The position numbers and the translations under genes are program-made. From positions 34,596,001-34,660,000 of the forward strand of contig OZ024747.1 of NCBI GenBank assembly GCA_964016885.1: a DNA stretch of 64,000 nucleotides, written 5' to 3'. Every line of letters begins with the position of its first letter. Positions within the stretch are counted from its first letter, which is position 1. Source of the DNA: Eledone cirrhosa. Taxonomy: Eukaryota. The notes under the pieces were generated by a model. That model had not been told where the DNA came from and searched no databases. It worked only from the letters and a program-made list of their open reading frames with translations. This document shows positions 1 to 64,000 of the stretch, piece after piece.

Positions 1-1995
1 GACAATTTCCTTTTAATGGGCAGTTTGCTTTGTTTCTACAGTTACAACCTTTCGTTAATTCTGTATTTGAGGAGATATTATGGTTAGTTTGATGTATTGG
101 TGGTATACTTATGGTATTCTTACATTTATATGCATTATAGGCACTTATATTTTGTTTTATGTTATTTGTTGTTGAGTATGAGAATTTAACTGTAGACCTA
201 TTTAAGATTTGATGGTATTTGTGGTTTGGCGGGAAGTTTTTCTCTAGGATATAAAAAAATTTTTTAGCAATATTATCCTTAATTTGTAAATTAAATGGAG
301 CATTATACCAAGTAACCCGTCTATTACGGTTTCTATGTTGTTTATTATTTGTATAGGTTGTATCGTGATGTTTACTAGGAGGATTAATGTTAATGATCTC
401 ACCACGCACATTTTTAGTTAGATTTGTAGATTTAGGTGTTTTATCTTGTTTATTAGGAGTTTTATTATTAACATTTATTAGAGTTGTATGATGAGTAGTT
501 TTTTGAGAGTTACTATACTTTATTTTAGAAGAGTTGGTATTTTGGGGTATAGTGTGGGTGGCATTTAGGTGTGTACTTTTCATTTGGTGTTTGTTGGTAA
601 TATTAGGTTGTATGTTTATAGTATTTTTAGTAGAAGGTATATATTCTAATCTATTTTTGTGGCCACTTCTATCTAGAGCTTCATTATAGAAGGTCGCATT
701 TTTATCAAATACATCTTGGTTAGAAGAAAGGTTAGAAATTCTAAGTGATATATTATATGCAAGGTTTTTAAGGATAGATTTAGGGTGATTAGATTGTGAG
801 TGTATGTAGTGTAAGTTTTGGTTGGGTTTATGGTAAGGTTGGTAGATACCCGTAGCTAAGTCTAAAGTTATATCTAGGAAATTTACTACTTTACTTGTTT
901 TTTCAAAAGTAATATGAAGACTATAATAGTCTTTAAGGAAAGTTCTAATATGCTTTTTGTTTTTTTCTATTTCTGAAAGGCTAAGGTTGTTGGAAAGAAG
1001 AAGACAGTCATCATGATATAAACCACCTTTAAGGTGGGGAAAGGAGGCATTTATGTTGAAATATCAAATAGATTACTATATGTGTTTCTGGTCCAGTATT
1101 CATTCTGAAATTCAATAAGTGTTAGTCTAGCATGTGTAATAATATTAATGTCATCCAAAGTTAAGTTAGATCTATTTTTAGCAAATATCAATGCTTTGTT
1201 CAGGAGTATAGTTGATATAGAAGAATAGTAATTATCTATATCAAATTGTAGAAATGAAGCAGAAGATTTACATCTAATATTTTTAAACCAGTTAATTACC
1301 TGGGAAGTGTTTTCCCAGAGTGGTAAAATATTATGTTTTCTTATTTGTGGGATGACTCTTTCCAAAATTTTTTGGCTAATTATTCCAATATCAGATTTGG
1401 AGGGACATATAAGTCTTATAGAAGGATTTGAGTTAAAGTTTGATTTATGATCCTTCAGGTTGCAGTGTGGTCTGTTCAATGCCAAAGGTTCAGTTCTATC
1501 TTCAATGTTTAGTTTTTTTACTATGTTGTGTGTTTTGTTGTTGATGTTGGTGAGTGACGCATTATTAGATTTTTTATAATTTTTCCTGAGTTCTTTATAT
1601 ATGAACTCATTATAATCTTCAATATCCATGTGATACAAGTTACCAGTTTTGTCCGAGTGGACATGGATTTTTTTAGACTTTTTTAGGTCCAATAGGGTAG
1701 AATCAAGGTCCTTTTGAAAGACAGATTTATACTTTTTAAATTTGAGGTGTTTAATTAAATTAAAAAGGTCTTTCTCAAAGTCTTCAAGCAAAGAGTTGTG
1801 TGGTGGATTCTTGTAAGTATTGAAATCATACATATATTTCCTATCTGCATATTTAGATTTTTTATCGAAGTGGTAGGCCCTCCATCTAAATCTTCTGATA
1901 AATTGGTTAGTTTTTTGAATCATAAGGAGTAAGAAATCATCCTTAGAAGGTATTGGTATGTTCTTTAAAGAGGTTCCCAAATATTGTTTTTCCAT
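1..1995 (-). mobile_element. Penelope-like retroelement ORF (RT, possibly Naiad-type), decayed; GIY-YIG end lies off the window
   Basis: ORF 1051..2016 has [44 protein letters not shown] and FLQFDIDNYYSSI. After a deletion/frameshift near 1055 (the MGAxDSAEVxDL block is missing relative to the 24.8 kb copy) the minus strand continues GGLYHDD (~1007-1027), NFLDITLDL, WYNAPF and GCNCRNKANCPLKGNC at the window edge. Confidence 0.9.
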
Positions 1996-2289
1996 TGTGA
2001 TATGGATGATGGACAATTGAAAGAGCTCAACTAAATGTATATGGGTTTACAAAATCATACATATATATGTATATACATAAATATAAAATTAACACACACA
2101 TACAGTACAAAAATACGAATATTTCCGTGAAAATTGGAGCAAAATTATGTAGATAAATCTACCAAGAGTTTACGGTAGTGTCCAATCCGTATGAAGAACT
2201 CAATGTAATCCGGATATCATGGAAAGAAGAGATGCAATGAAAAATCACTTTCGGTGAAAGATAAACGGAATACAGAGTCAAGATAAAAT

Positions 2290-2628
2290 ATTTAAAAAAT
2301 AATGAATAAAACAATGAAACAGTTCCTTATATTAAACAAAAAAAGTTCATTATTTAACGATCGTTTCTAGGATATATATGTGTTAGAATTGGCATGCATA
2401 TTCAACAGATCTATGTACAAAATTATACAAAATTATACAAACTATCAAAATTAAATATACATAGCAAACACATATATATGCCGTCTTCAGAAATAATGAA
2501 ATATATTTATTGATAATAACAACAATTCAAAATTACAGGTCTGTTTGGGAGCAGAGTTCAAATTGACCAATGAAAATACAAAAAGTTTATACAGTTAGGT
2601 GTGTGTATATATATGTAAGTAACTTCGT
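2290..2628 (-). repeat. pLTR-like segment upstream of the PLE ORF; inverted copy at 6644-6985
   Basis: 2290-2628 is the near-exact reverse complement of 6644-6985 (e.g. ACAGTTAGGTGTGTGTATATATATGTAAGTAACTTCGT versus ACGAAGTTACTTACATATATATACACACACCTAACTGT). Confidence 0.88.
2346..2500 (-). ncRNA. Type I hammerhead ribozyme with extended stem II (mirror of 6772-6926)
   Basis: Minus strand reads TTCATTATTT-CTGAAGA-[long stem II region]-GAAAC-GATC-GTT-AAATAATGAA. Confidence 0.7.
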
Positions 2629-2759
2629 TCACAGATATGCATAAAGATATATGTTCACATGCATACGCATGCCAAAAAGATGTATATAAATACAAAAATC
2701 CAAGGCTAATGTCTCTGTATGTTTATAATCTACAGATAAAATACGTATGCACATATAAA

Positions 2760-3224
2760 TATTAAATAAATATATACACACATTCATATACTCACACATA
2801 TACGTACATTCACACACACACGCGCGTATACGCATAAACATACACACAACCACGAACATACATACACACATACACCCCCACACACATATATATGTGTGTA
2901 TATACTATTATCATAAGCATATGGACATTAATGCGCGCACATAAACGCTGCCACACATATTTAGATCCAGATACAGAAAGTAAGTGTGGGGGGGGGGGGA
3001 AGAGGTCAGTATTCACCGGTGTCAACAGACTGCCTATTTATAAATGTATCTATAAACTTAGAAATAAAAAGAAAAGAAAAAGAAAAAAGAAATATATCAA
3101 GAGAATATATCTATATATATATACATACAGACACACACATATATATACATATATACACACACATATATATACATAGACATATATATAAACAAGTAAAATA
3201 TAAAATATACATCGATATACATAC

Positions 3225-3261
<37 letters not shown>

Positions 3262-3483
3262 TACATGCATATACATACATATACATACACATATACACAA
3301 ACACATACATACACATACATATACATACATACACCATATAAATACACATACACATACACACACGCATACATATAGAGACACATACATATACACATATAAA
3401 TACATAGACATATACACACATATATATATATATATACATACACATACACGCATACATATATATATATACATTCACAACACACG

Positions 3484-3541
<58 letters not shown>

Positions 3542-3771
3542 TCTACACACATATATAAATACACTCATGTATATACACACATACACATACATACCCACAC
3601 ATAAATATATATATATGTATATATACACACATATACACATACATACACATATACACATATACATATATATATATGTATATATATACACACCCATATATAT
3701 ATACACACACACATACACACACATACACATACACATATATAAAGATATATATACACACACACCCACATATA

Positions 3772-3840
<69 letters not shown>

Positions 3841-4169
3841 CACACACATACATATATATACACACATACATACACACACATACATACTCATACATAGACA
3901 TACATATATACACACACACACATACACACATACATATACGCATATATACACATACATAAACATCCATGTATGCGTATATACATACAAAACAAACACCACC
4001 GCACGCTCACACAACTCAGACATACATAGATAAAGGGATATACATACATGTATATACATATATAAATAGAGATACATATACATATATAAATATATACACA
4101 CATACACACACAAACACACATACATATACATACATACATACATACATACATATACACACACATACACAC

Positions 4170-4216
<47 letters not shown>

Positions 4217-4360
4217 CATATATATATACACACACATACATATACATATATATAAAAAAATAAAGAAATAAGATAAATAGATAAATAAATAAATTAATAC
4301 ACACAGTCAGACAAATATGCACACACATACATATACATATATATATACACACACACATAC

Positions 4361-4453
<93 letters not shown>

Positions 4454-4499
4454 TACATACACACATATACACATATATACACACATACATACATCAACT

Positions 4500-4560
<61 letters not shown>
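2760..4560. repeat. Compound (TA)n/(CA)n/(TACA)n microsatellite field
   Basis: Directly visible; it generates the YIYI/CVCV pseudo-ORFs. Confidence 0.97.
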
Positions 4561-4562
<2 letters not shown>

Positions 4563-4719
4563 GATTTAATGCTCTGAAATAGCGATACATATGTGAAGAC
4601 AAACATAGAATATTCGAAAATATTCTGTATGTTTATAATAAACATTTTGAAGACCTAATCGCTATAGAATAGAATACATCACGTATTACAATTTGAGATT
4701 CTCGATAAAAGCAAGGGAA

Positions 4720-4762
4720 GTAACCTACGCGTTTCATTCTTATTAGAAATCATCAGGATTAC
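4720..4762 (-). ncRNA. Minimal type I hammerhead ribozyme (mirror of 5020-5062)
   Basis: Reverse complement of the 5020-5062 motif, in the left palindrome arm. Confidence 0.85.
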
Positions 4763-5019
4763 ATATCCAGTGCTTTTATCGAGAATGACACAGCTAGAGA
4801 CTTATAGAATACTTAGCTGTGTACAGGAACTGGTTTGAAAGAGCGGTTGCCGGTCCGGCAGAAATTAGAATTTGGATTTAAATATCGCTATTTCAGAGCA
4901 TTAAATCCAAATTCTATTTTCTGCCGGACCGGCAACCGCTCTTTCAAACCAGTTCCTGTACACAGCTAAGTATTCTATAAGTCTCTAGCTGTGTCATTCT
5001 CGATAAAAGCACTGGATAT

Positions 5020-5062
5020 GTAATCCTGATGATTTCTAATAAGAATGAAACGCGTAGGTTAC
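5020..5062 (+). ncRNA. Minimal type I hammerhead ribozyme
   Basis: GTAATC-CTGATGA-T-TTCT-AATA-AGAA-T-GAAAC-GC-GTA-GGTTAC. Stem I is GTAATC/GGTTAC, stem III is the palindrome ACGCGT and the cleavage triplet is GUA. An outer helix TTCTCGATAAAAGCA/TGCTTTTATCGAGAA flanks it. Confidence 0.88.
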
Positions 5063-5699
5063 TTCCCTTGCTTTTATCGAGAATCTCAAATTGTAATACG
5101 TGATGTATTCTATTCTATAGCGATTAGGTCTTCAAAATGTTTATTATAAACATACAGAATATTTTCGAATATTCTATGTTTGTCTTCATATATATATATA
5201 TATAATATATATAATATATATATACACACACTCACATATACATGCGCACATACGTACACATATACACATACACACATATACACATAGACATATACATGTG
5301 CCTACATATACAAACACACATATACCCACATAAATACATAGATACATATATATATATACACATATATATACACACATATATATATATACACACATATATA
5401 TACATATATATATATATACACACAATCATACACCCTTATTTACATGCGCACATATGTATTTTTATACTCACATACAAACACCCAAACATACATACCTACC
5501 TACATATACATACATACATCCACGCTTACAAATAATAATAGTAGGGGGGGTGGAAAAAAGGGGTGGGGGAAGGGGATTATAGTAAATATAGGTTTCAAGA
5601 AACATAGAATATTAATCTGCATTTAGATCATAATATGTGTTTACATAGTTTCAGTATTAGGAAATGTAAGAAAGAAGGCAAAATTATGCATTTCAATAT

Positions 5700-6640
5700 A
5701 AGTATACCATTAATTATAGGTTAACTAAACTAAAGATAGTTAATATATTGATTTCTAAGGTGTATACTACTTAGGTTTATAATATTTGAAGCGGAATTTT
5801 GAAGTTAAATAGTAGTAGAGTATTAATTATAGTATAACTAAATTAAAATTATTAACGTTATGGTATCAATATTAGGAAATGAATTTAGTAATAGGGAAAA
5901 ACAAATAAAGTATTACATCGGTAGTAGAATATAAATTATAGGTTAACTAAATTAAAAATTATATATTAATTTCTATAGTATATGTTAATTAGGTTTATAA
6001 TAATTAAAATAGATATTGTATTTTATCTATAGTAGAATATAATTATAGGTAAACAGAAATTAAAATTAAAATTAAAATTAATACATACACATATACATAT
6101 ACATATATATATACATATATATATACATACATACATATATATACATACATATACATATTTTTTCAAAAATTGCAAACAATATATTAACTAGGTATACATC
6201 CAAAACCTATCTCAGTCTATGATTACATGACATTCTGCAATCCATCTGTATTAGGATATTAATTTTAAGCCAATTAAATTAAATTTTTAGGTTGACCAAA
6301 TTTAAAACCAAATTATAAATATATTTCTAAAAATGTACATTAATTAGGTCTATAATACTAAAAAATATTTCTCTGTCATTGAATACACGATATTTTGCTA
6401 TATTTTATCTGTAAAGGAATTTAAATAAAAGGTTAAATAAATTAAAATTAATCTATAAATTAATTTACGAAGTATATATTAGTAATATTTAAAAGTTTTT
6501 CACAATTTATGATTACGCAATATTTTATAATCTCATCTGTAGTAGAATTTTAATTAAATTAAATTTATAGGTTAACTAACATTTAAATTAAATTATATAT
6601 TAATTTCTAAAATAATGTTATTAATTAGGTTTATAATATT
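5700..6640. repeat. Degenerate AT-rich tandem repeat
   Basis: The block TATAGGTTAACTAAA...ATTAATTTCTA...TTAGGTTTATAAT recurs near 5715, 5937, 6287 and 6567. Confidence 0.6.
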
Positions 6641-6643
6641 TAA

Positions 6644-6985
6644 ACGAAGTTACTTACATATATATACACACACCTAACTGTATAAACTTTTTGTATTTTC
6701 ATTGGTCAATTTGAACTCTGCTCCCAAACAGACCTGTAATTTTGAATTGTTGTTATTATCAATAAATATATTTCATTATTTCTGAAGACGGCATATATAT
6801 GTGTTTGGTATGTATATTTAATTTTGATAGTTTGTATAATTTTGTATAATTTTGTACATAGATCTGTTGAATATGCATGCCAATTCTAACACATACATAT
6901 CCTAGAAACGATCGTTAAATAATGAACTTTTTTTGTTTAATATAGGGAACTGTTTCATTGTTTTATTCATTATTTTTTTAATATT
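6644..6985 (+). repeat. Inverted pLTR copy of 2290-2628
   Basis: Reverse-complement identity with few substitutions; it ends in (TA)n. Confidence 0.88.
6772..6926 (+). ncRNA. Type I hammerhead ribozyme with ~116-nt stem II region
   Basis: 10-bp stem I TTCATTATTT (6772-6781)/AAATAATGAA (6917-6926), CTGAAGA at 6782-6788, GAAAC at 6905-6909, palindromic ACGATCGT stem III and GUU triplet. Confidence 0.72.
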
Positions 6986-7062
6986 TTATATATATATATA
7001 TATATTGGTGCTATTAAATTCGATATGACAGGACCAATACTGGCCGAAACCTAACAAATTTT

Positions 7063-7243
7063 GGAGATTCGCATTATCGGTATGGAATCGGACGCCATTC
7101 TTTGCAGCGTAGAGTTACGTTCCTTTTCGATCTGAGATCAAATCCAACCGAGATTATCTTTGCCTTTCATCTTTATGGGGTCGATATCTAAAGAACTAGT
7201 AATGCTCTGGAATAATTGCTGGCCTTGTGCCAAAAGTAGAAAC
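7063..7243 (+). mobile_element. tRNA-derived SINE (Deu/Nin-domain type), diverged copy
   Basis: TTTGCCTTTCATCTTTATGGGGTCGATA core and GCTGGCCTTGTGCCAAAAGTAGAAAC tail shared with the other copies in the window. Confidence 0.8.
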
Positions 7244-7406
7244 AGTTATTTATATATATATATATATCAAGTACTAATATTTTAAAATCAGCGAGCCAGT
7301 TTAAAATTATTGTAAATGTAAGCTATCGCCGTATTTTGACTAAAGAAATTATTTAGCCTGATAGTGGGGTTAAGAACCATCGGAGAAAATGGAAAAAGAT
7401 GAGTAT

Positions 7407-7478
7407 TGACGTACATGGGATTCGAACCCACCTCTTTGGTTATCCAGACCACTGTGCTACCTTTTACACCAACACATC
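7407..7478 (-). pseudogene. tRNA-like cloverleaf (GGA anticodon, short variable arm), repeat-borne
   Basis: GATGTGT-TG-GTGT-AAAAGGTA-GCAC-A-GTGGT-CTGGATA-ACCAA-AGAG-GTGGG-TTCGAAT-CCCAT-GTACGTC-A, 72 nt with A and B boxes. Confidence 0.7.
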
Positions 7479-7692
7479 ACCCGTCTTATTTCATTCAAAT
7501 TAGAAGCTATAATCTGCGACGGTGCTTAACCCCACCATCAGACTAAATAATTTCTTTAATTTCTTTAGTCAAAATACGGCGATAGCTTTCATTTACAATA
7601 ATTTCAAACTCGCTCTCTGATTCTAAAATATTAGTACTTAACATTACAGTTGCTAAGATTATAGCTTCTAATTTGAATGGAAAAAGACGGCT

Positions 7693-7764
7693 GATGTGTT
7701 GGTGTAAATGGTAGCACAGTGGTCTGGATAACCAAAGATGTGGGTTGGACTCCCATGTACATCA
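7693..7764 (+). pseudogene. tRNA-like cloverleaf copy with mutated T-loop
   Basis: Same 72-nt unit as 7407-7478, but the T-loop reads TTGGACT. Confidence 0.65.
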
Positions 7765-9272
7765 ATACTCATCTTTTTCCATTTTCTCCGAGGGTACTTA
7801 ACCCCACTATCATGCTAAATAATTTATTTAATTCATTTAGTCAAAATACGGCGATAGCTTACATTTACAATAATATATATATATATATATACTGCCAAAT
7901 TTACGTTAAAGATACAATGTCTGAGAATATCAGAAGCATGCACCATATCACCTGTGGAAGAAGCTCAAATATTTCAAGAATTAAATCCGAGCATTTATTA
8001 ACATTAAATTAAAAGTCCAATGAATGACTAATATATATAAAATAAACACATCAATCTATTGCAGGGGATAATTTGTAACGAGTGGAAACACACATATTTA
8101 ACAAGGTATAATATAAAAAATTAACAAGAACATTGAATATAGATATCTTGCAATAATGATTAATCTCCTTTTTATATATTCCATTGAAGAAGTATCTTTC
8201 ACCATTAATCGGTGAATCATAGATGTCAAATCTTGGATCATCGGCAAAGGAGATTTAACTATCCATGATTACACAATAACAGCAAATCAGGGAATAACGA
8301 CGAAAAGCCCATGTGGTTTTAAAAAGAAATCGGCCCGCCGTCAAGATAGTGGCATGAATAGGTTTATCGACAGCTAGAAATAGCAGCCGAGTCCTTTCAA
8401 CATAAAACTCTGCTAAGGAGCCGTAAACTAATTTTGGTATATATATGTTATAGAGTAAAATGACAGGAGGCCGGACTGGTGAAATTCCTTCAAAGATATA
8501 TTTCAGCAAACATTATGTACATATCAATGGCCAGATTACGTAAGATCCTGGGGACATCGTCAGCTGTATATTGTATAATAATTATATAATGATGGAATAA
8601 TGGTAAACACAGTCCAAGATGCTATAAAAAGAGAAAGCAGATAAAAAACAGGGAAAAATGTTTTTGATCGAAGGCGATCAAGAGGGGGGCCAATTGATGT
8701 CAGTCTGGTTCACCGACTTCGATTGGGAATTCTCAACTATTTTGTCTTACCGGTTTGGTCAGGGGGTGGTGTGTTTAGTATGCATATTAATTCTGCCCTG
8801 CCATTCACTGCTATTTGGATACATAATACTGGTAAAGGAGATCAGGTTACAGGGAAAGTTGAAAAAGGAGACCGAACGTAAGTCCTGAATCCGTATTAAC
8901 AGCACGAGCGTGAGCGAAGAGAAAAACGTCTGATCATAGCGAGAACAGTTGCAAAGAGTGACGAAGGAAAAGGGAAGTGAGAATGGGAGGTGAGAAATGG
9001 TAAGGGAGCAGAGAGAGAGAGAGAGGGCGGAGAAATGACATGGATGGTAAAAGAGAAATAGAATAAGTGAGTGTTTCTCTTACGTTTTCTAAATAATAAT
9101 TATTACTAACCTCACAGCCCCTTTGCCACTTTTAATTCATATTTATTTAATGCTGTGACCTCCGTTATGTCCACCCTATCTCGTTTCTTGTTGTTAGTTC
9201 GGATTTTGAACTTAAGTTCTGCCATTTTGGATTAACTATTTTCCATCTTCTATTATTTCTCTTTCTTACTCG

Positions 9273-9692
9273 AACGAAATTTCATTCTCACTCTTAGTAC
9301 GGCTGTTACTTAAATATAAGTATGTATATACATATATGTATACAGACGTACAGTAATATGTATATATATATATATACATACATGCACACATATATATATA
9401 TGTACTTATATTTAAGTAACAGCCGTACTAAGAGTGAGAAATGAAATTTCGTTTCATTTTTTCCGTTTATCCTTTTCGGTACCCCGGCCGATTAACTCAC
9501 TCGATATGCAAATTAGGCTGCTCAGCCGTTAATATGCATAAGGAAAGTTTATACTGACGATAGCTAATATGCTTGAAACTAGTACAGCGTTCCATTGTCA
9601 GGGTTGAACAAATGAGCAACGATGGTTGCTAGACACTGTACGACTTAATTCGGGATGTTTGTTTACAAACACACCGGGCATTATAATAAATG

Positions 9693-9737
<45 letters not shown>

Positions 9738-9748
9738 ATGTATGTATA

Positions 9749-9786
<38 letters not shown>

Positions 9787-10295
9787 CTACTGTACGTATG
9801 TATACATATATGTATGTACGTATACATACTTATATTTAAGTAACAGCCGTACTAAGATTGAGAAATGAAATTTCCTTTCATTTTTTTCGTTTATTGTTTT
9901 CGGTACCCCACTCGATATGCAAATTAGGCTGCTCACCCGTATTAAATATGCATAAGGAAACTATATACTTTCAGACGGTCAAAGATATACGTTGCTGACG
10001 ATGGCTAATAAGCTTCAAACTAGTACAGCGTTCCTTTGTCAGAGTTGAACAAATGAGCAACGATGGTTGCTAGACACTGTACGGCGTAATTCGGGATGTT
10101 TGTTTACAAATATACCGGGCATTATAATAAATGTTCGGTGAATCCATACATACATATATATATATATATGTGTGCATGTATGTATATATATATATACATA
10201 TTACTGTACGTCTTTATACATATATGTATGTACGTATACATACTTATATTTAAGTAACAGCCGTACTAAGAGTGAGAAATGAAATTTCGTTTCAT
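9273..10295 (+). mobile_element. Hammerhead-bearing ~420 bp tandem repeat with short 5' inverted copy (PLE pLTR/retrozyme-like)
   Basis: AAGTAACAGCCGTACTAAG(A)..GAGAAATGAAATTTC occurs at ~9414, ~9838 and ~10252 and is inverted at 9273-9320. A related inverted fragment lies at 24016-24062. Each full unit has CTGACGA...(G/C)AAACTAGTA. Confidence 0.8.
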
Positions 10296-10306
10296 TTTTT
10301 TCCCTC

Positions 10307-10391
<85 letters not shown>

Positions 10392-10444
10392 GAAATATAT
10401 CCTCAAAATTAATGTAAAAACATATTAATAAAAAAGTATGATGG

Positions 10445-12600
10445 ATGAATGACAAAAAACAACAGGAAAAGAGACAAGAAAACTTACAAAAATATCCCGA
10501 CAAAATTGACAATATTCATATGGCAGATGTCATATTACCTACAAAGTTTACCAAGGACCAGACACTAAACATCTATGGTAACACTATAACCAACGAACAA
10601 GAACAATATATTCTACAACTACCACCAAAATCCCCAATAAATAACAAGGTAAACCCAATATGATGCTAGACGGAAATTGAAACGTCCTTCTCTAAAATTC
10701 ATTGGAACGCGAATATAAATAATAACAACAATATGAATGACAGTAATAATGATTTCTTTATTTATTTTTTATTTTATTTATTATTTATTTATTTATAACA
10801 ACGAATGTGATAACATAAACAGTAATTTCGGCCCTAGAAATAACTGCTATAATGATAATTGTTATAACAAAAACAATAAGAAATAATAATAATAGAAATA
10901 GCAGGATGACAACAACGATAAATACATACAGAACAATAACTAACTCTAATAACAGCAATAAACGTTACAATACATGTAACAACCACAATAATAGAAATAG
11001 CAGTAACAACAATGTTAACAATACAGACAACAACAATAACAGAAATAACACTAGCAACGTTAACAACAATACATGTAACAACCATAATAGAAATAACACT
11101 AGCAACGTTAACAACAATACATGTAACAACCATAACAGAAATAACACTAACAACGTTAACAACAATACATGTAACAACCATAAAAGAAATAACACTAGCT
11201 ACGTTAACAACAATACATGTAACAACCATAACAGAAATAACACTAACAACGTTAACAACAATACATGTAACAACCATAACAGAAATAACAGTAACAACGT
11301 TAACAACAATACATGTAACAACCATAACAGAAATAACAGTAACAACGTTAACAACAATACATGTAACAACCATAACAGAAATAACACTAACAACGTTAAC
11401 AACAATACATGTAACAACAATAACAGAAATAACACTAACAACGTTAACAACAATACATGTAACAACCATAACAGAAATAACACTAACAACGTTAACAACA
11501 ATACATGTAACAACCATAACAGAAATAACACTAACAACGTTAACAACAATACATGTGACAACCATAACAGAAATAACACTAGCAACGTTAACAACAACCA
11601 TAACTGAAATAACACTAGCAACGTTAGCAAAATACATGTAACAACCATAACATAAATAACACTAACAACGTTACCAACTATACAGGTAACAACCATAACA
11701 GAAATAACATACACCAGAGCATAACAATAACTATTAACTAACCTTCCCAACACCCTAACAATACACAAGCAGTATTAGACACGGAACTCTTGTTAAACAC
11801 TATAAACGAGAGAGCAAAATGTTTCCACACTAAAGATCTCAGCAATGTCCAATAGTGCTAAGTTTAATATTCTGATCGCAGACTTGGTAAGATTGATGAA
11901 GAATGTGTCCCACATGTGCGACCCGACTGAAATGGAAATACACATCCAACGCTCCATCAATCGCATGCAGTTCTCTGGCTACAACCAAAGACAGAATCAG
12001 CGTGTACAAAGGAGCCAGGGAGAAATATAAGACCCTCATAGAAATGGACATGAAAGGTATTTGCACATTGTACAGTACCAAATTATGGAATAATGTAGGG
12101 AAAGCCACTTCATTGGACGACAACCAGAGATACCAGAGTACCATGTTCGTGGAGGGTACCTCTTCAAGGAAATTAGGTAACCAATGTAGAAAAGCCAGGA
12201 ATGACCATAAAATCTCTGATCAGCAAAACATACCCCCTTAAGAAAAGAATGAATCCTCACATAAATTGTAAAACTAGAAATGTAGTCGTTAGCATATGAT
12301 GTACAGGGGGCACTTGTACAAACATGATAACGACTTACATAGGTAAGAGAGCATAGCGGAGAGGATATACCAACACTGGGCGGAACTAAAAAGATAACAA
12401 GACGGACGGTTCGGTACTATACGAACACGCCAGACAAAGACATGGTGGTAATATAGACAACACAGAAATTAAAATAATATCTAAACATAGAAATAACTCA
12501 ACGGGTAGACAAATGAGAGAAGCAACTGAAATAGAAATAAGAAAATTAAAGTTGAACAGAAAAAAATGAATGGAATAACAACAACAACCATACACAAACA
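10445..12600 (+). mobile_element. Highly decayed Penelope-like element (possibly Neptune-type); RT core absent
   Basis: N-terminal-like ILQLPPK...EIETSFSKIHW; C-terminal AMSNSAKFNILIADLVRLMKNVS...MQFSGY, TMFVEGT and CKTRNVV; GIY-YIG remnants YIG and LYEHARQRHGG...RQMREATEI. Many stops and frameshifts. Confidence 0.65.
10960..11710. repeat. 48-bp minisatellite, ~14-15 copies
   Basis: Unit AACGTTAACAACAATACATGTAACAACCATAACAGAAATAACACTA(A/G)C, corresponding to a 16-codon period. Confidence 0.95.
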
Positions 12601-12735
12601 CACAGTACTGACCTAAGGTAAATATAAATAAATAAATAAATAAAATACAAATGGAGTAGACATTACCACATAACGGGAGGAAACATATTAATACCACCGA
12701 TGATGTCGCAAGTGTGTGACGAACGAAATTTGATA

Positions 12736-12827
<92 letters not shown>

Positions 12828-12921
12828 GTGTGTGTGATGGTAGCTAAGAAACTTCCATAGTCGGTATGCCGGTTGAGCACTCTCTACTCTTACAGAGCAG
12901 TGTATGATAGAATAGAATACG

Positions 12922-13199
12922 AAAAATCAGTGATGCATCTGAAATGAATGTATTGTGTTACAATTGTTTCGCGGGCGGACAGATCGAGACGCGATCATTG
13001 TCTGGATCTGTTTGATTCTGGACCCGAAGGTTCTACGGACACGTCTAATGATTTCGGAGAATATTCTCCGAATATGCTCCAAAATCATATGCGGGTCCAG
13101 AATCAGACAGATCCACACAATGATCCCGTCTCGAGCTGTCCGCCGGCGAAACAATTGTAACACACAATAAATTGAGTTCAGATGCATCACTGAGTTTTT
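12922..13199. repeat. Imperfect fold-back element (~105 bp arms) with inner 20-bp palindrome
   Basis: TCAGTGATGCATCTGAA...CTGGACCCG pairs with CGGGTCCAG...TTCAGATGCATCACTGA; inner palindrome TTCGGAGAATATTCTCCGAA at 13053-13072. Confidence 0.85.
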
Positions 13200-13226
13200 T
13201 GTTTTCTATTCTCTATATATATATAA

Positions 13227-13317
<91 letters not shown>

Positions 13318-14448
13318 GGGGGGGGGTCGTGTGCGGGTGTGTATTTTTAACCATTGGTCAATCAATGATAAAAATTGATTGCCAGATAAATTAACTATGG
13401 AGATATAAAAGATAAAGGAGCGCAAACCAATACAAACCAAACAGTGAATGTGTGTTATTATTATTATTTCTGGCAATATTATAACAATATGACCCTCCCG
13501 AAATATAACACTATATATATTGGTGTATATGTTATTTTCGTAATGCGTGTTTCTGTGCGTGTGCATACATGCCTCTGAGTATATCTATCAGTACTCTATG
13601 AAATAAATGTGTTATGTCTGGGCGTTATCCTTATTCTACAACACATGTCTTGAAAGAGCCAACGTTTGCCGCGAAATTAAACCAGTTTAACCAATAATAA
13701 GATTTGTGAGCGTATTTGAACGAATCTCACGTATGGTTGGTATTTACTCATACAACAAGCACTTTACACCTGACCGAAACAGAAAGCAACATTATCACTT
13801 ATCACACACTAAAGCCATTTCTCTTACTAGTTCAAGCCCCCTCTCTCACCATTTAAGCAGATAAACACACATGCATAAATACACACATACATACATACAT
13901 ACACGCACACACACACACAGATATGTATATATATATAAAATATACATACGCGTGCATGCATGTAAATATGTACGTATGTTTATATAAATGTGTGCGTGTA
14001 TGTGTGTATATATGTATGTTTATATATGTGTGTTTATGTTACCATGTATGTGTGTATGTGTGCATTTGCTTCTGTGTATAGATATATATTGACAGTCATG
14101 TACTGATTGCAATATTGTGAAGCTGTGAAGAAGTGTATACTTGTCGAAATAAAAACTGTATACATCAATTCATTTTGGGAAATGACCACACGTATGTTAC
14201 AAGCATACACCTCGTTCAATTGCTCTGATGCGATGAAAGTCATTATTCGTGTTAGCATCAAAGCCAAACTTCTATGTTCTACAAAATTAACACTTGAGTA
14301 AGTTTCACGCTTCCTTGACTACTTGACATTTCTAAACTAAATGAGTTCAATGATTTAATGTACTTCTCTTTCAACAACCGACTTGTCATTGACTTATAGG
14401 CTTATATATATAGTAACACATATTATAAACGCAGTTACACACGCATAC

Positions 14449-14523
<75 letters not shown>

Positions 14524-14576
14524 TATATACTTACATATATACACACACAGATGTATATAATATATATAATATATAT

Positions 14577-14628
<52 letters not shown>

Positions 14629-15230
14629 GAATTCCTTTAATCAACACATATTGCAGCTGCCCATTTTCATATCGATTATATGTTTCCTATTATCAGTGAC
14701 CTTAGTTATTTAATTGGTATTCTAGCTGGGGTATCTAAAGAAATTTCATAGATGAAATAACAACTTTTTAGAAGAACGGACATTTAAGATATCTTGATAT
14801 GGCAATGTTTATTGATAATCTTATTAGAATATTTGTTTGTTTCTTTCTTTTTCGTCTTGCCAAACAAATAATTAATTCTGACCTTCGCTGTGTAATAAAC
14901 AGCGTCAGACTTTAAAGGCTTGTCACATTAAGCTTACTTGGATCTGTGCAGTGCATCAAGAAGATTTAAGAAAACAATTTAATCGAGACAAAACCATTAT
15001 ATATTGGCCACGTAATGCCGCCAACTCTCTTCAGCTTGTCCAACATTCCCCCGCCTCAACATTTCACGTACTATGCGATCCACCTTCTACTTTCCTCTCA
15101 GATACATCCATCTATCTCTAATTTTAATTTTTTCCAATTATTTGTCCGTCAGACATCGATTACTCCCTAGATCGTTTACTCCGGAGATCGTTTGATAGAC
15201 TAAAAAACAATATTACATATGTTTATAATT

Positions 15231-15408
15231 GTTTCTACGTTAGGCACAAGGCCAGCAATTACCAGTGCATTACTGGTACTTTATTTTATCGACCCCGTAA
15301 GCATGAAAGGCAAAGTTAACCTTGGCGGGATTTGAACTCAGAATGGCAAGGGCCGTAACTCCATACGTCAAAGCACGGCGTCCGACCACCTACCAATACT
15401 GCCAATTC
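15231..15408 (-). mobile_element. tRNA-derived SINE copy
   Basis: Reverse complement of the 49431-49614 family sequence. Confidence 0.88.
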
Positions 15409-15864
15409 ATGTATATAATAGTAGTAATTTAATGCATATGGACATTTTAGGAGTATTAACTACGTTATAGTATTCCTCTTAAAATGAACCTTGCTCACAT
15501 ACGAGAAACAAACACAACAGAAAAAATGTTGATTTCATAAATGATATGTAAACAGGACAATTCTGGAATGTAGGAATAATGGAACGATAATTGCTATATA
15601 ATAACTTTTACTAAAAAAAATCAATGTGTCTTAAATATTTCTTATCTTCAATTTAAGAAGAAAGTATTTTGAAAGAATGTTGGATATGAATGAAATGGCA
15701 ATATGGTATAGAACTAAGCCTTATGGTTTCTAATCATGACATAAATTGAAATAATGTGTCCGCAGGTTGGCAACGTTCTCTAACATTCGTGATGCCAATA
15801 TTTTTTAGGCTGTTAGCCACAGTATCTATTGAACCAACATACCCCCCCCCACACACACACACAG

Positions 15865-15920
<56 letters not shown>

Positions 15921-18900
15921 AGAGAGAGTGTGTTGGTGTTGGTCTTTGTGAGTGTGGAAGTGTGTGTATGGATGTATGTATTTATGAAAGAAAACAATCA
16001 AATGCAATGAATAAATAAATATATACATCAAGTAAAATCGAATAAATCCACACATTACAGGCAAGGAGAAGAAAACAATAATTGAAGTAAATAATAAAAA
16101 TATGGAGATGAGAAAACTATAAGGAGGATGTGAAAGGAAATATACAGAACAATGCAAAATGGAAAATTGCTTTAGTCTGCTAAAGAAAAGTATTTCCTTC
16201 AAACTATTTATAATCTTCATTCTATTAGCGAATATCATTGATTTTGAATTATTTCATTTACAGAGAGTGCAACAGTGATGGGTTAGGGACGTTGCGACGG
16301 TAGATATTGAAAAAGAAATGCAGAAAGGATTGCTGTGTTGTAAAAATAAAAGAGTGAAAGAGAGAGAAAGAGAGAGAGACTGTGTATGTTTTGGTGGGTC
16401 TATGTCTGTGTGCGTGTGTGTATGTGCTTTGTTTCTGCATATCAGTGTCACTGTGTGTCTCCGTGTTTTCGTGGGTGCTTTTGAAAGATAAACGAATTTA
16501 AAAAGAGAGACAATCTATAAGGAGAGAGATATATGCAGAGAGAAGGAAAGAGGCCGCGAGGAGGATTACAAATACGGATTAAGGAGAAAGAGTTAGCCAA
16601 GAGAAAAATTGAGTGAAATATATTTGAATAGATAATGAAAAAAGTGACAGAAATGTGAATGATAGGAAAGGGGATATACAGAGTAGAGGGATATATAAGG
16701 CAAATAACATGAAAAGCAGTGCATAAAATTGAATGAAAGGGGAACAGAAAAGACAAGATTGTGTGATAGTTTATGTGATGTTTGAAGAGAGACGTGGGCG
16801 AGTTAATATGAAGACAGAAAGTAATAAATAGAAACGGAAAATAAAAGAGAAAAATAGAAGGAAATATAAAGAAATATTAAAGAACTTAGTTTATATAAAT
16901 GTTGATTGAATTTTCCATTTTAGTTGAGTTATATCAATTGAAATATGTTGAAATGGCCTGCCAACTTTAAAAGGTAAAATCAAAAATAAAAGTAATAATA
17001 AGAAAACAAAAGAAAATATGGCTACAAAAAAGAATATTATGAAAAATCTTCTTTGAGAAGAAAATATTGTAGAACATGAAAGGTAAAATAAAAGAAAGCT
17101 GAAAAGTGAAATTGAAAATTTGTCATGAAGCGTCTTTTTTATTTCCTGTGGCTATTTGAGATTTTTAAAAATACTGGTTATCTAAGTTACATTATTTTTA
17201 CATTTGGTTAAAATATCTTTCTTTTTAAAGATATCAAATTGAGCCTGTTCAATTCACATGCCTCTGTATAATTTCCAGGTGTTGACATCTGTAAATAGTA
17301 TCAGCAATTGGAAAGAGCAATGGAAATATTGTTTCCTTGGTCCGATCTGACGAGTTCCACCTCACTCGGTAAACGAATGATGTTTGGCATCATGTCGATT
17401 CGGCTAAAGTAAAACCTGAGGAAGAATTCTATCATTTTTTATACTTCACAATTGTTTAAGTATTTCGATATTCATTTTTGTATATACGCACAGATATGCA
17501 TTAATCAAAATCATGTTGGTACCTGATTGTTTTATTAGTTTACATAGACGCTCGCCTTAAATATACGAAAATACACAACTGAACTTTCCTTAAATGGCGA
17601 AAATTGTACTTTTCCCACAAATATCTCAGTTTCAGCTCAGTTTAATCTCTTGGGTTCTGGTTTCCCCATTTTGCGAGTAAAGTAGACGAAAGCCACGTTA
17701 ATGGAGCGTTTATACTTGAATTATTATTCGCTGATAATGTTTTGTTTACGTGGTTTTGCGTGTCGAAAGTCTTTCTAAGATACGAGTCGGCATTATGTTA
17801 CGCAGAGCTGCTGGTTAAAGAACTAATTGCAAATCAACGTATGCTACAATAGCCTTTTTTACTCTAATATTATCGGAACGCAAATATCACGAAACACCCA
17901 ATGAATGTGCAGCAAAATATCAAGGGTATCTAACGATTAGAAATATATATACTAAAAGAAAATGTATTTACATCTCATCAACAAGCCAACCAAAATGACA
18001 TTGCAAAATATGGCTAGCCACTCTTTGGTTCGTAGATAACTGTAGAATAGGCAGACCGTAAGTTAATACTTCTATCATGTTAATCTAGAATAAATTTATA
18101 ATGGGAAAAACAAATCGATCTCGTTCATTTTATATTAGAAATAAATATAATATCCAAGGTAAAAAGCTTGTCCCGGAAAATACACGTATGCATATGCTTA
18201 ATCCGAAAGCGCTTTTGATATATAATGGCGAAATATTTCGCTTTTGAATTTAATTTGTTTCAACGTGACGTCTCGTAACATGTTGATTAAGCAATATAAC
18301 TGAGTCCACTGTTTTCTTTATTGTCATGATTAGCTGTCAATTCCATACCTACCTGAACAAAGCATTCAATTAATGTTCACTGTGTTTATCTTATATGTGT
18401 TAAGTAAATGGTTATTGTTCTAAATGTTATAATTTTACAACATTGTTCTTAGTTTGAAATATGTGAGACAAATTTTAATGTTATATTTTAAGAAATGTCT
18501 GTGGATATCTGTGAAGAGGAATCTTCTATAGCCTCGATAATGCTTTGCAATTCATTTTCAGAATAAGGATGTCCATACATAGCTCTGAGACAAAAACACA
18601 TATGAAACGTTATTTCAAGAGCCATGATATAGTTCTGTAATTTATCTCTAGTCATGGATCATTATATGGGCCTTCATTTTCTGATGGATTCGTGAAGCTG
18701 TCTATAATGTGCAGGCAATTCCCTCTGGTAAATAAAAAAAAAGAACGATAGAGATGTCATATGATATAGATATAGCGGAAGACCTTAATTCCTGTACTGG
18801 AATGGTACTTCAGTTACCACTTTTGAATCGATGAAAACTAAAGATGACTTCCGCAGGATTTGAAAATCTATTCGACATTTTAATAAATTTGTCAATTTGC

Positions 18901-20229
18901 TGACTGACTTGCTATTACAGGATAGGTCACTGTATAATGACAATATAACGTGTTTCCTGTATAAAGATATATTTCTTTCATCCGCCAACGTTATTCTGAT
19001 AAATATGCAGATTTCCGTTATCCACCAAAACTGCTTAATAACGATTCTATGTTGTTTAGAAGAACAGCGCTAGAAAATGCTAATAACAAACATAATATGA
19101 ATTAAAAATATAAGCATATCTGCTTGTCGGAAGTAGGTAATTTTGTTTATCTCTGAGACATGTGTCTTCAGCGCATGAAACTTGTTTAGGCACTTGTTTG
19201 ATAAATGTTTTTGGTTACAGAAGCTCAATAAATTCAGAAAAATATAATCTAATATAGATGTATTCAGATATTTGGATAGAAAAACGTTTATTTTTTCCTT
19301 AGTTTTTCAGTATATATTTTCATGGAAGCTTATTTCTAAATCGTATGATACACTTTGTTGATATTAACAATAATAACTATGTTAAATCTATTCTTTAGAT
19401 AAACACTTTCTGCAGTTATGGGATTTTTTGTAATTTTCATCTGCTATCCTTTTAACTTTCCATCTCTATGATATAAGGTTTGCTTTCTCTTCCTTCTTAC
19501 TATAGCTTTGTTCAACAAATGTTTTTTTGTTTTGAAAATGAGAAAATAGAAGTGAGGAATTCTTATATTTCCAAGATTATTAGCGTCAGAATAAACATTA
19601 AAGAAATTTAGTAAAGAAATGCAACTGCGTTTTCAGTCTCCATCTATATGAAGATTAACCAGTTGCTTTATCCTGCTCACTGCAACTGAGAGAGAAAACG
19701 GTGGAATCCTGAAATGACTATTTTGACGCAATAAATAATTTTATTCCTTACTAAATTCAAGCATTAAATCTTATCTGCGTTACAGCCTGCTAACACCACA
19801 ATCTATTGCTGTTTATCCAGCTTTCTTTTTATTTGTACTATCAATTTAAAAGTTGTTCATTTGTATCTACCTTATTTACTTGGACATTGCCTTGTTGCTC
19901 ACGCATTATACCAACATAAATGTTTATTTCCTGTTCCATGAACTGGCATAAAAATGCGGCCAATTCAATTAATTCGTGTCAAACTAGAAACTTGTTTAAA
20001 TCTCGACTCTTATTTTTATCGAAATCTTCATTTGCATAACTTTCTTATTTATAACTTCTACATGCTAACACACTTCTCCTCCTCTCCAAATCTTTTCTAT
20101 GTTTTATCTGCCAGTAACCTACCCCACAATTTTATTTTTCTCTTTACCGACCACTGCCCACTCATTTCTGTCCTTTCTACCCGACTTGCTGTCATTGGCG
20201 GTATTGGGTTGTTTTAACAGCTATTTTGG

Positions 20230-21260
20230 CGTTCGAGCTTTAGAATTATTTCTCTGAATTTCAAATGCACTTTGGATCAAATAAAGTGGTGGGTCAAGAA
20301 AAGACCGAGACTGGGTGTCTGGCATCTAAAATGTTCAATACTCTCCAACAGGCGGGAAATGTGGTCAGTGGAAATTACACTCTGTGGAGGGTTGTTGGTG
20401 AGAAAGTGCGACGACGCACATGGAGAGTTCCTGGGCGTCGACGAAATCGAACTGACCATTTTGTTCCGGAGGACGTTTGAAGCGGGGACTATGGATAACT
20501 TCCAAAAGTCCCTCGCTTGGCAGTGCTACCGGGGGAAACTGCCACTTTAAGATAAACTCTACAGGCACAAAAGTGCTGTCAGCCGGACATGCCTCAGATG
20601 CCTGCAGAGCGATGAACTCGTCCTGCACGCATTCGTCCAGTGTCTTTGCATTACTGAGTTGTGAATATATGTCGAAAAGCTGTTGTCCCGTGTAGGATAG
20701 ATCCGGCTATCGATCGAGTCCATAGTGAAGGTCACCCCACCACCTTCTTTTGGCAGGGAAGGGCAGATAGTTTTCCTCTGTCTGATAGCGAAAGAGCTTG
20801 TGTGGCGGACCCAGTTGTAAGGGCTGTGATCAGACACTTTTCTCTTCGGCCGATCCCTCATCAACTTTTTCAAATTTTACTTGGAAAGAAAGGTTAGGGT
20901 GGAGAGAAAATTGCTATCCCCAGTACATTTGCTGAAAGGTGGGTGAATTTTGTGAGAAAGGTCCGTGTGAGTGAGCATAGTCTGATCATGCGCCTATAGT
21001 CTGGTTAATTTAAGGAGGAAAGCGGTACCTGTCCCGAGTGCCCTCTAAGTGTCAGGTGGTTTAGGATTGGAGGGGTACTTGAGCCGCACCTGGTTGGTTT
21101 GCCCTCCTATTTGGGAATTTATTTTGTTATATTTCTAGTTTTAATTGTTTTTGTTAATTAGATTTTTACTCGATTTAATAGTAAACTCCACTGATACTGT
21201 TTTTGTATTGTCCCTTATATCTCCACCCTTGTGGCAAATAAATGAAACAATTATTATTAT
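20230..21260 (+). mobile_element. Old 5'-truncated Tx1/L1-like LINE (3' end of ORF2 and 3'UTR)
   Basis: WVKKRPR and MDNFQKSLAWQCYRG are homologous to the 61 kb ORF2; frameshifted; ends CCCTTGTGGCAAATAAATGAAACAATTATTATTAT. Confidence 0.88.
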
Positions 21261-21941
21261 CAATATTGCCATCCACGCTTCGATAATTACCTTTAAAATG
21301 TATATACGTCCAGAAATAGCCGTCAAAACGGCTTGAGCTCTGCCGTCGCGGTCAAACATTTTCCTATATATATTTGTGTGCGCGCGTGTGTGCATGCATA
21401 GTTGTTTGTGCGTATGTAGTTATAACATATATAGGAAGAGAGAGAGAGCGAGAGCGAGAGAGAGAGAGGGAGAGAGACAAAGAGAGAGAGAGAAAGAGAG
21501 AGAGAGAGAAAGATAGAAGAGATACACAAATGGAAGTGACGATATTTTAAGAAAGAGGAGGGTGAATTGAAGTTCATATTATCATCATTACAATACCATT
21601 ATTCTCTCTTCCTCAAACATCTGTTTACAGTCTAATCAGATAATGCATTAGAAGCAATGACCGCTGTTGACGAAACTATTTCAAATCCATGTATGTTACG
21701 AATAGATTTCCCATTAAATATCCTGACATATGCAGTGAAGTATTACATAGATTTAAAATCCATTGAAAATATAATCTTTGTATAAATTATTATAAAAAGA
21801 GCAAATGGCATAAATGCTAACGTGGCTACGTTTGGTAGAGATAATTTATGTTCCTAACAACATTTTTGCCAAAGAGAAATACACATTTCATCGAACCATT
21901 TCTTTGGTTCCAACACATGTATTCAAAACATACTTCTTTGT

Positions 21942-21994
<53 letters not shown>

Positions 21995-22075
21995 TTATTC
22001 CGGGTTGATTCGGAGGTAACCACAGTAAGTAAGGTACTCAATACATAGCAGAGTACAACAGTTTTAATATAAAAG

Positions 22076-22126
22076 AGCTTCTACAGGACTAGAACTGTTT
22101 CATTCGTGAGAAATCATCAGGAAGCT
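22076..22126 (-). ncRNA. Type I hammerhead ribozyme with self-contained stem III
   Basis: Minus strand: AGCTTC-CTGATGA-T-TTC-TCAC-GAA-T-GAA-ACAG-TTCTAGTC-CTGT-A-GAAGCT; 6-bp stem I and GUA triplet. Confidence 0.87.
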
Positions 22127-22409
22127 GGCTGTCCAAGAATATGGTAGTATTTATGTCTTTCCTTATCGGGTGGTAGGAGAGGGTGTGGATTGGGATGGGT
22201 GTAGGGCATTGGTTGAAGGATTTACAGAAAGGGGATTCATTAAAACTTAATCTTTAAAGCTATAATAGTAACAAAGGCAGAAAGAATACTGTAAACAAGT
22301 TCAAAATTGGAATACCAATCCTTGTTTATCTCTTAAAGTAAAAATGCCTGTAAGACAGGTGTCTACAGGATGGGTGGGGTTCAATGATTTAAAGAAAAGG
22401 GAAATTCTT

Positions 22410-23007
22410 TAGAAGTTAATTCTTTAAGGCTGAAATAAGGGTGACAAAGGCAGAAAAGCGTTCAATCAACAGATTTAAGTGTTGGGTGAACCCCTTATAC
22501 TGAAGTTTCTCTTAATATGTATTTCAGGTGTCGACAAACACATCCACACACGCGCCATCTTACACACGTTTACACACTTACACGAACGCACAAACAGGCA
22601 GGCACACACACCGAACATACATAATGGTACATTTCGTGGCTACCAACTCGTTTTCGAGTACGGCCACTACTTTATATCCATGTAGGAGAACCCCTACTGA
22701 AGCGCTGAACGAGTGTGACTTATTAGTCCAGCCAGCGACTTGAAAACTCTGGTACAAACACTACACTTGTGACAATTATTGACACATAGAGCTGGGCCCA
22801 TGGTACCATGTGACGACAAGTGCAGAGAGATCTCCAGATATAAAGCAATGCCTGTGCCGTGAAGCTTTTATAGTGAGCAAAGGCACTGCACAATGCCAGT
22901 CCCACTCTCTTAACCAAGATGATATTTACCAAAAAGAAGAACAAGTCAACATCATTGGTACATATAGACATATACATTGGTACATATAGACATATACATA
23001 CAAATAC

Positions 23008-23099
<92 letters not shown>

Positions 23100-23332
23100 G
23101 TGTATATGTATGCGTATGTATGTACACATATATATGTATATTTGTATGTATGTATGTATTTGTATGTGTGTACGTGTGTAAGTGGGCGCGTGTGTGAATG
23201 TGTTTGTCGACACATGGAATAAATATTAAGAGAAACTTCAGTATAGGGGGTTCAGCCCAACACTTGAATCTGTTGATGGAACCCTTTCTGCCTTTGTCAC
23301 ACTCATTTCAGCCTTAAAGAATTAGCTTCTCA
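22410..23332. repeat. Diverged inverted repeat (22410-22560 versus 23175-23332)
   Basis: GTGACAAAGGCAGAAA..TATACTGAAGTTTCTCTTAATAT..GTGTCGACAAACACAT is matched in reverse at 23185-23300. Confidence 0.8.
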
Positions 23333-23874
23333 AGAATCTCCCTCACGTATATATATATATAAACTATCTAAACTATCTAAGTATTGGACTCTAACCAATA
23401 TTTCAAGTATTACCACCCGACATTTTGTATGTGTGGATGTGTCTGTGTGTCTGTGGAGGTGGGTGTGAGTGTACGTGCATGCCAACCTACATAAGTATTT
23501 TTATTTGTAAATTTTCTACTCTAACCATACATTTCAGTAGAACCACTCCACATAAATTCCTCAATTTAAGGATGACCTGTAGTATCTATTTCATAATATT
23601 AACCTTTATTGAATATATATGTGACCAGGGAATGCCTTTTGTGAAAATCAGTCATATGGAACTATTGTCATCTTGCATGACGGTTTGAACTTTACAACAC
23701 CACCTGCCTCTTTGAGGTAAAATACCAACCCTACTACCATCTACAAACTGACCAATGAGAATCAAGACTATTCCTGCTGACAACATTAAATTATTCCTAA
23801 CAAGCTCATATGTCCCAAGGCTCAGATACCATCAACCCTATAAACACAGAGCTGGCATATATAATAACTGACTA

Positions 23875-23930
23875 ACTGCCTGATGAGGTCATAGCCATTC
23901 AATGGCTATCATCTAAATATATATAGCAGT
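23875..23930 (+). ncRNA. Degenerate hammerhead (GAAA changed to TAAA)
   Basis: ACTGC-CTGATGA-GGTC-ATAGCCATT-C-AATGGCTAT-CATC-TAAA-TATATATA-GCAGT. Confidence 0.6.
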
Positions 23931-23970
23931 AAATAAAGGATTATGAGTTCAGCAATTGACATATGTTTCG

Positions 23971-24011
<41 letters not shown>

Positions 24012-24172
24012 ATAGAATGAAACGAAATTTCATTTCTCACTCTTAGTACAGCACTTACTTAAATGTTCGGTAAACCGATATGTGCCTATATATATGTATG
24101 CATGTATGTATATATATACATACTACCGTACGTCTGTATACATATATGTATGTACGTATACATACATACATA

Positions 24173-24241
<69 letters not shown>

Positions 24242-24464
24242 TTTATATATATGTGTCTGTATGTGTGTTTGTGTGTACTCATATTTATATATCTATGGGT
24301 ATGTGTATGAACTGTGTATGTATATGTATATATATATATGTATATATATATTTATTTATATGTGTGTGTGTATGTATATATGTATATGTGTATATATGTA
24401 TATATATATATAAATATACAAATATACATATATACATATATACATATATACATATATACATATA

Positions 24465-24518
<54 letters not shown>

Positions 24519-24591
24519 CATATACATACACATACCCATACATATATAAATATGAGTACACACAAACACACATACAGACACATATATCCAA

Positions 24592-24641
<50 letters not shown>

Positions 24642-24846
24642 GTACACATACATATACTATATATATATATATATATAGAACAAATATGACCCCGACGGGA
24701 GAGCTTAAGCCGTTTCGACAGCTATTTCTGGACTGCCGTCGGAGCTCTGCCGTCGGGGTCATACTTTTCCTATCTCCCACTCTACTAACCTCAGTATTGA
24801 GTACTCTGGTGCGTTATGGTACATCTGGTTCCTTACTACAATTCCT

Positions 24847-27578
24847 TTGTTATATATATCTAAGGATTACCGTAAAACTAATCGGTGCGTCATCAATGAA
24901 ATCAACGATGCTGGGTTTAAAATCACATCTGATCTCAACATCCTGGACCGGACCGAACCTCTGGACCCTATCTCTCCCCACTTTACCCTGAAGGATCACA
25001 AATCCAATTTTCCGAACAACCCCTCTATTCGGCTTATTAACCCTACGAAGTCCGATTTAGTTAGACTTAGTAAAACGATTCTTGATAGAATTATACCTGA
25101 AATTAGAAGTTTGGCCCCTCTCGCACTGTGAAACAATTCTTTCGCGGTGATTGATTGGTTCAACGGCATATGTAACAAGGAACATTGCCGTTTTATCCAA
25201 TTCGACATCAACAATTACTACTCCTCCATCACTTTACCACTTCTACTTAGAGCTATCAATTTCGCTAAAACACTCACAGTGGTTAAGGATTTTGAAGTTG
25301 ATGTCATCCTTAATGCCCGAAAGTCGGTGATTAATTTCGACGACTCTATTTGGATTAAAAAATCCAATAGTACCCCATTCGACGTGAGTATGGGCGCCAG
25401 TGACTCTGCGGAGGTTACTGATCTTATTGGCCTTTTCCTTCTTTTCTCTATCAAGGACGAATTCTCCCAACGCGGGCGGTGGTTTGTACCGTGACGATGG
25501 TCTTTTGACCATGACTAAGTGCGGACCTCGTGCTTTCGACAGGTTCAGAAAAGAACTCACAGCCTTCTTTAAAGGTTTCAACCTCTCTATACAGGTTGAG
25601 GCCAATCTCTCGGTCGTTAATTACCTCGACGTTACCCTCAATTTATTGAATGGGTTGTATTACCCGTATAGAAAGCCGAATGATACGCTTAATTACATAA
25701 GTAAGCATTCCAACCATCCTGCCACCATAACCAAGAACCTGGTAAGAAACGTTTCGTTGAGGCTTTCCCGTCTTTCCACCAACGAGCGCATTTTCAACGA
25801 CCATTCCACTTATTACAATGAAGCTCTTGCTCGAAGTGGATTTGTCGACAAGGTAGCATATACAGTGTACGAAAATAGACCTAGAAGAAATAGATCCCGT
25901 CGCATTTGTTGGTTTAACCCACCATATAATATGGAGGTGGCCACACCATTAGTTAAGATCTTTCTTTCCCTTATTACGAAGCATTTTCCCCCTACACATA
26001 AATATAGTAAAATTTTTAATAGAAATACTATTAAAATTTATTACTCTACGACTCCTAACCTTGCACATAACATCACAGCTTCAAATTTAGCTAAACTACC
26101 TAGCCGTAGGAACACGTGCAACCCTGTAGGTAGTACTAACTGTAATTGTAGGAATCGGGCTGATTGCCCCTATCCGGGAAATGCCTCTCTAGTAACATTG
26201 TCTACAAATGTAAGGTTGTAACACCCACGTCCCGTAGGGCCTACATAGGGTTAACCGCCAATAGTTTCAAGCAGCGTCTTTACATGCATACCCATTCTTT
26301 TCGTTACCCTCTAAGAAGGAATATGACGTCACTTTCAGCTTATATCTGGAGTCTAAAAGACAACCACACCCAATATAAGTTACACTGGGAGATCCTAGCT
26401 AGGGCTAGATCGTATAACGGATATAAAAGACCATGTGACCTCTGCGCCGCTGAGGCCCTGGAAATACTCTACGCTACAGACCACATCTTAAACAAAAAAT
26501 CTGAGGCAATTTCGGCTTGTAAACATAAATTGCACAAAACTTCCCTGTATTACAGCCCCACGTTATACCTAACGGATAGCACGATCTATACGTGGATATT
26601 TTACGTCTTGATGGGGGAGCTAAGTATATGTTTTGTTTATTCCTTTACGTATTTGCATAGGTAAGTATATATTACCCGTATGTTTTGTGAAGGTACGTAT
26701 ACCTTCTCGTACGTATATTTGACTGTTATAGCGTATAATCTTTACATATTCTGGTATTTAGGGTTTGGCTATGTGTATACGGGAGTTTCGCGTCCGCGTG
26801 AGTGTGCAGGTTCGTACGTATGGTGGGTGTGTGTATATGTGTACTTCTTGTTTTAGTTGACTTACGTCTCCGAACATTCGTGTATTTATATGTAGGTGTG
26901 CGTGTGCGCTTGTTATATACGTATTTATTTACTTATATACGTTTATGTAATTATTTATTTATTGGTACACAAACATACACACACACACATATTTATATGT
27001 GCGTGGTTTTGTATACCCATGGTAAGGTTTTGCGTATGCTTGTGTATGTACGTATCTGTTTGCGTGTATGTATTTATTTGTTCCTATTACTTCTGTATTG
27101 TATTTATTTACTTTGATCTTAACTTTGTAGCGGAGATTCATTTGGTCTCCTAGTTAGAATTTTAGTCTACGATTTCTGCTATACCATTTACGTTGTTTTG
27201 TCTTTGCGTGCTATTGTTCTCCACGCTCCACATATGACTTATTATCTTCGTTTTTTCGTTCATTGCCAGAGAACGTCTCTATGCACCACTTGAGAGAACA
27301 TTAGTCTACGACCTCTTTTATACCATAAACGTGGTTTTGTCTTTGCGCGTAATTGTTTTTCACCGCTCCTGTTAATGACGTATTATTCGTTTTTCCCCGT
27401 TCTTTGCCAGCGAACGTTACCACGAACCAAAGTATCGTCTTCCTGTCTTCCTCCGGTTGCAACGTTTTTTGAAATATCCAGTTCTACGTTGACAGATTGA
27501 CTTTGTTAGTTTCAGAAGATCCCGTTAAGGGTGAAAGCAGCGATTCTTTGCTTAAACTTTAATCTGTTATTTTAATAA

Positions 27579-27585
<7 letters not shown>
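24847..27585 (+). mobile_element. 5'-truncated Penelope-like element (RT + GIY-YIG, possibly Naiad-type) with 3' pLTR
   Basis: [82 protein letters not shown]...YIGLTANSFKQR and CDLCAAE. Stop at 25129 and frameshifts at ~25470 and ~26170. Hammerhead-like motif at 27508. Confidence 0.93.
27508..27558 (+). ncRNA. Hammerhead-like motif with variant core CAGAAGA
   Basis: AGTTT-CAGAAGA-T-CCC-GTTAA-GGG-T-GAA-AGCA-GCGATTCTT-TGCT-T-AAACT; identical copy at 28442-28492. Confidence 0.6.
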
Positions 27586-27624
<39 letters not shown>

Positions 27625-27632
<8 letters not shown>

Positions 27633-27713
27633 ATACTTTGGGAGGGTCATGTTGCCAATAAGAAACACACGCACCAGTATTGGCAACATGACCCTCCCAA
27701 AGTATAACAATAT
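27625..27713. repeat. Perfect 36-bp-arm palindrome with 17-nt spacer
   Basis: ATATTGTTATACTTTGGGAGGGTCATGTTGCCAATA, spacer, then the exact reverse complement. The same sequence occurs unfolded at 33581-33633. Confidence 0.92.
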
Positions 27714-28008
27714 CGGTTTCAACACGCGATTTCAGATAAAGAATCTTGCTAAACAAATTCAGAAATGAAATATATATATATATTCATACACACAAATATA
27801 CACATATACATATAAAAATAAGGAAGCGTGCCCACTTGATAACAAATGCCTGATAAATGACATCGTATACAAATGTGATGTATATATATATATAAGTCTA
27901 TATATCTGTGTGTATGTGTATGTATGTGTATGGGTCTATATATTTATATATTTGTATGTATATGTTTATTTATATATTTATATTTATATTTATATGTGTG
28001 TGTGTATG

Positions 28009-28058
<50 letters not shown>

Positions 28059-28124
28059 TATTCACCCATACACACAGATATGTAGACTTATATATATACA
28101 TATCACATTTGTATACCTTGTTAT

Positions 28125-28220
<96 letters not shown>

Positions 28221-28309
28221 ATAATAATAAAATTGAAGACTAAAATCCAAAGATGGCTCGATAAGGAAAATATATATCAAATATATAAGAACCGTAGAGC
28301 AAATATTTA

Positions 28310-28515
28310 TTAAAATAACAGATTAAAGTTTAAGCAAAGAGTCGCTGCTTTCACCACGAACCAAAGTATCGTCTTCCTGTCTTCCTCCGGTTGCAACGTT
28401 TTTTGAAATATCCAGTTCTGCGTTTACAGATTGACTTTGTTAGTTTCAGAAGATCCCGTTAAGGGTGAAAGCAGCGATTCTTTGCTTAAACTTTAATCTG
28501 TTATTTTAATAAATA
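28310..28515 (+). repeat. Solo pLTR copy of 27421-27585 preceded by a short inverted fragment
   Basis: 28355-28515 matches 27421-27585; 28310-28354 is the reverse complement of its 3' end. Confidence 0.88.
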
Positions 28516-28552
28516 TATATATATATATATATCAATAACATCGTATACAAAA

Positions 28553-28719
28553 AAGGCCAGCAATTATCCAGTACATTACTGGTACATCATTTTATCGATC
28601 CCGTAAGGATGAAAGACAAAGTTGACCTCGGCGGGATTTGAACTCAGAAGGGCAAAGGCCGTAACACTATGCGTCAAAGCATGACGTCCGACCCTCTACC
28701 GATACTGCCAATCCGCCAC
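28553..28719 (-). mobile_element. tRNA-derived SINE copy
   Basis: Match to the SINE family sequence. Confidence 0.87.
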
Positions 28720-28721
28720 TA

Positions 28722-28960
28722 CAAGTAATAATATTTTCGAATCAGCGAGCGAGTTTGAAATTATTTTAAATGTTATCAATCTCCGTATTTTGACTAAAGT
28801 ATTTAAAGAAATTATTTAGCCTGATAGTGGAGTTAAGGACCCTCGGAGAAACGGAAAAAGATGAGTATTGACGTACATGGTAGTGGAACCCACATCTTTG
28901 GTTATCCAGACCACTGTGCAACTATTTATACCAACACATCACCCGTCTGTTTCCATTCAA
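28722..28960 (-). mobile_element. Third copy of the tRNA-like repeat (cloverleaf at 28869-28940)
   Basis: Collinear with 7268-7500. Confidence 0.8.
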
Positions 28961-29004
28961 TATATATATGTATATATATATATTCCATTCAATATATATA
29001 TATA

Positions 29005-29425
29005 TTCTAGGGCGAGTAACATTCCTGAGATCTGTGGACGAGTTCTCTCCAGCGGTCTCTGTCCCTCATCATCGCTGCCCTGTCCTGCGTCTACAACAGA
29101 CCAGTGTCTGTTTTTAGGGCATCAACATACGTTAACCTTGTCCTCCTCTTCCAGTGTGTCCATGTAGGTGCTCCCACAGGAAAACTGAGTGCAATGTGAA
29201 ATCTGGATGTCGGTCAGCATGTCCTGCTGACCTCAATCTCTTCTGTGTCACTTTTGAGCTGACTTTTGGGAGGCTCCCATACAGCTCTGAGTTTTTCATC
29301 CTAAGTGTATACTGATCAATGTTAGGAGCCATCCTCATCATTCTCGTGTAGCACCCATCCACCATCTGAGTGAGTTTGGTGGTCAGTGTCCAAGTCTCCG
29401 ACCCGTACCGCAGCACAGACACCAA
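29005..29425 (-). mobile_element. RTE-clade LINE 3' fragment
   Basis: VLRYGSETWTLT...DGCYTRMMR...NSELYG...RLRSAGH is typical post-RT sequence of RTE-type elements. Confidence 0.8.
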
Positions 29426-29640
29426 TACAGCAATTAAGAGGCAGATTTTCAGGTCTTTATGACACCGATCTCATGTATTATGTGTATATGTATATGTATG
29501 GGTATGTATATATGTATATATATATGTGCTTGTATGTATGTGTTTGTATGCATTTATATGTATGTATGTGTATATGTGTAAGTTTGTGTATATATATATA
29601 TAATTTAAGATCAAAAGATGGTTAAAAGAGTTCCAAGTAT

Positions 29641-29820
29641 TTTATTATGCGCAGTTCAAAAACAAATATCATCATGGGATGATATCTCCGTTCTCATCAG
29701 ATAAAATAGTGAGACATGATATGAAGCTAAAAAAACACTTAAAAGCAGTGAAGTCAAAATCAACATATGTTGATTTAAAACTTCACTGCACACAAGTGTT
29801 TTTTAAGATTTATATCATGT
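29641..29820 (-). repeat. Degenerate hammerhead (29641-29705) next to an imperfect palindrome (29714-29820)
   Basis: Minus strand TTTAT-CTGATGA...GAAC-TGCGCA-TA-ATAAA; the palindrome is centred on AAATCAACATATGTTGATTT. Confidence 0.55.
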
Positions 29821-30069
29821 AATGCACCGAGTAATTGCTGGCCTTGTGCCAAAGGTAGAAACTATTTTTATAATTCTAGTAGTCTATACATTGAGATATC
29901 CACATTTATGTAGTGAATAGGTAATATTTAGATTTATTTCCCAAATTTAACAAGTCAAATGTATTTGTTTCGGAAAATAAGGTTTCTTAAATGATATGGA
30001 CAATAAGCACCAATCTGTAGCAAAATATATTATCTATTCTACCTTTTAACTGCAAATTAATTCATAATT

Positions 30070-30189
30070 GTTTCTACTGTTGGCAGAAGGCCAGAAATTA
30101 CCCAGTACATTACTGGTACTTTATTTTATCGACCCCGTAAGGATAAAAGGCAAAGTTAACCTCGGCGGGATTTGAACTTAGACCGTAAA
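30070..30189 (-). mobile_element. 5'-truncated SINE copy
   Basis: Family core and tail are present. Confidence 0.85.
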
Positions 30190-30295
30190 TTAATTCATGA
30201 TGTGGATAAATATTAAATCAAAAACGTCTGGAGATAGATCTGTAAAAAACAAAGGTTAGATATTAGTGACTCACGATATTGTTAGATATCTATCT

Positions 30296-30860
30296 ACTAC
30301 CATTAAAGCCCGGTGTTGCTCGGGGTCAGTAAGTTACCAAAGTTAGGTTGCACCACCCATTTTATGGCAGCACTTTTTTGTCTTTCAATCACTGGGTGAA
30401 TGAATTGCAGACCTGGACTGCCGAAGCAGGAGCTGCGCCAGCAGTGACAATTGTAGTTTCACCTATGGATATTATCTATGTGCAAAGAAGTGTTGAAATT
30501 TATTGTTCCACAGTACTTGCGCAACACGTGCGTAGACGATGCCAGCCGAGCTGCGATGGAGTTGTTCTGCATTGTTTTCTAATGTGTGTTTTCTAAATTT
30601 AAGACAGTAGGGAGGGGTGTGATATGGGGAGGAGTTAGCTGTTGTTTCTAGCAGGTTTAGTGACCTCATAGAGGATATGTTTTCTAAATTTAAGACAGTA
30701 GGGAGTGGTGTGATATGGGGGAGAATTAGCTGCTGTTTCTAGCAGGTTTAGTGACTTCATAGATGATATGTTTTCTAAATTTAAGATAGTAGGGAGTGGT
30801 GTGATATGGGGGAGAGTTAGCTGCTGTTTCTAGCAGGTTTAATGACCACATAGAGGATAT
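30296..30860 (-). mobile_element. Possible non-autonomous Helitron-like element with internal ~90-bp x3 tandem repeat
   Basis: The minus strand ends with hairpin CCCGAGCAACACCGGG, 8 nt, then GTAG|T (CTRR-like). A ~90-bp unit repeats at ~30590, ~30680 and ~30771. Confidence 0.45.
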
Positions 30861-31031
30861 TATTGTGTATAGTAAATGAACTGATACGTCTTTCTTCCAC
30901 GTTCATTGATAGATGTTTTAAAAAAGAGGTCAGATTTTATTATGTGTGAGGAGATATGTTTTGGATTATTAAACATAAGAGTTTTAAATAGTTGAATGTC
31001 CAAAATAAGGGTTATGTCATTTATTTTCATT

Positions 31032-31424
31032 GGGCGGTGGATTGGCTGTATCGGTAGAGGGTCGGACGCCATGCTTTCCAGCTTACTTACGTCCCTTTAC
31101 GGTCTGAGTTCAAATTCTGTCGAGGTTAACTTTGCCTTTCATCCCTACGAGGTCGATAAAATAATGTAGCAGTAATACACTGGGTAATTGCTGGCCTTGT
31201 GCCAAATGTAGAAACAATTATTTCATTCTCATAATAAGGGCGGTGGATTGGCAGTATCAGTAGAGAGTCCTACGTTATGCTATGCAGTGTAGTGTTACAG
31301 CCCTTTACGGATTGAGTTCAAATCCCGTCGAGGTTAACTTTGCCTTTCACCCTTACAGGGTTGATAAAATAAAGTACTAGTAATGCACTGGGATAATTGC
31401 TGGCCTTGTTCCAAAAATAGAAAC
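31032..31424 (+). mobile_element. Two tandem SINE copies (31032-31215 and 31238-31424)
   Basis: Both run GGGCGGTGGATTGGC...GAGTTCAAAT...GCCTTTCA...TAGAAAC and both are followed by AATTATTTCATTCTCATAAT. Confidence 0.9.
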
Positions 31425-33064
31425 AATTATTTCATTCTCATAATCTACTAACAAACATTGTTCACGTGCATCTTTAAAGTATCTCTAAATTTCCTGTGAG
31501 AGGAACGGCAGCATGCGATTATGAAAAAAAATGCACACAGCTTGTGGAAAAAAATGCACACGTTTATTTGTTACATATTTATTTTGAAAATACAATTTGA
31601 TATTTAGTTGGGAAAACTAATGTGGATAGTCTGCTGGTTTATGTTTTGAAGGCTTCCTATATTTATTGATTGTTTACTATTGATATGTAACGTGATCATA
31701 ATTGGTTTAATTATGATAGTTTCTACGGGCTGAATTGATAGGAATTTTGTTTAATTGCAAAAGAAACAACACTTGATTTATATCAACCAATCAGTAATAT
31801 ATTCCTCGCTCAGTACCCTTAATCACTAATAGTATGTATAGACTGATAAAGCGATAATGGATTAAGAGGTGATTTCAAATTGTTATTCATTTAGTTTTCG
31901 TTTAATTCTAAATAACCGTTGGCGTTAATGTTGTTTCACACATGACAAGCATGTCCGTAAGAGCTAAATAACACTTATTTATGTAATATGTATGTTGTTG
32001 CCTTTCTTAACTTAAGAGAGTAGAAAATGAGATATATTTATCTGCTATCTCTAACAGACTGTCAGGATGTAGAGGTTTTTTTGTTGATTCAGGAATCAAG
32101 TAATTAATCAGTTTGTAGTTGTGGATTGAAATCCTATGGTCTACACCATAACAGAACGTAAATTCATTTCCTTTCATCTAGCTTTCTGTAGCATTTCTAT
32201 TGGCTTGATATAAATTAATTATTGGAGAAATCTAATAGGAATATTCAACATTGAATCGGGCATTTCTATTGTTTTAGGTCTGTGATATATACTAATTAAC
32301 TGAAGATCAATGAAAGTATATTTACGAGTAAGAACAACTACAGTTTAAATAGCACAGACTTTCTTCCTCAGCGTACATGATGAAATGCCAGGATGCGTAC
32401 ACTGATATATCAATTAATTCGAAGTCTGTAAATAAATGCTGGTCTTTTGTAGTGAAGCTTGGTGTTTGTATAGGAATATATAGTCATCAATAGATACACA
32501 TCCCATTAAAAGTAAAAATGTACGGTATTCTGAAACAAATAAATTTCAAGTACATCACTAAATGTCTCGTTTATGTAAATAGATAATGTCTGTCTGAAAT
32601 TGAAAGATAGCTGTGAAAGTGGTTAGCGGTAGTTGGCTTTGAAAGAAAACGAGAAAGATAGAAACAAATATAAGGAGGATAGTGGGAGATTCATAGACAG
32701 AATATCTCAATTTGAATGAATATCAATTAATATATTTAGAGTTTAAATACGGATATGAAGAGCATATAAATGTTACAGAAATACTCCAGACGCCCGGACT
32801 GACAAATAGAAAAACAAAGAGATATTGAAGGAGCAAGAGAGAGTGAGACAGAGGGGAGAGGGGAACTGATGGAGTGAGAGGGGTGGAAAGAGAGGAAGAG
32901 ATGTACGAGAGAGGGAAAGGCATAAGGAAAGAGTGGTTAGCTTCACTATAAAATAGATATCAGTATGTACTCTGTATTAAACCTAGTTCTCTCTTTGCAC
33001 ATACTAATTTTATATTCATAATTTGCAATACTACTTACCTCTTTTTTCAACAAACAATGGGAGA

Positions 33065-33110
33065 TAAGCTGACAGATCTGTTTCACACTGTTGATGATCA
33101 TCAGAGCTTA
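33065..33110 (-). ncRNA. Type I hammerhead ribozyme (mirror of 33206-33251)
   Basis: Exact reverse complement in the left arm. Confidence 0.88.
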
Positions 33111-33205
33111 GAACTCGCTGACGTTTGTTGAAAATTATAGAGGATGGAGTCTTATAGAATTCCATAATCCAGCCTCTATAATTTTCAACAAACGTCGGCG
33201 AGTGC

Positions 33206-33251
33206 TAAGCTCTGATGATCATCAACAGTGTGAAACAGATCTGTCAGCTTA
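33206..33251 (+). ncRNA. Type I hammerhead ribozyme with canonical GUC site
   Basis: TAAGCT-CTGATGA-T-CAT-CAACA-GTG-T-GAAAC-AGATCT-GTC-AGCTTA; stem III is the palindrome ACAGATCTGT. Confidence 0.9.
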
Positions 33252-33474
33252 TCTCCCTTTGTTTGTTGAAAAAAGAGGTAAGTGACATAGTCACTACTTT
33301 AAAATAATAGCGCAAGGTCTTCAAAATGTTTTTAATTAAGCAGACAGTATATTGCCAAATATACTATACATATATTCATGTATATATATATAGAGATATA
33401 TTTCGTTTCTGAAACAAAATGGCGTAGGACAGAACAAAGGAGAGGCACAAAAACAGAGAAGAACAGAATCCCCA

Positions 33475-33517
33475 GTCACTGAAGAGGTCACAGAGTGTGT
33501 GACGAAAGAACTATGAC
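33475..33517 (+). ncRNA. Minimal type I hammerhead ribozyme
   Basis: GTCA-CTGAAGA-G-GTCACA-GAGTG-TGTGAC-GAAAG-AA-CTA-TGAC. Confidence 0.72.
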
Positions 33518-33625
33518 AATATATAAACAACTATCTGGTTGTGGAACCAACCAACCAACCAGAAATTTATAAATTTATAACTGGTGCGTGTGTTTCTTAT
33601 TGGCAACATGACCCTCCCAAAGTAT

Positions 33626-33694
<69 letters not shown>

Positions 33695-34409
33695 AGTGTG
33701 TGTGTGTATGTCTGTGTGTGTGTGTGTGTGTGTGTGAGTGTCTATGTGTGTCTATGTGTGTATGTGTGTGTGTTTTAATGAATACACACATTTTTTTTTT
33801 CATAAAACTAATTACATCCATTTACACCCAACAGCATTTAATTCGAAAGAAGCATACTTTCATTATGAATTCCTTTCTTATCAGCGTAATTTAAAATATA
33901 TATATATTTTTTTTTTTATTTGCTGAAGGCATATTAACTGAAAGTATGTTCACATCGAAGATTACTGAGGAAGCATCAAAAATGTTATCCAAGTTTTTTT
34001 AAACGAAAAGAAGTATCGAAAAGTGCAAAACAGAAGGAAAAGTGTGGTTGAAATATATATGATCCAGTGGGAAGAGATAGAAATTGCCTAGATTAATATA
34101 TAAAATAGAAAGATTTGCAACGTTAATGTTAGTGCCTTTTTTCCCAAACTCTATGGGATAAGATAGTAAATGTGAAAAGGCTTTAAAGGGAACGTAATCC
34201 TTTAAATTGAGAGTAAGAATACGAATTGTATACCATAAGTTCAAATTATTCTCTAAGTTTCTTAAAGCAATTTGATTGGAGTGTTCTGAAAGTATTAATA
34301 ACTTACTACTGTTATTTATATATTTAGGTTGGTTAACTAATGTTATAAGTACAATTAGGTATTTCTTCCTAATGTTGAGTACATACATGCTTATATACGT
34401 ATATATATG

Positions 34410-34513
<104 letters not shown>

Positions 34514-34561
34514 AATTTAATTAAGAAAACCATGTACGAGAGCATTGCCACATCATGTACG

Positions 34562-34715
34562 TATTTCACGGGTCCTTACAAGCGACGTGCGTTTACTAAA
34601 CCTTCAGGTCCAACTTCTTCAAACTGTGCTGATGCAAATTTAAATGGTCAAAGGTTGAACAAGTTGGACATCGAGGCTAAGGAAACGCACGTATCTGGTA
34701 AGGTCCCGAGAAATA
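34562..34715. repeat. Old imperfect palindrome with ~20-nt spacer
   Basis: ACGTGCGTTTACTAAACCTTCAGGTCCAACTTCTTCAA versus TTGAACAAGTTGGACATCGAGGCTAAGGAAACGCACGT; outer pair TATTTCACGGGTCCTTAC/GTAAGGTCCCGAGAAATA. Confidence 0.75.
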
Positions 34716-36011
34716 TCTGGCATTAATAATCATATTCAAACACACCCTACCTATTACCACTATATATATACATATATATATATAACCCACTCAGTAAAGC
34801 ATTATTTTATGTATATTTTCTTTAAACTAATACGAATAAAACAAATTCTATAAAAAGATTATATATATCCAATATATGATGTTAAATAAAATATACATGT
34901 AAATACGTAGAGAATATTAATGAGAGAGAAAATATATATGAATTAGCAAGAAAAACATGTTAAACATGTCATATATTGTTAAAATATGAATTAAACAGAA
35001 ATAAATTATAATTAATTGATATTTAGATTTAATATCGCTTATATACCGGATTAACACTAAATATAAAATTTAAATGATATGGAGATTTAATACCGGATAA
35101 AAAACAAACGAAAATTCATAATTTTTTGTCAACATCATTTAGCAAATTAAATCAATTTTCGAGACACATACATAAGCAACTTTGTCTCTGCATTATTTGT
35201 ATCATTGTCAACCTCTCTCTCCTCATTTTCCTTAAATATTGTACCCCAAACATTAGTATAATTAGCGGCCACATGTTCTTTCTCAGATATCTCCTAGCAC
35301 AATATACATAATTGTTTCTACTATTGGCACAAGGCCAGAAAATTACCCAGTACATTACTGGTACATAATGATTGTATATATATATGACTGAATCTTACCC
35401 ATCTACTATGTCAGGGTATGTCATGCATCATCTTATTTTATCTGATGAACACGTACTGTTGAAGTTAACTCAGTACCTCTGAAATATGTATAATAAAATA
35501 TACTTGATCACAAGAATATCTATTTTGTTAATATTTTGAATTAATATTAATAACTCTGGAAAACCTTTTTTGTTGACTGCTTCTAATCTATTGTAAAACT
35601 CATTTTTTGATGTATTCATTGAACCTTGTTTAACTTTTAAATATATATTCTCGAAGCTCTTTCATACATGGAGAACTGTAATTAACATGGTATTCTGTCA
35701 GATAGATTCTAAAAGAATATCTAAAGGATTGCCTTGGTATAGAGTGAGCAAATACTTCAAATAATGATACTGAATCGCTCTTAACTCTATCAAATTCAGT
35801 GTAATAAAATCTTGTAGAATAATACGCATGCACACCCACCTATACATCTAAACTTACTCAGACGAAAAAGACTATAATTTCGCCTTTTTTCAGTGTCATT
35901 CATAGCTATGGCTTTCTAAATGTTTATTTATAAACGTACCGTATTTCTTGAGAATTACCAAATTCAAATACATATTTGTAAACAGATATGTTCGAAGGTA
36001 AATTCTAATGG

Positions 36012-36061
<50 letters not shown>

Positions 36062-37629
36062 TAATAATAATAAATGTGAAGTCTAAAATCCGCTCAACAC
36101 TTCTATTTTCGGTGCTAAAAGATCGAGAGACCTTATCTCTGGTTAGACATTGACAGATCGAGCACCTGATTCAACATATTCCGTATGTTGGCCATTTTCT
36201 CAGCAAGCGGATACGTTTACGCATTGAGACGATCCTGCCCCTCAAAGTTTTACTGAAACAGGCCATCCTAAGAGGAGACCCTAATTATCAATGTCCTACG
36301 TCTTGGAAAGTTTCCTCACACTCGTCTTCGCCATTATCCGTAAAATGTTTATCGTTTTCGTCATCATCGTTGCCATTGTCAATATCAATGCCACCCTCAT
36401 CCTCCCCCTCCAAATTATACCTAACTATCCTGTCATATAAAAATATGATATACGGAATAATGATTTCATTTCCTTTTTCTTTTTTTTATTTGCTTCGGCT
36501 GCGAAATAGTCTTTGAAGACACTTGTGAGATTAAGGTGGATGGAATTTTCTTGAAACTTTTCAATTTATCTGCAGTAATCTCTGAGCTGTAATTATGATG
36601 GTTCAATCTTGATATCTGATATATTCAGGAACGTGCAAATCAGCGGCGCTCAAATATTGGAGTCAATGTCATGGGCTGTACACCTACTTTTTAATAGAAT
36701 GTCGATTAGAATGATTTGAATGCCACTGAATTGAATTTTGCTTTTCACCATTGAAAGAGTGAGAAAAAAGTCCCTCTTCAATAATAGTTTTGTTTCACAC
36801 TCTAAATATTTTTCTGCGTTCTTATCAGTCCCTCTCTTTCCTTCTTTGGATCTGGAGTGTCATGCGTTCCAACAGATTTTTAAAAGCAATGTAAGTCATT
36901 ACGGCGCCCCCTGACTCCAGGAGATGCAACGCATTAATAAAAGTGCGTGTCGGTGATAAACACCTGCCGATATGAGAATAGAATAACCAACTCGCACATA
37001 TATATCTTCCAATCCTTAGTTTTTTCTGACATCACTCAAATGGGATACATCCCGATAAATTTTACTAAATAAGATCTTCATCTGATGTCGTTGCTTCTGA
37101 TGCTGGTACTATTCTCGTTGTTATAGTCATTTATCTGCAAGTCACCCCTGGTTAGACATTATCAAAATCATTGAATGTGTGATCATGGGCTAAACTATTA
37201 TACTCTACCCTTTAATTTTCTGAGGATATTCGCGTGTGCTATGAAAGAGATCTGACCTATACATCCATGGCGTTGATCAACGGCGTAGAATTTCTATTAT
37301 AGCAGATTTTATTTTCCGCGTTGCTTTTCCTCCAGTGCTGTTTATACTGCTAAAAATCAAAAAGATAAAACTTATAAAGAAACACCCTTTTCATTGATAT
37401 AACTGAAAATATCATTTACATGTGGTAATTCCTGCTAATTCTACAATTCCTTCTCTATCTGCACGTACTGTTGATATTCATGCTGTAATTGTTAAACGCC
37501 AGAATCTTTGCTGTTGCTGTTGTTATTGTAATTATTGCCATTGCTATCAAAAATCTAAATAAAATAATAAAAATAAATCTGTCGAAGAAAACAATAAGGC
37601 TAGCAGTGATGTTAGTAATGGCATTGCCG

Positions 37630-37697
37630 GTGATTATGAGGACAATAATGACGATGATCTTGCTCTTGAGGATGATGATTACGACTATGATGATGAC

Positions 37698-37740
<43 letters not shown>

Positions 37741-37800
37741 TTGATGATGAGGATGTTGATGTTGATGATAATGATGATGGCGATGATAATGATAGCGACG
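37630..37800. repeat. (GAT)n microsatellite
   Basis: Directly visible. Confidence 0.95.
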
Positions 37801-38118
37801 TCGACGAATATAAACGAAAGAACATAAAAAGCAATACAATTACAAAACAATCTTCATATAAAAATCCCTATCTTTTATTTTCGGTTCACTTTGTTATCTT
37901 TTCTTTGTAAATCAACTGTTTTGTGTGCCTTGGTTTGTGTCAAGTAGTTCGAATGTTGAAATACAAAAATATCGACACAAGAAATTTGTCTTTAATAATG
38001 TAATATGGCTTAGATCTTATCAATCTTATTTAGGGTTTTAGCGCCTTTTAACGTTTTTTTTTCTCCTTTCAAGTTGTCCCTGATTTGGATTTTATATTGC
38101 TTACTTCATTCATTCCTT

Positions 38119-38176
38119 CCTTCTTCTTCTTCTTCTTCTTCTTCTTCTTCTTCTTCTTCTTCTTCTTCTTCTTCTT

Positions 38177-38213
<37 letters not shown>
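38119..38213. repeat. (TCT)n followed by (AAT)n microsatellite
   Basis: Directly visible; left boundary of the LINE array. Confidence 0.95.
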
Positions 38214-38215
<2 letters not shown>

Positions 38216-40166
38216 TTTTCTTTATTAACCACAAGGGTTTACATAAAGTAGACATTAAGGACAGTACAGGAAAATACAGGACGGTACAAATGGGCATTTC
38301 TGCGTGTAAAAAAAACAGAGGATGAAATAAAATAAAAAGAAAAATTCCCCAATAGGGTGGAGACTTCCGAGGGACATTTGTGGAGAAAGCCCATTAAAAG
38401 ACCACAGTGGCCCTGTCCACCAGGGCAAGTGCCCTCTCCCAGTTTTCCACCTTTAATTTACAGACACATACTCAGAGAAAGCCCATTCATTCGGGCCATA
38501 CTTGCTTCTCTCACCCATCTTTCAACAAAATGCTTGGAAGAGAGGACTTCCCTCTCTACCCTGATTTTCCTTTTCAGATGAAATTTGAAAAAGTTAATCA
38601 GGGCATCACCGAAGAGGTAAGTGCCCGTTTCAGCCCTTTCAAACGTGTCCACCATAATATCTCTTTCGCCATGGCCACCATACAGATAAAAACTGCCTGC
38701 CCTTCCCGGCTAAAGGGAGAGGGCGGCGCAATCCTCACGATGGACTCAGCTGATAGCTGGATCCGTCCTACACGTGACAGCAGGTGTTCGACATAAACCC
38801 ACAAGTCAGCAATGCTCGGGGACACTGGACGAGTGCGTGCAGGACGGTTTCGTCGCCCTGTGCGCATCTCGGACATGCCCGGCTGACGGCATCTCCATGC
38901 CTGTAAAGTTTATCCCGAACTGGCAAAGCACCCCGGTAGCACTGCCAGGCCAGGGATTTCTGGAAGTTGTCCATAGGCCCCGGCCCGAAAGTCCTTCCGA
39001 AGTGATTGGCTAGTTGATTTTCGTCGACTCCTAGATTTTCTCCAAGTACGTCGTCGCTCTTCCCCTCCACTAATCCCCTATAGAACGCCAAGGTGGAGTT
39101 TCCACCGATTACATTGCCCGATTGGTCGAGGGCTGTGTTTCAAAGAACACGTCCACGGTTCCATACTTCTGCCCACGTCTGATGTGGGTTTTTCTTGCCC
39201 ACACATGTCCCAAAGCTTTTTGGATTTGGGACTCGGATGCCCGTTCCACTCGGCGCGATTTTACATTTATTGTTCGATACGACACGGTGCATAGGCGCCG
39301 ATGCTCCATTTTATTAGGTGGGGGGGGGGGGGGGGGGGTGAGGCTGACCCTGTACCCATCTTTCTTTACCGTTTGTTTGGCATTTTCTAAATCCTCCTGA
39401 GTTACCGTAAATGCTTCGAACTGTTTTGCTACTCTGGGGTTTTTATAATGTCATTGTTGTTGTTGCTATCGTTATTTGTGTTAATATTAATTTTAGTTTC
39501 AGTTGTGGTGGTGGTGACGTCAGTCGTTTTGCTACTCTGGGGGGTTTTATAATGTCATTGTTGTTGTTGTTGCTATCGTTATTTGTGTTAATATTAATTT
39601 TAGTTTCAGTTGTGGTGGTGGTGACGTCAGTCGTCTTTGGTGGGGAAGAGTCCATTTTGCTTGATTTCATTTCGACATCACGAGTTAATTTATTTTTTTC
39701 TTCTTTTGTTTCTGTTGTCGCGGTGCTGGTGGGGGGGTGGTTGTCGCGGTGGTGGTGGTGGTGGAGGCTTTAACACCTGCAGTCATTGGTAATGGCGGTA
39801 AATGAATGTCTGCCTGAGACAAATTTAAAATATTGCTAGTGTTTATATTTTTTGTAGTGTTGGCAAACGTAGTAACATTTACAATGGTGGTGTCGGTGTG
39901 AGGTGTTAATTTGTGAGGAAGGATTTCAGCTGCTTGGTGCAGAGGTGAATTAGCCATTTTTTTCAAAGACATTTTTTTGATAATAATAAAAGTTTAAATT
40001 TTGGGCACAAGGCCCCAATCTTTTTGGGTGTCCTTTTCGGAAAACAATGTATGTGCGCTTATATATGGTTAACAATAAAAATGTTCCATAAATGGCAATT
40101 TTTAACAAACGGAAATAACAAACCTTTGCGGAGCTCACGATGATACGATTTACTACGAAGGTCGCC
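38214..40166 (-). mobile_element. Tx1/L1-like LINE, B-type 5' end, internally deleted (~4.1 kb lost)
   Basis: The 5' end GGCGACCT and ORF1 start match 49676 onward. At ~39136 ORF1 (TVDVFFET) is fused to late ORF2. The 3'UTR is intact and (AAT)n lies on both sides. Confidence 0.92.
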
Positions 40167-40198
<32 letters not shown>

Positions 40199-40200
<2 letters not shown>

Positions 40201-41298
40201 GGACACTAAAAAACATAGGCACTAAAAATAGACTGGAAATAAAGTACAAAACCAGGAGGAAAAAGCTAAATATTATCATAGAGGAACTGAAGCAACGCAT
40301 TGTAGCAAAGAGTGCAAAAATCAGGCGATACGAGAACAGAGTCAGTCAGTATAAACAGAACCGCATGTTCGACAACAACCAGAAGATGCTGTTTGGACAG
40401 CTTGAGGGGAAAGAAAGAGGCAACGATTTGATCCCTGAGGCGGAACAAACTAAAACATTCTGGAGAGGAATATGGGAGCAGGATGTTAGACATAATGACC
40501 AGGCAGGGTGGATTGAGACAGTACAGAGGGAGATCGGTGAGCAGGCACACCAACAAACTGATTTGAGTATCACAGTTGAAACTCTTAAGAGGCAGGCCAA
40601 AAAACTAACCAACTGGAAATCACCAGGCCCAGATGGTGTGCAGGGGTATTGGATTAAAAATTGAACATCCCTCCACCCGAAACTGACAACCATGTTCAAT
40701 GACTGCTTGATGTCAGGTGAGGTACCATAGTGGTTGACAAAAGGTACCACAGTTCTGATAATGAAAGACCGAATCAAGGGTAATGATGTTACCAACTATA
40801 GACCTATCACATGTCTGTTCGGAATGTGGAAACTGTTGACGAGCATTGTGTCTGAGGAAATCTACCATCACCTCCACACAAAGAACTTGTTGCCGGACGA
40901 ACAGAAAGGATGCCGAAAGTAGTCACGTGGTACAAAGGACCAGTTACTTATTGATAAGATGGTAATGGGGAATTGCAGGAGGAGACACACTGATCTTGCC
41001 ATGGGATGGATAGACTACAGAAAGGCATTTGACATGGTGCCTCATTCTTGGATCACCAAAAGCCTGGAGATCTTTAAGGTTGCAGACAACATCAGATGGG
41101 CAGGTGTATGAGGTCCTGGGAAACAGAGTTGCCATCAACTGGAGAACCCTTGTGAAGCGTGAAGATCAAGAGAGGTATCTTCCAGGGAGATAGCCTGTCC
41201 CCTCTGTTGTTTGTCCTTGCCCTGATGCCCCTGACCATTATGCTGCGAAAAGTGAGAGCAGGATACAAGTTGGGAAAGGGAGAGCTTACCATCAATCA
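40199..41298 (+). mobile_element. R4/Dong-like non-LTR retrotransposon fragment (N-terminal half of RT)
   Basis: [49 protein letters not shown] and GIFQGDSLSPLLF, with stops; it breaks just before the catalytic YxDD motif. Confidence 0.85.
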
Positions 41299-43751
41299 CC
41301 AGTCAGGCGAGGCTTAGGACAAGGTACGACGGTTAGGCGGTAGCAGATGACAGACGCGATGTACGCGTTAGCCACCTCCGCTCGACCTTTCAGGGATAGC
41401 TTCCTCTCCGCCCATTTATGGGTGAGAGAAGCCACCCTGCTCGTCACCTCGTCCCAGTTTTTGTCCGTCTGGAGGTCCGGACCGAACCAGACCCCTAGCA
41501 ATTTAACCGGTCCGTCCGTCCAGCGCCCGACGACGCTGTTGGACGGCATGGACCTGCCTCTCCAGGTGCCGAGCTGCAGGCCCACTGACTTTTCCTGGTT
41601 GATCATTGCTCCTGTCACCGCTTCGTATTCTCTTAGTGTAGTGCCGATCGCCTCGATGTGTTTGGCGTTCGACACCACTACGGTGACATCGTCCGCATAT
41701 GCTGATACGGATCTTCCGCATCCTAGTTCGCGCGGGACTCCCCTCCACGTCTCCAGTTTGTGCAGTAATGGCTCGAGAGTCAATACGTACAAGAGGGACG
41801 AGAGGGGACATCCTTGGCGGACCGAGCGCATGATGTTGAACGGTTCCGACAGGTGACCGTTCACTCTCACTACAGAGCAGATGTCGCTGTGCATGGCAGC
41901 GATCCAGCCTCTGAAGACGGGCCCAAAGCCAGCCGCCCTCAGGACTGCCGCTAGGTAACGATGGTCGACCCTATCGAAAGCTTTCGACTGATCTAAATTG
42001 ATCAAGGACCCACCCGTGCCAGGTTCCCTAGCTACCCTCTCTACGATGTATCGCATGAGGTGGAGGTTGTCGTGGATGGATCTGTCGGGAATGGCGCATG
42101 TCTGCGCCTCTCCCACCAGACCATCAACGACAAGCGCCAACCTCTTTGCTAGCACCTTGGCCAAAATCTTACACTCTGTGTTTAGCAGAGTTATGGGCCG
42201 GAAATTGTCTATGTTATCCCCCTTGTTCGGATCCTTTCTCAGCAGTTCCACCGCTCCTCGGCTCACAGAACTGGGAATTCTCCCGTTCTGTTGCCAGTTG
42301 CAGTAGACGTCCGCCAAGAGGCCTCCGAACAAGTCTGGCATCTGTACGTAAAGTTCATAGGGCAGACCATCCAAACCAGGCGATTTACCCCTTGTGCAGC
42401 CAGTCATTGCCTCCCGTACTTCAGCGGCTGTTATCGGCTTTTCGCAGCACTTCGCCTCAGTGGCCGAGAGCCGCGGCAGTCCGTCGAGGTAGACACTAAA
42501 GTCCATCCCTCTACCCGGCCCCCCGCTGCCCCCGAACAGCTGAGCGAAGTGTCGCTGAAAAGCTTCACACATTTGCCCGGGATCGAGTAGCATGCGCCCG
42601 TCGTGGTCCACCAAAGACCGGATCGTGGCTTTGTTGCCACGACGCGCCTCCGCCACTCGGGCCCATTGAACGGCTTTCGTCCCCTCGTGTCTGAGAGCAC
42701 GCACCCTAGCTCTGACAACGCAGCCTTCGTGCTTTGCATTGAAGAATTGGTCAAGGGCCAATTTCGCCGCAAGCACGTCGGTCGCAATGCCTTTGCTAAG
42801 CGCCTCGTCTAATTTTCTAACTAGTTCTCCCTCTGCTCTATTTTTCTCTATTGCTAAAGCCTTACTAAACCTAATCGATTCTATTCTAATCGCTCTTTTC
42901 AGAGCAAACCACCACTTGTTGTTGACGATGGCCCCCGTCAACGCCCGCTTAACTAGTTCGCTAATCCGGTCTCTGTAGGCCTTGCGCGCTGGTAAGGACG
43001 CGTTTAGCTTCCAGTAGCCGGGTCCTCGTCTATGAAGCCTATCTAAGTCAAGCACACAGGTCACGAATTTGTGGTCCGTGTAGCTGACTATCTTGAATTG
43101 TGGACAGCCTATGCTAGACCTATCTATTTCCCTACAAAATACTCTATCTAGATATGATCTGGATGACCCTATGCGGTTTGTCCAAGTCCACATTGGCACA
43201 TTCGGGAAATCCAATCGGTACCTGTCAGACAGTTCAAAACGCCTGAGCAGGTTGGTGAGGCTCTTGCACCCTCCACCCCTATCCGCTAATCCCACACAGT
43301 CCCAGCGTGCATCTAAGATCCCGTTCCAGTCGCCCACTAACACTAAAGAGCGGGACGTTCCAAGAAAGGTCTCCAGACGCCGGAAGAAATCAGGCCGCCC
43401 TGCTCCTGTCGGGGCATAGACGGCCACTAGCCTGAAAGCTTGCCCGTCTCCGCTGGTCACGTCCAGCACCACCAGCTTACCCTCTGGGTCCAGGAAGATG
43501 GCCCGTATGGCGAGATCCAAACCTCTCCGAAAAAGCACAGCAACTCCTCCACCCGATCCAGGACGGCTGGGAGATGCGTACACATCGTAGCCGCCGAAGA
43601 TCGGTGCGAAGGCCCGTGCTTCGGAGATTCTGGTCTCGCTGATGGCCACTACATCTATGTTTAGTGACCTGAGGTCGTTGAGCAGGTGACCCTGATTCCA
43701 TGACGACCCCAAGCCACGCGCATTTATGCTGCCTATTCTGAGTGAGGTCAT
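41292..43751 (-). CDS. ORF2 APE endonuclease + reverse transcriptase, C-terminally truncated
   Basis: SINARGL, ISET, GDWN, SYLDR and TDH (APE); KSPGLDG, FRPITLLN, DQSKAFDRV, VRQGCPLS and AYADD (RT). Confidence 0.92.
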   Translation of the reverse strand: MTSLRIGSINARGLGSSWNQGHLLNDLRSLNIDVVAISETRISEARAFAPIFGGYDVYASPSRPGSGGGVAVLFRRGLDLAIRAIFLDPEGKLVVLDVTSGDGQAFRLVAVYAPTGAGRPDFFRRLETFLGTSRSLVLVGDWNGILDARWDCVGLADRGGGCKSLTNLLRRFELSDRYRLDFPNVPMWTWTNRIGSSRSYLDRVFCREIDRSSIGCPQFKIVSYTDHKFVTCVLDLDRLHRRGPGYWKLNASLPARKAYRDRISELVKRALTGAIVNNKWWFALKRAIRIESIRFSKALAIEKNRAEGELVRKLDEALSKGIATDVLAAKLALDQFFNAKHEGCVVRARVRALRHEGTKAVQWARVAEARRGNKATIRSLVDHDGRMLLDPGQMCEAFQRHFAQLFGGSGGPGRGMDFSVYLDGLPRLSATEAKCCEKPITAAEVREAMTGCTRGKSPGLDGLPYELYVQMPDLFGGLLADVYCNWQQNGRIPSSVSRGAVELLRKDPNKGDNIDNFRPITLLNTECKILAKVLAKRLALVVDGLVGEAQTCAIPDRSIHDNLHLMRYIVERVAREPGTGGSLINLDQSKAFDRVDHRYLAAVLRAAGFGPVFRGWIAAMHSDICSVVRVNGHLSEPFNIMRSVRQGCPLSSLLYVLTLEPLLHKLETWRGVPRELGCGRSVSAYADDVTVVVSNAKHIEAIGTTLREYEAVTGAMINQEKSVGLQLGTWRGRSMPSNSVVGRWTDGPVKLLGVWFGPDLQTDKNWDEVTSRVASLTHKWAERKLSLKGRAEVANAYIASVICYRLTVVPCPKPRLTGD

Positions 43752-46097
43752 GTTTAAAATAGAGTGGAAAAGATGGGAAAGACCACTTACCGTACTTTTG
43801 GTAGAGGAGGGATGGTTTTTACATCCCTTTTCACTTGATCGTCTGGTGAAGGGACCGTTGAATCGTCCCTTCGGCTGGTCGTCGGCTCTTCTAAGAGAAT
43901 GTCTGAGTATACTCTTCGATTGATGGTTCCTCCTAGGTCCCTGAAATCACCAACTGCGTTGGGGAATTTCGTTTTAATGTTTGTGTATTGTTTCTGTGCT
44001 ATTTTTAGCAGTCTTATGTTAGTTGGCGTTTTGATTGGTGCTGGTATTATGTAGTCCTGTTGTGAAATGTCTGTGTGTTGAATTATGTAAGTCATTAGTT
44101 TCTTGTTGTGTGTGTTTATTGCCGTGCATTTGTTTTTCTGGGGGTGGGGTGTGGTTCTGCTATTTTCTTGTCGTTGTTGCTGGGTGTGTGTGTTTTGTTG
44201 TTGTGTTTGCGATGTTGGTGCTTGTGGTGGTGGTGTTGAAGGTGTTGTTGGCGGTGGGGTTGTCGCCGGTGGTGATGGTGGTGCTGGTGTGGGTGGTGAT
44301 GGTGTTGGTGGTGTTGCTGCTGTGGGTCTCTTTGCAGTAGACTTTACCCTTTTCTCATTTCTTTCCTCCCTTTTCAAAGGCGACGATGCGCTGCTTCTGC
44401 GTTTGTGCCTTCTTGCGACCTTTTGCCATCCCTCTCCCACCTCACACTCCATGTCTGATTCTGTAAGGTCGGGGAGGGGTACCAGCTCCACTCTTTCACT
44501 TGTTGTTGTTGGTGATGTTTGCACTGGAGTCTCTGTTGCAGCTGCATTTGGTATTGCTGTTGTTGTTGTTAATATTTCCACTGCTGCTGCTGTCTTTGAT
44601 TTCCGTGGAGTGGGTATGGGTGCCACGGACCTATCGTTCCTGGTTGCCGCTTGTCCTGTTGCTGGTAGCCGTGGAGCCGGATTCGGAAGGAGGGGGGTTT
44701 TCTCCTTTCTCAGGGTCTTCTCGTTGCAGAAGGCCCTGAGGTGAGTCTTCGATCCACAGCGAAAGCATTTCGGGCGTTTTCCCTCAACACTTATGGGCAG
44801 TTGAGTGCCGTTATCGAAGTCTATCACATCCGGGATAGCTTCGATGCACTCCTGGTTGGTTTGGATTAGCATCTCAATGGAGGAGCCGACCCAATCTTCT
44901 CTTACTTTTTTCTGTACTTGCAGTACAGTTGTTTTGTCCTCGATTCCGACGAGGACAGACGCGGCCAGCCAAGAAGGGGTCATTCCGGGGGGGGACGTGG
45001 GTCAGTTTGACCCTCACAATGTTCTGCCCGCAGTAGGAGGGCACCAACACCATTTCCTCGCTCCTTAGGGTCACTACTGATTGGGCCTTTGCCTCCTGGG
45101 GTGTGGCAAAAAGTACGTCTACGGTGGCGTATTTTTTGCCTCGGGTGATGTGCGTTTTCCTCTGCCACACAGACCCCAAGGCTTTTTGTATTTGGGCCTC
45201 TGTGGCTCTTTCCACCCTACGGGATTTTGTACTTACTGTACGGTACGTGACCGTACAGTGCTCTTGGGTTTCGAAAAAATTTTTCGCTGCCTTGCAGATT
45301 GCTCGGTGTCCGTTCTTTGTCACCATCTTCTTCGCTTCCTCTAATTCCTCATTTGTTATGAGGATTGTTTCCAAGTTTTTCGCAATACCTGCAAATGAGA
45401 TTGGTTTTTCTCTGCTGTTGTTGTTGTCGTCAGAGCTGCTGGTACTTTTGTTGTTGCTGCAGGTACTACGACTACTGCCTCCGCCGCTGTTGCTGTGGTT
45501 GTTGTTGGTGTTGCTGCTGCTAATGCTGTTGTTGTTTATGCTGCTGGTGATGCTGTTGCGGCTGCTACTGTTGTTTTCATTGTCACTGTTGCTGTTGTTA
45601 TTACGGCTGCTACTGCTATTATTCCTGACGTCAGACGAATGAACTGGGTTTTCGTATTTCCCGCACACCTGTTTCGTCGCTGTCGTCGTCGTCGTGGAGA
45701 AACCTTGCACGCTTTGCACGAGACTTTTCTTTTCTTTCGTCGCTTGCGAAAGAGAAGGGAGGGAGAGAGACACATTTAAAGAAGGGAGGGAGAGAGACAA
45801 TCTTCTCTCTGCTGTAGTGATGATTGAGGAAGAAGAAGACGGAATGAGTGGGAGTGACGTATGAAATTTCTTTTTCGTAGCCATGTTTTTTTGTTTAAAA
45901 TGAAATTTTGGGTACAAAACCCCAATAACCGGTTATTTAACCCCGAAGGGCCAAATAACGGACAGAAAGACCCCTCTCACGAGGAGGAGGGTGTCTTTAT
46001 CAACAATTTGGTTCAAGTTTTAAACAATTTACAATTGTTTTAACGGTTAAAAATTACTATACCTTACAGAGCCGAGCCTCCGTCAACCATGGCATTC
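41299..46097 (-). mobile_element. Tx1/L1-like LINE, A-type 5' end, 3'-truncated
   Basis: 5' GAATGC next to (TTA)n; ORF1 45884-43787 with one frameshift at ~44990; ORF2 open from 43751 to the break. Confidence 0.95.
43787..45884 (-). pseudogene. A-type ORF1 (gag-like, CCHC knuckle), frameshifted
   Basis: Starts MATKKKF; contains CFRCGSKTHLRAFC (CX2CX4HX4C); an extra C in a homopolymer at ~44990 shifts the frame relative to the 55860 copy. Confidence 0.85.
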
Positions 46098-46126
<29 letters not shown>

Positions 46127-46128
<2 letters not shown>

Positions 46129-47488
46129 TTTTCTTTATTAACCACAAGGGTTTACATTAAGTAGACATTAAGGACAGTACAGGACAATACAGGACGGTAC
46201 AAATGGGCATTTCTGCGTGTAAAAAAAACAGAGGATGAAATAAAATAACAAAGAAAAATTCCCAATAGGGGGGAGACTTCCGAGAGACATTTGTGGAGAA
46301 AGCCCATTAAAAGACCACAGTGGCCCTGACCACCAGGGCAAGTGCCCTCTACCAGTTTTCCACCTTTAATTTACAGACACATACTCAGAGAAGGCCCATT
46401 CAGTCGGGCCATACTTGCTTCTCTCACCCATCTTTCAACAAAATGCTGGGAAGAGAGCACTTCCCTCTCTACCCTGATTTTCCTTTTCAGATGAAATTTG
46501 AAAAAGTTAATCAGGGCATCACCGAAGAGGTAAGTGCTCGTCTTCAGCCCTTTCAAACGTGTCCACCATACTATCTCTTTAGCCATGGCCACCAGACAGA
46601 TAAAAACTGCCTGCCCTTCCCGGCTAAAGGAAGAGGGCGGCGCAATCCTCACGATGGACTCAGCTGATAACTGGATCCGTCCTACGCGTGACAGCAGGTG
46701 TTCGACCTAAACCCACAAGTCAGCAATTTTCGGACACTGGACGAGTGCGTGCAGGACGGTTTCGTCGCCCTGTGCGCATCTCGGACATGCCCGGCTGACG
46801 GCACCTCCATGCCTGTAAAGTTTATCCCGAACTGGCAAAGCACCCCGGTAGCACTGCCAGGCCAGAGATTTCTGGAAGTTGTCCATAGGCCCCGGCCCAA
46901 AAGTCCTTCCAAGAGATTGGCTAGTTGATTTTCGTCGACGCCTAGAGTTTCTCCAAGTACGTCGTCCCTCTTCCCCTCCACTAATCCCCTATAGAACGCC
47001 AAGGTGGAGTTTCCACCGATCACATTGCCCGATTGGTCGAGGGCTGTGAGCGCCTGAAGACATTCCAGTCTCCAAGCGCTCACTCTCGGTCTTCGCTGAC
47101 CCAGGACTGCAGCTCCGTCAAGGAGACGAGCTGGGGAAAAACGTGTCTAGCAAACGCCGACCACACCTGACCACCGTCGAGGAAGAGGTGGAGATGTCGT
47201 AGCCTGAGCGCGTGTCTGCGCATCATCAGCCAGGGCATGCCCAGCCCTCCACGTAGCGGGTGTTGACAGCAGATGGACCGCCTGACCATCGGAGCGCGTC
47301 CCTTCCACAAGAAGCGAAAGAGCAAACGCTCCAGCGCAGTCAGGCGGGGCTTAGGACAAGGTATGACGGTCAGGCGATAGTAGATGATGGACGCGATGTA
47401 CGCGTTAGCCACCTCCGCTCGACCTTTCAGGGATAGCTTCCTTTCGGCCCATTTCTGGGTGAGAGAAGCCACCCTGCTCGTCACCTCG
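46127..47488 (-). mobile_element. Tx1/L1-like LINE 3' fragment, head-to-tail with 41299-46097
   Basis: Runs from EVTSRVASLTQKWAER through the 3'UTR; (AAT)n at 46098-46126 links the two copies. Confidence 0.93.
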
Positions 47489-48672
47489 GAATTGAATGCA
47501 AGGAATAGGATCGATGCCATAAACACGCTTGCCATACCAGTAGTAACCTACAGTTACAATGTCATCAACTGGTCAAGCACAGAGATCCGTAGGCTCGATA
47601 CAAAAATTCGAAAATTCTTAACCATGCACAGAATGCATCATCCTAAGGCAGATATAGATAGAATATATCTCACTAGGAAAGAAGGAGGACGTGGGTTAGT
47701 CCAGTTAGACATTGCGTTGAAAACTGCAACAATTGGATTATCTACATATCTAAGGAAATCACATGATGGATGATCAAACTCGTTTTGAAACACGAAAGCA
47801 TCAACAGATCATATTCCATTACAAAAGATGCACAAAGATACAGTAATGGACTACAAACTTCAGAAGTACCATTTACTGCTGAAATGGAAAACACAGAAAA
47901 AGCAAAGCAGGTAAAAGTAACTGCAAAGAAAGACCTGCTACAGAAACTGGCTAAGAAATGGCAAGAAAAGCCTCTGTATGGAAAATACCTAGAACGAGCT
48001 AACAATCCTGATGTTGACAAAACTTTAACCCATCAGTGGTTGGCATCCTCTGGAGTGAAATCGGATACTGAAGGACTGATTATATCAGCACAAGATCAGT
48101 GTCTGCCAACAAACAATTACCAAGCCAACATAATAAATAATGGATGCAACCCATTATGCCGTGTGTGCAAAAAACAACCAGAGACCATTGACCATATAAT
48201 TTCAATGTGCAGTCCTATAGCTCCAACCGAATACCAAAACAGGCATGACAGAGCTGCACAATACATACATTGGATAATAGACAAGAATGTATGTATAAAA
48301 ACATTTAAAAAATTGAGCAAGTATAAGGACCTGGAGATAGAAATTGGAAAAATGTGGAAATTGAGAACTAAAACAATACCTGTGGTTGTGGGCGCTCTGG
48401 GAATGATACCTAAGGGGGGTCTAATGATTACTTTTCGCAAATCCCAGGAAACCCGCGTATAGGAGAAATACAAAATATAGTACTAATGGGAACTGCCCAT
48501 ATATTGAGGAAGATTCTGTCAATATAAGTACATCACAAGTCTAAACACTAAAGATGAATGTGTGAGTATGTATGTTCTTTCTTGAACATGGCGGACCTTG
48601 TTGTCTCTTGAGATCACTCGTTGTGACTTGGTGATAACTCGTATGAACATAAAGCAAGATAAATACAACTGT
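47489..48672 (+). mobile_element. R4/Dong-like retrotransposon 3' fragment (CCHC finger, deleted restriction-like endonuclease)
   Basis: AINTLAIPV, RKEGGRGL, AQDQCL, CRVCKKQPETIDHIISMC, RHD, KYKDL and PVVVGALG; the PD..D segment is missing; (AAT)n tail. Confidence 0.87.
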
Positions 48673-48703
48673 AATAATAATAATAATAATAACAATAATA
48701 ATG

Positions 48704-48887
48704 GTTTCTACTTTAGGCACAAGGCCAGCAATTATCCAGTGCATTACTGGTACTTTATTTTATCGACCCCATAAGGATGAAAGGCAAAGTCAACCTCGGC
48801 GGGATTTGAACTCAGATCGTAAAGGGACGTAACTATGCTGGAAAGCATGGCGTCCGACCCTCTACCGATACTGCCAATCCACCGCCC
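48704..48887 (-). mobile_element. Young SINE copy in (AAT)n
   Basis: Full-length and near-identical to 49431-49614 in inverted orientation. Confidence 0.92.
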
Positions 48888-48940
48888 TAATAATAACAAT
48901 AATAATATTAAGAAGAATTATAATTATTATTATTATTATT

Positions 48941-49281
48941 CTTTGAATCTCAGTCATTGATGTTAGTTAACTGGAAGGTTTGTTGAAACGAATATCAAGC
49001 CACTACCTGCAGCCTCAGATATTCAGGACGTATCAGGGCCTCTTGCTGTTCCCAGCAAGCATGCCATTTGAAGCGTTCCAAAAATCGTGGCGGGGCCAAT
49101 TTTCTTTAATCATCCCTGGAAACTTTTTGAGATAGTCCCTAGTGCGCCTATGGCAATCGGGATCACTTTGACTTCATGGCAGTTCCAAATCCTTTTTACC
49201 TCCCACTTTAAGTCCTGGTATCGGTTAATTTTCTCCCTCTCCTTCTCTTGTACTCTCGTGTCGAATGGGCAGGCCACATCC
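48941..49281 (-). mobile_element. Short 3' fragment of a second R4/Dong-like element
   Basis: Minus strand DVACPFDTRVQEKEREKINRYQDLKWEVKRIW...VIPIAIGALG; ATT repeats on both sides. Confidence 0.85.
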
Positions 49282-49297
49282 ATTATTATTATTATTA

Positions 49298-49334
<37 letters not shown>

Positions 49335-49336
49335 TA

Positions 49337-49410
49337 TTTTATTACATCCTCTGTTTTTTACACGCAGAAATGCCCATTATGTAAACCCTTTTGGTTAATA
49401 AAGAAATCAT
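49337..49410 (+). mobile_element. Mini fragment of the Tx1-like 3'UTR
   Basis: TTACATCCTCTGTTTTTTACACGCAGAAATGCCCATT joined to ATGTAAACCCTTTTGGTTAATAAAGAAA, followed by (TTA)n. Confidence 0.8.
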
Positions 49411-49430
49411 TATTATTATTATTATTATGA

Positions 49431-49614
49431 GGGTGGTGGATTGGCAGTATCGGTAGAGGGTTTGACGCCATGCTTTCCAGCATAGTTACGTCCCTTTACG
49501 ATCTGAGTTCAAATCCCGCCGAGGTTGACTTTGCCTTTCAACCTTACGGGGTCGATAAAATAAAGTACCAGTAATGCACTGGATAATTGCTGGCCTTGTG
49601 CCTAAAGTAGAAAC
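49431..49614 (+). mobile_element. Young SINE copy in (TTA)n
   Basis: tRNA-like head (TGGCAGTATCGG A box, GAGTTCAAAT B box), GCCTTTCA..GGGGTCGATAAA core and (TTA)n tail. Confidence 0.92.
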
Positions 49615-49615
49615 A

Positions 49616-49666
<51 letters not shown>

Positions 49667-49675
49667 ATTATTATT

Positions 49676-52600
49676 GGCGACCTACGTAGTAAATCGTATC
49701 ATCGTGAGCTCCGCAAAGGTTTGTTATATCCGTTTGTTAAAAATTTTCATTTATGGAAAATGTTATTGTTAACTGTTTATAAGCGCACATACATTGTTTT
49801 CCGAAAAGGACACCCAAAAAGATTGGGGCCTTGTGCCCAAAATTTAAACTTTTATTATTATCAAAAAAATTTGTTTGAAAAAAATGGCTGATTCACCTCT
49901 GCACGAAGCAGCTGAAAGCCTTCCTCACAAATTAACACCTCACACCGACACCACCATTGTAAATGTTACTACGTTTGCCAACACAAACAAAATATAAGCA
50001 CTAGCAATATTTTAAATTTGTCTCAGGCAGACATTCATTTCCCGCCATTACCAATGACTGCAGGTGTTAAAGCCTCCACCACCACCACCACCGCGACAAC
50101 AGAAACAAAAGAAGAAAAAAATAAATTAACTCGTGATGTCGAAATGAAATCAAGCAAAATGGACTCTTCCCCACCAAAGACGACTGACGTCACCAACACC
50201 ACAACTGAAACAAAAATCAATATTAACACAAATAACGATAGCAACAACAACAACAATGACATTATAAAACCCCCCTCAGTTTCGCCAGGGTAGCAAAGCA
50301 GTTCGAAGCATTTACGGTAACTCAGGAGGATTTAGAAAATGCCAAACAAATGGTAAAGAAAGATGGGTACAGGGTCAGCCTCACCCCCCCACCTAATAAA
50401 ATGGAGAATCGGCGCCTATGCACAGTGTCGTATCGAATAATAAATGTAAAATCGCGCCGAGTGGAACGGGCATCCGAGTCCCAAATCCAAAAAGCTTTGG
50501 GACATGTGTGGGCAAGAAAAACCCACATCAGACGTGGGCAAAAGTATGGAACCGTGGACGTGTTCTTTGAAACACCAGAGGAGGCTAGAGAACACTCCAT
50601 GGCCCCATTAAGAAGTGACGACTTCACACTCGTCCCAAGCTATTGTGGCCAGAGACTCGTATAGATCAGGGTGACCCAAGTTCCACCGGCCATCGAAATT
50701 CCGTGGCTAATAGCGGCCGTCCTCGCCGGCATCGAAGCCAACACGAAAATAATAGCAATAGCAAAAGAAAAGCAGGAAAACTGGTCCGGATCTGGGATGG
50801 AGCTCCTGATCCAAGCGGACCAAAAAAGCATTGAGGAGATCCCAGAGGTAATAGACCTCACTGATGGCAGCCACCTCACGGTAATTGTCGAGGGCAGAAG
50901 ACCTAAGTGTGTCGTTTGTGGTGAAGGAACCCACCTAAGGTCTTTCTGGCCTCAGGCTAAAAGGTTGAGGGCACCTCTCCTACCCACCCCAGTGACACAA
51001 CCATCAACACCACCAGTAGCAGAGATGGCAGCAACAACTGTAGCAACAACAACAGAAGCAACTATAACAGCAACAACCCCAGCAACAGTAGCAAAACCAA
51101 CAGCACCACCACCACCAGCAAAACTAACACCACCACCACCCAATGCTTCAGAACTAGCACCAAGCGCCTACACCACACCACAACCCAAACTAACGGCTGT
51201 GGAGGATTTTCCACTCCCCGGCCTACCACAACTGGAGACAGATTGTGACGACGAGGAGTGGGAAACGATATCCAGAAAAAAAAAAGAAACCAAAAAGAAA
51301 AAATTCTCTTCCTTCCCCCTCCTAAAACAAAATACAGAGGGAAACAAATAAATTAAGAAACAAAAAAGTTAGGACAGATATGCCACCATCCACACCAGCA
51401 TCACCAACCCCATCAACCCAAACACCAACACCATTCCATCATTAACCCCAACACCACCATCACCTACACCACAAAAGTCACCAAAATGCGAAACAGAAAC
51501 AAACCCACAACAAACGCAAACAAAACAAAACAACCAAAACGATACAGACTACACAGCATTAAATTTGAACAACAAGCAATTATTACACTACATCCAACAC
51601 AACACCAGCATCACAGAAAAATACTACACAACAACCCCAAAATTCACACCACCTCCACACATACAAATCACTCGCATCACACAGAAAACGTACATGACAC
51701 TAAAACAAAAATTTCCAAAAGACATCGGAGACTTCCGACGAGCACTCTCCAGGAGGATTTATGAGGACATCCTTCCTGAGGAGGCCACAAGCAGTGAAAA
51801 GGATGGAAAAACCGTCCTTCCCCTACGAGAAGTAAGGTAAGTGGTCTTTCCCATCTTTTCCACTCCTTTTCAACATGACCTCACTCAGAATAGGCAGCAT
51901 AAATGCGCGTGGCTTGGGGTCGTCATGGAAGCAGGGCCACCTGCTCAACGACCCCAGGTCACTAAACATAGATGTAGTGGCCATCAGCGAGACCAGAATC
52001 TCCGAAGCACAGGCTTTCGCACCGATCTTCGGCGGCTACGATGTGTACGCATCTCCCAGCCGTCCGGGATCGGGGGGAGGAGTTGCTGTGCTTTTTCGGA
52101 GAGGTTTGGATCTTGCCATACGGGCCATCTTCCTGGACCCAGAAGGTAAGTTGGTGGTGTTGGACGTGACCAGTGGAGACGGGCAAGCTTTCAGGTTAGT
52201 GGCCGTCTATGCCCCGACAGGAGCAGGGCGGCCTGATTTCTTCTGGCGTCTGGAGACCTTTCTTGGAACGTCCCGCTCTTTAGTGTTAGTGGGCGACTGG
52301 AATGGGATCTTAGATGCACGCTGGGATTGTGTGGGATTAGTGGATAGGGAAGGAGGGTGCAAGAGTCTCACCAACCTGCTCAGACGTTTTGAACTGTATG
52401 ACAGGTACCGAATGGATTTCCCGAATGTACCAATGTGGACTTGGACAAATCGCATAGGGTCATCCAGATCATATCTAGATAGAGTATTTTGTAGGGAAAT
52501 AGATAGGTCTAGCATAGGCTGTCCACAATTCAAGATAGTCAGCTACACGGACCACAAATTCGTGATCTGTGTGCTTGACTTAGATAGGCTTCATAGACGA

Positions 52601-55600
52601 GGACCCGGCTACTGGAAGCTAAACGCGTCCTTACCAGCGCGCAACGCCTACAGAGACCGGATTAGCGAACTAGTTAAGCGGGCGTTGACGGGGGCCATCG
52701 TCAACAACAAGTGGTGGTTTGCTCTGAAAAGAGCAATTAGAATAGAGTCCATTAGGTTTAGTAAGACTTTAGCAATAGAGAAAAATAGAGCAGAGGGAGA
52801 ATTTGTTAGAAAATTAGATGAGGCGCTTAGCAAAGGCATCGCGACCGACGTACTTGCGTCGAAATTGGCCCTTGACCAATTCTTCAATGCAAAGCACGAA
52901 GGCTGCGTTGTCAGAGCTAGGGTGCGTGCTCTCAGACACGAGGGGACGAAGCCGTTCAATGGGCCCGAGTGGCGGAGGCGCGTCGTGGCAACAAACCCAC
53001 GATCCGGTCTTTGGTGGACCACGACGGGCGCATGCTACTCGATCCCGGGCAAATGTGTGAAGCTTTTCAGCGACACTTCGCTCATATGTTCGGGGGCAGT
53101 GGCGGGCCGGATCGAGGGATGGACTTTAGTGTCTACCTCGACGGACTGCCGCGGCTTTCGGCCACCGAGGCGGAGTGTTGCGAAAAGCCGATAACAACCG
53201 CTGAAGTACGGGATGCAATGACTAGTTGCACAAGGGGTAAATCGCCTGGTTCGGATGGTCTGCCCTTGAACTTTACGTACAAATGCCAAACTTGTTCGGA
53301 GGCCTTTTGGCGGACGTCTACTGCAACTGGCAACAGAACGGGAGAATTCCCAGCTCTGTGAGCCGAGGAGCGGTGACGCTGCTGAGAAAGGATCCGAACA
53401 AGGGGGATAACATAGATAATTTTAGGCCCATAACTCTGCTAAACACAGAGTTCAAGATTTTGGCCAAGGTGCTAGCAAAGAGGTTGGCGCTTGGCGTTGG
53501 TGGTCTGGTGGGAGAGGCACAGACATGCGCCATTCCCGACAGATCCATCCACGACAACCTCCACCTCATGCGATACATTGTAGAGAGGGTAGCTAGGGAA
53601 CCTGGCACGGGTGGGTCTTTGATCAATTCATATCAGTCGAAAGCCTTCGATAGGGTCGACCATCGTTACCTAGCGGAAGTCCTGAGGGCGGCTGGCTTTG
53701 GGCCCATCTTCAGAGGCTGGATCGCTGCCATGCACAGCGACATCTGCTCTGTAGTGAGAGTGAACGGTCACCTTTCGGAACCGTTCAACATCATGCGCTC
53801 GGGCCGCCAAGGATGTCCCCTCTCGTCCCTATTGTATGTATTGACTCTCTAGCCATTACTGCACAAACTGGAGACGTTTAGGGGGGTCCCGCGCGAACTA
53901 GGATGCGGAAGATCCGTGTCAGCATATGCCGACGATGTCACCGTAGTGGTGTCGAACGCCAAACACATCGAGGCGATCGGCACTACACTAAGAGAATACG
54001 AAGCGGTGACAGGAGCAATGATCAACCAGGAAAAGTCAGTGGGCCTGCAGCTCGGCACTACACTAAGAGAATACGAAGCGGTGACAGGAGCAATGATCAA
54101 CCAGGAAAAGTCAGTGGGCCTGCAGCTCGGCACCTGGAGAGGCAGGTCCATGCCGTCCAACAGCGTCGTCGGGCGCTGGACGGACGGACGGGTTAAATTG
54201 CTAGGGGTCTGGTTCGGTCCAGACCTCCAGACGGACAAAAACTGGGACGAGGTGACGAGCAGGGTGGCTTCTCTCACCCAGAAATGGGCCGAGAGGAAGC
54301 TATCCCTGAAAGGTCGAGCGGAGGTGGCGAATGCGTACATCGCATCCGTCATCTACTACCGCCTGACCGTCGTACCTTGTCCGAAGCCCCGCCTGACTGC
54401 GCTGGAGCGTTTGCTCTTTCGCTTCTTGTGGAAGGGACGCGCTCCGATGGTCAGGCGGTCCATCTGCTGTCAACACCCGCTACGTGGAGGGCTGGGCATG
54501 CCGTGGCTGATGATGCGCAGACACACGCTCAGGCTACGACATCTCCACCTCTTCCTCGACGGTGATCAGGTGTGGTCGCCGTTTGCTAGACACATTTTTC
54601 CCCAGCTCGTCTCCTTGACGGAGCTGCAGTCCTGGGTCAAGCGAAGTCCGAGAAGGAGCGCTTGGAGACTGGAATGTCTTCAGGCGCTCACAGCCCTCGA
54701 CCAATCGGGCAATGTGATCGGTGGAAACTCCACCTTGGCGTTCTATAGGGGATTAGTGGAGGGGAAGTGCGACGACGTACTTGGAGAAACTCTAGGCGTC
54801 GACGAAAATCAACTAGCCAATCTCTTCGGAAGGACTTTCGGGCCGGAGCCTATGGACAACTTCCAGAAATACCTGGCCTGGCAGTGCTACCGAGGAGCTT
54901 TGCCAGTTCGGGATAAACTCTACAGGCATGGAGGTGCCGTCAGCCGGGTATGTCCGAGATGCGCGCAGGGCGACGAAACCGTCCTGCACGCACTCGTCCA
55001 GTGTCCGAGCATTGCTGACTTGTGGGTTTATGTCGAACACCTGCTGTCACGTGTAGGACGGATCCAGCTATCAGCTGAGTCCATCGTGAGAACTGCCCCG
55101 CCCCCATCCTTTAGCCGGGAAGGGCAGGCAGTTTTTATATGTCTGGTGGCCATGGCGAAAGAGATAGTATGGTGGACACGTTTGAAAGGGCTGAAGACGA
55201 GCACTTACCTCTTCGGTGATGCCCTGATTAACTTTTTCAAATTTCATTTAAAAGGAAAATCAGGGTAGAGAGGGAAGTGCTCTCTTCCCAGCATTTTGTT
55301 GAAAGATGGGTGAGAGAAGCAAGTATGGCCCGAATGAATAGGCCTTCTCTGAGTATGTGTCTGTAAATTAAAGGCGGAAAACTGGGAGAGGGCACTTGCC
55401 CTGGTGGTCAGGGCCACTGTGGTCTTTTAATGGGCTTTCTCCACAAATGTCCCTCGGAAGTCTCCCCCCTATTGGGGAATTTTTCTTTGTTATTTTATTT
55501 CAACCTCCGTTTTTTTACACGCAGAAATGCCCATTTGTACCGTCCTGTATTGTCCTGTACTGTCCTTAATGTCTACTTTATGTAAACCCTTGTGGTTAAT

Positions 55601-55608
55601 AAAGAAAA

Positions 55609-55610
<2 letters not shown>
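49676..55610 (+). mobile_element. Full-length Tx1/L1-like LINE, B-type 5' end, inactivated
   Basis: ORF1 49884-51840 (stops and frameshifts), ORF2 51875-55366 (frameshifts, stop at 53850, 75-bp duplication), 3'UTR with AATAAA and a (TTA)n tail. Confidence 0.95.
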
Positions 55611-55642
<32 letters not shown>

Positions 55643-58600
55643 GAATGCTATGGTTGACGGAGGCTCGGCTCTGTAAGGTATTGTAAATTTTGAACGCTAT
55701 AACAATTGTAAATTGTTTAAAACTTTAACCAACTTGTAGACAAAAACACCCTCCTCATCGTGAGAGTGGTCTTTCTGCCCGTTATTTGGCTCTTTGGGTT
55801 TAAATAACTGCTTATTGGGGTTTTGTGCCCAATATTTATTTTAAACAAAAAAAAACAACATGGCTACGAAAAATAATTTTCATAGGTCACTCCCACTCAT
55901 TCCGTTTTCTTCTTCCTCAATCGTCACTACAGCAGAGAGAAGATTGTCTCTCTCCCTCCCTTCTTTAAATGTGTCACTCTCCCTCCCTTCTCTTTCGCAA
56001 GCGACGACAGAAAAGAAAAGTCTCGTGCAAAGCGTGCAAGATTTCTCCACGACGACGACGATAACGACGAAACAGGTGTGCGAGAAATACGAAAACCCAT
56101 TTCATTCGTCTGACGTCAGGAATAATAGCAGTAGCAGCCGTAATAACAACAGCAACAGTGACAATGAAAACAACAGTAGCAGCCGCAACAGCATCAGCAG
56201 CAGCATAAACAACAACAGCATTAGCAGCAGCAACAACAACAACAACCACAGCAACAGCGGCGGCGGCAGTAGTCGTAGTACCTGCTGCAACAACAAAAGT
56301 AACAGCAGCTCTGACGACAACAACAACAACAGCAGCAAAGAAAAACCAAATTCGTTTGCAGGTATCGCGAAGAACCTGGAAACAATCCTCATAACAAATG
56401 ACGAATTAGAGGAAGCGAAGAAGATGGTGACAAAAACTGGACACCGGGCAATCTGCAAGGCAGCGGAAAAGTTTTTCGAAACCCAACAGCACTGTACGGT
56501 CACGTATCGTACAGTAAGTACAAAATCCCGTAGGGTTGAAAGAGCCATAGAGGCTCAAATACAAAAAGCCTTGGGGTCTGTGTGGCAGCGAAAAACGCAT
56601 ATCACCCGAGGCAAGAAATATGCCACCGTAGGCATACTTTTTGCCACACCCCAGGAGGCAAAGGCTCAATCCGTAGTGACCCTAAGGAGCGAGGAAATGG
56701 TGTTGATGCCCTCCTACTGCGGGCAAAAAATCGTGTGGGTCACACTGACCCACGTCCCCCCCGGGATGGCCCCTTCTTGGCTGGCCACGTCTGTCCTCGT
56801 CGGAATCGAGGACAAAACAACTGTACTGCAAGTACAGAAAAAAGTAAGAGAAGATTGGGTCGGCACCTCCATTGAGATGTTAATCCAAACCAACAAGGAG
56901 TGCATCGAAGCTATCCCGGATGTGATAGACTTCGATAACGGCGCTCAACTGCCCATAAGTGTTGAGGGCAAACGCCCGAAATGCTTTCGCTGTGGATCGA
57001 AGACTCACCTCAGGGCCTTCTGCAACGTGAAGACCCTGAGAAAGGAGAAAACCCCCCTCCTTCCGAAACCGGCTCCACGGCTACCAGCAACAGGACAAGC
57101 GGCAACCAGGAACGATAGGTCCGTGGCACCAATACCCACGCCAGGGAAATCAAAAACAACAGCAGCAGTGGAAGTATTAACAACAACAACAGCAATACCA
57201 AATGCAGCTGCAACAGAGACTCCAGTGCAAACATCACCAACAACAATAAGTGAAAGAGTGGAGCTGGTACCCCTCCCCGACTTCACAGAATCAGACATTG
57301 AGTGTGAGGTGGGAGAGGGATGGCAAACTGTCGTAAGAAGGCACAAACGCAGAAGCAGCGCATAATCGCCTTTGAAAAGGGAGGAAAGAAATGAAAAAAG
57401 GGTAAAGTCTACTGCAAAGAGACTCACAGCAGCAACACCACCAACACCATCACCACCTACACTAGCACCACTATCACCACCGGCGACAACCCCACCGCCA
57501 ACAACACCTTCAACACCACCACCACAAGCACCAACATCGCAAACACAACAACAAAACACACACACACAGCAACAACGACAAGAAAATAGCAGAACCACAC
57601 CCCGCCCCCAGAAAAACAAATGCACGGCAATAAATACACACAACATGAAACTAATGACTTACATAATTGAACACACAGACATTTCACAACACGACTACAT
57701 AATACCAGCACCAATCAAAACGCCAACGAACATAAGACTGTTAAAAATAGCACAGAAACAATACACAAACATTAATAAGAAATTCCCCAACTCAGTTGGT
57801 GATTTCAGAGACCTAGGAGGAACTATCAACCGAAGAGTATATTCGGACATACTCATAGAAGAGCCGACGACCAGCCGAAGGGACGATTCAACGGTCCCTT
57901 CACCAGCCGATTAAGTCAAAAGGGTTGGAAAAACCATCCCTCCTCTACGAAAAGTACGGTAAGTGGTCTTTCCCATCGTTTCCACTCTATTTTAAACATG
58001 ACCTCACTCAGAATAGGCAGCATAAATGCGCGTGGCTTGGGGTCGTCATAGAAGCAGGGTCACCTGCTCAACGACCTCAGGTCACTAAACATAGCTGTAG
58101 TGGCCATCAGCGAGACCAGAATCTCCGAAGCACGGGCCTTCGCACCGATCTTCGGCGGCTACGATGTGTACGCATCTCCCAGCCGTCCTGGATCGGGGGG
58201 TGGAGTAGCTGTGCTTTTTCGGAGAGATTCGGATCTCGCCATACGGGCCATTTCCTGGACCCAGAGGGTAAGTTGGTGGTGCTGGACGTGACCAGCGGAG
58301 ACGGGCAAGCTTTCAGGCTAGGGACCGTCTATGCCCCGACAGGAGCAGGGCGGCCTGATTTCTTCCGGCATCTGGAGACCTCTCTTGGAACGTCCCGCTC
58401 TTTTGTGTTAGTGGGCGACTGGAACGGGATCTTAGATGCACGCTGGGATTGTGTGGGATTAGCGGATAGGGAAGGAGGGTGCAAGAGCCTCACCAACCTG
58501 CTCAGGCGTTTTGAACTGTCTGACAGATACCGATTGGATTTCCCGAATGTGCCATTGTGGACTTGGACAAATCGCATTGGGTCATCCAGATCATATCTAG

Positions 58601-61600
58601 ATAGAGTATTTTGTAGGGAAATAGATAGGTCTGGCATAGGCTGTCCACAATTCAAGATAGTCAGCTACACGGACCACAAATTCGTGATCTGTGTGCTTGA
58701 CTTAGATAGGCTTCATAGACGAGGACCCGGCTACTGGAAGCTAAACGCGTCCTTACCAGCGCGCAACGCCTACAGAGACGGGATTAGCGAACTAGTTAAG
58801 CGGGCGTTGACGGGGGCCATCGTCAACAACAAGTGGTGGTTTGCTCTGAAAAGAGCATTAGAATAGAATCGATTAGGTTTAGTAAGGCTTTAGCAATAGA
58901 GAAAAATAGAGCAGAGGGAGAACTAGTTAGAAAATTAGACGAGGCGCTTAGCAAAGGCATTGCAAAGAACGTGCTTGCGGCGAAATTGGCCCTGTGTTGT
59001 CAGAGCACGGGTGCGTGCTCTCAGACACGAGGGGACGAAAGCAGTTCAATGGGCCCGAGTGGCGGACGCGCGTCATGGCAACAAAGCCACGATCCGGTCT
59101 TTGGTGGACCACGACGGGCGCATGCTACTCGATCCCGGGAAAATGTGTGAAGCTTTTCAGCGACACTTCGCTCAGTTGATCGGGGGCAGCGGTGGGCCGG
59201 GTCGAGGGATGGACTTTAGTGTCTATCTCGACGGACTGCCGCGGCTCTCGGCCACTGAGGCGAAGTGTTGCGAAAAACCGATAACAGCCGCTGAAGTAAG
59301 GGAGGCAATGACTGGCTGCACAAGGGGTAAATCGCCTGGTTTGGATGGTCTGCCCTATGGACTTTACGTACAGATGCCAGACTTGTTCGGAGGCCTCTTG
59401 GCGGACGTCTACTGCAACTGGCAACAGAACGGGAGAATTCCCAGTTCTGTGAGCCGAGGAGCGGTGGCACTGCTGAGAAAGGATCCGAACAAGGGGGATA
59501 ACATAGATAATTTCCGGCCCATAACTCTGCTAAACTCAGAGTTCAAGATTTTGGCCAAGGTGCTAGCAAAGAGGTTGGCGCTTGGCGTTGGTGGTCTGGT
59601 GGGAGAGGCGCAGACATGCACCATTCCCGACAGATCCATCCACGGCGACCTCCACCTCATGCGATACATCGTAGAGAGGGTAGCTAGGGAACCTGGCACG
59701 GGTGGGTCCTTGATCGATTTAGATCAGTCGAAAGCTTTCGATAGGGTCGACCATCGTTACCTAGCGGCAGTCCTGAGGGCGGCTGGCTTTGGGCCCGTCT
59801 TCAGCGGCTGGATCGCTGCCATGCACAGCGACATCTGCTCTGTGGTGAGAGTGAACGGTTATCTGTCGGAACCGTTCAACATCATGCGCTCGGTCCGCCA
59901 AGGATGTCCCCTCTCGTCCCTCTTGCACGTATTGACTCTTGAGCGACTACTGCACAAACTGGAGACGTTGAGGGGCGTCCCGCGCGAACTAGGATGCGGA
60001 AGATCCGTGTCAGCATATGCGGACGATGTCACCGTAGTGGTGTCGAACGCCAAACACATTGAGGCGAACGGCACTACACTAAGAGAATACGAAGCGGTGA
60101 CAGGAGCGATGATCAACCAGGAAAAGGCAGTGGGCCTACAGCTCGGCACCTGGAGAGGCAGGTCCATGCCGTCCAACAGCGTCATCGGACGCTGGACGGA
60201 CGGACGGGTTAAATTGCTAGGAGTCTGGTTCGGTCCGGACCTCCAGACGGACAAAAACTGGGACGAGGTGACGAGCAGGGTGGCCTATCTCACCCAGAAA
60301 TGGGCCGAGAGGAAGCTATCCCTGAAAGGTCGAGCGGAGGTGGCTGACGCGTACATCGCGTCTGTCATCTGCTACCGCCTTACCGTTGTACCTTGTCCTA
60401 AGCCTCGCCTGACTGCGCTGGAGCGTTTGCTCTTTCGCTTTTTGTGGAAGGGACGCGCTCCGATGGTCAGGCGGTCCATCTGTTGTCAACACCCGCTACG
60501 TAGAGGGCTTGGCATGCCGTGGCTGATGATGCGCAGGAACGCGCTCAGGCTACAACATCTCCACCTCTTCCTCGACGGTGATCAGGTGTGGTCGCCGTTT
60601 GCTAGACACGTATTTCCCCAGCTCGTTTCATTGACGGAGCTGCAGTCCTGGGTCAAGCGAAGACCGAGATGGAGCGCCTGGAGACTGGAATGTCTTCAGG
60701 CGCTCACAGCCCTCGACCAATCGGGCAATGTGATCGGTGGAAACTCCACCTTGGCGTTCTATAGAGGATTAGTGGAGGGGAAGAGCGACGACGTACTTGG
60801 GGAAAATCTAGGCGTCGACGAAAATCAACTAGCCAATCTCTTCGGAAGAACTTTCGGGCCAGGGCCTATGGACAACTTCCAGAAATCTCTGGCCTGGCAG
60901 TGCTACCGAGGAGCCTTGCCAGTTCGGGATAAACTCTACAGGCATGGAGGTGCCGTCAGCCGGGCATGTCCGAGATGCGCGCAGGGCGACGAAACCGTCC
61001 TGCACTCACTCGTCCAGTGTCCGAAAATTGCTGACTTGTGGGTTTATGTCAAACATCTGCTCTCGCGTGTAGGACGGATCCGGCTATCCTCTGAGTCCAT
61101 CGTGAGGATTACCCCGCCCTCCTCCTATAGCCGGGAAGGGCAGGCACTTTTTATCTGTTTGGTGGCTATAGCGAAAGAGATAGTATGGTGGACACGTTTG
61201 AAAGGGCTGAAGACGAGCACTTACCTCTTCGGTGATGCTCTGATTAACTTTTTCAACTTTCATCTGAAAAGGAAAATCAGGGTAGAGAGGGAAGTCCTCT
61301 CATCCCAGCTTTTTGTTGAAAGATGGGTGAGAGAAGCAAGAATGGCCCGAGTGAATGGGCCTACTCTGAGTATATATCTGTAAATTAAAGGTGGAAAACT
61401 GGGAGAGGGCACTTGCCTTGGTGGTCAGGGTCACTGTGTCCTTTTACTGGGCTTTCTCCACAAATTTCCCTCGGAAGTCTCCCCCCTATTGGGGAATTTT
61501 TCTTTGTTATTTTATTACATCCTCTGTTTTTTTACACGCAAAAATGCCCATTTGTACCGTCCTGTATTGTCCTGTACTGTCCTTAATGTCTACTTTATGT

Positions 61601-61627
61601 AAACCCTTGTGGTTAATAAAGAAAACA
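55643..61627 (+). mobile_element. Full-length Tx1/L1-like LINE, A-type 5' end, inactivated
   Basis: ORF1 from 55860 (stops at 57365 and 57914); ORF2 57998-61383 with frameshifts at ~58250 and ~58858 and a short deletion at ~58993; C-terminal CPRC..ETVLH...C finger; (TTA)n tail. Confidence 0.95.
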
Positions 61628-61935
61628 TTATTATTAGTGTTATTATTATTATTATAATTATTACTTTATTATTCTGTTTGTTATATTTGTTATCACCGTT
61701 GTGTTTACGTTCTTAGCATTTGATTTAGATTAGCAGTTAAGAGATAATAGAGAATTGTGTAAACACCTTGAAAGTCAGCCAAAACCACGATATGGTGTAT
61801 CTCGTACTTTGAAGCTAGGTTATTTCACGGAAACTACTTACGATCCAAATTAACATCAAATTTTTCTATTACACCTAAAGCAAATGTTCAAGATTTAAAC
61901 ATACCCCACCCCTCCACAAACACACACACACACAT

Positions 61936-62011
<76 letters not shown>

Positions 62012-62506
62012 ACACACATACACACATACACACACACACACATATATATATATAAATGAATTGAGAGGGACGTGGCTGTGTGGTTACTGATAATGATTGT
62101 TAGAAAATAAAGGGACAAAAACAGTTGTCTACTGCAGTTTCCAAATGTTTCAGCGCATTATGGGAAATAGATTTATCCGTAACGTGCTCCTAGCTTTTTA
62201 TCTATCACAAAGCTATGAGGGAAAGAAGCGATAGCCACGAGAGAGAGAAAGGAAAAAAATGAAAAAGGAAGAAAACATCCCGATATATTTATATATATAT
62301 ATATATATATATTCAGGTTTGAGGTTCACCACTGTATAGAGCTGGTCTATTCCGTATGGTCAATCGTAATGCAATAATATAGAGAGTACTCAACGTAAAG
62401 CAGTTCAACCGTCTTTGTGTTTGTAGTTGGTGGTGCTATTACGGAGTTAAATATTATAATGAAATGACAGGAGGCTGGATTTGTGTAAATCCTTGAAAGG
62501 TTTATT

Positions 62507-62564
62507 ATACTATGATCATTTCAATGACCGGGTTCCGTATGAATCCGGTGATATCATCAGGTAT
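62507..62564 (-). ncRNA. Type I hammerhead ribozyme
   Basis: Minus strand: ATAC-CTGATGA-TATC-ACCGG-ATTC-ATACG-GAAC-CCGGT-CATT-GAAA-TGATCA-TA-GTAT; stem III is the palindrome ATGATCAT. Confidence 0.82.
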
Positions 62565-62937
62565 TCGAAATATAATACGTGAATGCAATAGGTAAAATCC
62601 ATGGGGCTGAAAATCGGGACCCGAGGGCGACCGCTATTCTGTTCCTTCAACCTTAGCCGGTCGCCCTGGAGTGACGTGGCTAAATTTTATAGTATGCTAC
62701 TACCGGTCAGATGAACGAAAACAGAAAGAGATGGGAGCATAGGTTAACGTCGATCCCATGACACAAGGTAAAAGAAAGAAAGAAATGAAGGAGAAGAAGG
62801 GGGAAGAAAGAAGAAGAGAAGTCAGGGTTAATGTCAGCTAAAAGAGGAAGGTAACTACTACTGGTCAGATATAGGCAAGCAAGAGGGGGAAGGAAGATAA
62901 GTCTGCGGGAGGGGGAGAGGAGAGAAGGAAGGGAAGG

Positions 62938-63957
62938 GAGAAGTAGAAAAGTAAGGGTTGATGGCTACAAGAAGGAAGATAGAAAGGAAGAGGAAGAAAG
63001 GTCGATATTAATGTCAGACCACAGTCAAGCCAGGAGTGGCGCGAGAAAATTTTAACAGGGACCCGCATCTTAGCGGAGATGAATATATTGGGAGTCAGTG
63101 TTTTACAGTGTTTAGACTTCTAGGATGAAGTTAAAAAAAATTTAATAATCAATATTCAATATTAAAGAGGTTAGAAAATTTAAAGTTCAACAGTTTAACA
63201 ATTAATTATATAATAGTTCCGATTTGTTCTGTAATTTAAAGGTACTATTTGGCGGTTAAAACAACGGCCGCGCCCCGGGCCCAATGGCGAATTAAGCCAC
63301 GCCGAGTATTTTCATTTACTGAATGAAGGGGAAATTTATTTTTCCAAGCACTCCAGGTGAGCTCGTTCGCCAGGGAGCTGGTCGCGCCGCCATTAAAACC
63401 CACCCAACAGTCCGACAGAAAGTTGGAACTTTAAAATTTAGCTTAGAGAAGTAAAAGAGTAATGGTTGATAGCTACAAGAAGGAAGATAGAAAGAGAGAG
63501 GAAGGAAGGTCGATATTAATGTCACACCACAGTCGGGCCAGGAGTGGCGCGACAAAATTTTCACAGGGACTCGCATCTTAGCAGAGGTGAATATACTGGG
63601 GGTCAGTGTGTTACAATGTTTAGACTTATAGGATGAAGTTAAAAAATTAATAAATTAATAATCAATATTCCATATTAAAGAGGTTAGAAAACTTAAAGCT
63701 CAACAGTTTCAGGTTGATATATATAATAGTTCCGATTTGTTCTGTAATTTAAAGGTACTATTTGGCGGTCAAAACACTGGCCGCGCCCCGGGCCCCATGG
63801 CTAATTAAGCCACGCCGAGTATTTTCATTTACTGAAAGAAGGGGAATTTATTTTTCCAAGCACTCCAGGTGAGCCCGTTCGCCAGGGAGCTGGTCGCGCC
63901 GCCGCTAAAACCCACCCAACGGTCCGACAGAAAGTTGGAACTTTAGAATTTTGCTTA
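62938..63957. repeat. ~510-bp tandem duplication (two diverged copies)
   Basis: GAGAAGTA starts at 62938 and 63446; AGTTGGAACTTTA occurs at 63421 and 63933. Confidence 0.9.
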
Positions 63958-64000
63958 ACTCTATCGGATGAAGTTGAAAGAATTCAGAATAACATTATGA

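Follow-up and report, generated by a model that had tools for sequence, protein, structure and literature searches.

Our data show that a cluster of retroelements at positions 38178-61654 of a 64,000-nucleotide stretch of Eledone cirrhosa DNA (the window) is probably a nest of 11 independent young insertions in one AAT/ATT microsatellite, with Dong-like elements facing AAT and Tx1-like LINEs and a SINE facing ATT, likely as their endonucleases nick different strands. Self-BLAST, a junction table and the sequence itself resolve the cluster into six Tx1-like LINEs, three Dong/R4-like fragments and two SINEs (Table 1), confirming the repeat-anchored pile-up with strict orientation that an earlier note on this DNA had described. 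Eighteen of the 22 element ends adjoin (AAT)n or (ATT)n (9/11 5′ ends and 9/9 natural 3′ ends). The remaining four form two repeat-free element-to-element junctions: Dong1/TxA′ at 41299/41300, where both 3′ ends are broken, and L2/Dong2 at 47488/47489, where both elements are 5′-truncated. The earlier claim that every intact end adjoins AAT/TTA holds only if these two junctions count as non-intact. AAT/ATT repeats total 359 bp, or 1.5% of the cluster; the binomial probability of finding nine of 11 5′ ends inside them is ~2e-15, for a window picked post hoc and insertions that are not independent. The two head-to-head Dong/Tx1 junctions (40167-40199 and 49282-49330) contain repeats of 33 and 49 bp, which are the tail of neither element.

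Table 1. Elements and simple repeats of the cluster and its flanks, in window positions.
Positions	Strand	Feature
20269..21249	+	Old Tx1-like 3′ fragment outside the cluster, 27% diverged
38120..38176		(CTT)19, left host flank
38178..38214		(TAA)12, 3′ flank of copy L1 (ATT in L1 sense)
38215..40166	-	L1 (Tx1-like, B-type), 5′ and 3′ ends intact
40167..40199		(AAT)11 between L1 and Dong1 5′ ends, head to head
40200..41299	+	Dong1, 5′-truncated R4/Dong-like RT fragment, broken mid-RT
41300..46097	-	TxA′ (Tx1-like, A-type), 5′ end intact
46098..46127		(AAT)10, L2 3′ end to TxA′ 5′ end
46128..47488	-	L2, 3′ 1.36 kb of B-type Tx1-like copy; 5′ end adjoins Dong2 without repeat
47489..48671	+	Dong2, 3′ part (RT end, CCHC, RLE, 3′ UTR) of second Dong-like family; 5′-truncated
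48672..48702		(TAA)n interrupted by a single CAA; Dong2 3′ flank and SINE-L 3′ TSD copy
48703..48887	-	SINE-L, Pol III-type SINE
48888..48922		SINE-L 5′ TSD copy (48888-48906) and 16-bp spacer (48907-48922)
48923..48940		(ATT)6, 3′ flank of Dong3 (AAT in Dong3 sense)
48941..49281	-	Dong3, 341-bp 3′ end (RLE C-terminus, 3′ UTR)
49282..49330		(ATT)16 with one GTT unit, between Dong3 and mini-Tx1 5′ ends, head to head
49331..49408	+	mini-Tx1, 78-bp 5′-truncated 3′ end, 43-bp internal deletion
49409..49429		(ATT)6 spacer
49430..49615	+	SINE-R
49616..49675		(ATT)n, ~60 bp
49676..55609	+	TxB, full-length B-type Tx1-like LINE, 5934 bp
55610..55642		(ATT)11, TxB 3′ end to TxA 5′ end
55643..61626	+	TxA, full-length A-type Tx1-like LINE, 5984 bp
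61627..61654		Right host flank: (ATT)n with three perfect units at the start, interrupted and decaying thereafter

All 18 repeat-adjoining ends conform to the orientation rule, Tx1 and SINE copies reading ATT and Dong pieces reading AAT. Left of 48907 the plus strand reads (AAT)n, with three Tx1 copies and one SINE on minus and two Dong pieces on plus; beyond 48922, where it becomes (ATT)n, three Tx1 copies and one SINE are on plus and one Dong piece on minus. Exceptions number 0/11 copies, for which the chance is 2^-8 = 0.004 with family directions left free. The polarity flip, placed by the earlier note at 48888-48940, lies in the 16-bp spacer, which holds two AAG units and a candidate inversion breakpoint at 48916-48917. 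We consider two origins about equally probable: the seed was itself a compound (AAT)n/(ATT)n repeat, or 38178-48917 (10.7 kb) was inverted later. The inversion, which is compatible with the other readings discussed here, would have turned one part of a one-polarity pile grown on a (CTT)n(ATT)n seed, between breaks in both microsatellites. The spacer’s AAG units are the reverse complement of the (CTT)19 flank, and in-silico re-inversion at 38178/48917 brings both junctions into 3-nt phase (chance 1 in 3). Within 717 kb containing 141 AAT runs, we found CTT followed by AAT once, AAT followed by AAG three times, and AAT followed by ATT at two loci (four strand hits); if no inversion occurred, the present locus requires all three rare compound features at once. 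Each of them does occur naturally in this census, however, the spacer can be read as a degenerate AAT run, and breakpoint homology is at most 1 nt. Periodicity scores of 80 (re-inverted) and 78 (observed) were left unused, as the observed optimum slides off the junctions and the comparison is unfair.

The orientation rule would partly be double counting if the two arms, with SINE, TxB and TxA mirrored, were an inverted segmental duplication. Positions 41300-47488 do match 60415-54248 at 94.9% in an alignment spanning the B-to-A junction, and the two SINEs, 96-97% identical, lie in mirrored order. The copies are nevertheless related in a star-like manner: over the 3′ 920 bp, L1 and L2 differ by 3.05%, L1 and TxB by 3.7%, and L2 and TxB by 3.5%, and with only two sites grouping L2 with TxB, L2 lies no nearer to TxB than to L1. 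Private ORF2 changes are unequal (59 in TxA versus 24 in TxA′, p=1.5e-4), SINE-L has a target-site duplication (TSD) of its own, and the Dong pieces differ between the arms. On the copy divergences, private changes and SINE-L TSD we rejected the duplication, whose probability we judge to be very low; the 11 copies are independent young insertions, and TxA′ is the youngest A-type copy.

The Dong-like pieces, treated in the earlier note as a single group, belong to at least two families, with Dong1 and Dong3 together and Dong2 apart. All three can be aligned collinearly with single-ORF relatives ~1140 aa long, for which R2 is the best solved match, and their architecture is that of R4/Dong, an RT followed by CCHC (in Dong2) and a restriction-like endonuclease (RLE; C-terminus in Dong2 and Dong3). 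We base the Dong/R4 name on this architecture and on the target. According to the available excerpts of earlier reports, Dong elements of the R4/Dong clade in Bombyx, Anopheles, Biomphalaria and Darwinula are inserted in (TAA)n in sense orientation (PMC7998251, PMC3812793), as are 3/3 pieces in the window; Dong-R4 families have also been recently active in Octopus vulgaris (PMC13282606, Table 1). Unlike known Dong elements, those in the cluster are fragments only, all 5′-truncated with loss of the N-terminal Myb-like domain region, and Dong2 carries a ~195-bp internal deletion near 48277. The orientation rule for Dong recurs in animal DNA within two MAG records (G001 and G002), where 16/31 runs of at least five AAT units are followed by a sense 5′-truncated Dong piece and 12/31 are preceded by a Dong 3′ end, with no antisense case of either; two of the 31 runs sit in a tandem segmental repeat. 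Random control sites gave 14/300 sense and 14/300 antisense. We rejected Dong1 and Dong2 as one element split by a Tx1 segment, since relatives match Dong1 and Dong3 at 55-72% versus 29-46% for Dong2, and coverage in sequencing run X1 is deep for Dong2 and not for Dong1 or Dong3. Twin priming of Dong1 and Dong3 was discarded on a misfit of geometry.

Among the Tx1-like LINEs, TxA encodes a 506-aa ORF1 (55845-57365) with a CX2CX4HX4C knuckle and a frameshifted ORF2 from 57998, and TxA′ retains ORF1 and an open APE-RT stretch of ORF2, whose EN domain lies at 43002-43751 on the minus strand, with the 3′ 1.2 kb of the copy missing. TxB has broken ORFs and a 75-bp internal tandem duplication (53977-54133), and copy L1 has a ~4.1-kb internal deletion at 39135-39137 with 3-nt microhomology. 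ORF1 has no Pfam match, and its core has no database homolog. ORF2 matches Exo_endo_phos (N-terminal APE), RVT_1 and a C-terminal zf-RVT (CCHC) in Pfam; the APE motifs N, E, Y, GDWN, D and DH align with those of L1 EN, and the catalytic motifs are intact. Profile matches to L1 ORF2p (1e-105) versus R2 (1e-37) assign the predicted RT to the L1 group. An RT tree without a named Tx1 reference, whose sole labelled row is a TX1-like coral protein (P0014, 32%) in a poorly resolved neighbouring group, identified a sister lineage of the cluster Tx1 (support 100/99). In this lineage, units of 6.4-6.9 kb are arrayed head to tail without intervening repeats; an ATT/AAT repeat follows 0/48 of its 3′ ends, Rfam reports no RNA gene between array units, and its short EN hairpin loops differ from those of the cluster Tx1. 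Relatives of the Tx1-like element were absent from viral contigs and from plasmids, and ATT/AAT runs of at least five units occur at none of 58 JGI metagenome and 3 MAG loci, which at 22-45% identity over long matches are too distant to inform.

ATT precedes 4/4 full-length Tx1 5′ ends and follows 5/5 Tx1 3′ ends, with a constant junction phase. As part of our preferred explanation of the nest, we think it probable that this Tx1-like APE element inserts at ATT/ATT in constant phase, as seen at one locus. By the Kojima criterion, more than 20% of the genomic copies of a target-specific Tx1 family are flanked by its target; here 5/7 Tx1 5′ ends in the window, from one locus plus the old outside copy, lie at an ATT repeat. 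Only one of the three 5′-truncated copies in the whole window has an ATT 5′ flank (mini-Tx1, with microhomology; L2 and the old outside copy have none), and what the element prefers may be a short motif of which microsatellites offer many closely spaced copies.

TxA and TxA′ each have an upstream Tx1 whose 3′ flank doubles as their own 5′ repeat, an arrangement that self-nesting could account for. On such a reading Tx1 is not microsatellite-targeted; it inserts beside its own or SINE ends, or carries (ATT)n at both transcript ends, and Dong homes into the ATT tails from the other strand. TxB comes after a SINE, the old outside copy has an ATT-type 3′ flank and no 5′ repeat, and the sister lineage does insert beside itself in its spacer-free arrays. 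We nonetheless consider this reading unlikely, because the 5′-truncated mini-Tx1 comes after 49 bp of ATT repeat and two further ends argue against fresh tails. The 19-nt TSD of SINE-L (ATTATTATTGTTATTATTA in SINE sense) includes the repeat’s own G interruption and accounts for the repeat on both sides without an added tail. At the TxA 3′ end, only three perfect ATT units precede an interruption and a decaying run, which points to an older host repeat. The same two ends speak against the earlier proposal that each new tail regenerates the target, which is instead regenerated at least partly by target-site duplication.

The SINE had also been described as microsatellite-targeted, a description that its copies elsewhere do not bear out: 0/9 outside copies have at least three ATT units in the 30-nt 5′ flank, and the TSDs of these copies lack repeats. 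ATTAT comes after 5/7 outside SINE 3′ ends and is the starting point of TSDs 11, 15 and 20 nt long; the SINE prefers a short ATTAT motif and not the microsatellite as such. Compared with Tx1 ends, the 3′ 23-mer of the SINE was outscored by only 43 (young Tx1) and 3 (old Tx1) of 20,000 random 23-mers. This likeness beats 99.8-99.98% of random 23-mers but is short, and the CCTTGTG-type motif common to SINE and Tx1 ends also occurs in the TxB 5′ UTR (49827-49849), so the SINE-LINE pairing rests on ~23 nt. The similar 3′ end and the TSDs starting at ATTAT suggest that the SINE is likely carried by the Tx1 machinery and would need only the short ATTAT motif. By eye, its head has A- and B-box-like motifs, where ARAGORN and Rfam report no tRNA. 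The window’s SINE was not found in the two MAG records, an uninformative blank.

For the nest as a whole, the strict polarity is likely due to each endonuclease nicking a different strand of the repeat and priming reverse transcription there. The Tx1 APE, like L1 EN, would nick at a TpA step, here in the AAT strand, and the 3′ end released there would base-pair with a short ATT stretch ending the Tx1 RNA; cleavage of the opposite strand would fall to the Dong RLE. At each insertion ~10-20 nt of the repeat would be split and duplicated as a TSD, so that target sites would persist beside every copy and the 6-kb element bodies would be avoided. Later deletion, or the meeting of truncated 5′ ends, is the likely cause of the two repeat-free junctions and of the internal gap of copy L1. 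The earlier proposal that APE- and RLE-type families use one target on opposite strands is supported by their opposite orientations at one microsatellite and by the recurrence of the Dong rule elsewhere; its Tx1 side comes from one locus. The pattern could in principle reflect passive accumulation or an assembly artefact, in which random insertions persist at microsatellites alone or are stitched together there by the assembler. Repeats are plentiful in octopus genomes, which have transposon hotspots (PMC13282606), and the locus-specific junctions are bridged by none of the contigs listed. This is very improbable given the constant junction phase, the strictness of the strand bias, the diagnostic interruption within a TSD, the 3-6% divergence among copies and the independent replication of the Dong rule.

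Our preferred reading implies that a Tx1-like family likely evolved to cut the same simple repeat as Dong on the opposite strand. Such common repetitive targets have precedents, making the surprise moderate. SART and TRAS insert in insect telomeric repeats in opposite orientations, likewise two families on one repetitive target, and R1 and R2 pair an APE with an RLE element in 28S rDNA. SART and TRAS are both of APE type and telomeric, and R1 and R2 use separate sites in a gene, whereas in the cluster APE and RLE families use opposite strands of a single 3-nt repeat. What the Dong elements do here was already known, and the novelty lies in a Tx1-like APE element at (ATT)n. Available portions of the literature describe microsatellite-targeting Tx1-clade LINEs, namely Kibi (TC)n, Koshi (TTC)n, crocodilian (TTCC)n/(TTTC)n families and the telomeric Tx1-1_ACar (PMC4494074, PMC10088271), and no (ATT)n target for any Tx1 family was found in these portions. 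As far as those accounts go, these LINEs resemble the cluster Tx1 in having two ORFs, an APE-RT-CCHC ORF2 and simple-repeat insertion, and differ in that the target here is (ATT)n and is common to an RLE family on the opposite strand. Crocodilian SINEU and Tx1-Mar are described, in the text available, as having a target preference in common, less marked in certain SINE families, and as forming tandem insertions with a TSD enclosed between them (PMC4494074). The cluster SINE similarly has a preference in common with a Tx1 LINE; unlike SINEU as described there, it combines a Pol III-type head with a Tx1-like 3′ end, and its target is a microsatellite or short motif and not a DNA transposon.

If true genome-wide, this would add (ATT)n to the targets of APE-type Tx1 elements, provide a sister pair with microsatellite versus self target and differing EN hairpin loops as a direct test of how APE specificity evolves, nominate a partner LINE for an abundant octopod SINE, and offer a concrete mechanism for some of the transposon hotspots reported in octopus. 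On a more tentative and doubtful reading, an octopod Tx1 lineage may have switched from self-adjacent insertion to cutting (ATT)n, carrying one of the genome’s most abundant SINEs and exchanging its 5′ UTR/ORF1 modules but retaining a single ORF2; in combination with Dong on the opposite strand, it would make AAT microsatellites self-renewing two-strand landing pads, leading to transposon hotspots and to rearrangement at repeats. All cluster pieces are deeply covered repeats in sequencing run X4 (reads placed on 39900-49281; four of nine listed runs). Runs X2 and X3, which gave small-share hits, were left out of any inference on habitat. Loose ends at 42748 and 49230 coincide with AATT sites in a RAD library, and we set them aside as likely ligation chimeras.

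The cluster at 38178-61654, delimited from the sequence, a repeat scan and self-BLAST, comprises 11 element pieces with AAT/ATT runs between them (Table). In our junction table, this repeat adjoins 9/11 5' ends and 9/9 natural 3' ends. The earlier note's statement that every intact end abuts AAT/TTA repeats thus holds for 18 of 22 ends; the other four lie at two repeat-free junctions (41299/41300 and 47488/47489). The strict orientation rule that it proposed is kept by all 18 repeat-abutting ends, which read ATT on the sense strand for Tx1-like copies and SINEs and AAT for Dong-like pieces. A whole ATT unit precedes all four full-length Tx1 5' ends, and ATT follows five of five Tx1 3' ends, establishing phase as well as polarity. 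Repeats occupy 1.5% of the cluster, and finding 9/11 5' ends inside them has a binomial p of ~2e-15, a post hoc value for insertions that are not independent. The cluster is a real and clean example of microsatellite nesting. Precedents for two families sharing one target are the orientation of SART/TRAS and the co-occupancy of R1/R2.

Features of the window and order of elements in the cluster
Position	Strand	Feature	Remarks
2-2046	-	Long ORF	RT-like DD motifs, no Pfam match; presumably a Penelope-like element, by eye
25388-26664	+	Long ORF	As for 2-2046; followed by a GIY-YIG-like stretch
2283-2629, 6643-6989		347-bp inverted repeats	98.8% identity, on either side of AT-rich repeats (4 kb); a young TIR element is likely
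7268-7874, 28722-28960		Second SINE, tRNA-Ser-like head	Two copies inverted; ARAGORN tRNA calls at 7406-7479 and 7692-7765
10869-11709		Tandem array	48-bp unit, about 13-15 copies
20269-21249		Old truncated Tx1-like copy	ATT at 3' only
28553-28720		SINE	Adjoins third copy of the tRNA-Ser-headed SINE
30587-30860		Tandem repeat	91-bp unit, 3 copies
31032-31431		Tandem SINE pair	Second in 3' flank of first, 19-20-nt TSD
39980-40015	-	SINE-3'-end-like stretch in B-type 5' UTR	Three TTA units follow; may be a shared motif or a captured 3' end
49827-49862		Same stretch	As for 39980-40015
41300-47488		L2 + TxA'	About one element length with 152-bp overlap, resembling a permuted unit; repeat-free junctions on both sides
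49676-51790, 55643-57910		5' UTR/ORF1 modules	Unrelated as DNA; consistent with module swapping
62938-63957		Tandem repeat	~508-bp unit, 2 copies; may run beyond the window
	-	L1	Left side, first; B type, internally deleted
	+	Dong1	Left side
	-	TxA'	Left side; A type, 3' missing
	-	L2	Left side; B-type 3' part
	+	Dong2	Left side
	-	SINE-L	Left side, then 16-bp spacer
	-	Dong3	Right of spacer
	+	mini-Tx1	Right side
	+	SINE-R	Right side
	+	TxB	Right side; full length
	+	TxA	Right side, last; full length

The large family has a CCHC knuckle in ORF1 and an ORF2 carrying APE, RT and zf-RVT; its domain content is established. Its ORF2 catalytic motifs align with L1 EN, and the ORF2 profile is much closer to L1 ORF2p than to R2. 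Among named homologs the nearest, at 58%, comes from Argonauta hians, which makes an octopod host likely; a coral protein labelled TX1-like scores 32%. The family is Tx1-like, and its membership of the Tx1 clade is provisional, the tree having been built without named Tx1 references. Its two 5' types, A and B, share ORF2 and the 3' UTR at 93-96%, while their first ~2.1-2.3 kb have no DNA similarity and identity between the ORF1 cores is 50%. Sequencing run X1 gives deep coverage of the A-type 5' region and not of the B-type 5' end, consistent with a swap of 5' modules.

Single-ORF RT-CCHC-RLE proteins give collinear alignments with the Dong-like pieces, at 55-72% identity for Dong1 and Dong3 and 29-46% for Dong2. 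X1 covers Dong2 and neither of the others. On both counts the pieces represent at least two families. Insect, mollusc and cnidarian Dong elements are described as targeting (TAA)n (PMC7998251, PMC3812793), and this half of the pattern is already known biology. We also found animal DNA in two bacterial MAG records. In 34 of 36 stretches used (two bacterial-looking ones were dropped), a sense 5'-truncated Dong-like piece follows 16 of 31 (AAT)≥5 runs and a Dong 3' end precedes 12 of 31, with no antisense case of either; at 300 random points the counts were 14 in sense and 14 in antisense orientation. At least three TAA units follow 19 of 43 Dong 3' ends, and TTA follows none. In the Rhodospirillales MAG (G001), contigs C16, C52 and C61 (L145-L169) hold several hundred kb of animal DNA with plentiful Dong stacks in (AAT)n; within C16, animal DNA is joined to bacterial-GC sequence (GC 0.58-0.64 below ~260 kb, ~0.37 above).

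The mirrored order of the cluster suggested an inverted duplication, which copy divergences and private changes speak against. L1, L2 and TxB are 3.05-3.7% apart pairwise over the 3' 920 bp, where only two sites group L2 with TxB; TxA has 59 private ORF2 changes and TxA' 24 (p=1.5e-4). TxA' differs from low-depth contigs of run X2 at 16 positions across six pieces among the matches listed (2576 bases in total). These data establish that the copies are independent and young. They lie roughly 1-2.5% from their sources, or, on the calibration given in PMC13282606, at a rough age of a few million years. The overlapping stretches of L2 and TxA' differ at 10/152 sites and so belong to two different copies.

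The earlier note held that each new tail regenerates the target. Instead, the repeat is at least partly a pre-existing target that is duplicated as TSD: the head-to-head L1/Dong1 and Dong3/mini-Tx1 junctions contain 33 and 49 bp of repeat belonging to the tail of neither element, the 19-nt TSD of SINE-L includes the repeat's G interruption and is followed by no extra tail, and TxA is flanked by three perfect units and then an interrupted, decaying run. Counting against targeting, ATT lies at the 5' flank of only one of the three Tx1 copies that are 5'-truncated (L2 abuts Dong2; the old copy is the other exception), and the 5' repeats of TxA and TxA' double as the 3' flank of an upstream Tx1.

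Nine SINE matches were detected outside the cluster with nhmmer. These copies are older (10-23% apart), and 0/9 have at least three ATT units in the 5' flank. ATTAT follows five of the seven with a 3' end and is where TSDs of 11, 15 and 20 nt start, none of them repetitive; by these TSDs, their targets were not microsatellites. We infer that the SINE prefers a short ATTAT. Its last 23 nt resemble the 3' ends of the young and the old Tx1: of 20,000 random 23-mers, 43 and three, respectively, do at least as well. The SINE is likely carried by this Tx1 lineage, as judged from that short stretch; a SINE-3'-end-like motif in the TxB 5' UTR weakens the pairing.

Insertion may proceed by target-primed reverse transcription: the Tx1 APE would nick the AAT strand at TpA, the cut site of L1 EN (PMC13295347), and a short ATT end would prime at the nick. 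The Dong RLE would act on the opposite strand, the nicked strand would set element orientation, and TSDs would retain target beside every copy. The polarity flip may stem from a compound seed or, with about an even chance, from a later inversion of 38178-48917. The (CTT)19 flank on the left has its mirror in the AAG units of the spacer, and turning the segment back in silico brings both junctions into phase (chance 1 in 3). As it stands, the locus calls for three compound repeat types. Each does occur, but their counts in 717 kb, alongside 141 AAT runs, are one, three and four (the last from two loci).

Reported Tx1 targets include Tx1D, U2, U5, 5S, satellites, transposons, microsatellites and telomeric repeats, the simple repeats named being (TC)n, (TTC)n, (TTCC)n and (TTTC)n (PMC4494074, PMC10088271). 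In the literature library searched, ATT/TAA is not named as the target of any Tx1 family; the Kojima survey may hold more units. Among the elements active in Octopus vulgaris are Dong-R4 and L1-Tx1 families, and hotspots are listed too (PMC13282606); the available text of that paper does not use the word "target". What is new here, supported by one locus, is a Tx1-like family that inserts into (ATT)n on the strand opposite to Dong; it has a probable SINE partner and a sister that forms arrays of itself.

That sister lineage, in the same MAG records, is 44% identical to the window's Tx1 (tree support 100/99). Its copies are arrayed head to tail in units of 6.4-6.9 kb, in which ORF2 is conserved and the 5' modules diverge. 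ATT/AAT repeats follow 0/48 of its 3' ends (overlapping loci, not all distinct), so ATT targeting is not common to the whole lineage. The CAXXMW genome record (G002) is contaminated by animal contigs of up to ~90 kb (L059-L098) in which these arrays abound. Many of their ORF2s are open, a near-identical ORF2 is joined to several 5' UTR/ORF1 types, and the units follow one another without a spacer repeat; the arrays are possibly self-targeting.

What the first reader, a model, noticed from the sequence alone, without database searches (positions are those of the whole stretch)
49676..58000. Two different 5'UTR/ORF1 modules on one near-identical ORF2
Seen: B-type copies (49676 and 40166; start GGCGACCT, ORF1 MA(D/N)SPLH) and A-type copies (55643 and 46097; start GAATGC, ORF1 MATK) have dissimilar N-termini. 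Their core ORF1 is only moderately similar (HCTVTYRTVSTKSRRVERA versus LCTVSYRIINVKSRRVERA). The sequences converge in the last ~45 nt of ORF1, after which ORF2 and the 3'UTR are almost identical. Inferred: recombinational swap of the 5' module, recalling 5' replacement in mammalian L1.
Basis: partly seen in the sequence, partly recalled or inferred. Interest (0 to 1): 0.72.

Follow-up and report, generated by a model that had tools for sequence, protein, structure and literature searches.

The report
Retrotransposon with swapped front modules
Copies of one jumping-gene family, probably from an octopus, share an almost identical enzyme half but carry two long-diverged front halves, a clear invertebrate case of the module swapping already known from mouse and rat LINE-1.

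Summary
These are L1-group (Tx1-like) LINEs. The two 5' modules, B and A, mismatch at 538 of 1441 aligned bases before a sharp change point at 51789 (interval 51777-51822, about 49 nt before the ORF1 stop) and at 211 of 3711 after it. Synonymous sites are saturated in the ORF1 core (pS 0.785; 49.5% amino-acid identity), whereas ORF2 dS is only 0.10-0.14 with dN/dS 0.2-0.3. Faster ORF1 evolution cannot explain this; a 5'UTR+ORF1 swap does. The modules are distant homologues, not unrelated DNA, so the closest precedent is inter-family recombination in rodent L1, not capture of a foreign promoter. Extras: 4 of 4 intact 5' ends follow an (ATT)n tract; both A heads sit directly behind a B-like tail, in two junctions that are not copies of each other; the shared last 45 nt of ORF1 can pair with the spacer across the stop codon. 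Limits: the B junction is seen in one copy, no other genomic copies were reachable, and direction and mechanism are inferred. A known kind of event with interesting local anatomy.

The parts
49616..49675 (+). (ATT)~20 tract directly upstream of copy B (tail of a short repeat at about 49411-49646)
49676..49883 (+). B-type 5'UTR (208 nt, 32% GC)
   Evidence: 94.7% identical to the head of copy D
49884..51840 (+). B-type ORF1, decayed (N-terminal frameshifts, 3 in-frame stops): low-complexity N-terminus, two RRM-like domains, zinc knuckle, Thr/Pro linker, C-terminal domain
   Evidence: 49.5% to A in the core
51777..51822 (+). Breakpoint interval between the divergent 5' module and the shared module (ML point 51789)
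   Evidence: alignment
51793..51864 (+). Predicted hairpin straddling the ORF1 stop: 5' arm is the shared last ~45 nt of ORF1, 3' arm is the spacer
   Evidence: -24.2 kcal/mol, 2 of 500 shuffles; window chosen after seeing the fold
51841..51874 (+). ORF1-ORF2 spacer (34 nt in B, 35 nt in A)
51875..55366 (+). ORF2 of copy B: APE endonuclease, reverse transcriptase, Cys-rich C-terminus; frameshifts, a stop and a 75-nt tandem duplication (53977-54133)
55367..55642 (+). 3'UTR and (ATT)11 tail of B, abutting the A head
55643..55859 (+). A-type 5'UTR (217 nt)
   Evidence: 89.6% identical to the A2 5'UTR
55860..57962 (+). A-type ORF1, 700 codons with premature stops at codons 502 and 685; same domain order as B
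57998..61383 (+). ORF2 of copy A (stop at codon 18, frameshifts, 33-nt deletion)
61384..61673 (+). 3'UTR and degenerate ATT tail of A
46128..47488 (-). P3: 5'-truncated B-like ORF2 3' end plus 3'UTR, upstream of the second A head
   Evidence: 96.5-97% to B and D, 94% to A
46098..46127 (-). (ATT)10 joining P3 to the A2 head
41300..46097 (-). A2: second A-type copy (5'UTR 46097-45885, ORF1 45884-43787 with one frameshift, ORF2 43751-41300 open for 819 codons, then truncated)
38178..40166 (-). D: second B-type head joined by an internal deletion (junction 39135-39137, about 4-nt microhomology) to the ORF2 3' end, 3'UTR and (ATT)12 tail
40200..48702 (+). Dong/R4-like LINE (label from its RT and C-terminal motifs, recalled) with a TAA tail; interrupted at 41299/47489 by the P3+A2 segment, with about 107 codons of its RT missing and no target-site duplication

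Best explanation
Two long-separated sister lineages of one Tx1-like LINE coexisted in the same genome. One ORF2+3'UTR was joined to the other lineage's 5'UTR+ORF1 by a crossover in the short conserved patch at the end of ORF1. Shown: the breakpoint, the depth contrast, and synonymous-rich ORF2 differences, meaning ORF2 variants went on evolving under purifying selection after the exchange. Inferred, most likely route (about 0.45): the family inserts into (ATT)n tracts, including its own tails, so a new copy lands directly behind a resident relative. The nascent cDNA, or a later deletion between the direct repeats, then joins the resident's head to the newcomer's ORF2 where homology is best. 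A template switch between two RNAs gives the same product (about 0.3). The chimera works because the promoter travels with ORF1, while the 3' recognition signal and the junction hairpin travel with ORF2. Later short conversions keep ORF2 patchy. Weak hints that A heads are the recruited older part: A/A2 heads differ more (5.5%; core dS 0.16) than their ORF2s (3.4%; dS 0.07), B/D heads differ no more than their tails (3.7% each), and B's hairpin arm fits the spacer best.
For: Change point with 37% vs 5.7% mismatch. pS 0.785 in the ORF1 core and 0.745 in the C-terminal domain vs ORF2 dS 0.104 (A2/B) and 0.144 (A/B, 3' part), dN/dS 0.20-0.30. B-odd ORF2 sites are 44 synonymous to 26 non-synonymous, p=8e-12 against neutral. 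Protein tree distance is about 0.8-0.9 for ORF1 A-B against about 0.05-0.1 for ORF2, with A and B still sisters among 13 database ORF1s (98/96). Each head occurs twice with the same 3' sequence family. 4 of 4 intact 5' ends follow an ATT tract, and such tracts cover 300 of 64000 bp. Both A heads follow a B-like tail. P3 is not a copy of B's tail: 5 of 10 informative sites join P3 with D, 2 of 10 join it with B. Precedent and the three proposed mechanisms: PMC3600994, passages.
Against: Only 1 intact B junction and 2 A junctions, all in one 25-kb nest. The displaced ORF2 (the missing parent) was not found: no relatives in the prokaryotic genome collection, and database proteins have no ORF1-ORF2 linkage. 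ORF1 does evolve faster even within A (core pS 23/157 vs ORF2 38/590, p=0.0017; whole ORF1 p=0.13), so part of the contrast is rate. Adjacent A and B share 4 derived amino-acid changes, two at otherwise conserved positions, which points to some local conversion. Tract tests are marginal (uncorrected p 0.03, 0.04, 0.11). The route and the direction are not shown.
Confidence: 0.82

Rival explanations
1. Local gene conversion after insertion homogenised ORF2 among neighbouring copies of two distinct families and stopped where ORF1 became too divergent; no active chimeric lineage ever existed.
For: All copies lie within 25 kb. A and B share 4 derived residues against A2 and the outgroups. Identical runs of 146-184 nt (p 0.03-0.11). 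Conflicting informative sites in the 3' part (5, 3 and 2).
Against: No unconverted patch remains: the lowest gap-free 100-column window of ORF2 is 87%. ORF2 differences are synonymous-enriched (dN/dS 0.2-0.3), as expected of active lineages and not of dead copies. Adjacent A and B are the least similar ORF2 pair (131 differences vs 96 and 83 in 2416).
Confidence: 0.1
2. No exchange: ORF1 and the 5'UTR simply evolve far faster than ORF2.
For: Within A, 5'UTR 10% and ORF1 5.5% vs ORF2 3.4%; longer A stem in the ORF1 tree (0.49 vs 0.31).
Against: Selection on protein does not saturate synonymous sites. The within-A synonymous excess is at most about 2.4-fold, while A vs B would need over 20-fold. 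The ORF1 core is under purifying selection within A (dN/dS 0.23). The transition is confined to about 45 nt.
Confidence: 0.04
3. One head type is a non-autonomous or one-off composite, for example a 5'-truncated ORF2 that landed at the end of another element's ORF1 (the route suggested in PMC4120745, section 13) and never amplified.
For: The B junction is seen once; copy D lacks it.
Against: D independently links a B head to the same 3' end. The join keeps the ORF1 frame and its last 12 codons in both types. All observed integration sites are ATT tracts, not ORF1 ends.
Confidence: 0.03
4. Assembly artefact: chimeric joining of repeat reads.
For: Dense nest of near-identical repeats.
Against: Copies differ by 3-6% with private indels. 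The join falls in frame at a biologically meaningful point and is the same in two A copies on opposite strands.
Confidence: 0.01

Closest known systems
Mouse L1MdTf/Gf and rat L1 inter-family recombinants (PMC3600994, passages)
   Same: An older 5'UTR+ORF1 joined to a younger ORF2 of a coexisting lineage, breakpoints near the ORF2 5' end; a young 3' end recruiting an older 5' part.
   Different: The rodent parents are families only a few million years apart, with breakpoints inside ORF2. Here the ORF1s are about 50% identical with saturated synonymous sites, and the join lies in the last ~49 nt of ORF1.
Mammalian L1 5'UTR replacement (PMC5381506, passages)
   Same: A new 5' end on a conserved ORF2; could serve escape from host repression (not tested).
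   Different: Mammalian UTRs are non-homologous and long. Here they are short (about 210 nt), share a motif, and all of ORF1 goes with them. [quoted passage not shown]
Reticulate ORF1 evolution in CR1/L2 (PMC4120745, passages and section 13)
   Same: Whole ORF1s move between ORF2 lineages; RRM+CCHC architecture.
   Different: Those are ancient transfers inferred from deep trees in the Jockey superfamily; this is a recent exchange with a mappable breakpoint in the L1 group.
Microsatellite-targeting Tx1 families Kibi (TC) and Koshi (TTC), and Dong (TAA) (PMC4494074 and PMC3812793, passages)
   Same: APE-type LINE found in a simple-repeat target.
   Different: The target here is ATT/TAA, listed in those passages only for Dong. 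Tx1 membership was not tested against named references.
Endonuclease-independent L1 insertions (PMC1920257, abstract and section 11)
   Same: The 41300-47488 segment lacks a tail and a target-site duplication and comes with a target deletion.
   Different: It spans a tail-to-head junction of two elements; a normal insertion followed by deletion is not excluded.

Membership tests
L1 group of APE-type non-LTR retrotransposons | ORF2 with N-terminal APE endonuclease, RT and C-terminal Cys-rich region | tested here: met
   Pfam Exo_endo_phos 4.5e-15, RVT_1 1e-29, zf-RVT 8e-08
L1 group of APE-type non-LTR retrotransposons | ORF2 closer to L1 ORF2p than to other RTs | tested here: met
   Best solved-structure matches are LINE-1 ORF2p over residues 5-814, E 8e-46, against R2 at 2e-21; a small reference set
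L1 group of APE-type non-LTR retrotransposons | Bicistronic layout, no LTRs, simple-repeat tail | tested here: met
Tx1 clade | RT phylogeny with named Tx1, Keno, Kibi and Koshi references | not testable with these tools
   Hits are almost all unnamed; no named Tx1 references in hand. The label Tx1-like is recalled from architecture.
Tx1 clade | ORF1 with RRM(s) plus a CCHC knuckle (recalled feature) | tested here: inconclusive
   C-x2-C-x4-H-x4-C is visible in A. No Pfam hit on the window ORF1s. Model pLDDT 52; top fold matches mostly tandem RRMs, none at E<=0.001. Atlas look-alikes include ZCCHC3-type RBD+CCHC at 0.90. zf-CCHC above cut-off in 2 of 8 ORF1 homologues scanned.
Tx1 clade | Target preference (over 20% of flanks, criterion in PMC4494074) | tested here: inconclusive
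   4 of 4 intact 5' ends follow ATT tracts, but this is one locus, and all 11 tracts of the window lie in this nest
Mammalian-type 5'UTR replacement | Incoming 5'UTR is non-homologous | tested here: not met
   Shared motif before the ATG, 0 of 1000 shuffles
Mammalian-type 5'UTR replacement | Most of ORF1 is retained with ORF2 | tested here: not met
   Breakpoint about 49 nt before the ORF1 stop
Inter-family LINE recombinant (Tf/Gf type) | Discrete breakpoint | tested here: met
Inter-family LINE recombinant (Tf/Gf type) | Different history on either side | tested here: met
   Depth: pS 0.785 vs dS 0.10-0.14; tree lengths. Topology is unresolved.
Inter-family LINE recombinant (Tf/Gf type) | Both parental lineages identified | not testable with these tools
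   No eukaryotic DNA collection; negative
Inter-family LINE recombinant (Tf/Gf type) | The recombinant amplified as a family | tested here: inconclusive
   Two heads of each type and purifying-selection signal, but one locus only

The most novel reading that the evidence does not exclude
Targeting its own (ATT)n tails makes this family build mixed B-A head-to-tail arrays that are transcribed through and act as a standing exchange platform. One ORF2 pool is shared by several promoter+ORF1 modules. The plug-in point is an RNA cassette over the ORF1 stop: a hairpin that covers a candidate 52-53-nt intron whose removal would fuse ORF1 in frame to the endonuclease. That would be a modular LINE with a defined swap site and a splice-based solution to ORF2 expression.
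Probability: 0.1. Interest if true: 0.75.

Novelty: new variant of a known kind. Interest (0 to 1): 0.42.

Why it matters
Exchange of 5' ends is a recurring theme of mammalian L1 evolution. It was not seen in short-5'UTR vertebrate L1s (PMC5381506, passages). A recent swap of a whole 5'UTR+ORF1 at about 50% protein identity, in what looks like an octopod, shows that one ORF2 has been propagated with two very different ORF1s. This gives a natural pair for asking what ORF1p-ORF2p and ORF1p-RNA compatibility requires. The tail-targeting geometry offers a concrete, genome-wide testable route for such swaps, on which rodent data are ambiguous. Practically, RT-based repeat libraries would merge these into one family and miss or mis-assemble one head. 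None of the searches listed a paper whose title or abstract describes this case. The O. vulgaris annotation lists 13 recently active L1-Tx1 families, and the words ORF1, chimer- and recombin- do not occur in its main text (PMC13282606, passages and section 7). Its supplements and repeat library were not seen and may hold both consensus sequences.

Tried and rejected
Circular permutation of one element for 41300-47488: rejected, because the two copies of the 152-bp overlap differ at 10 sites and split B-like vs A-like at 3 of 3 informative sites. Local inverted duplication of 54248-60415: disfavoured, because P3 is not B's sister and A2 differs from A in a synonymous-rich way in the ORF1 core. 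Mosaic tracts in ORF2: the first length test (p=0.001) was inflated by B's 75-nt duplication; the corrected values are 0.03, 0.04 and 0.11 before multiple-test correction, so suggestive only. The ORF2 protein tree joined A with B (94/89, below the tool's strong-support mark) but used approximate frame pieces, so I rely on the codon-wise count. Word-based search with ORF1 A found nothing among 687 candidates. The profile search found 485 proteins at E<=0.001, of which 150 were listed. After leaving out 2 knuckle-repeat proteins, the best identities were 40% to A and 49% to B, so there is no closer parent; none of the nine C-termini printed ends in the shared A/B tail. Trees used 13 of the 150 ORF1 hits (those covering most of the core) and 12 of the 42 ORF2 hits. 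Prokaryotic genome scan: 11 pattern matches, 0 relatives. Rfam: 2 chance-level matches. Junction hairpin: A folds it weakly (19 of 500), A2 prefers another fold, and the 3' arm is nearly invariant, so there is no covariation support. The source names of the unnamed relatives stayed unchecked, as did metagenome and viral contig collections; the host assignment rests on two named hits (Argonauta hians 58%, an Octopus sinensis fragment).
Full report
Setting. The window is animal DNA rich in microsatellites (32% GC over the first 38 kb). From 38178 to 61673 it holds a nest of retroelements with ATT/TAA tails. All 11 perfect ATT-type tracts of five or more units lie there. The only named relatives of ORF2 are an Argonauta hians protein (58%) and an Octopus sinensis fragment, so an octopod host is likely but inferred.

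The element. ORF2 carries an APE endonuclease, RT and a Cys-rich end, and matches LINE-1 ORF2p best among solved structures. ORF1 has a low-complexity N-terminus, a core predicted at low confidence as two RRM-like domains, a zinc knuckle, a Thr/Pro linker and a small C-terminal domain. The architecture is Tx1-like (recalled label; not tested against named references). The copies are B 49676-55609(+), A 55643-61626(+), A2 46097-41300(-, 3'-truncated), D 40166-38215(-, B head with an internal deletion) and P3 47488-46128(-, 3' end only).

The observation. Identity between B and A is 53-67% over the ORF1 core and 87-100% from the ORF2 start to the tail, apart from two indel windows. A two-rate model puts the change at 51789 (51777-51822), with 538 of 1441 mismatches before and 211 of 3711 after. 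The last 36 coding bases and the spacer are intermediate. Either the crossover lies about 45-50 nt before the stop and this patch has since drifted faster, or it lies nearer the ORF2 start and the patch is conserved; these cannot be separated here. The two modules are homologues: core 49.5%, C-terminal domain 38%, a shared 5'UTR motif, and sisters among 13 database ORF1s.

Why it is an exchange. Synonymous sites in the ORF1 core are saturated (pS 0.785), while ORF2 dS is 0.104 for A2/B and 0.144 for A/B in the 3' part, with dN/dS 0.20-0.30. Within type A the ORF1 core does run faster than ORF2 (dS 0.163 vs 0.067, p=0.0017; whole ORF1 0.094, p=0.13), but that factor is far too small. ORF2 differences are enriched for synonymous changes on all three branches (44:26, 24:32 and 10:12, against about 1:3 expected). 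The source elements therefore diverged while active, and the near-identity is not just dead copies overwriting each other.

ORF2 has no clean tree. In the 152-bp stretch covered by four sequences, 3 of 3 informative sites group A with A2 against B with P3. In the last 920 bp A stands apart (about 94% vs 96-97%), and the ten informative sites split 5, 3 and 2. With protein outgroups, 4 derived residues unite A with B and 1 unites A with A2. Tract tests are marginal. I read this as one shared, lightly recombining ORF2 pool, with some conversion between neighbours.

Arrangement. 4 of 4 intact 5' ends follow an ATT tract, and both A heads follow a B-like tail with 10-11 ATT units. The second junction is not a duplicate of the first. 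It sits in a 6.2-kb segment, truncated at both ends and without target-site duplication, inside a Dong/R4-like LINE. That host lacks a median 107 codons at the site relative to 48 homologues. This resembles endonuclease-independent insertions (PMC1920257, abstract and section 11) and would imply a template spanning a B-to-A junction. An ordinary insertion followed by a deletion is not excluded.

Mechanism. Tail targeting places a new copy directly behind a homologous resident. Pairing of the new cDNA with the resident at the ORF1 end, or a later deletion between the repeats, would give resident head plus new ORF2. This corresponds to the first two of three models discussed for rodent L1; the third, RT strand switching between RNAs, fits most mouse cases (PMC3600994, passages) and remains open here. 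Direction is only hinted. A heads are more diverse than their ORF2s, B/D heads and tails are equally diverged (33/900 and 34/919), and B's arm pairs best with the spacer (-15.5 vs -12.2 and -9.5 kcal/mol). This suggests A heads were the older part recruited.

Junction signals (leads). The shared last 45 nt of ORF1 can pair with the spacer across the stop codon (B: 2 of 500 shuffles, window chosen after seeing the fold; A: 19 of 500; A2 prefers another fold). A stronger hairpin follows the ORF2 start at 51909-51962; it ranks first of 163 windows of B and is retained in all three copies. This recalls the downstream structure that affects SART1 ORF2 initiation (PMC3894237, passages). The ORF1 stop also overlaps a consensus splice donor. 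An acceptor 52-53 nt downstream would fuse ORF1 in frame to ORF2, losing only its first four residues, in 3 of 3 copies. The interval is very short, every copy retains it, and there is no transcript evidence, so this is speculative. The search returned no paper holding all four of its terms on such a fusion.

Comparison and verdict. It works like inter-family recombination of rodent L1 and ORF1 shuffling in CR1/L2 (PMC3600994; PMC5872511, passages; PMC4120745). It fails the defining features of mammalian foreign-5'UTR capture. What is new is the depth of the swapped module, the non-vertebrate short-UTR setting, the position of the join and the tail-targeted tandem context. One locus, one B junction and no missing parent limit the claim. 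Interest 0.42; new variant of a known kind.

Noticed in passing
window 41300-47488 (-): A 6.2-kb B-like-tail/A-head segment, truncated at both ends with a 152-bp overlap between them, replaces about 107 codons (including the RT catalytic motif) of a Dong/R4-like LINE; no target-site duplication.
   Followed up: yes
window 51837-51888 and the equivalent places in A and A2: A consensus splice donor overlaps the ORF1 stop; a 52-53-nt candidate intron would fuse ORF1 to ORF2 in frame in 3 of 3 copies. No transcript evidence.
   Followed up: partly
window 51909-51962: Strong hairpin about 35 nt after the ORF2 start (-38.5 kcal/mol, best z of 163 windows of copy B), retained in A and A2.
   Followed up: partly
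window 39135-39137: Copy D joins ORF1 (equivalent of 50575) to the ORF2 3' part (equivalent of 54689) over about 4 nt of microhomology; it could be a non-autonomous derivative. It also has a 107-nt tandem duplication in ORF1.
   Followed up: partly
window 49334-49428: A fragment of about 95 nt made of two pieces of the same LINE's 3'UTR plus an ATT tail, inside another ATT tract.
   Followed up: no
window 48672-48907 and 49411-49646: Two inverted, 96% identical short repeats with ATT tails; partial copies at 15225, 28553 and 31032-31444. SINE-like; no credible Rfam match in 38000-64000.
   Followed up: partly
window 20269-20985 (+): An older relic of a related ORF2 3' end, 57% amino-acid and about 70-73% nucleotide identity.
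   Followed up: no
window 53977-54133: Perfect in-frame 75-nt tandem duplication in ORF2 of copy B.
   Followed up: partly
window 62938-63957: Two head-to-tail copies of a unit of about 510 bp, 90% identical.
   Followed up: no
window 10869-11709: 48-bp minisatellite with open frames on both strands; possibly a repetitive coding exon or a plain satellite.
   Followed up: no
window 2283-2629 and 6643-6989: A pair of 347-bp inverted copies, 98.8% identical, 4 kb apart.
   Followed up: no
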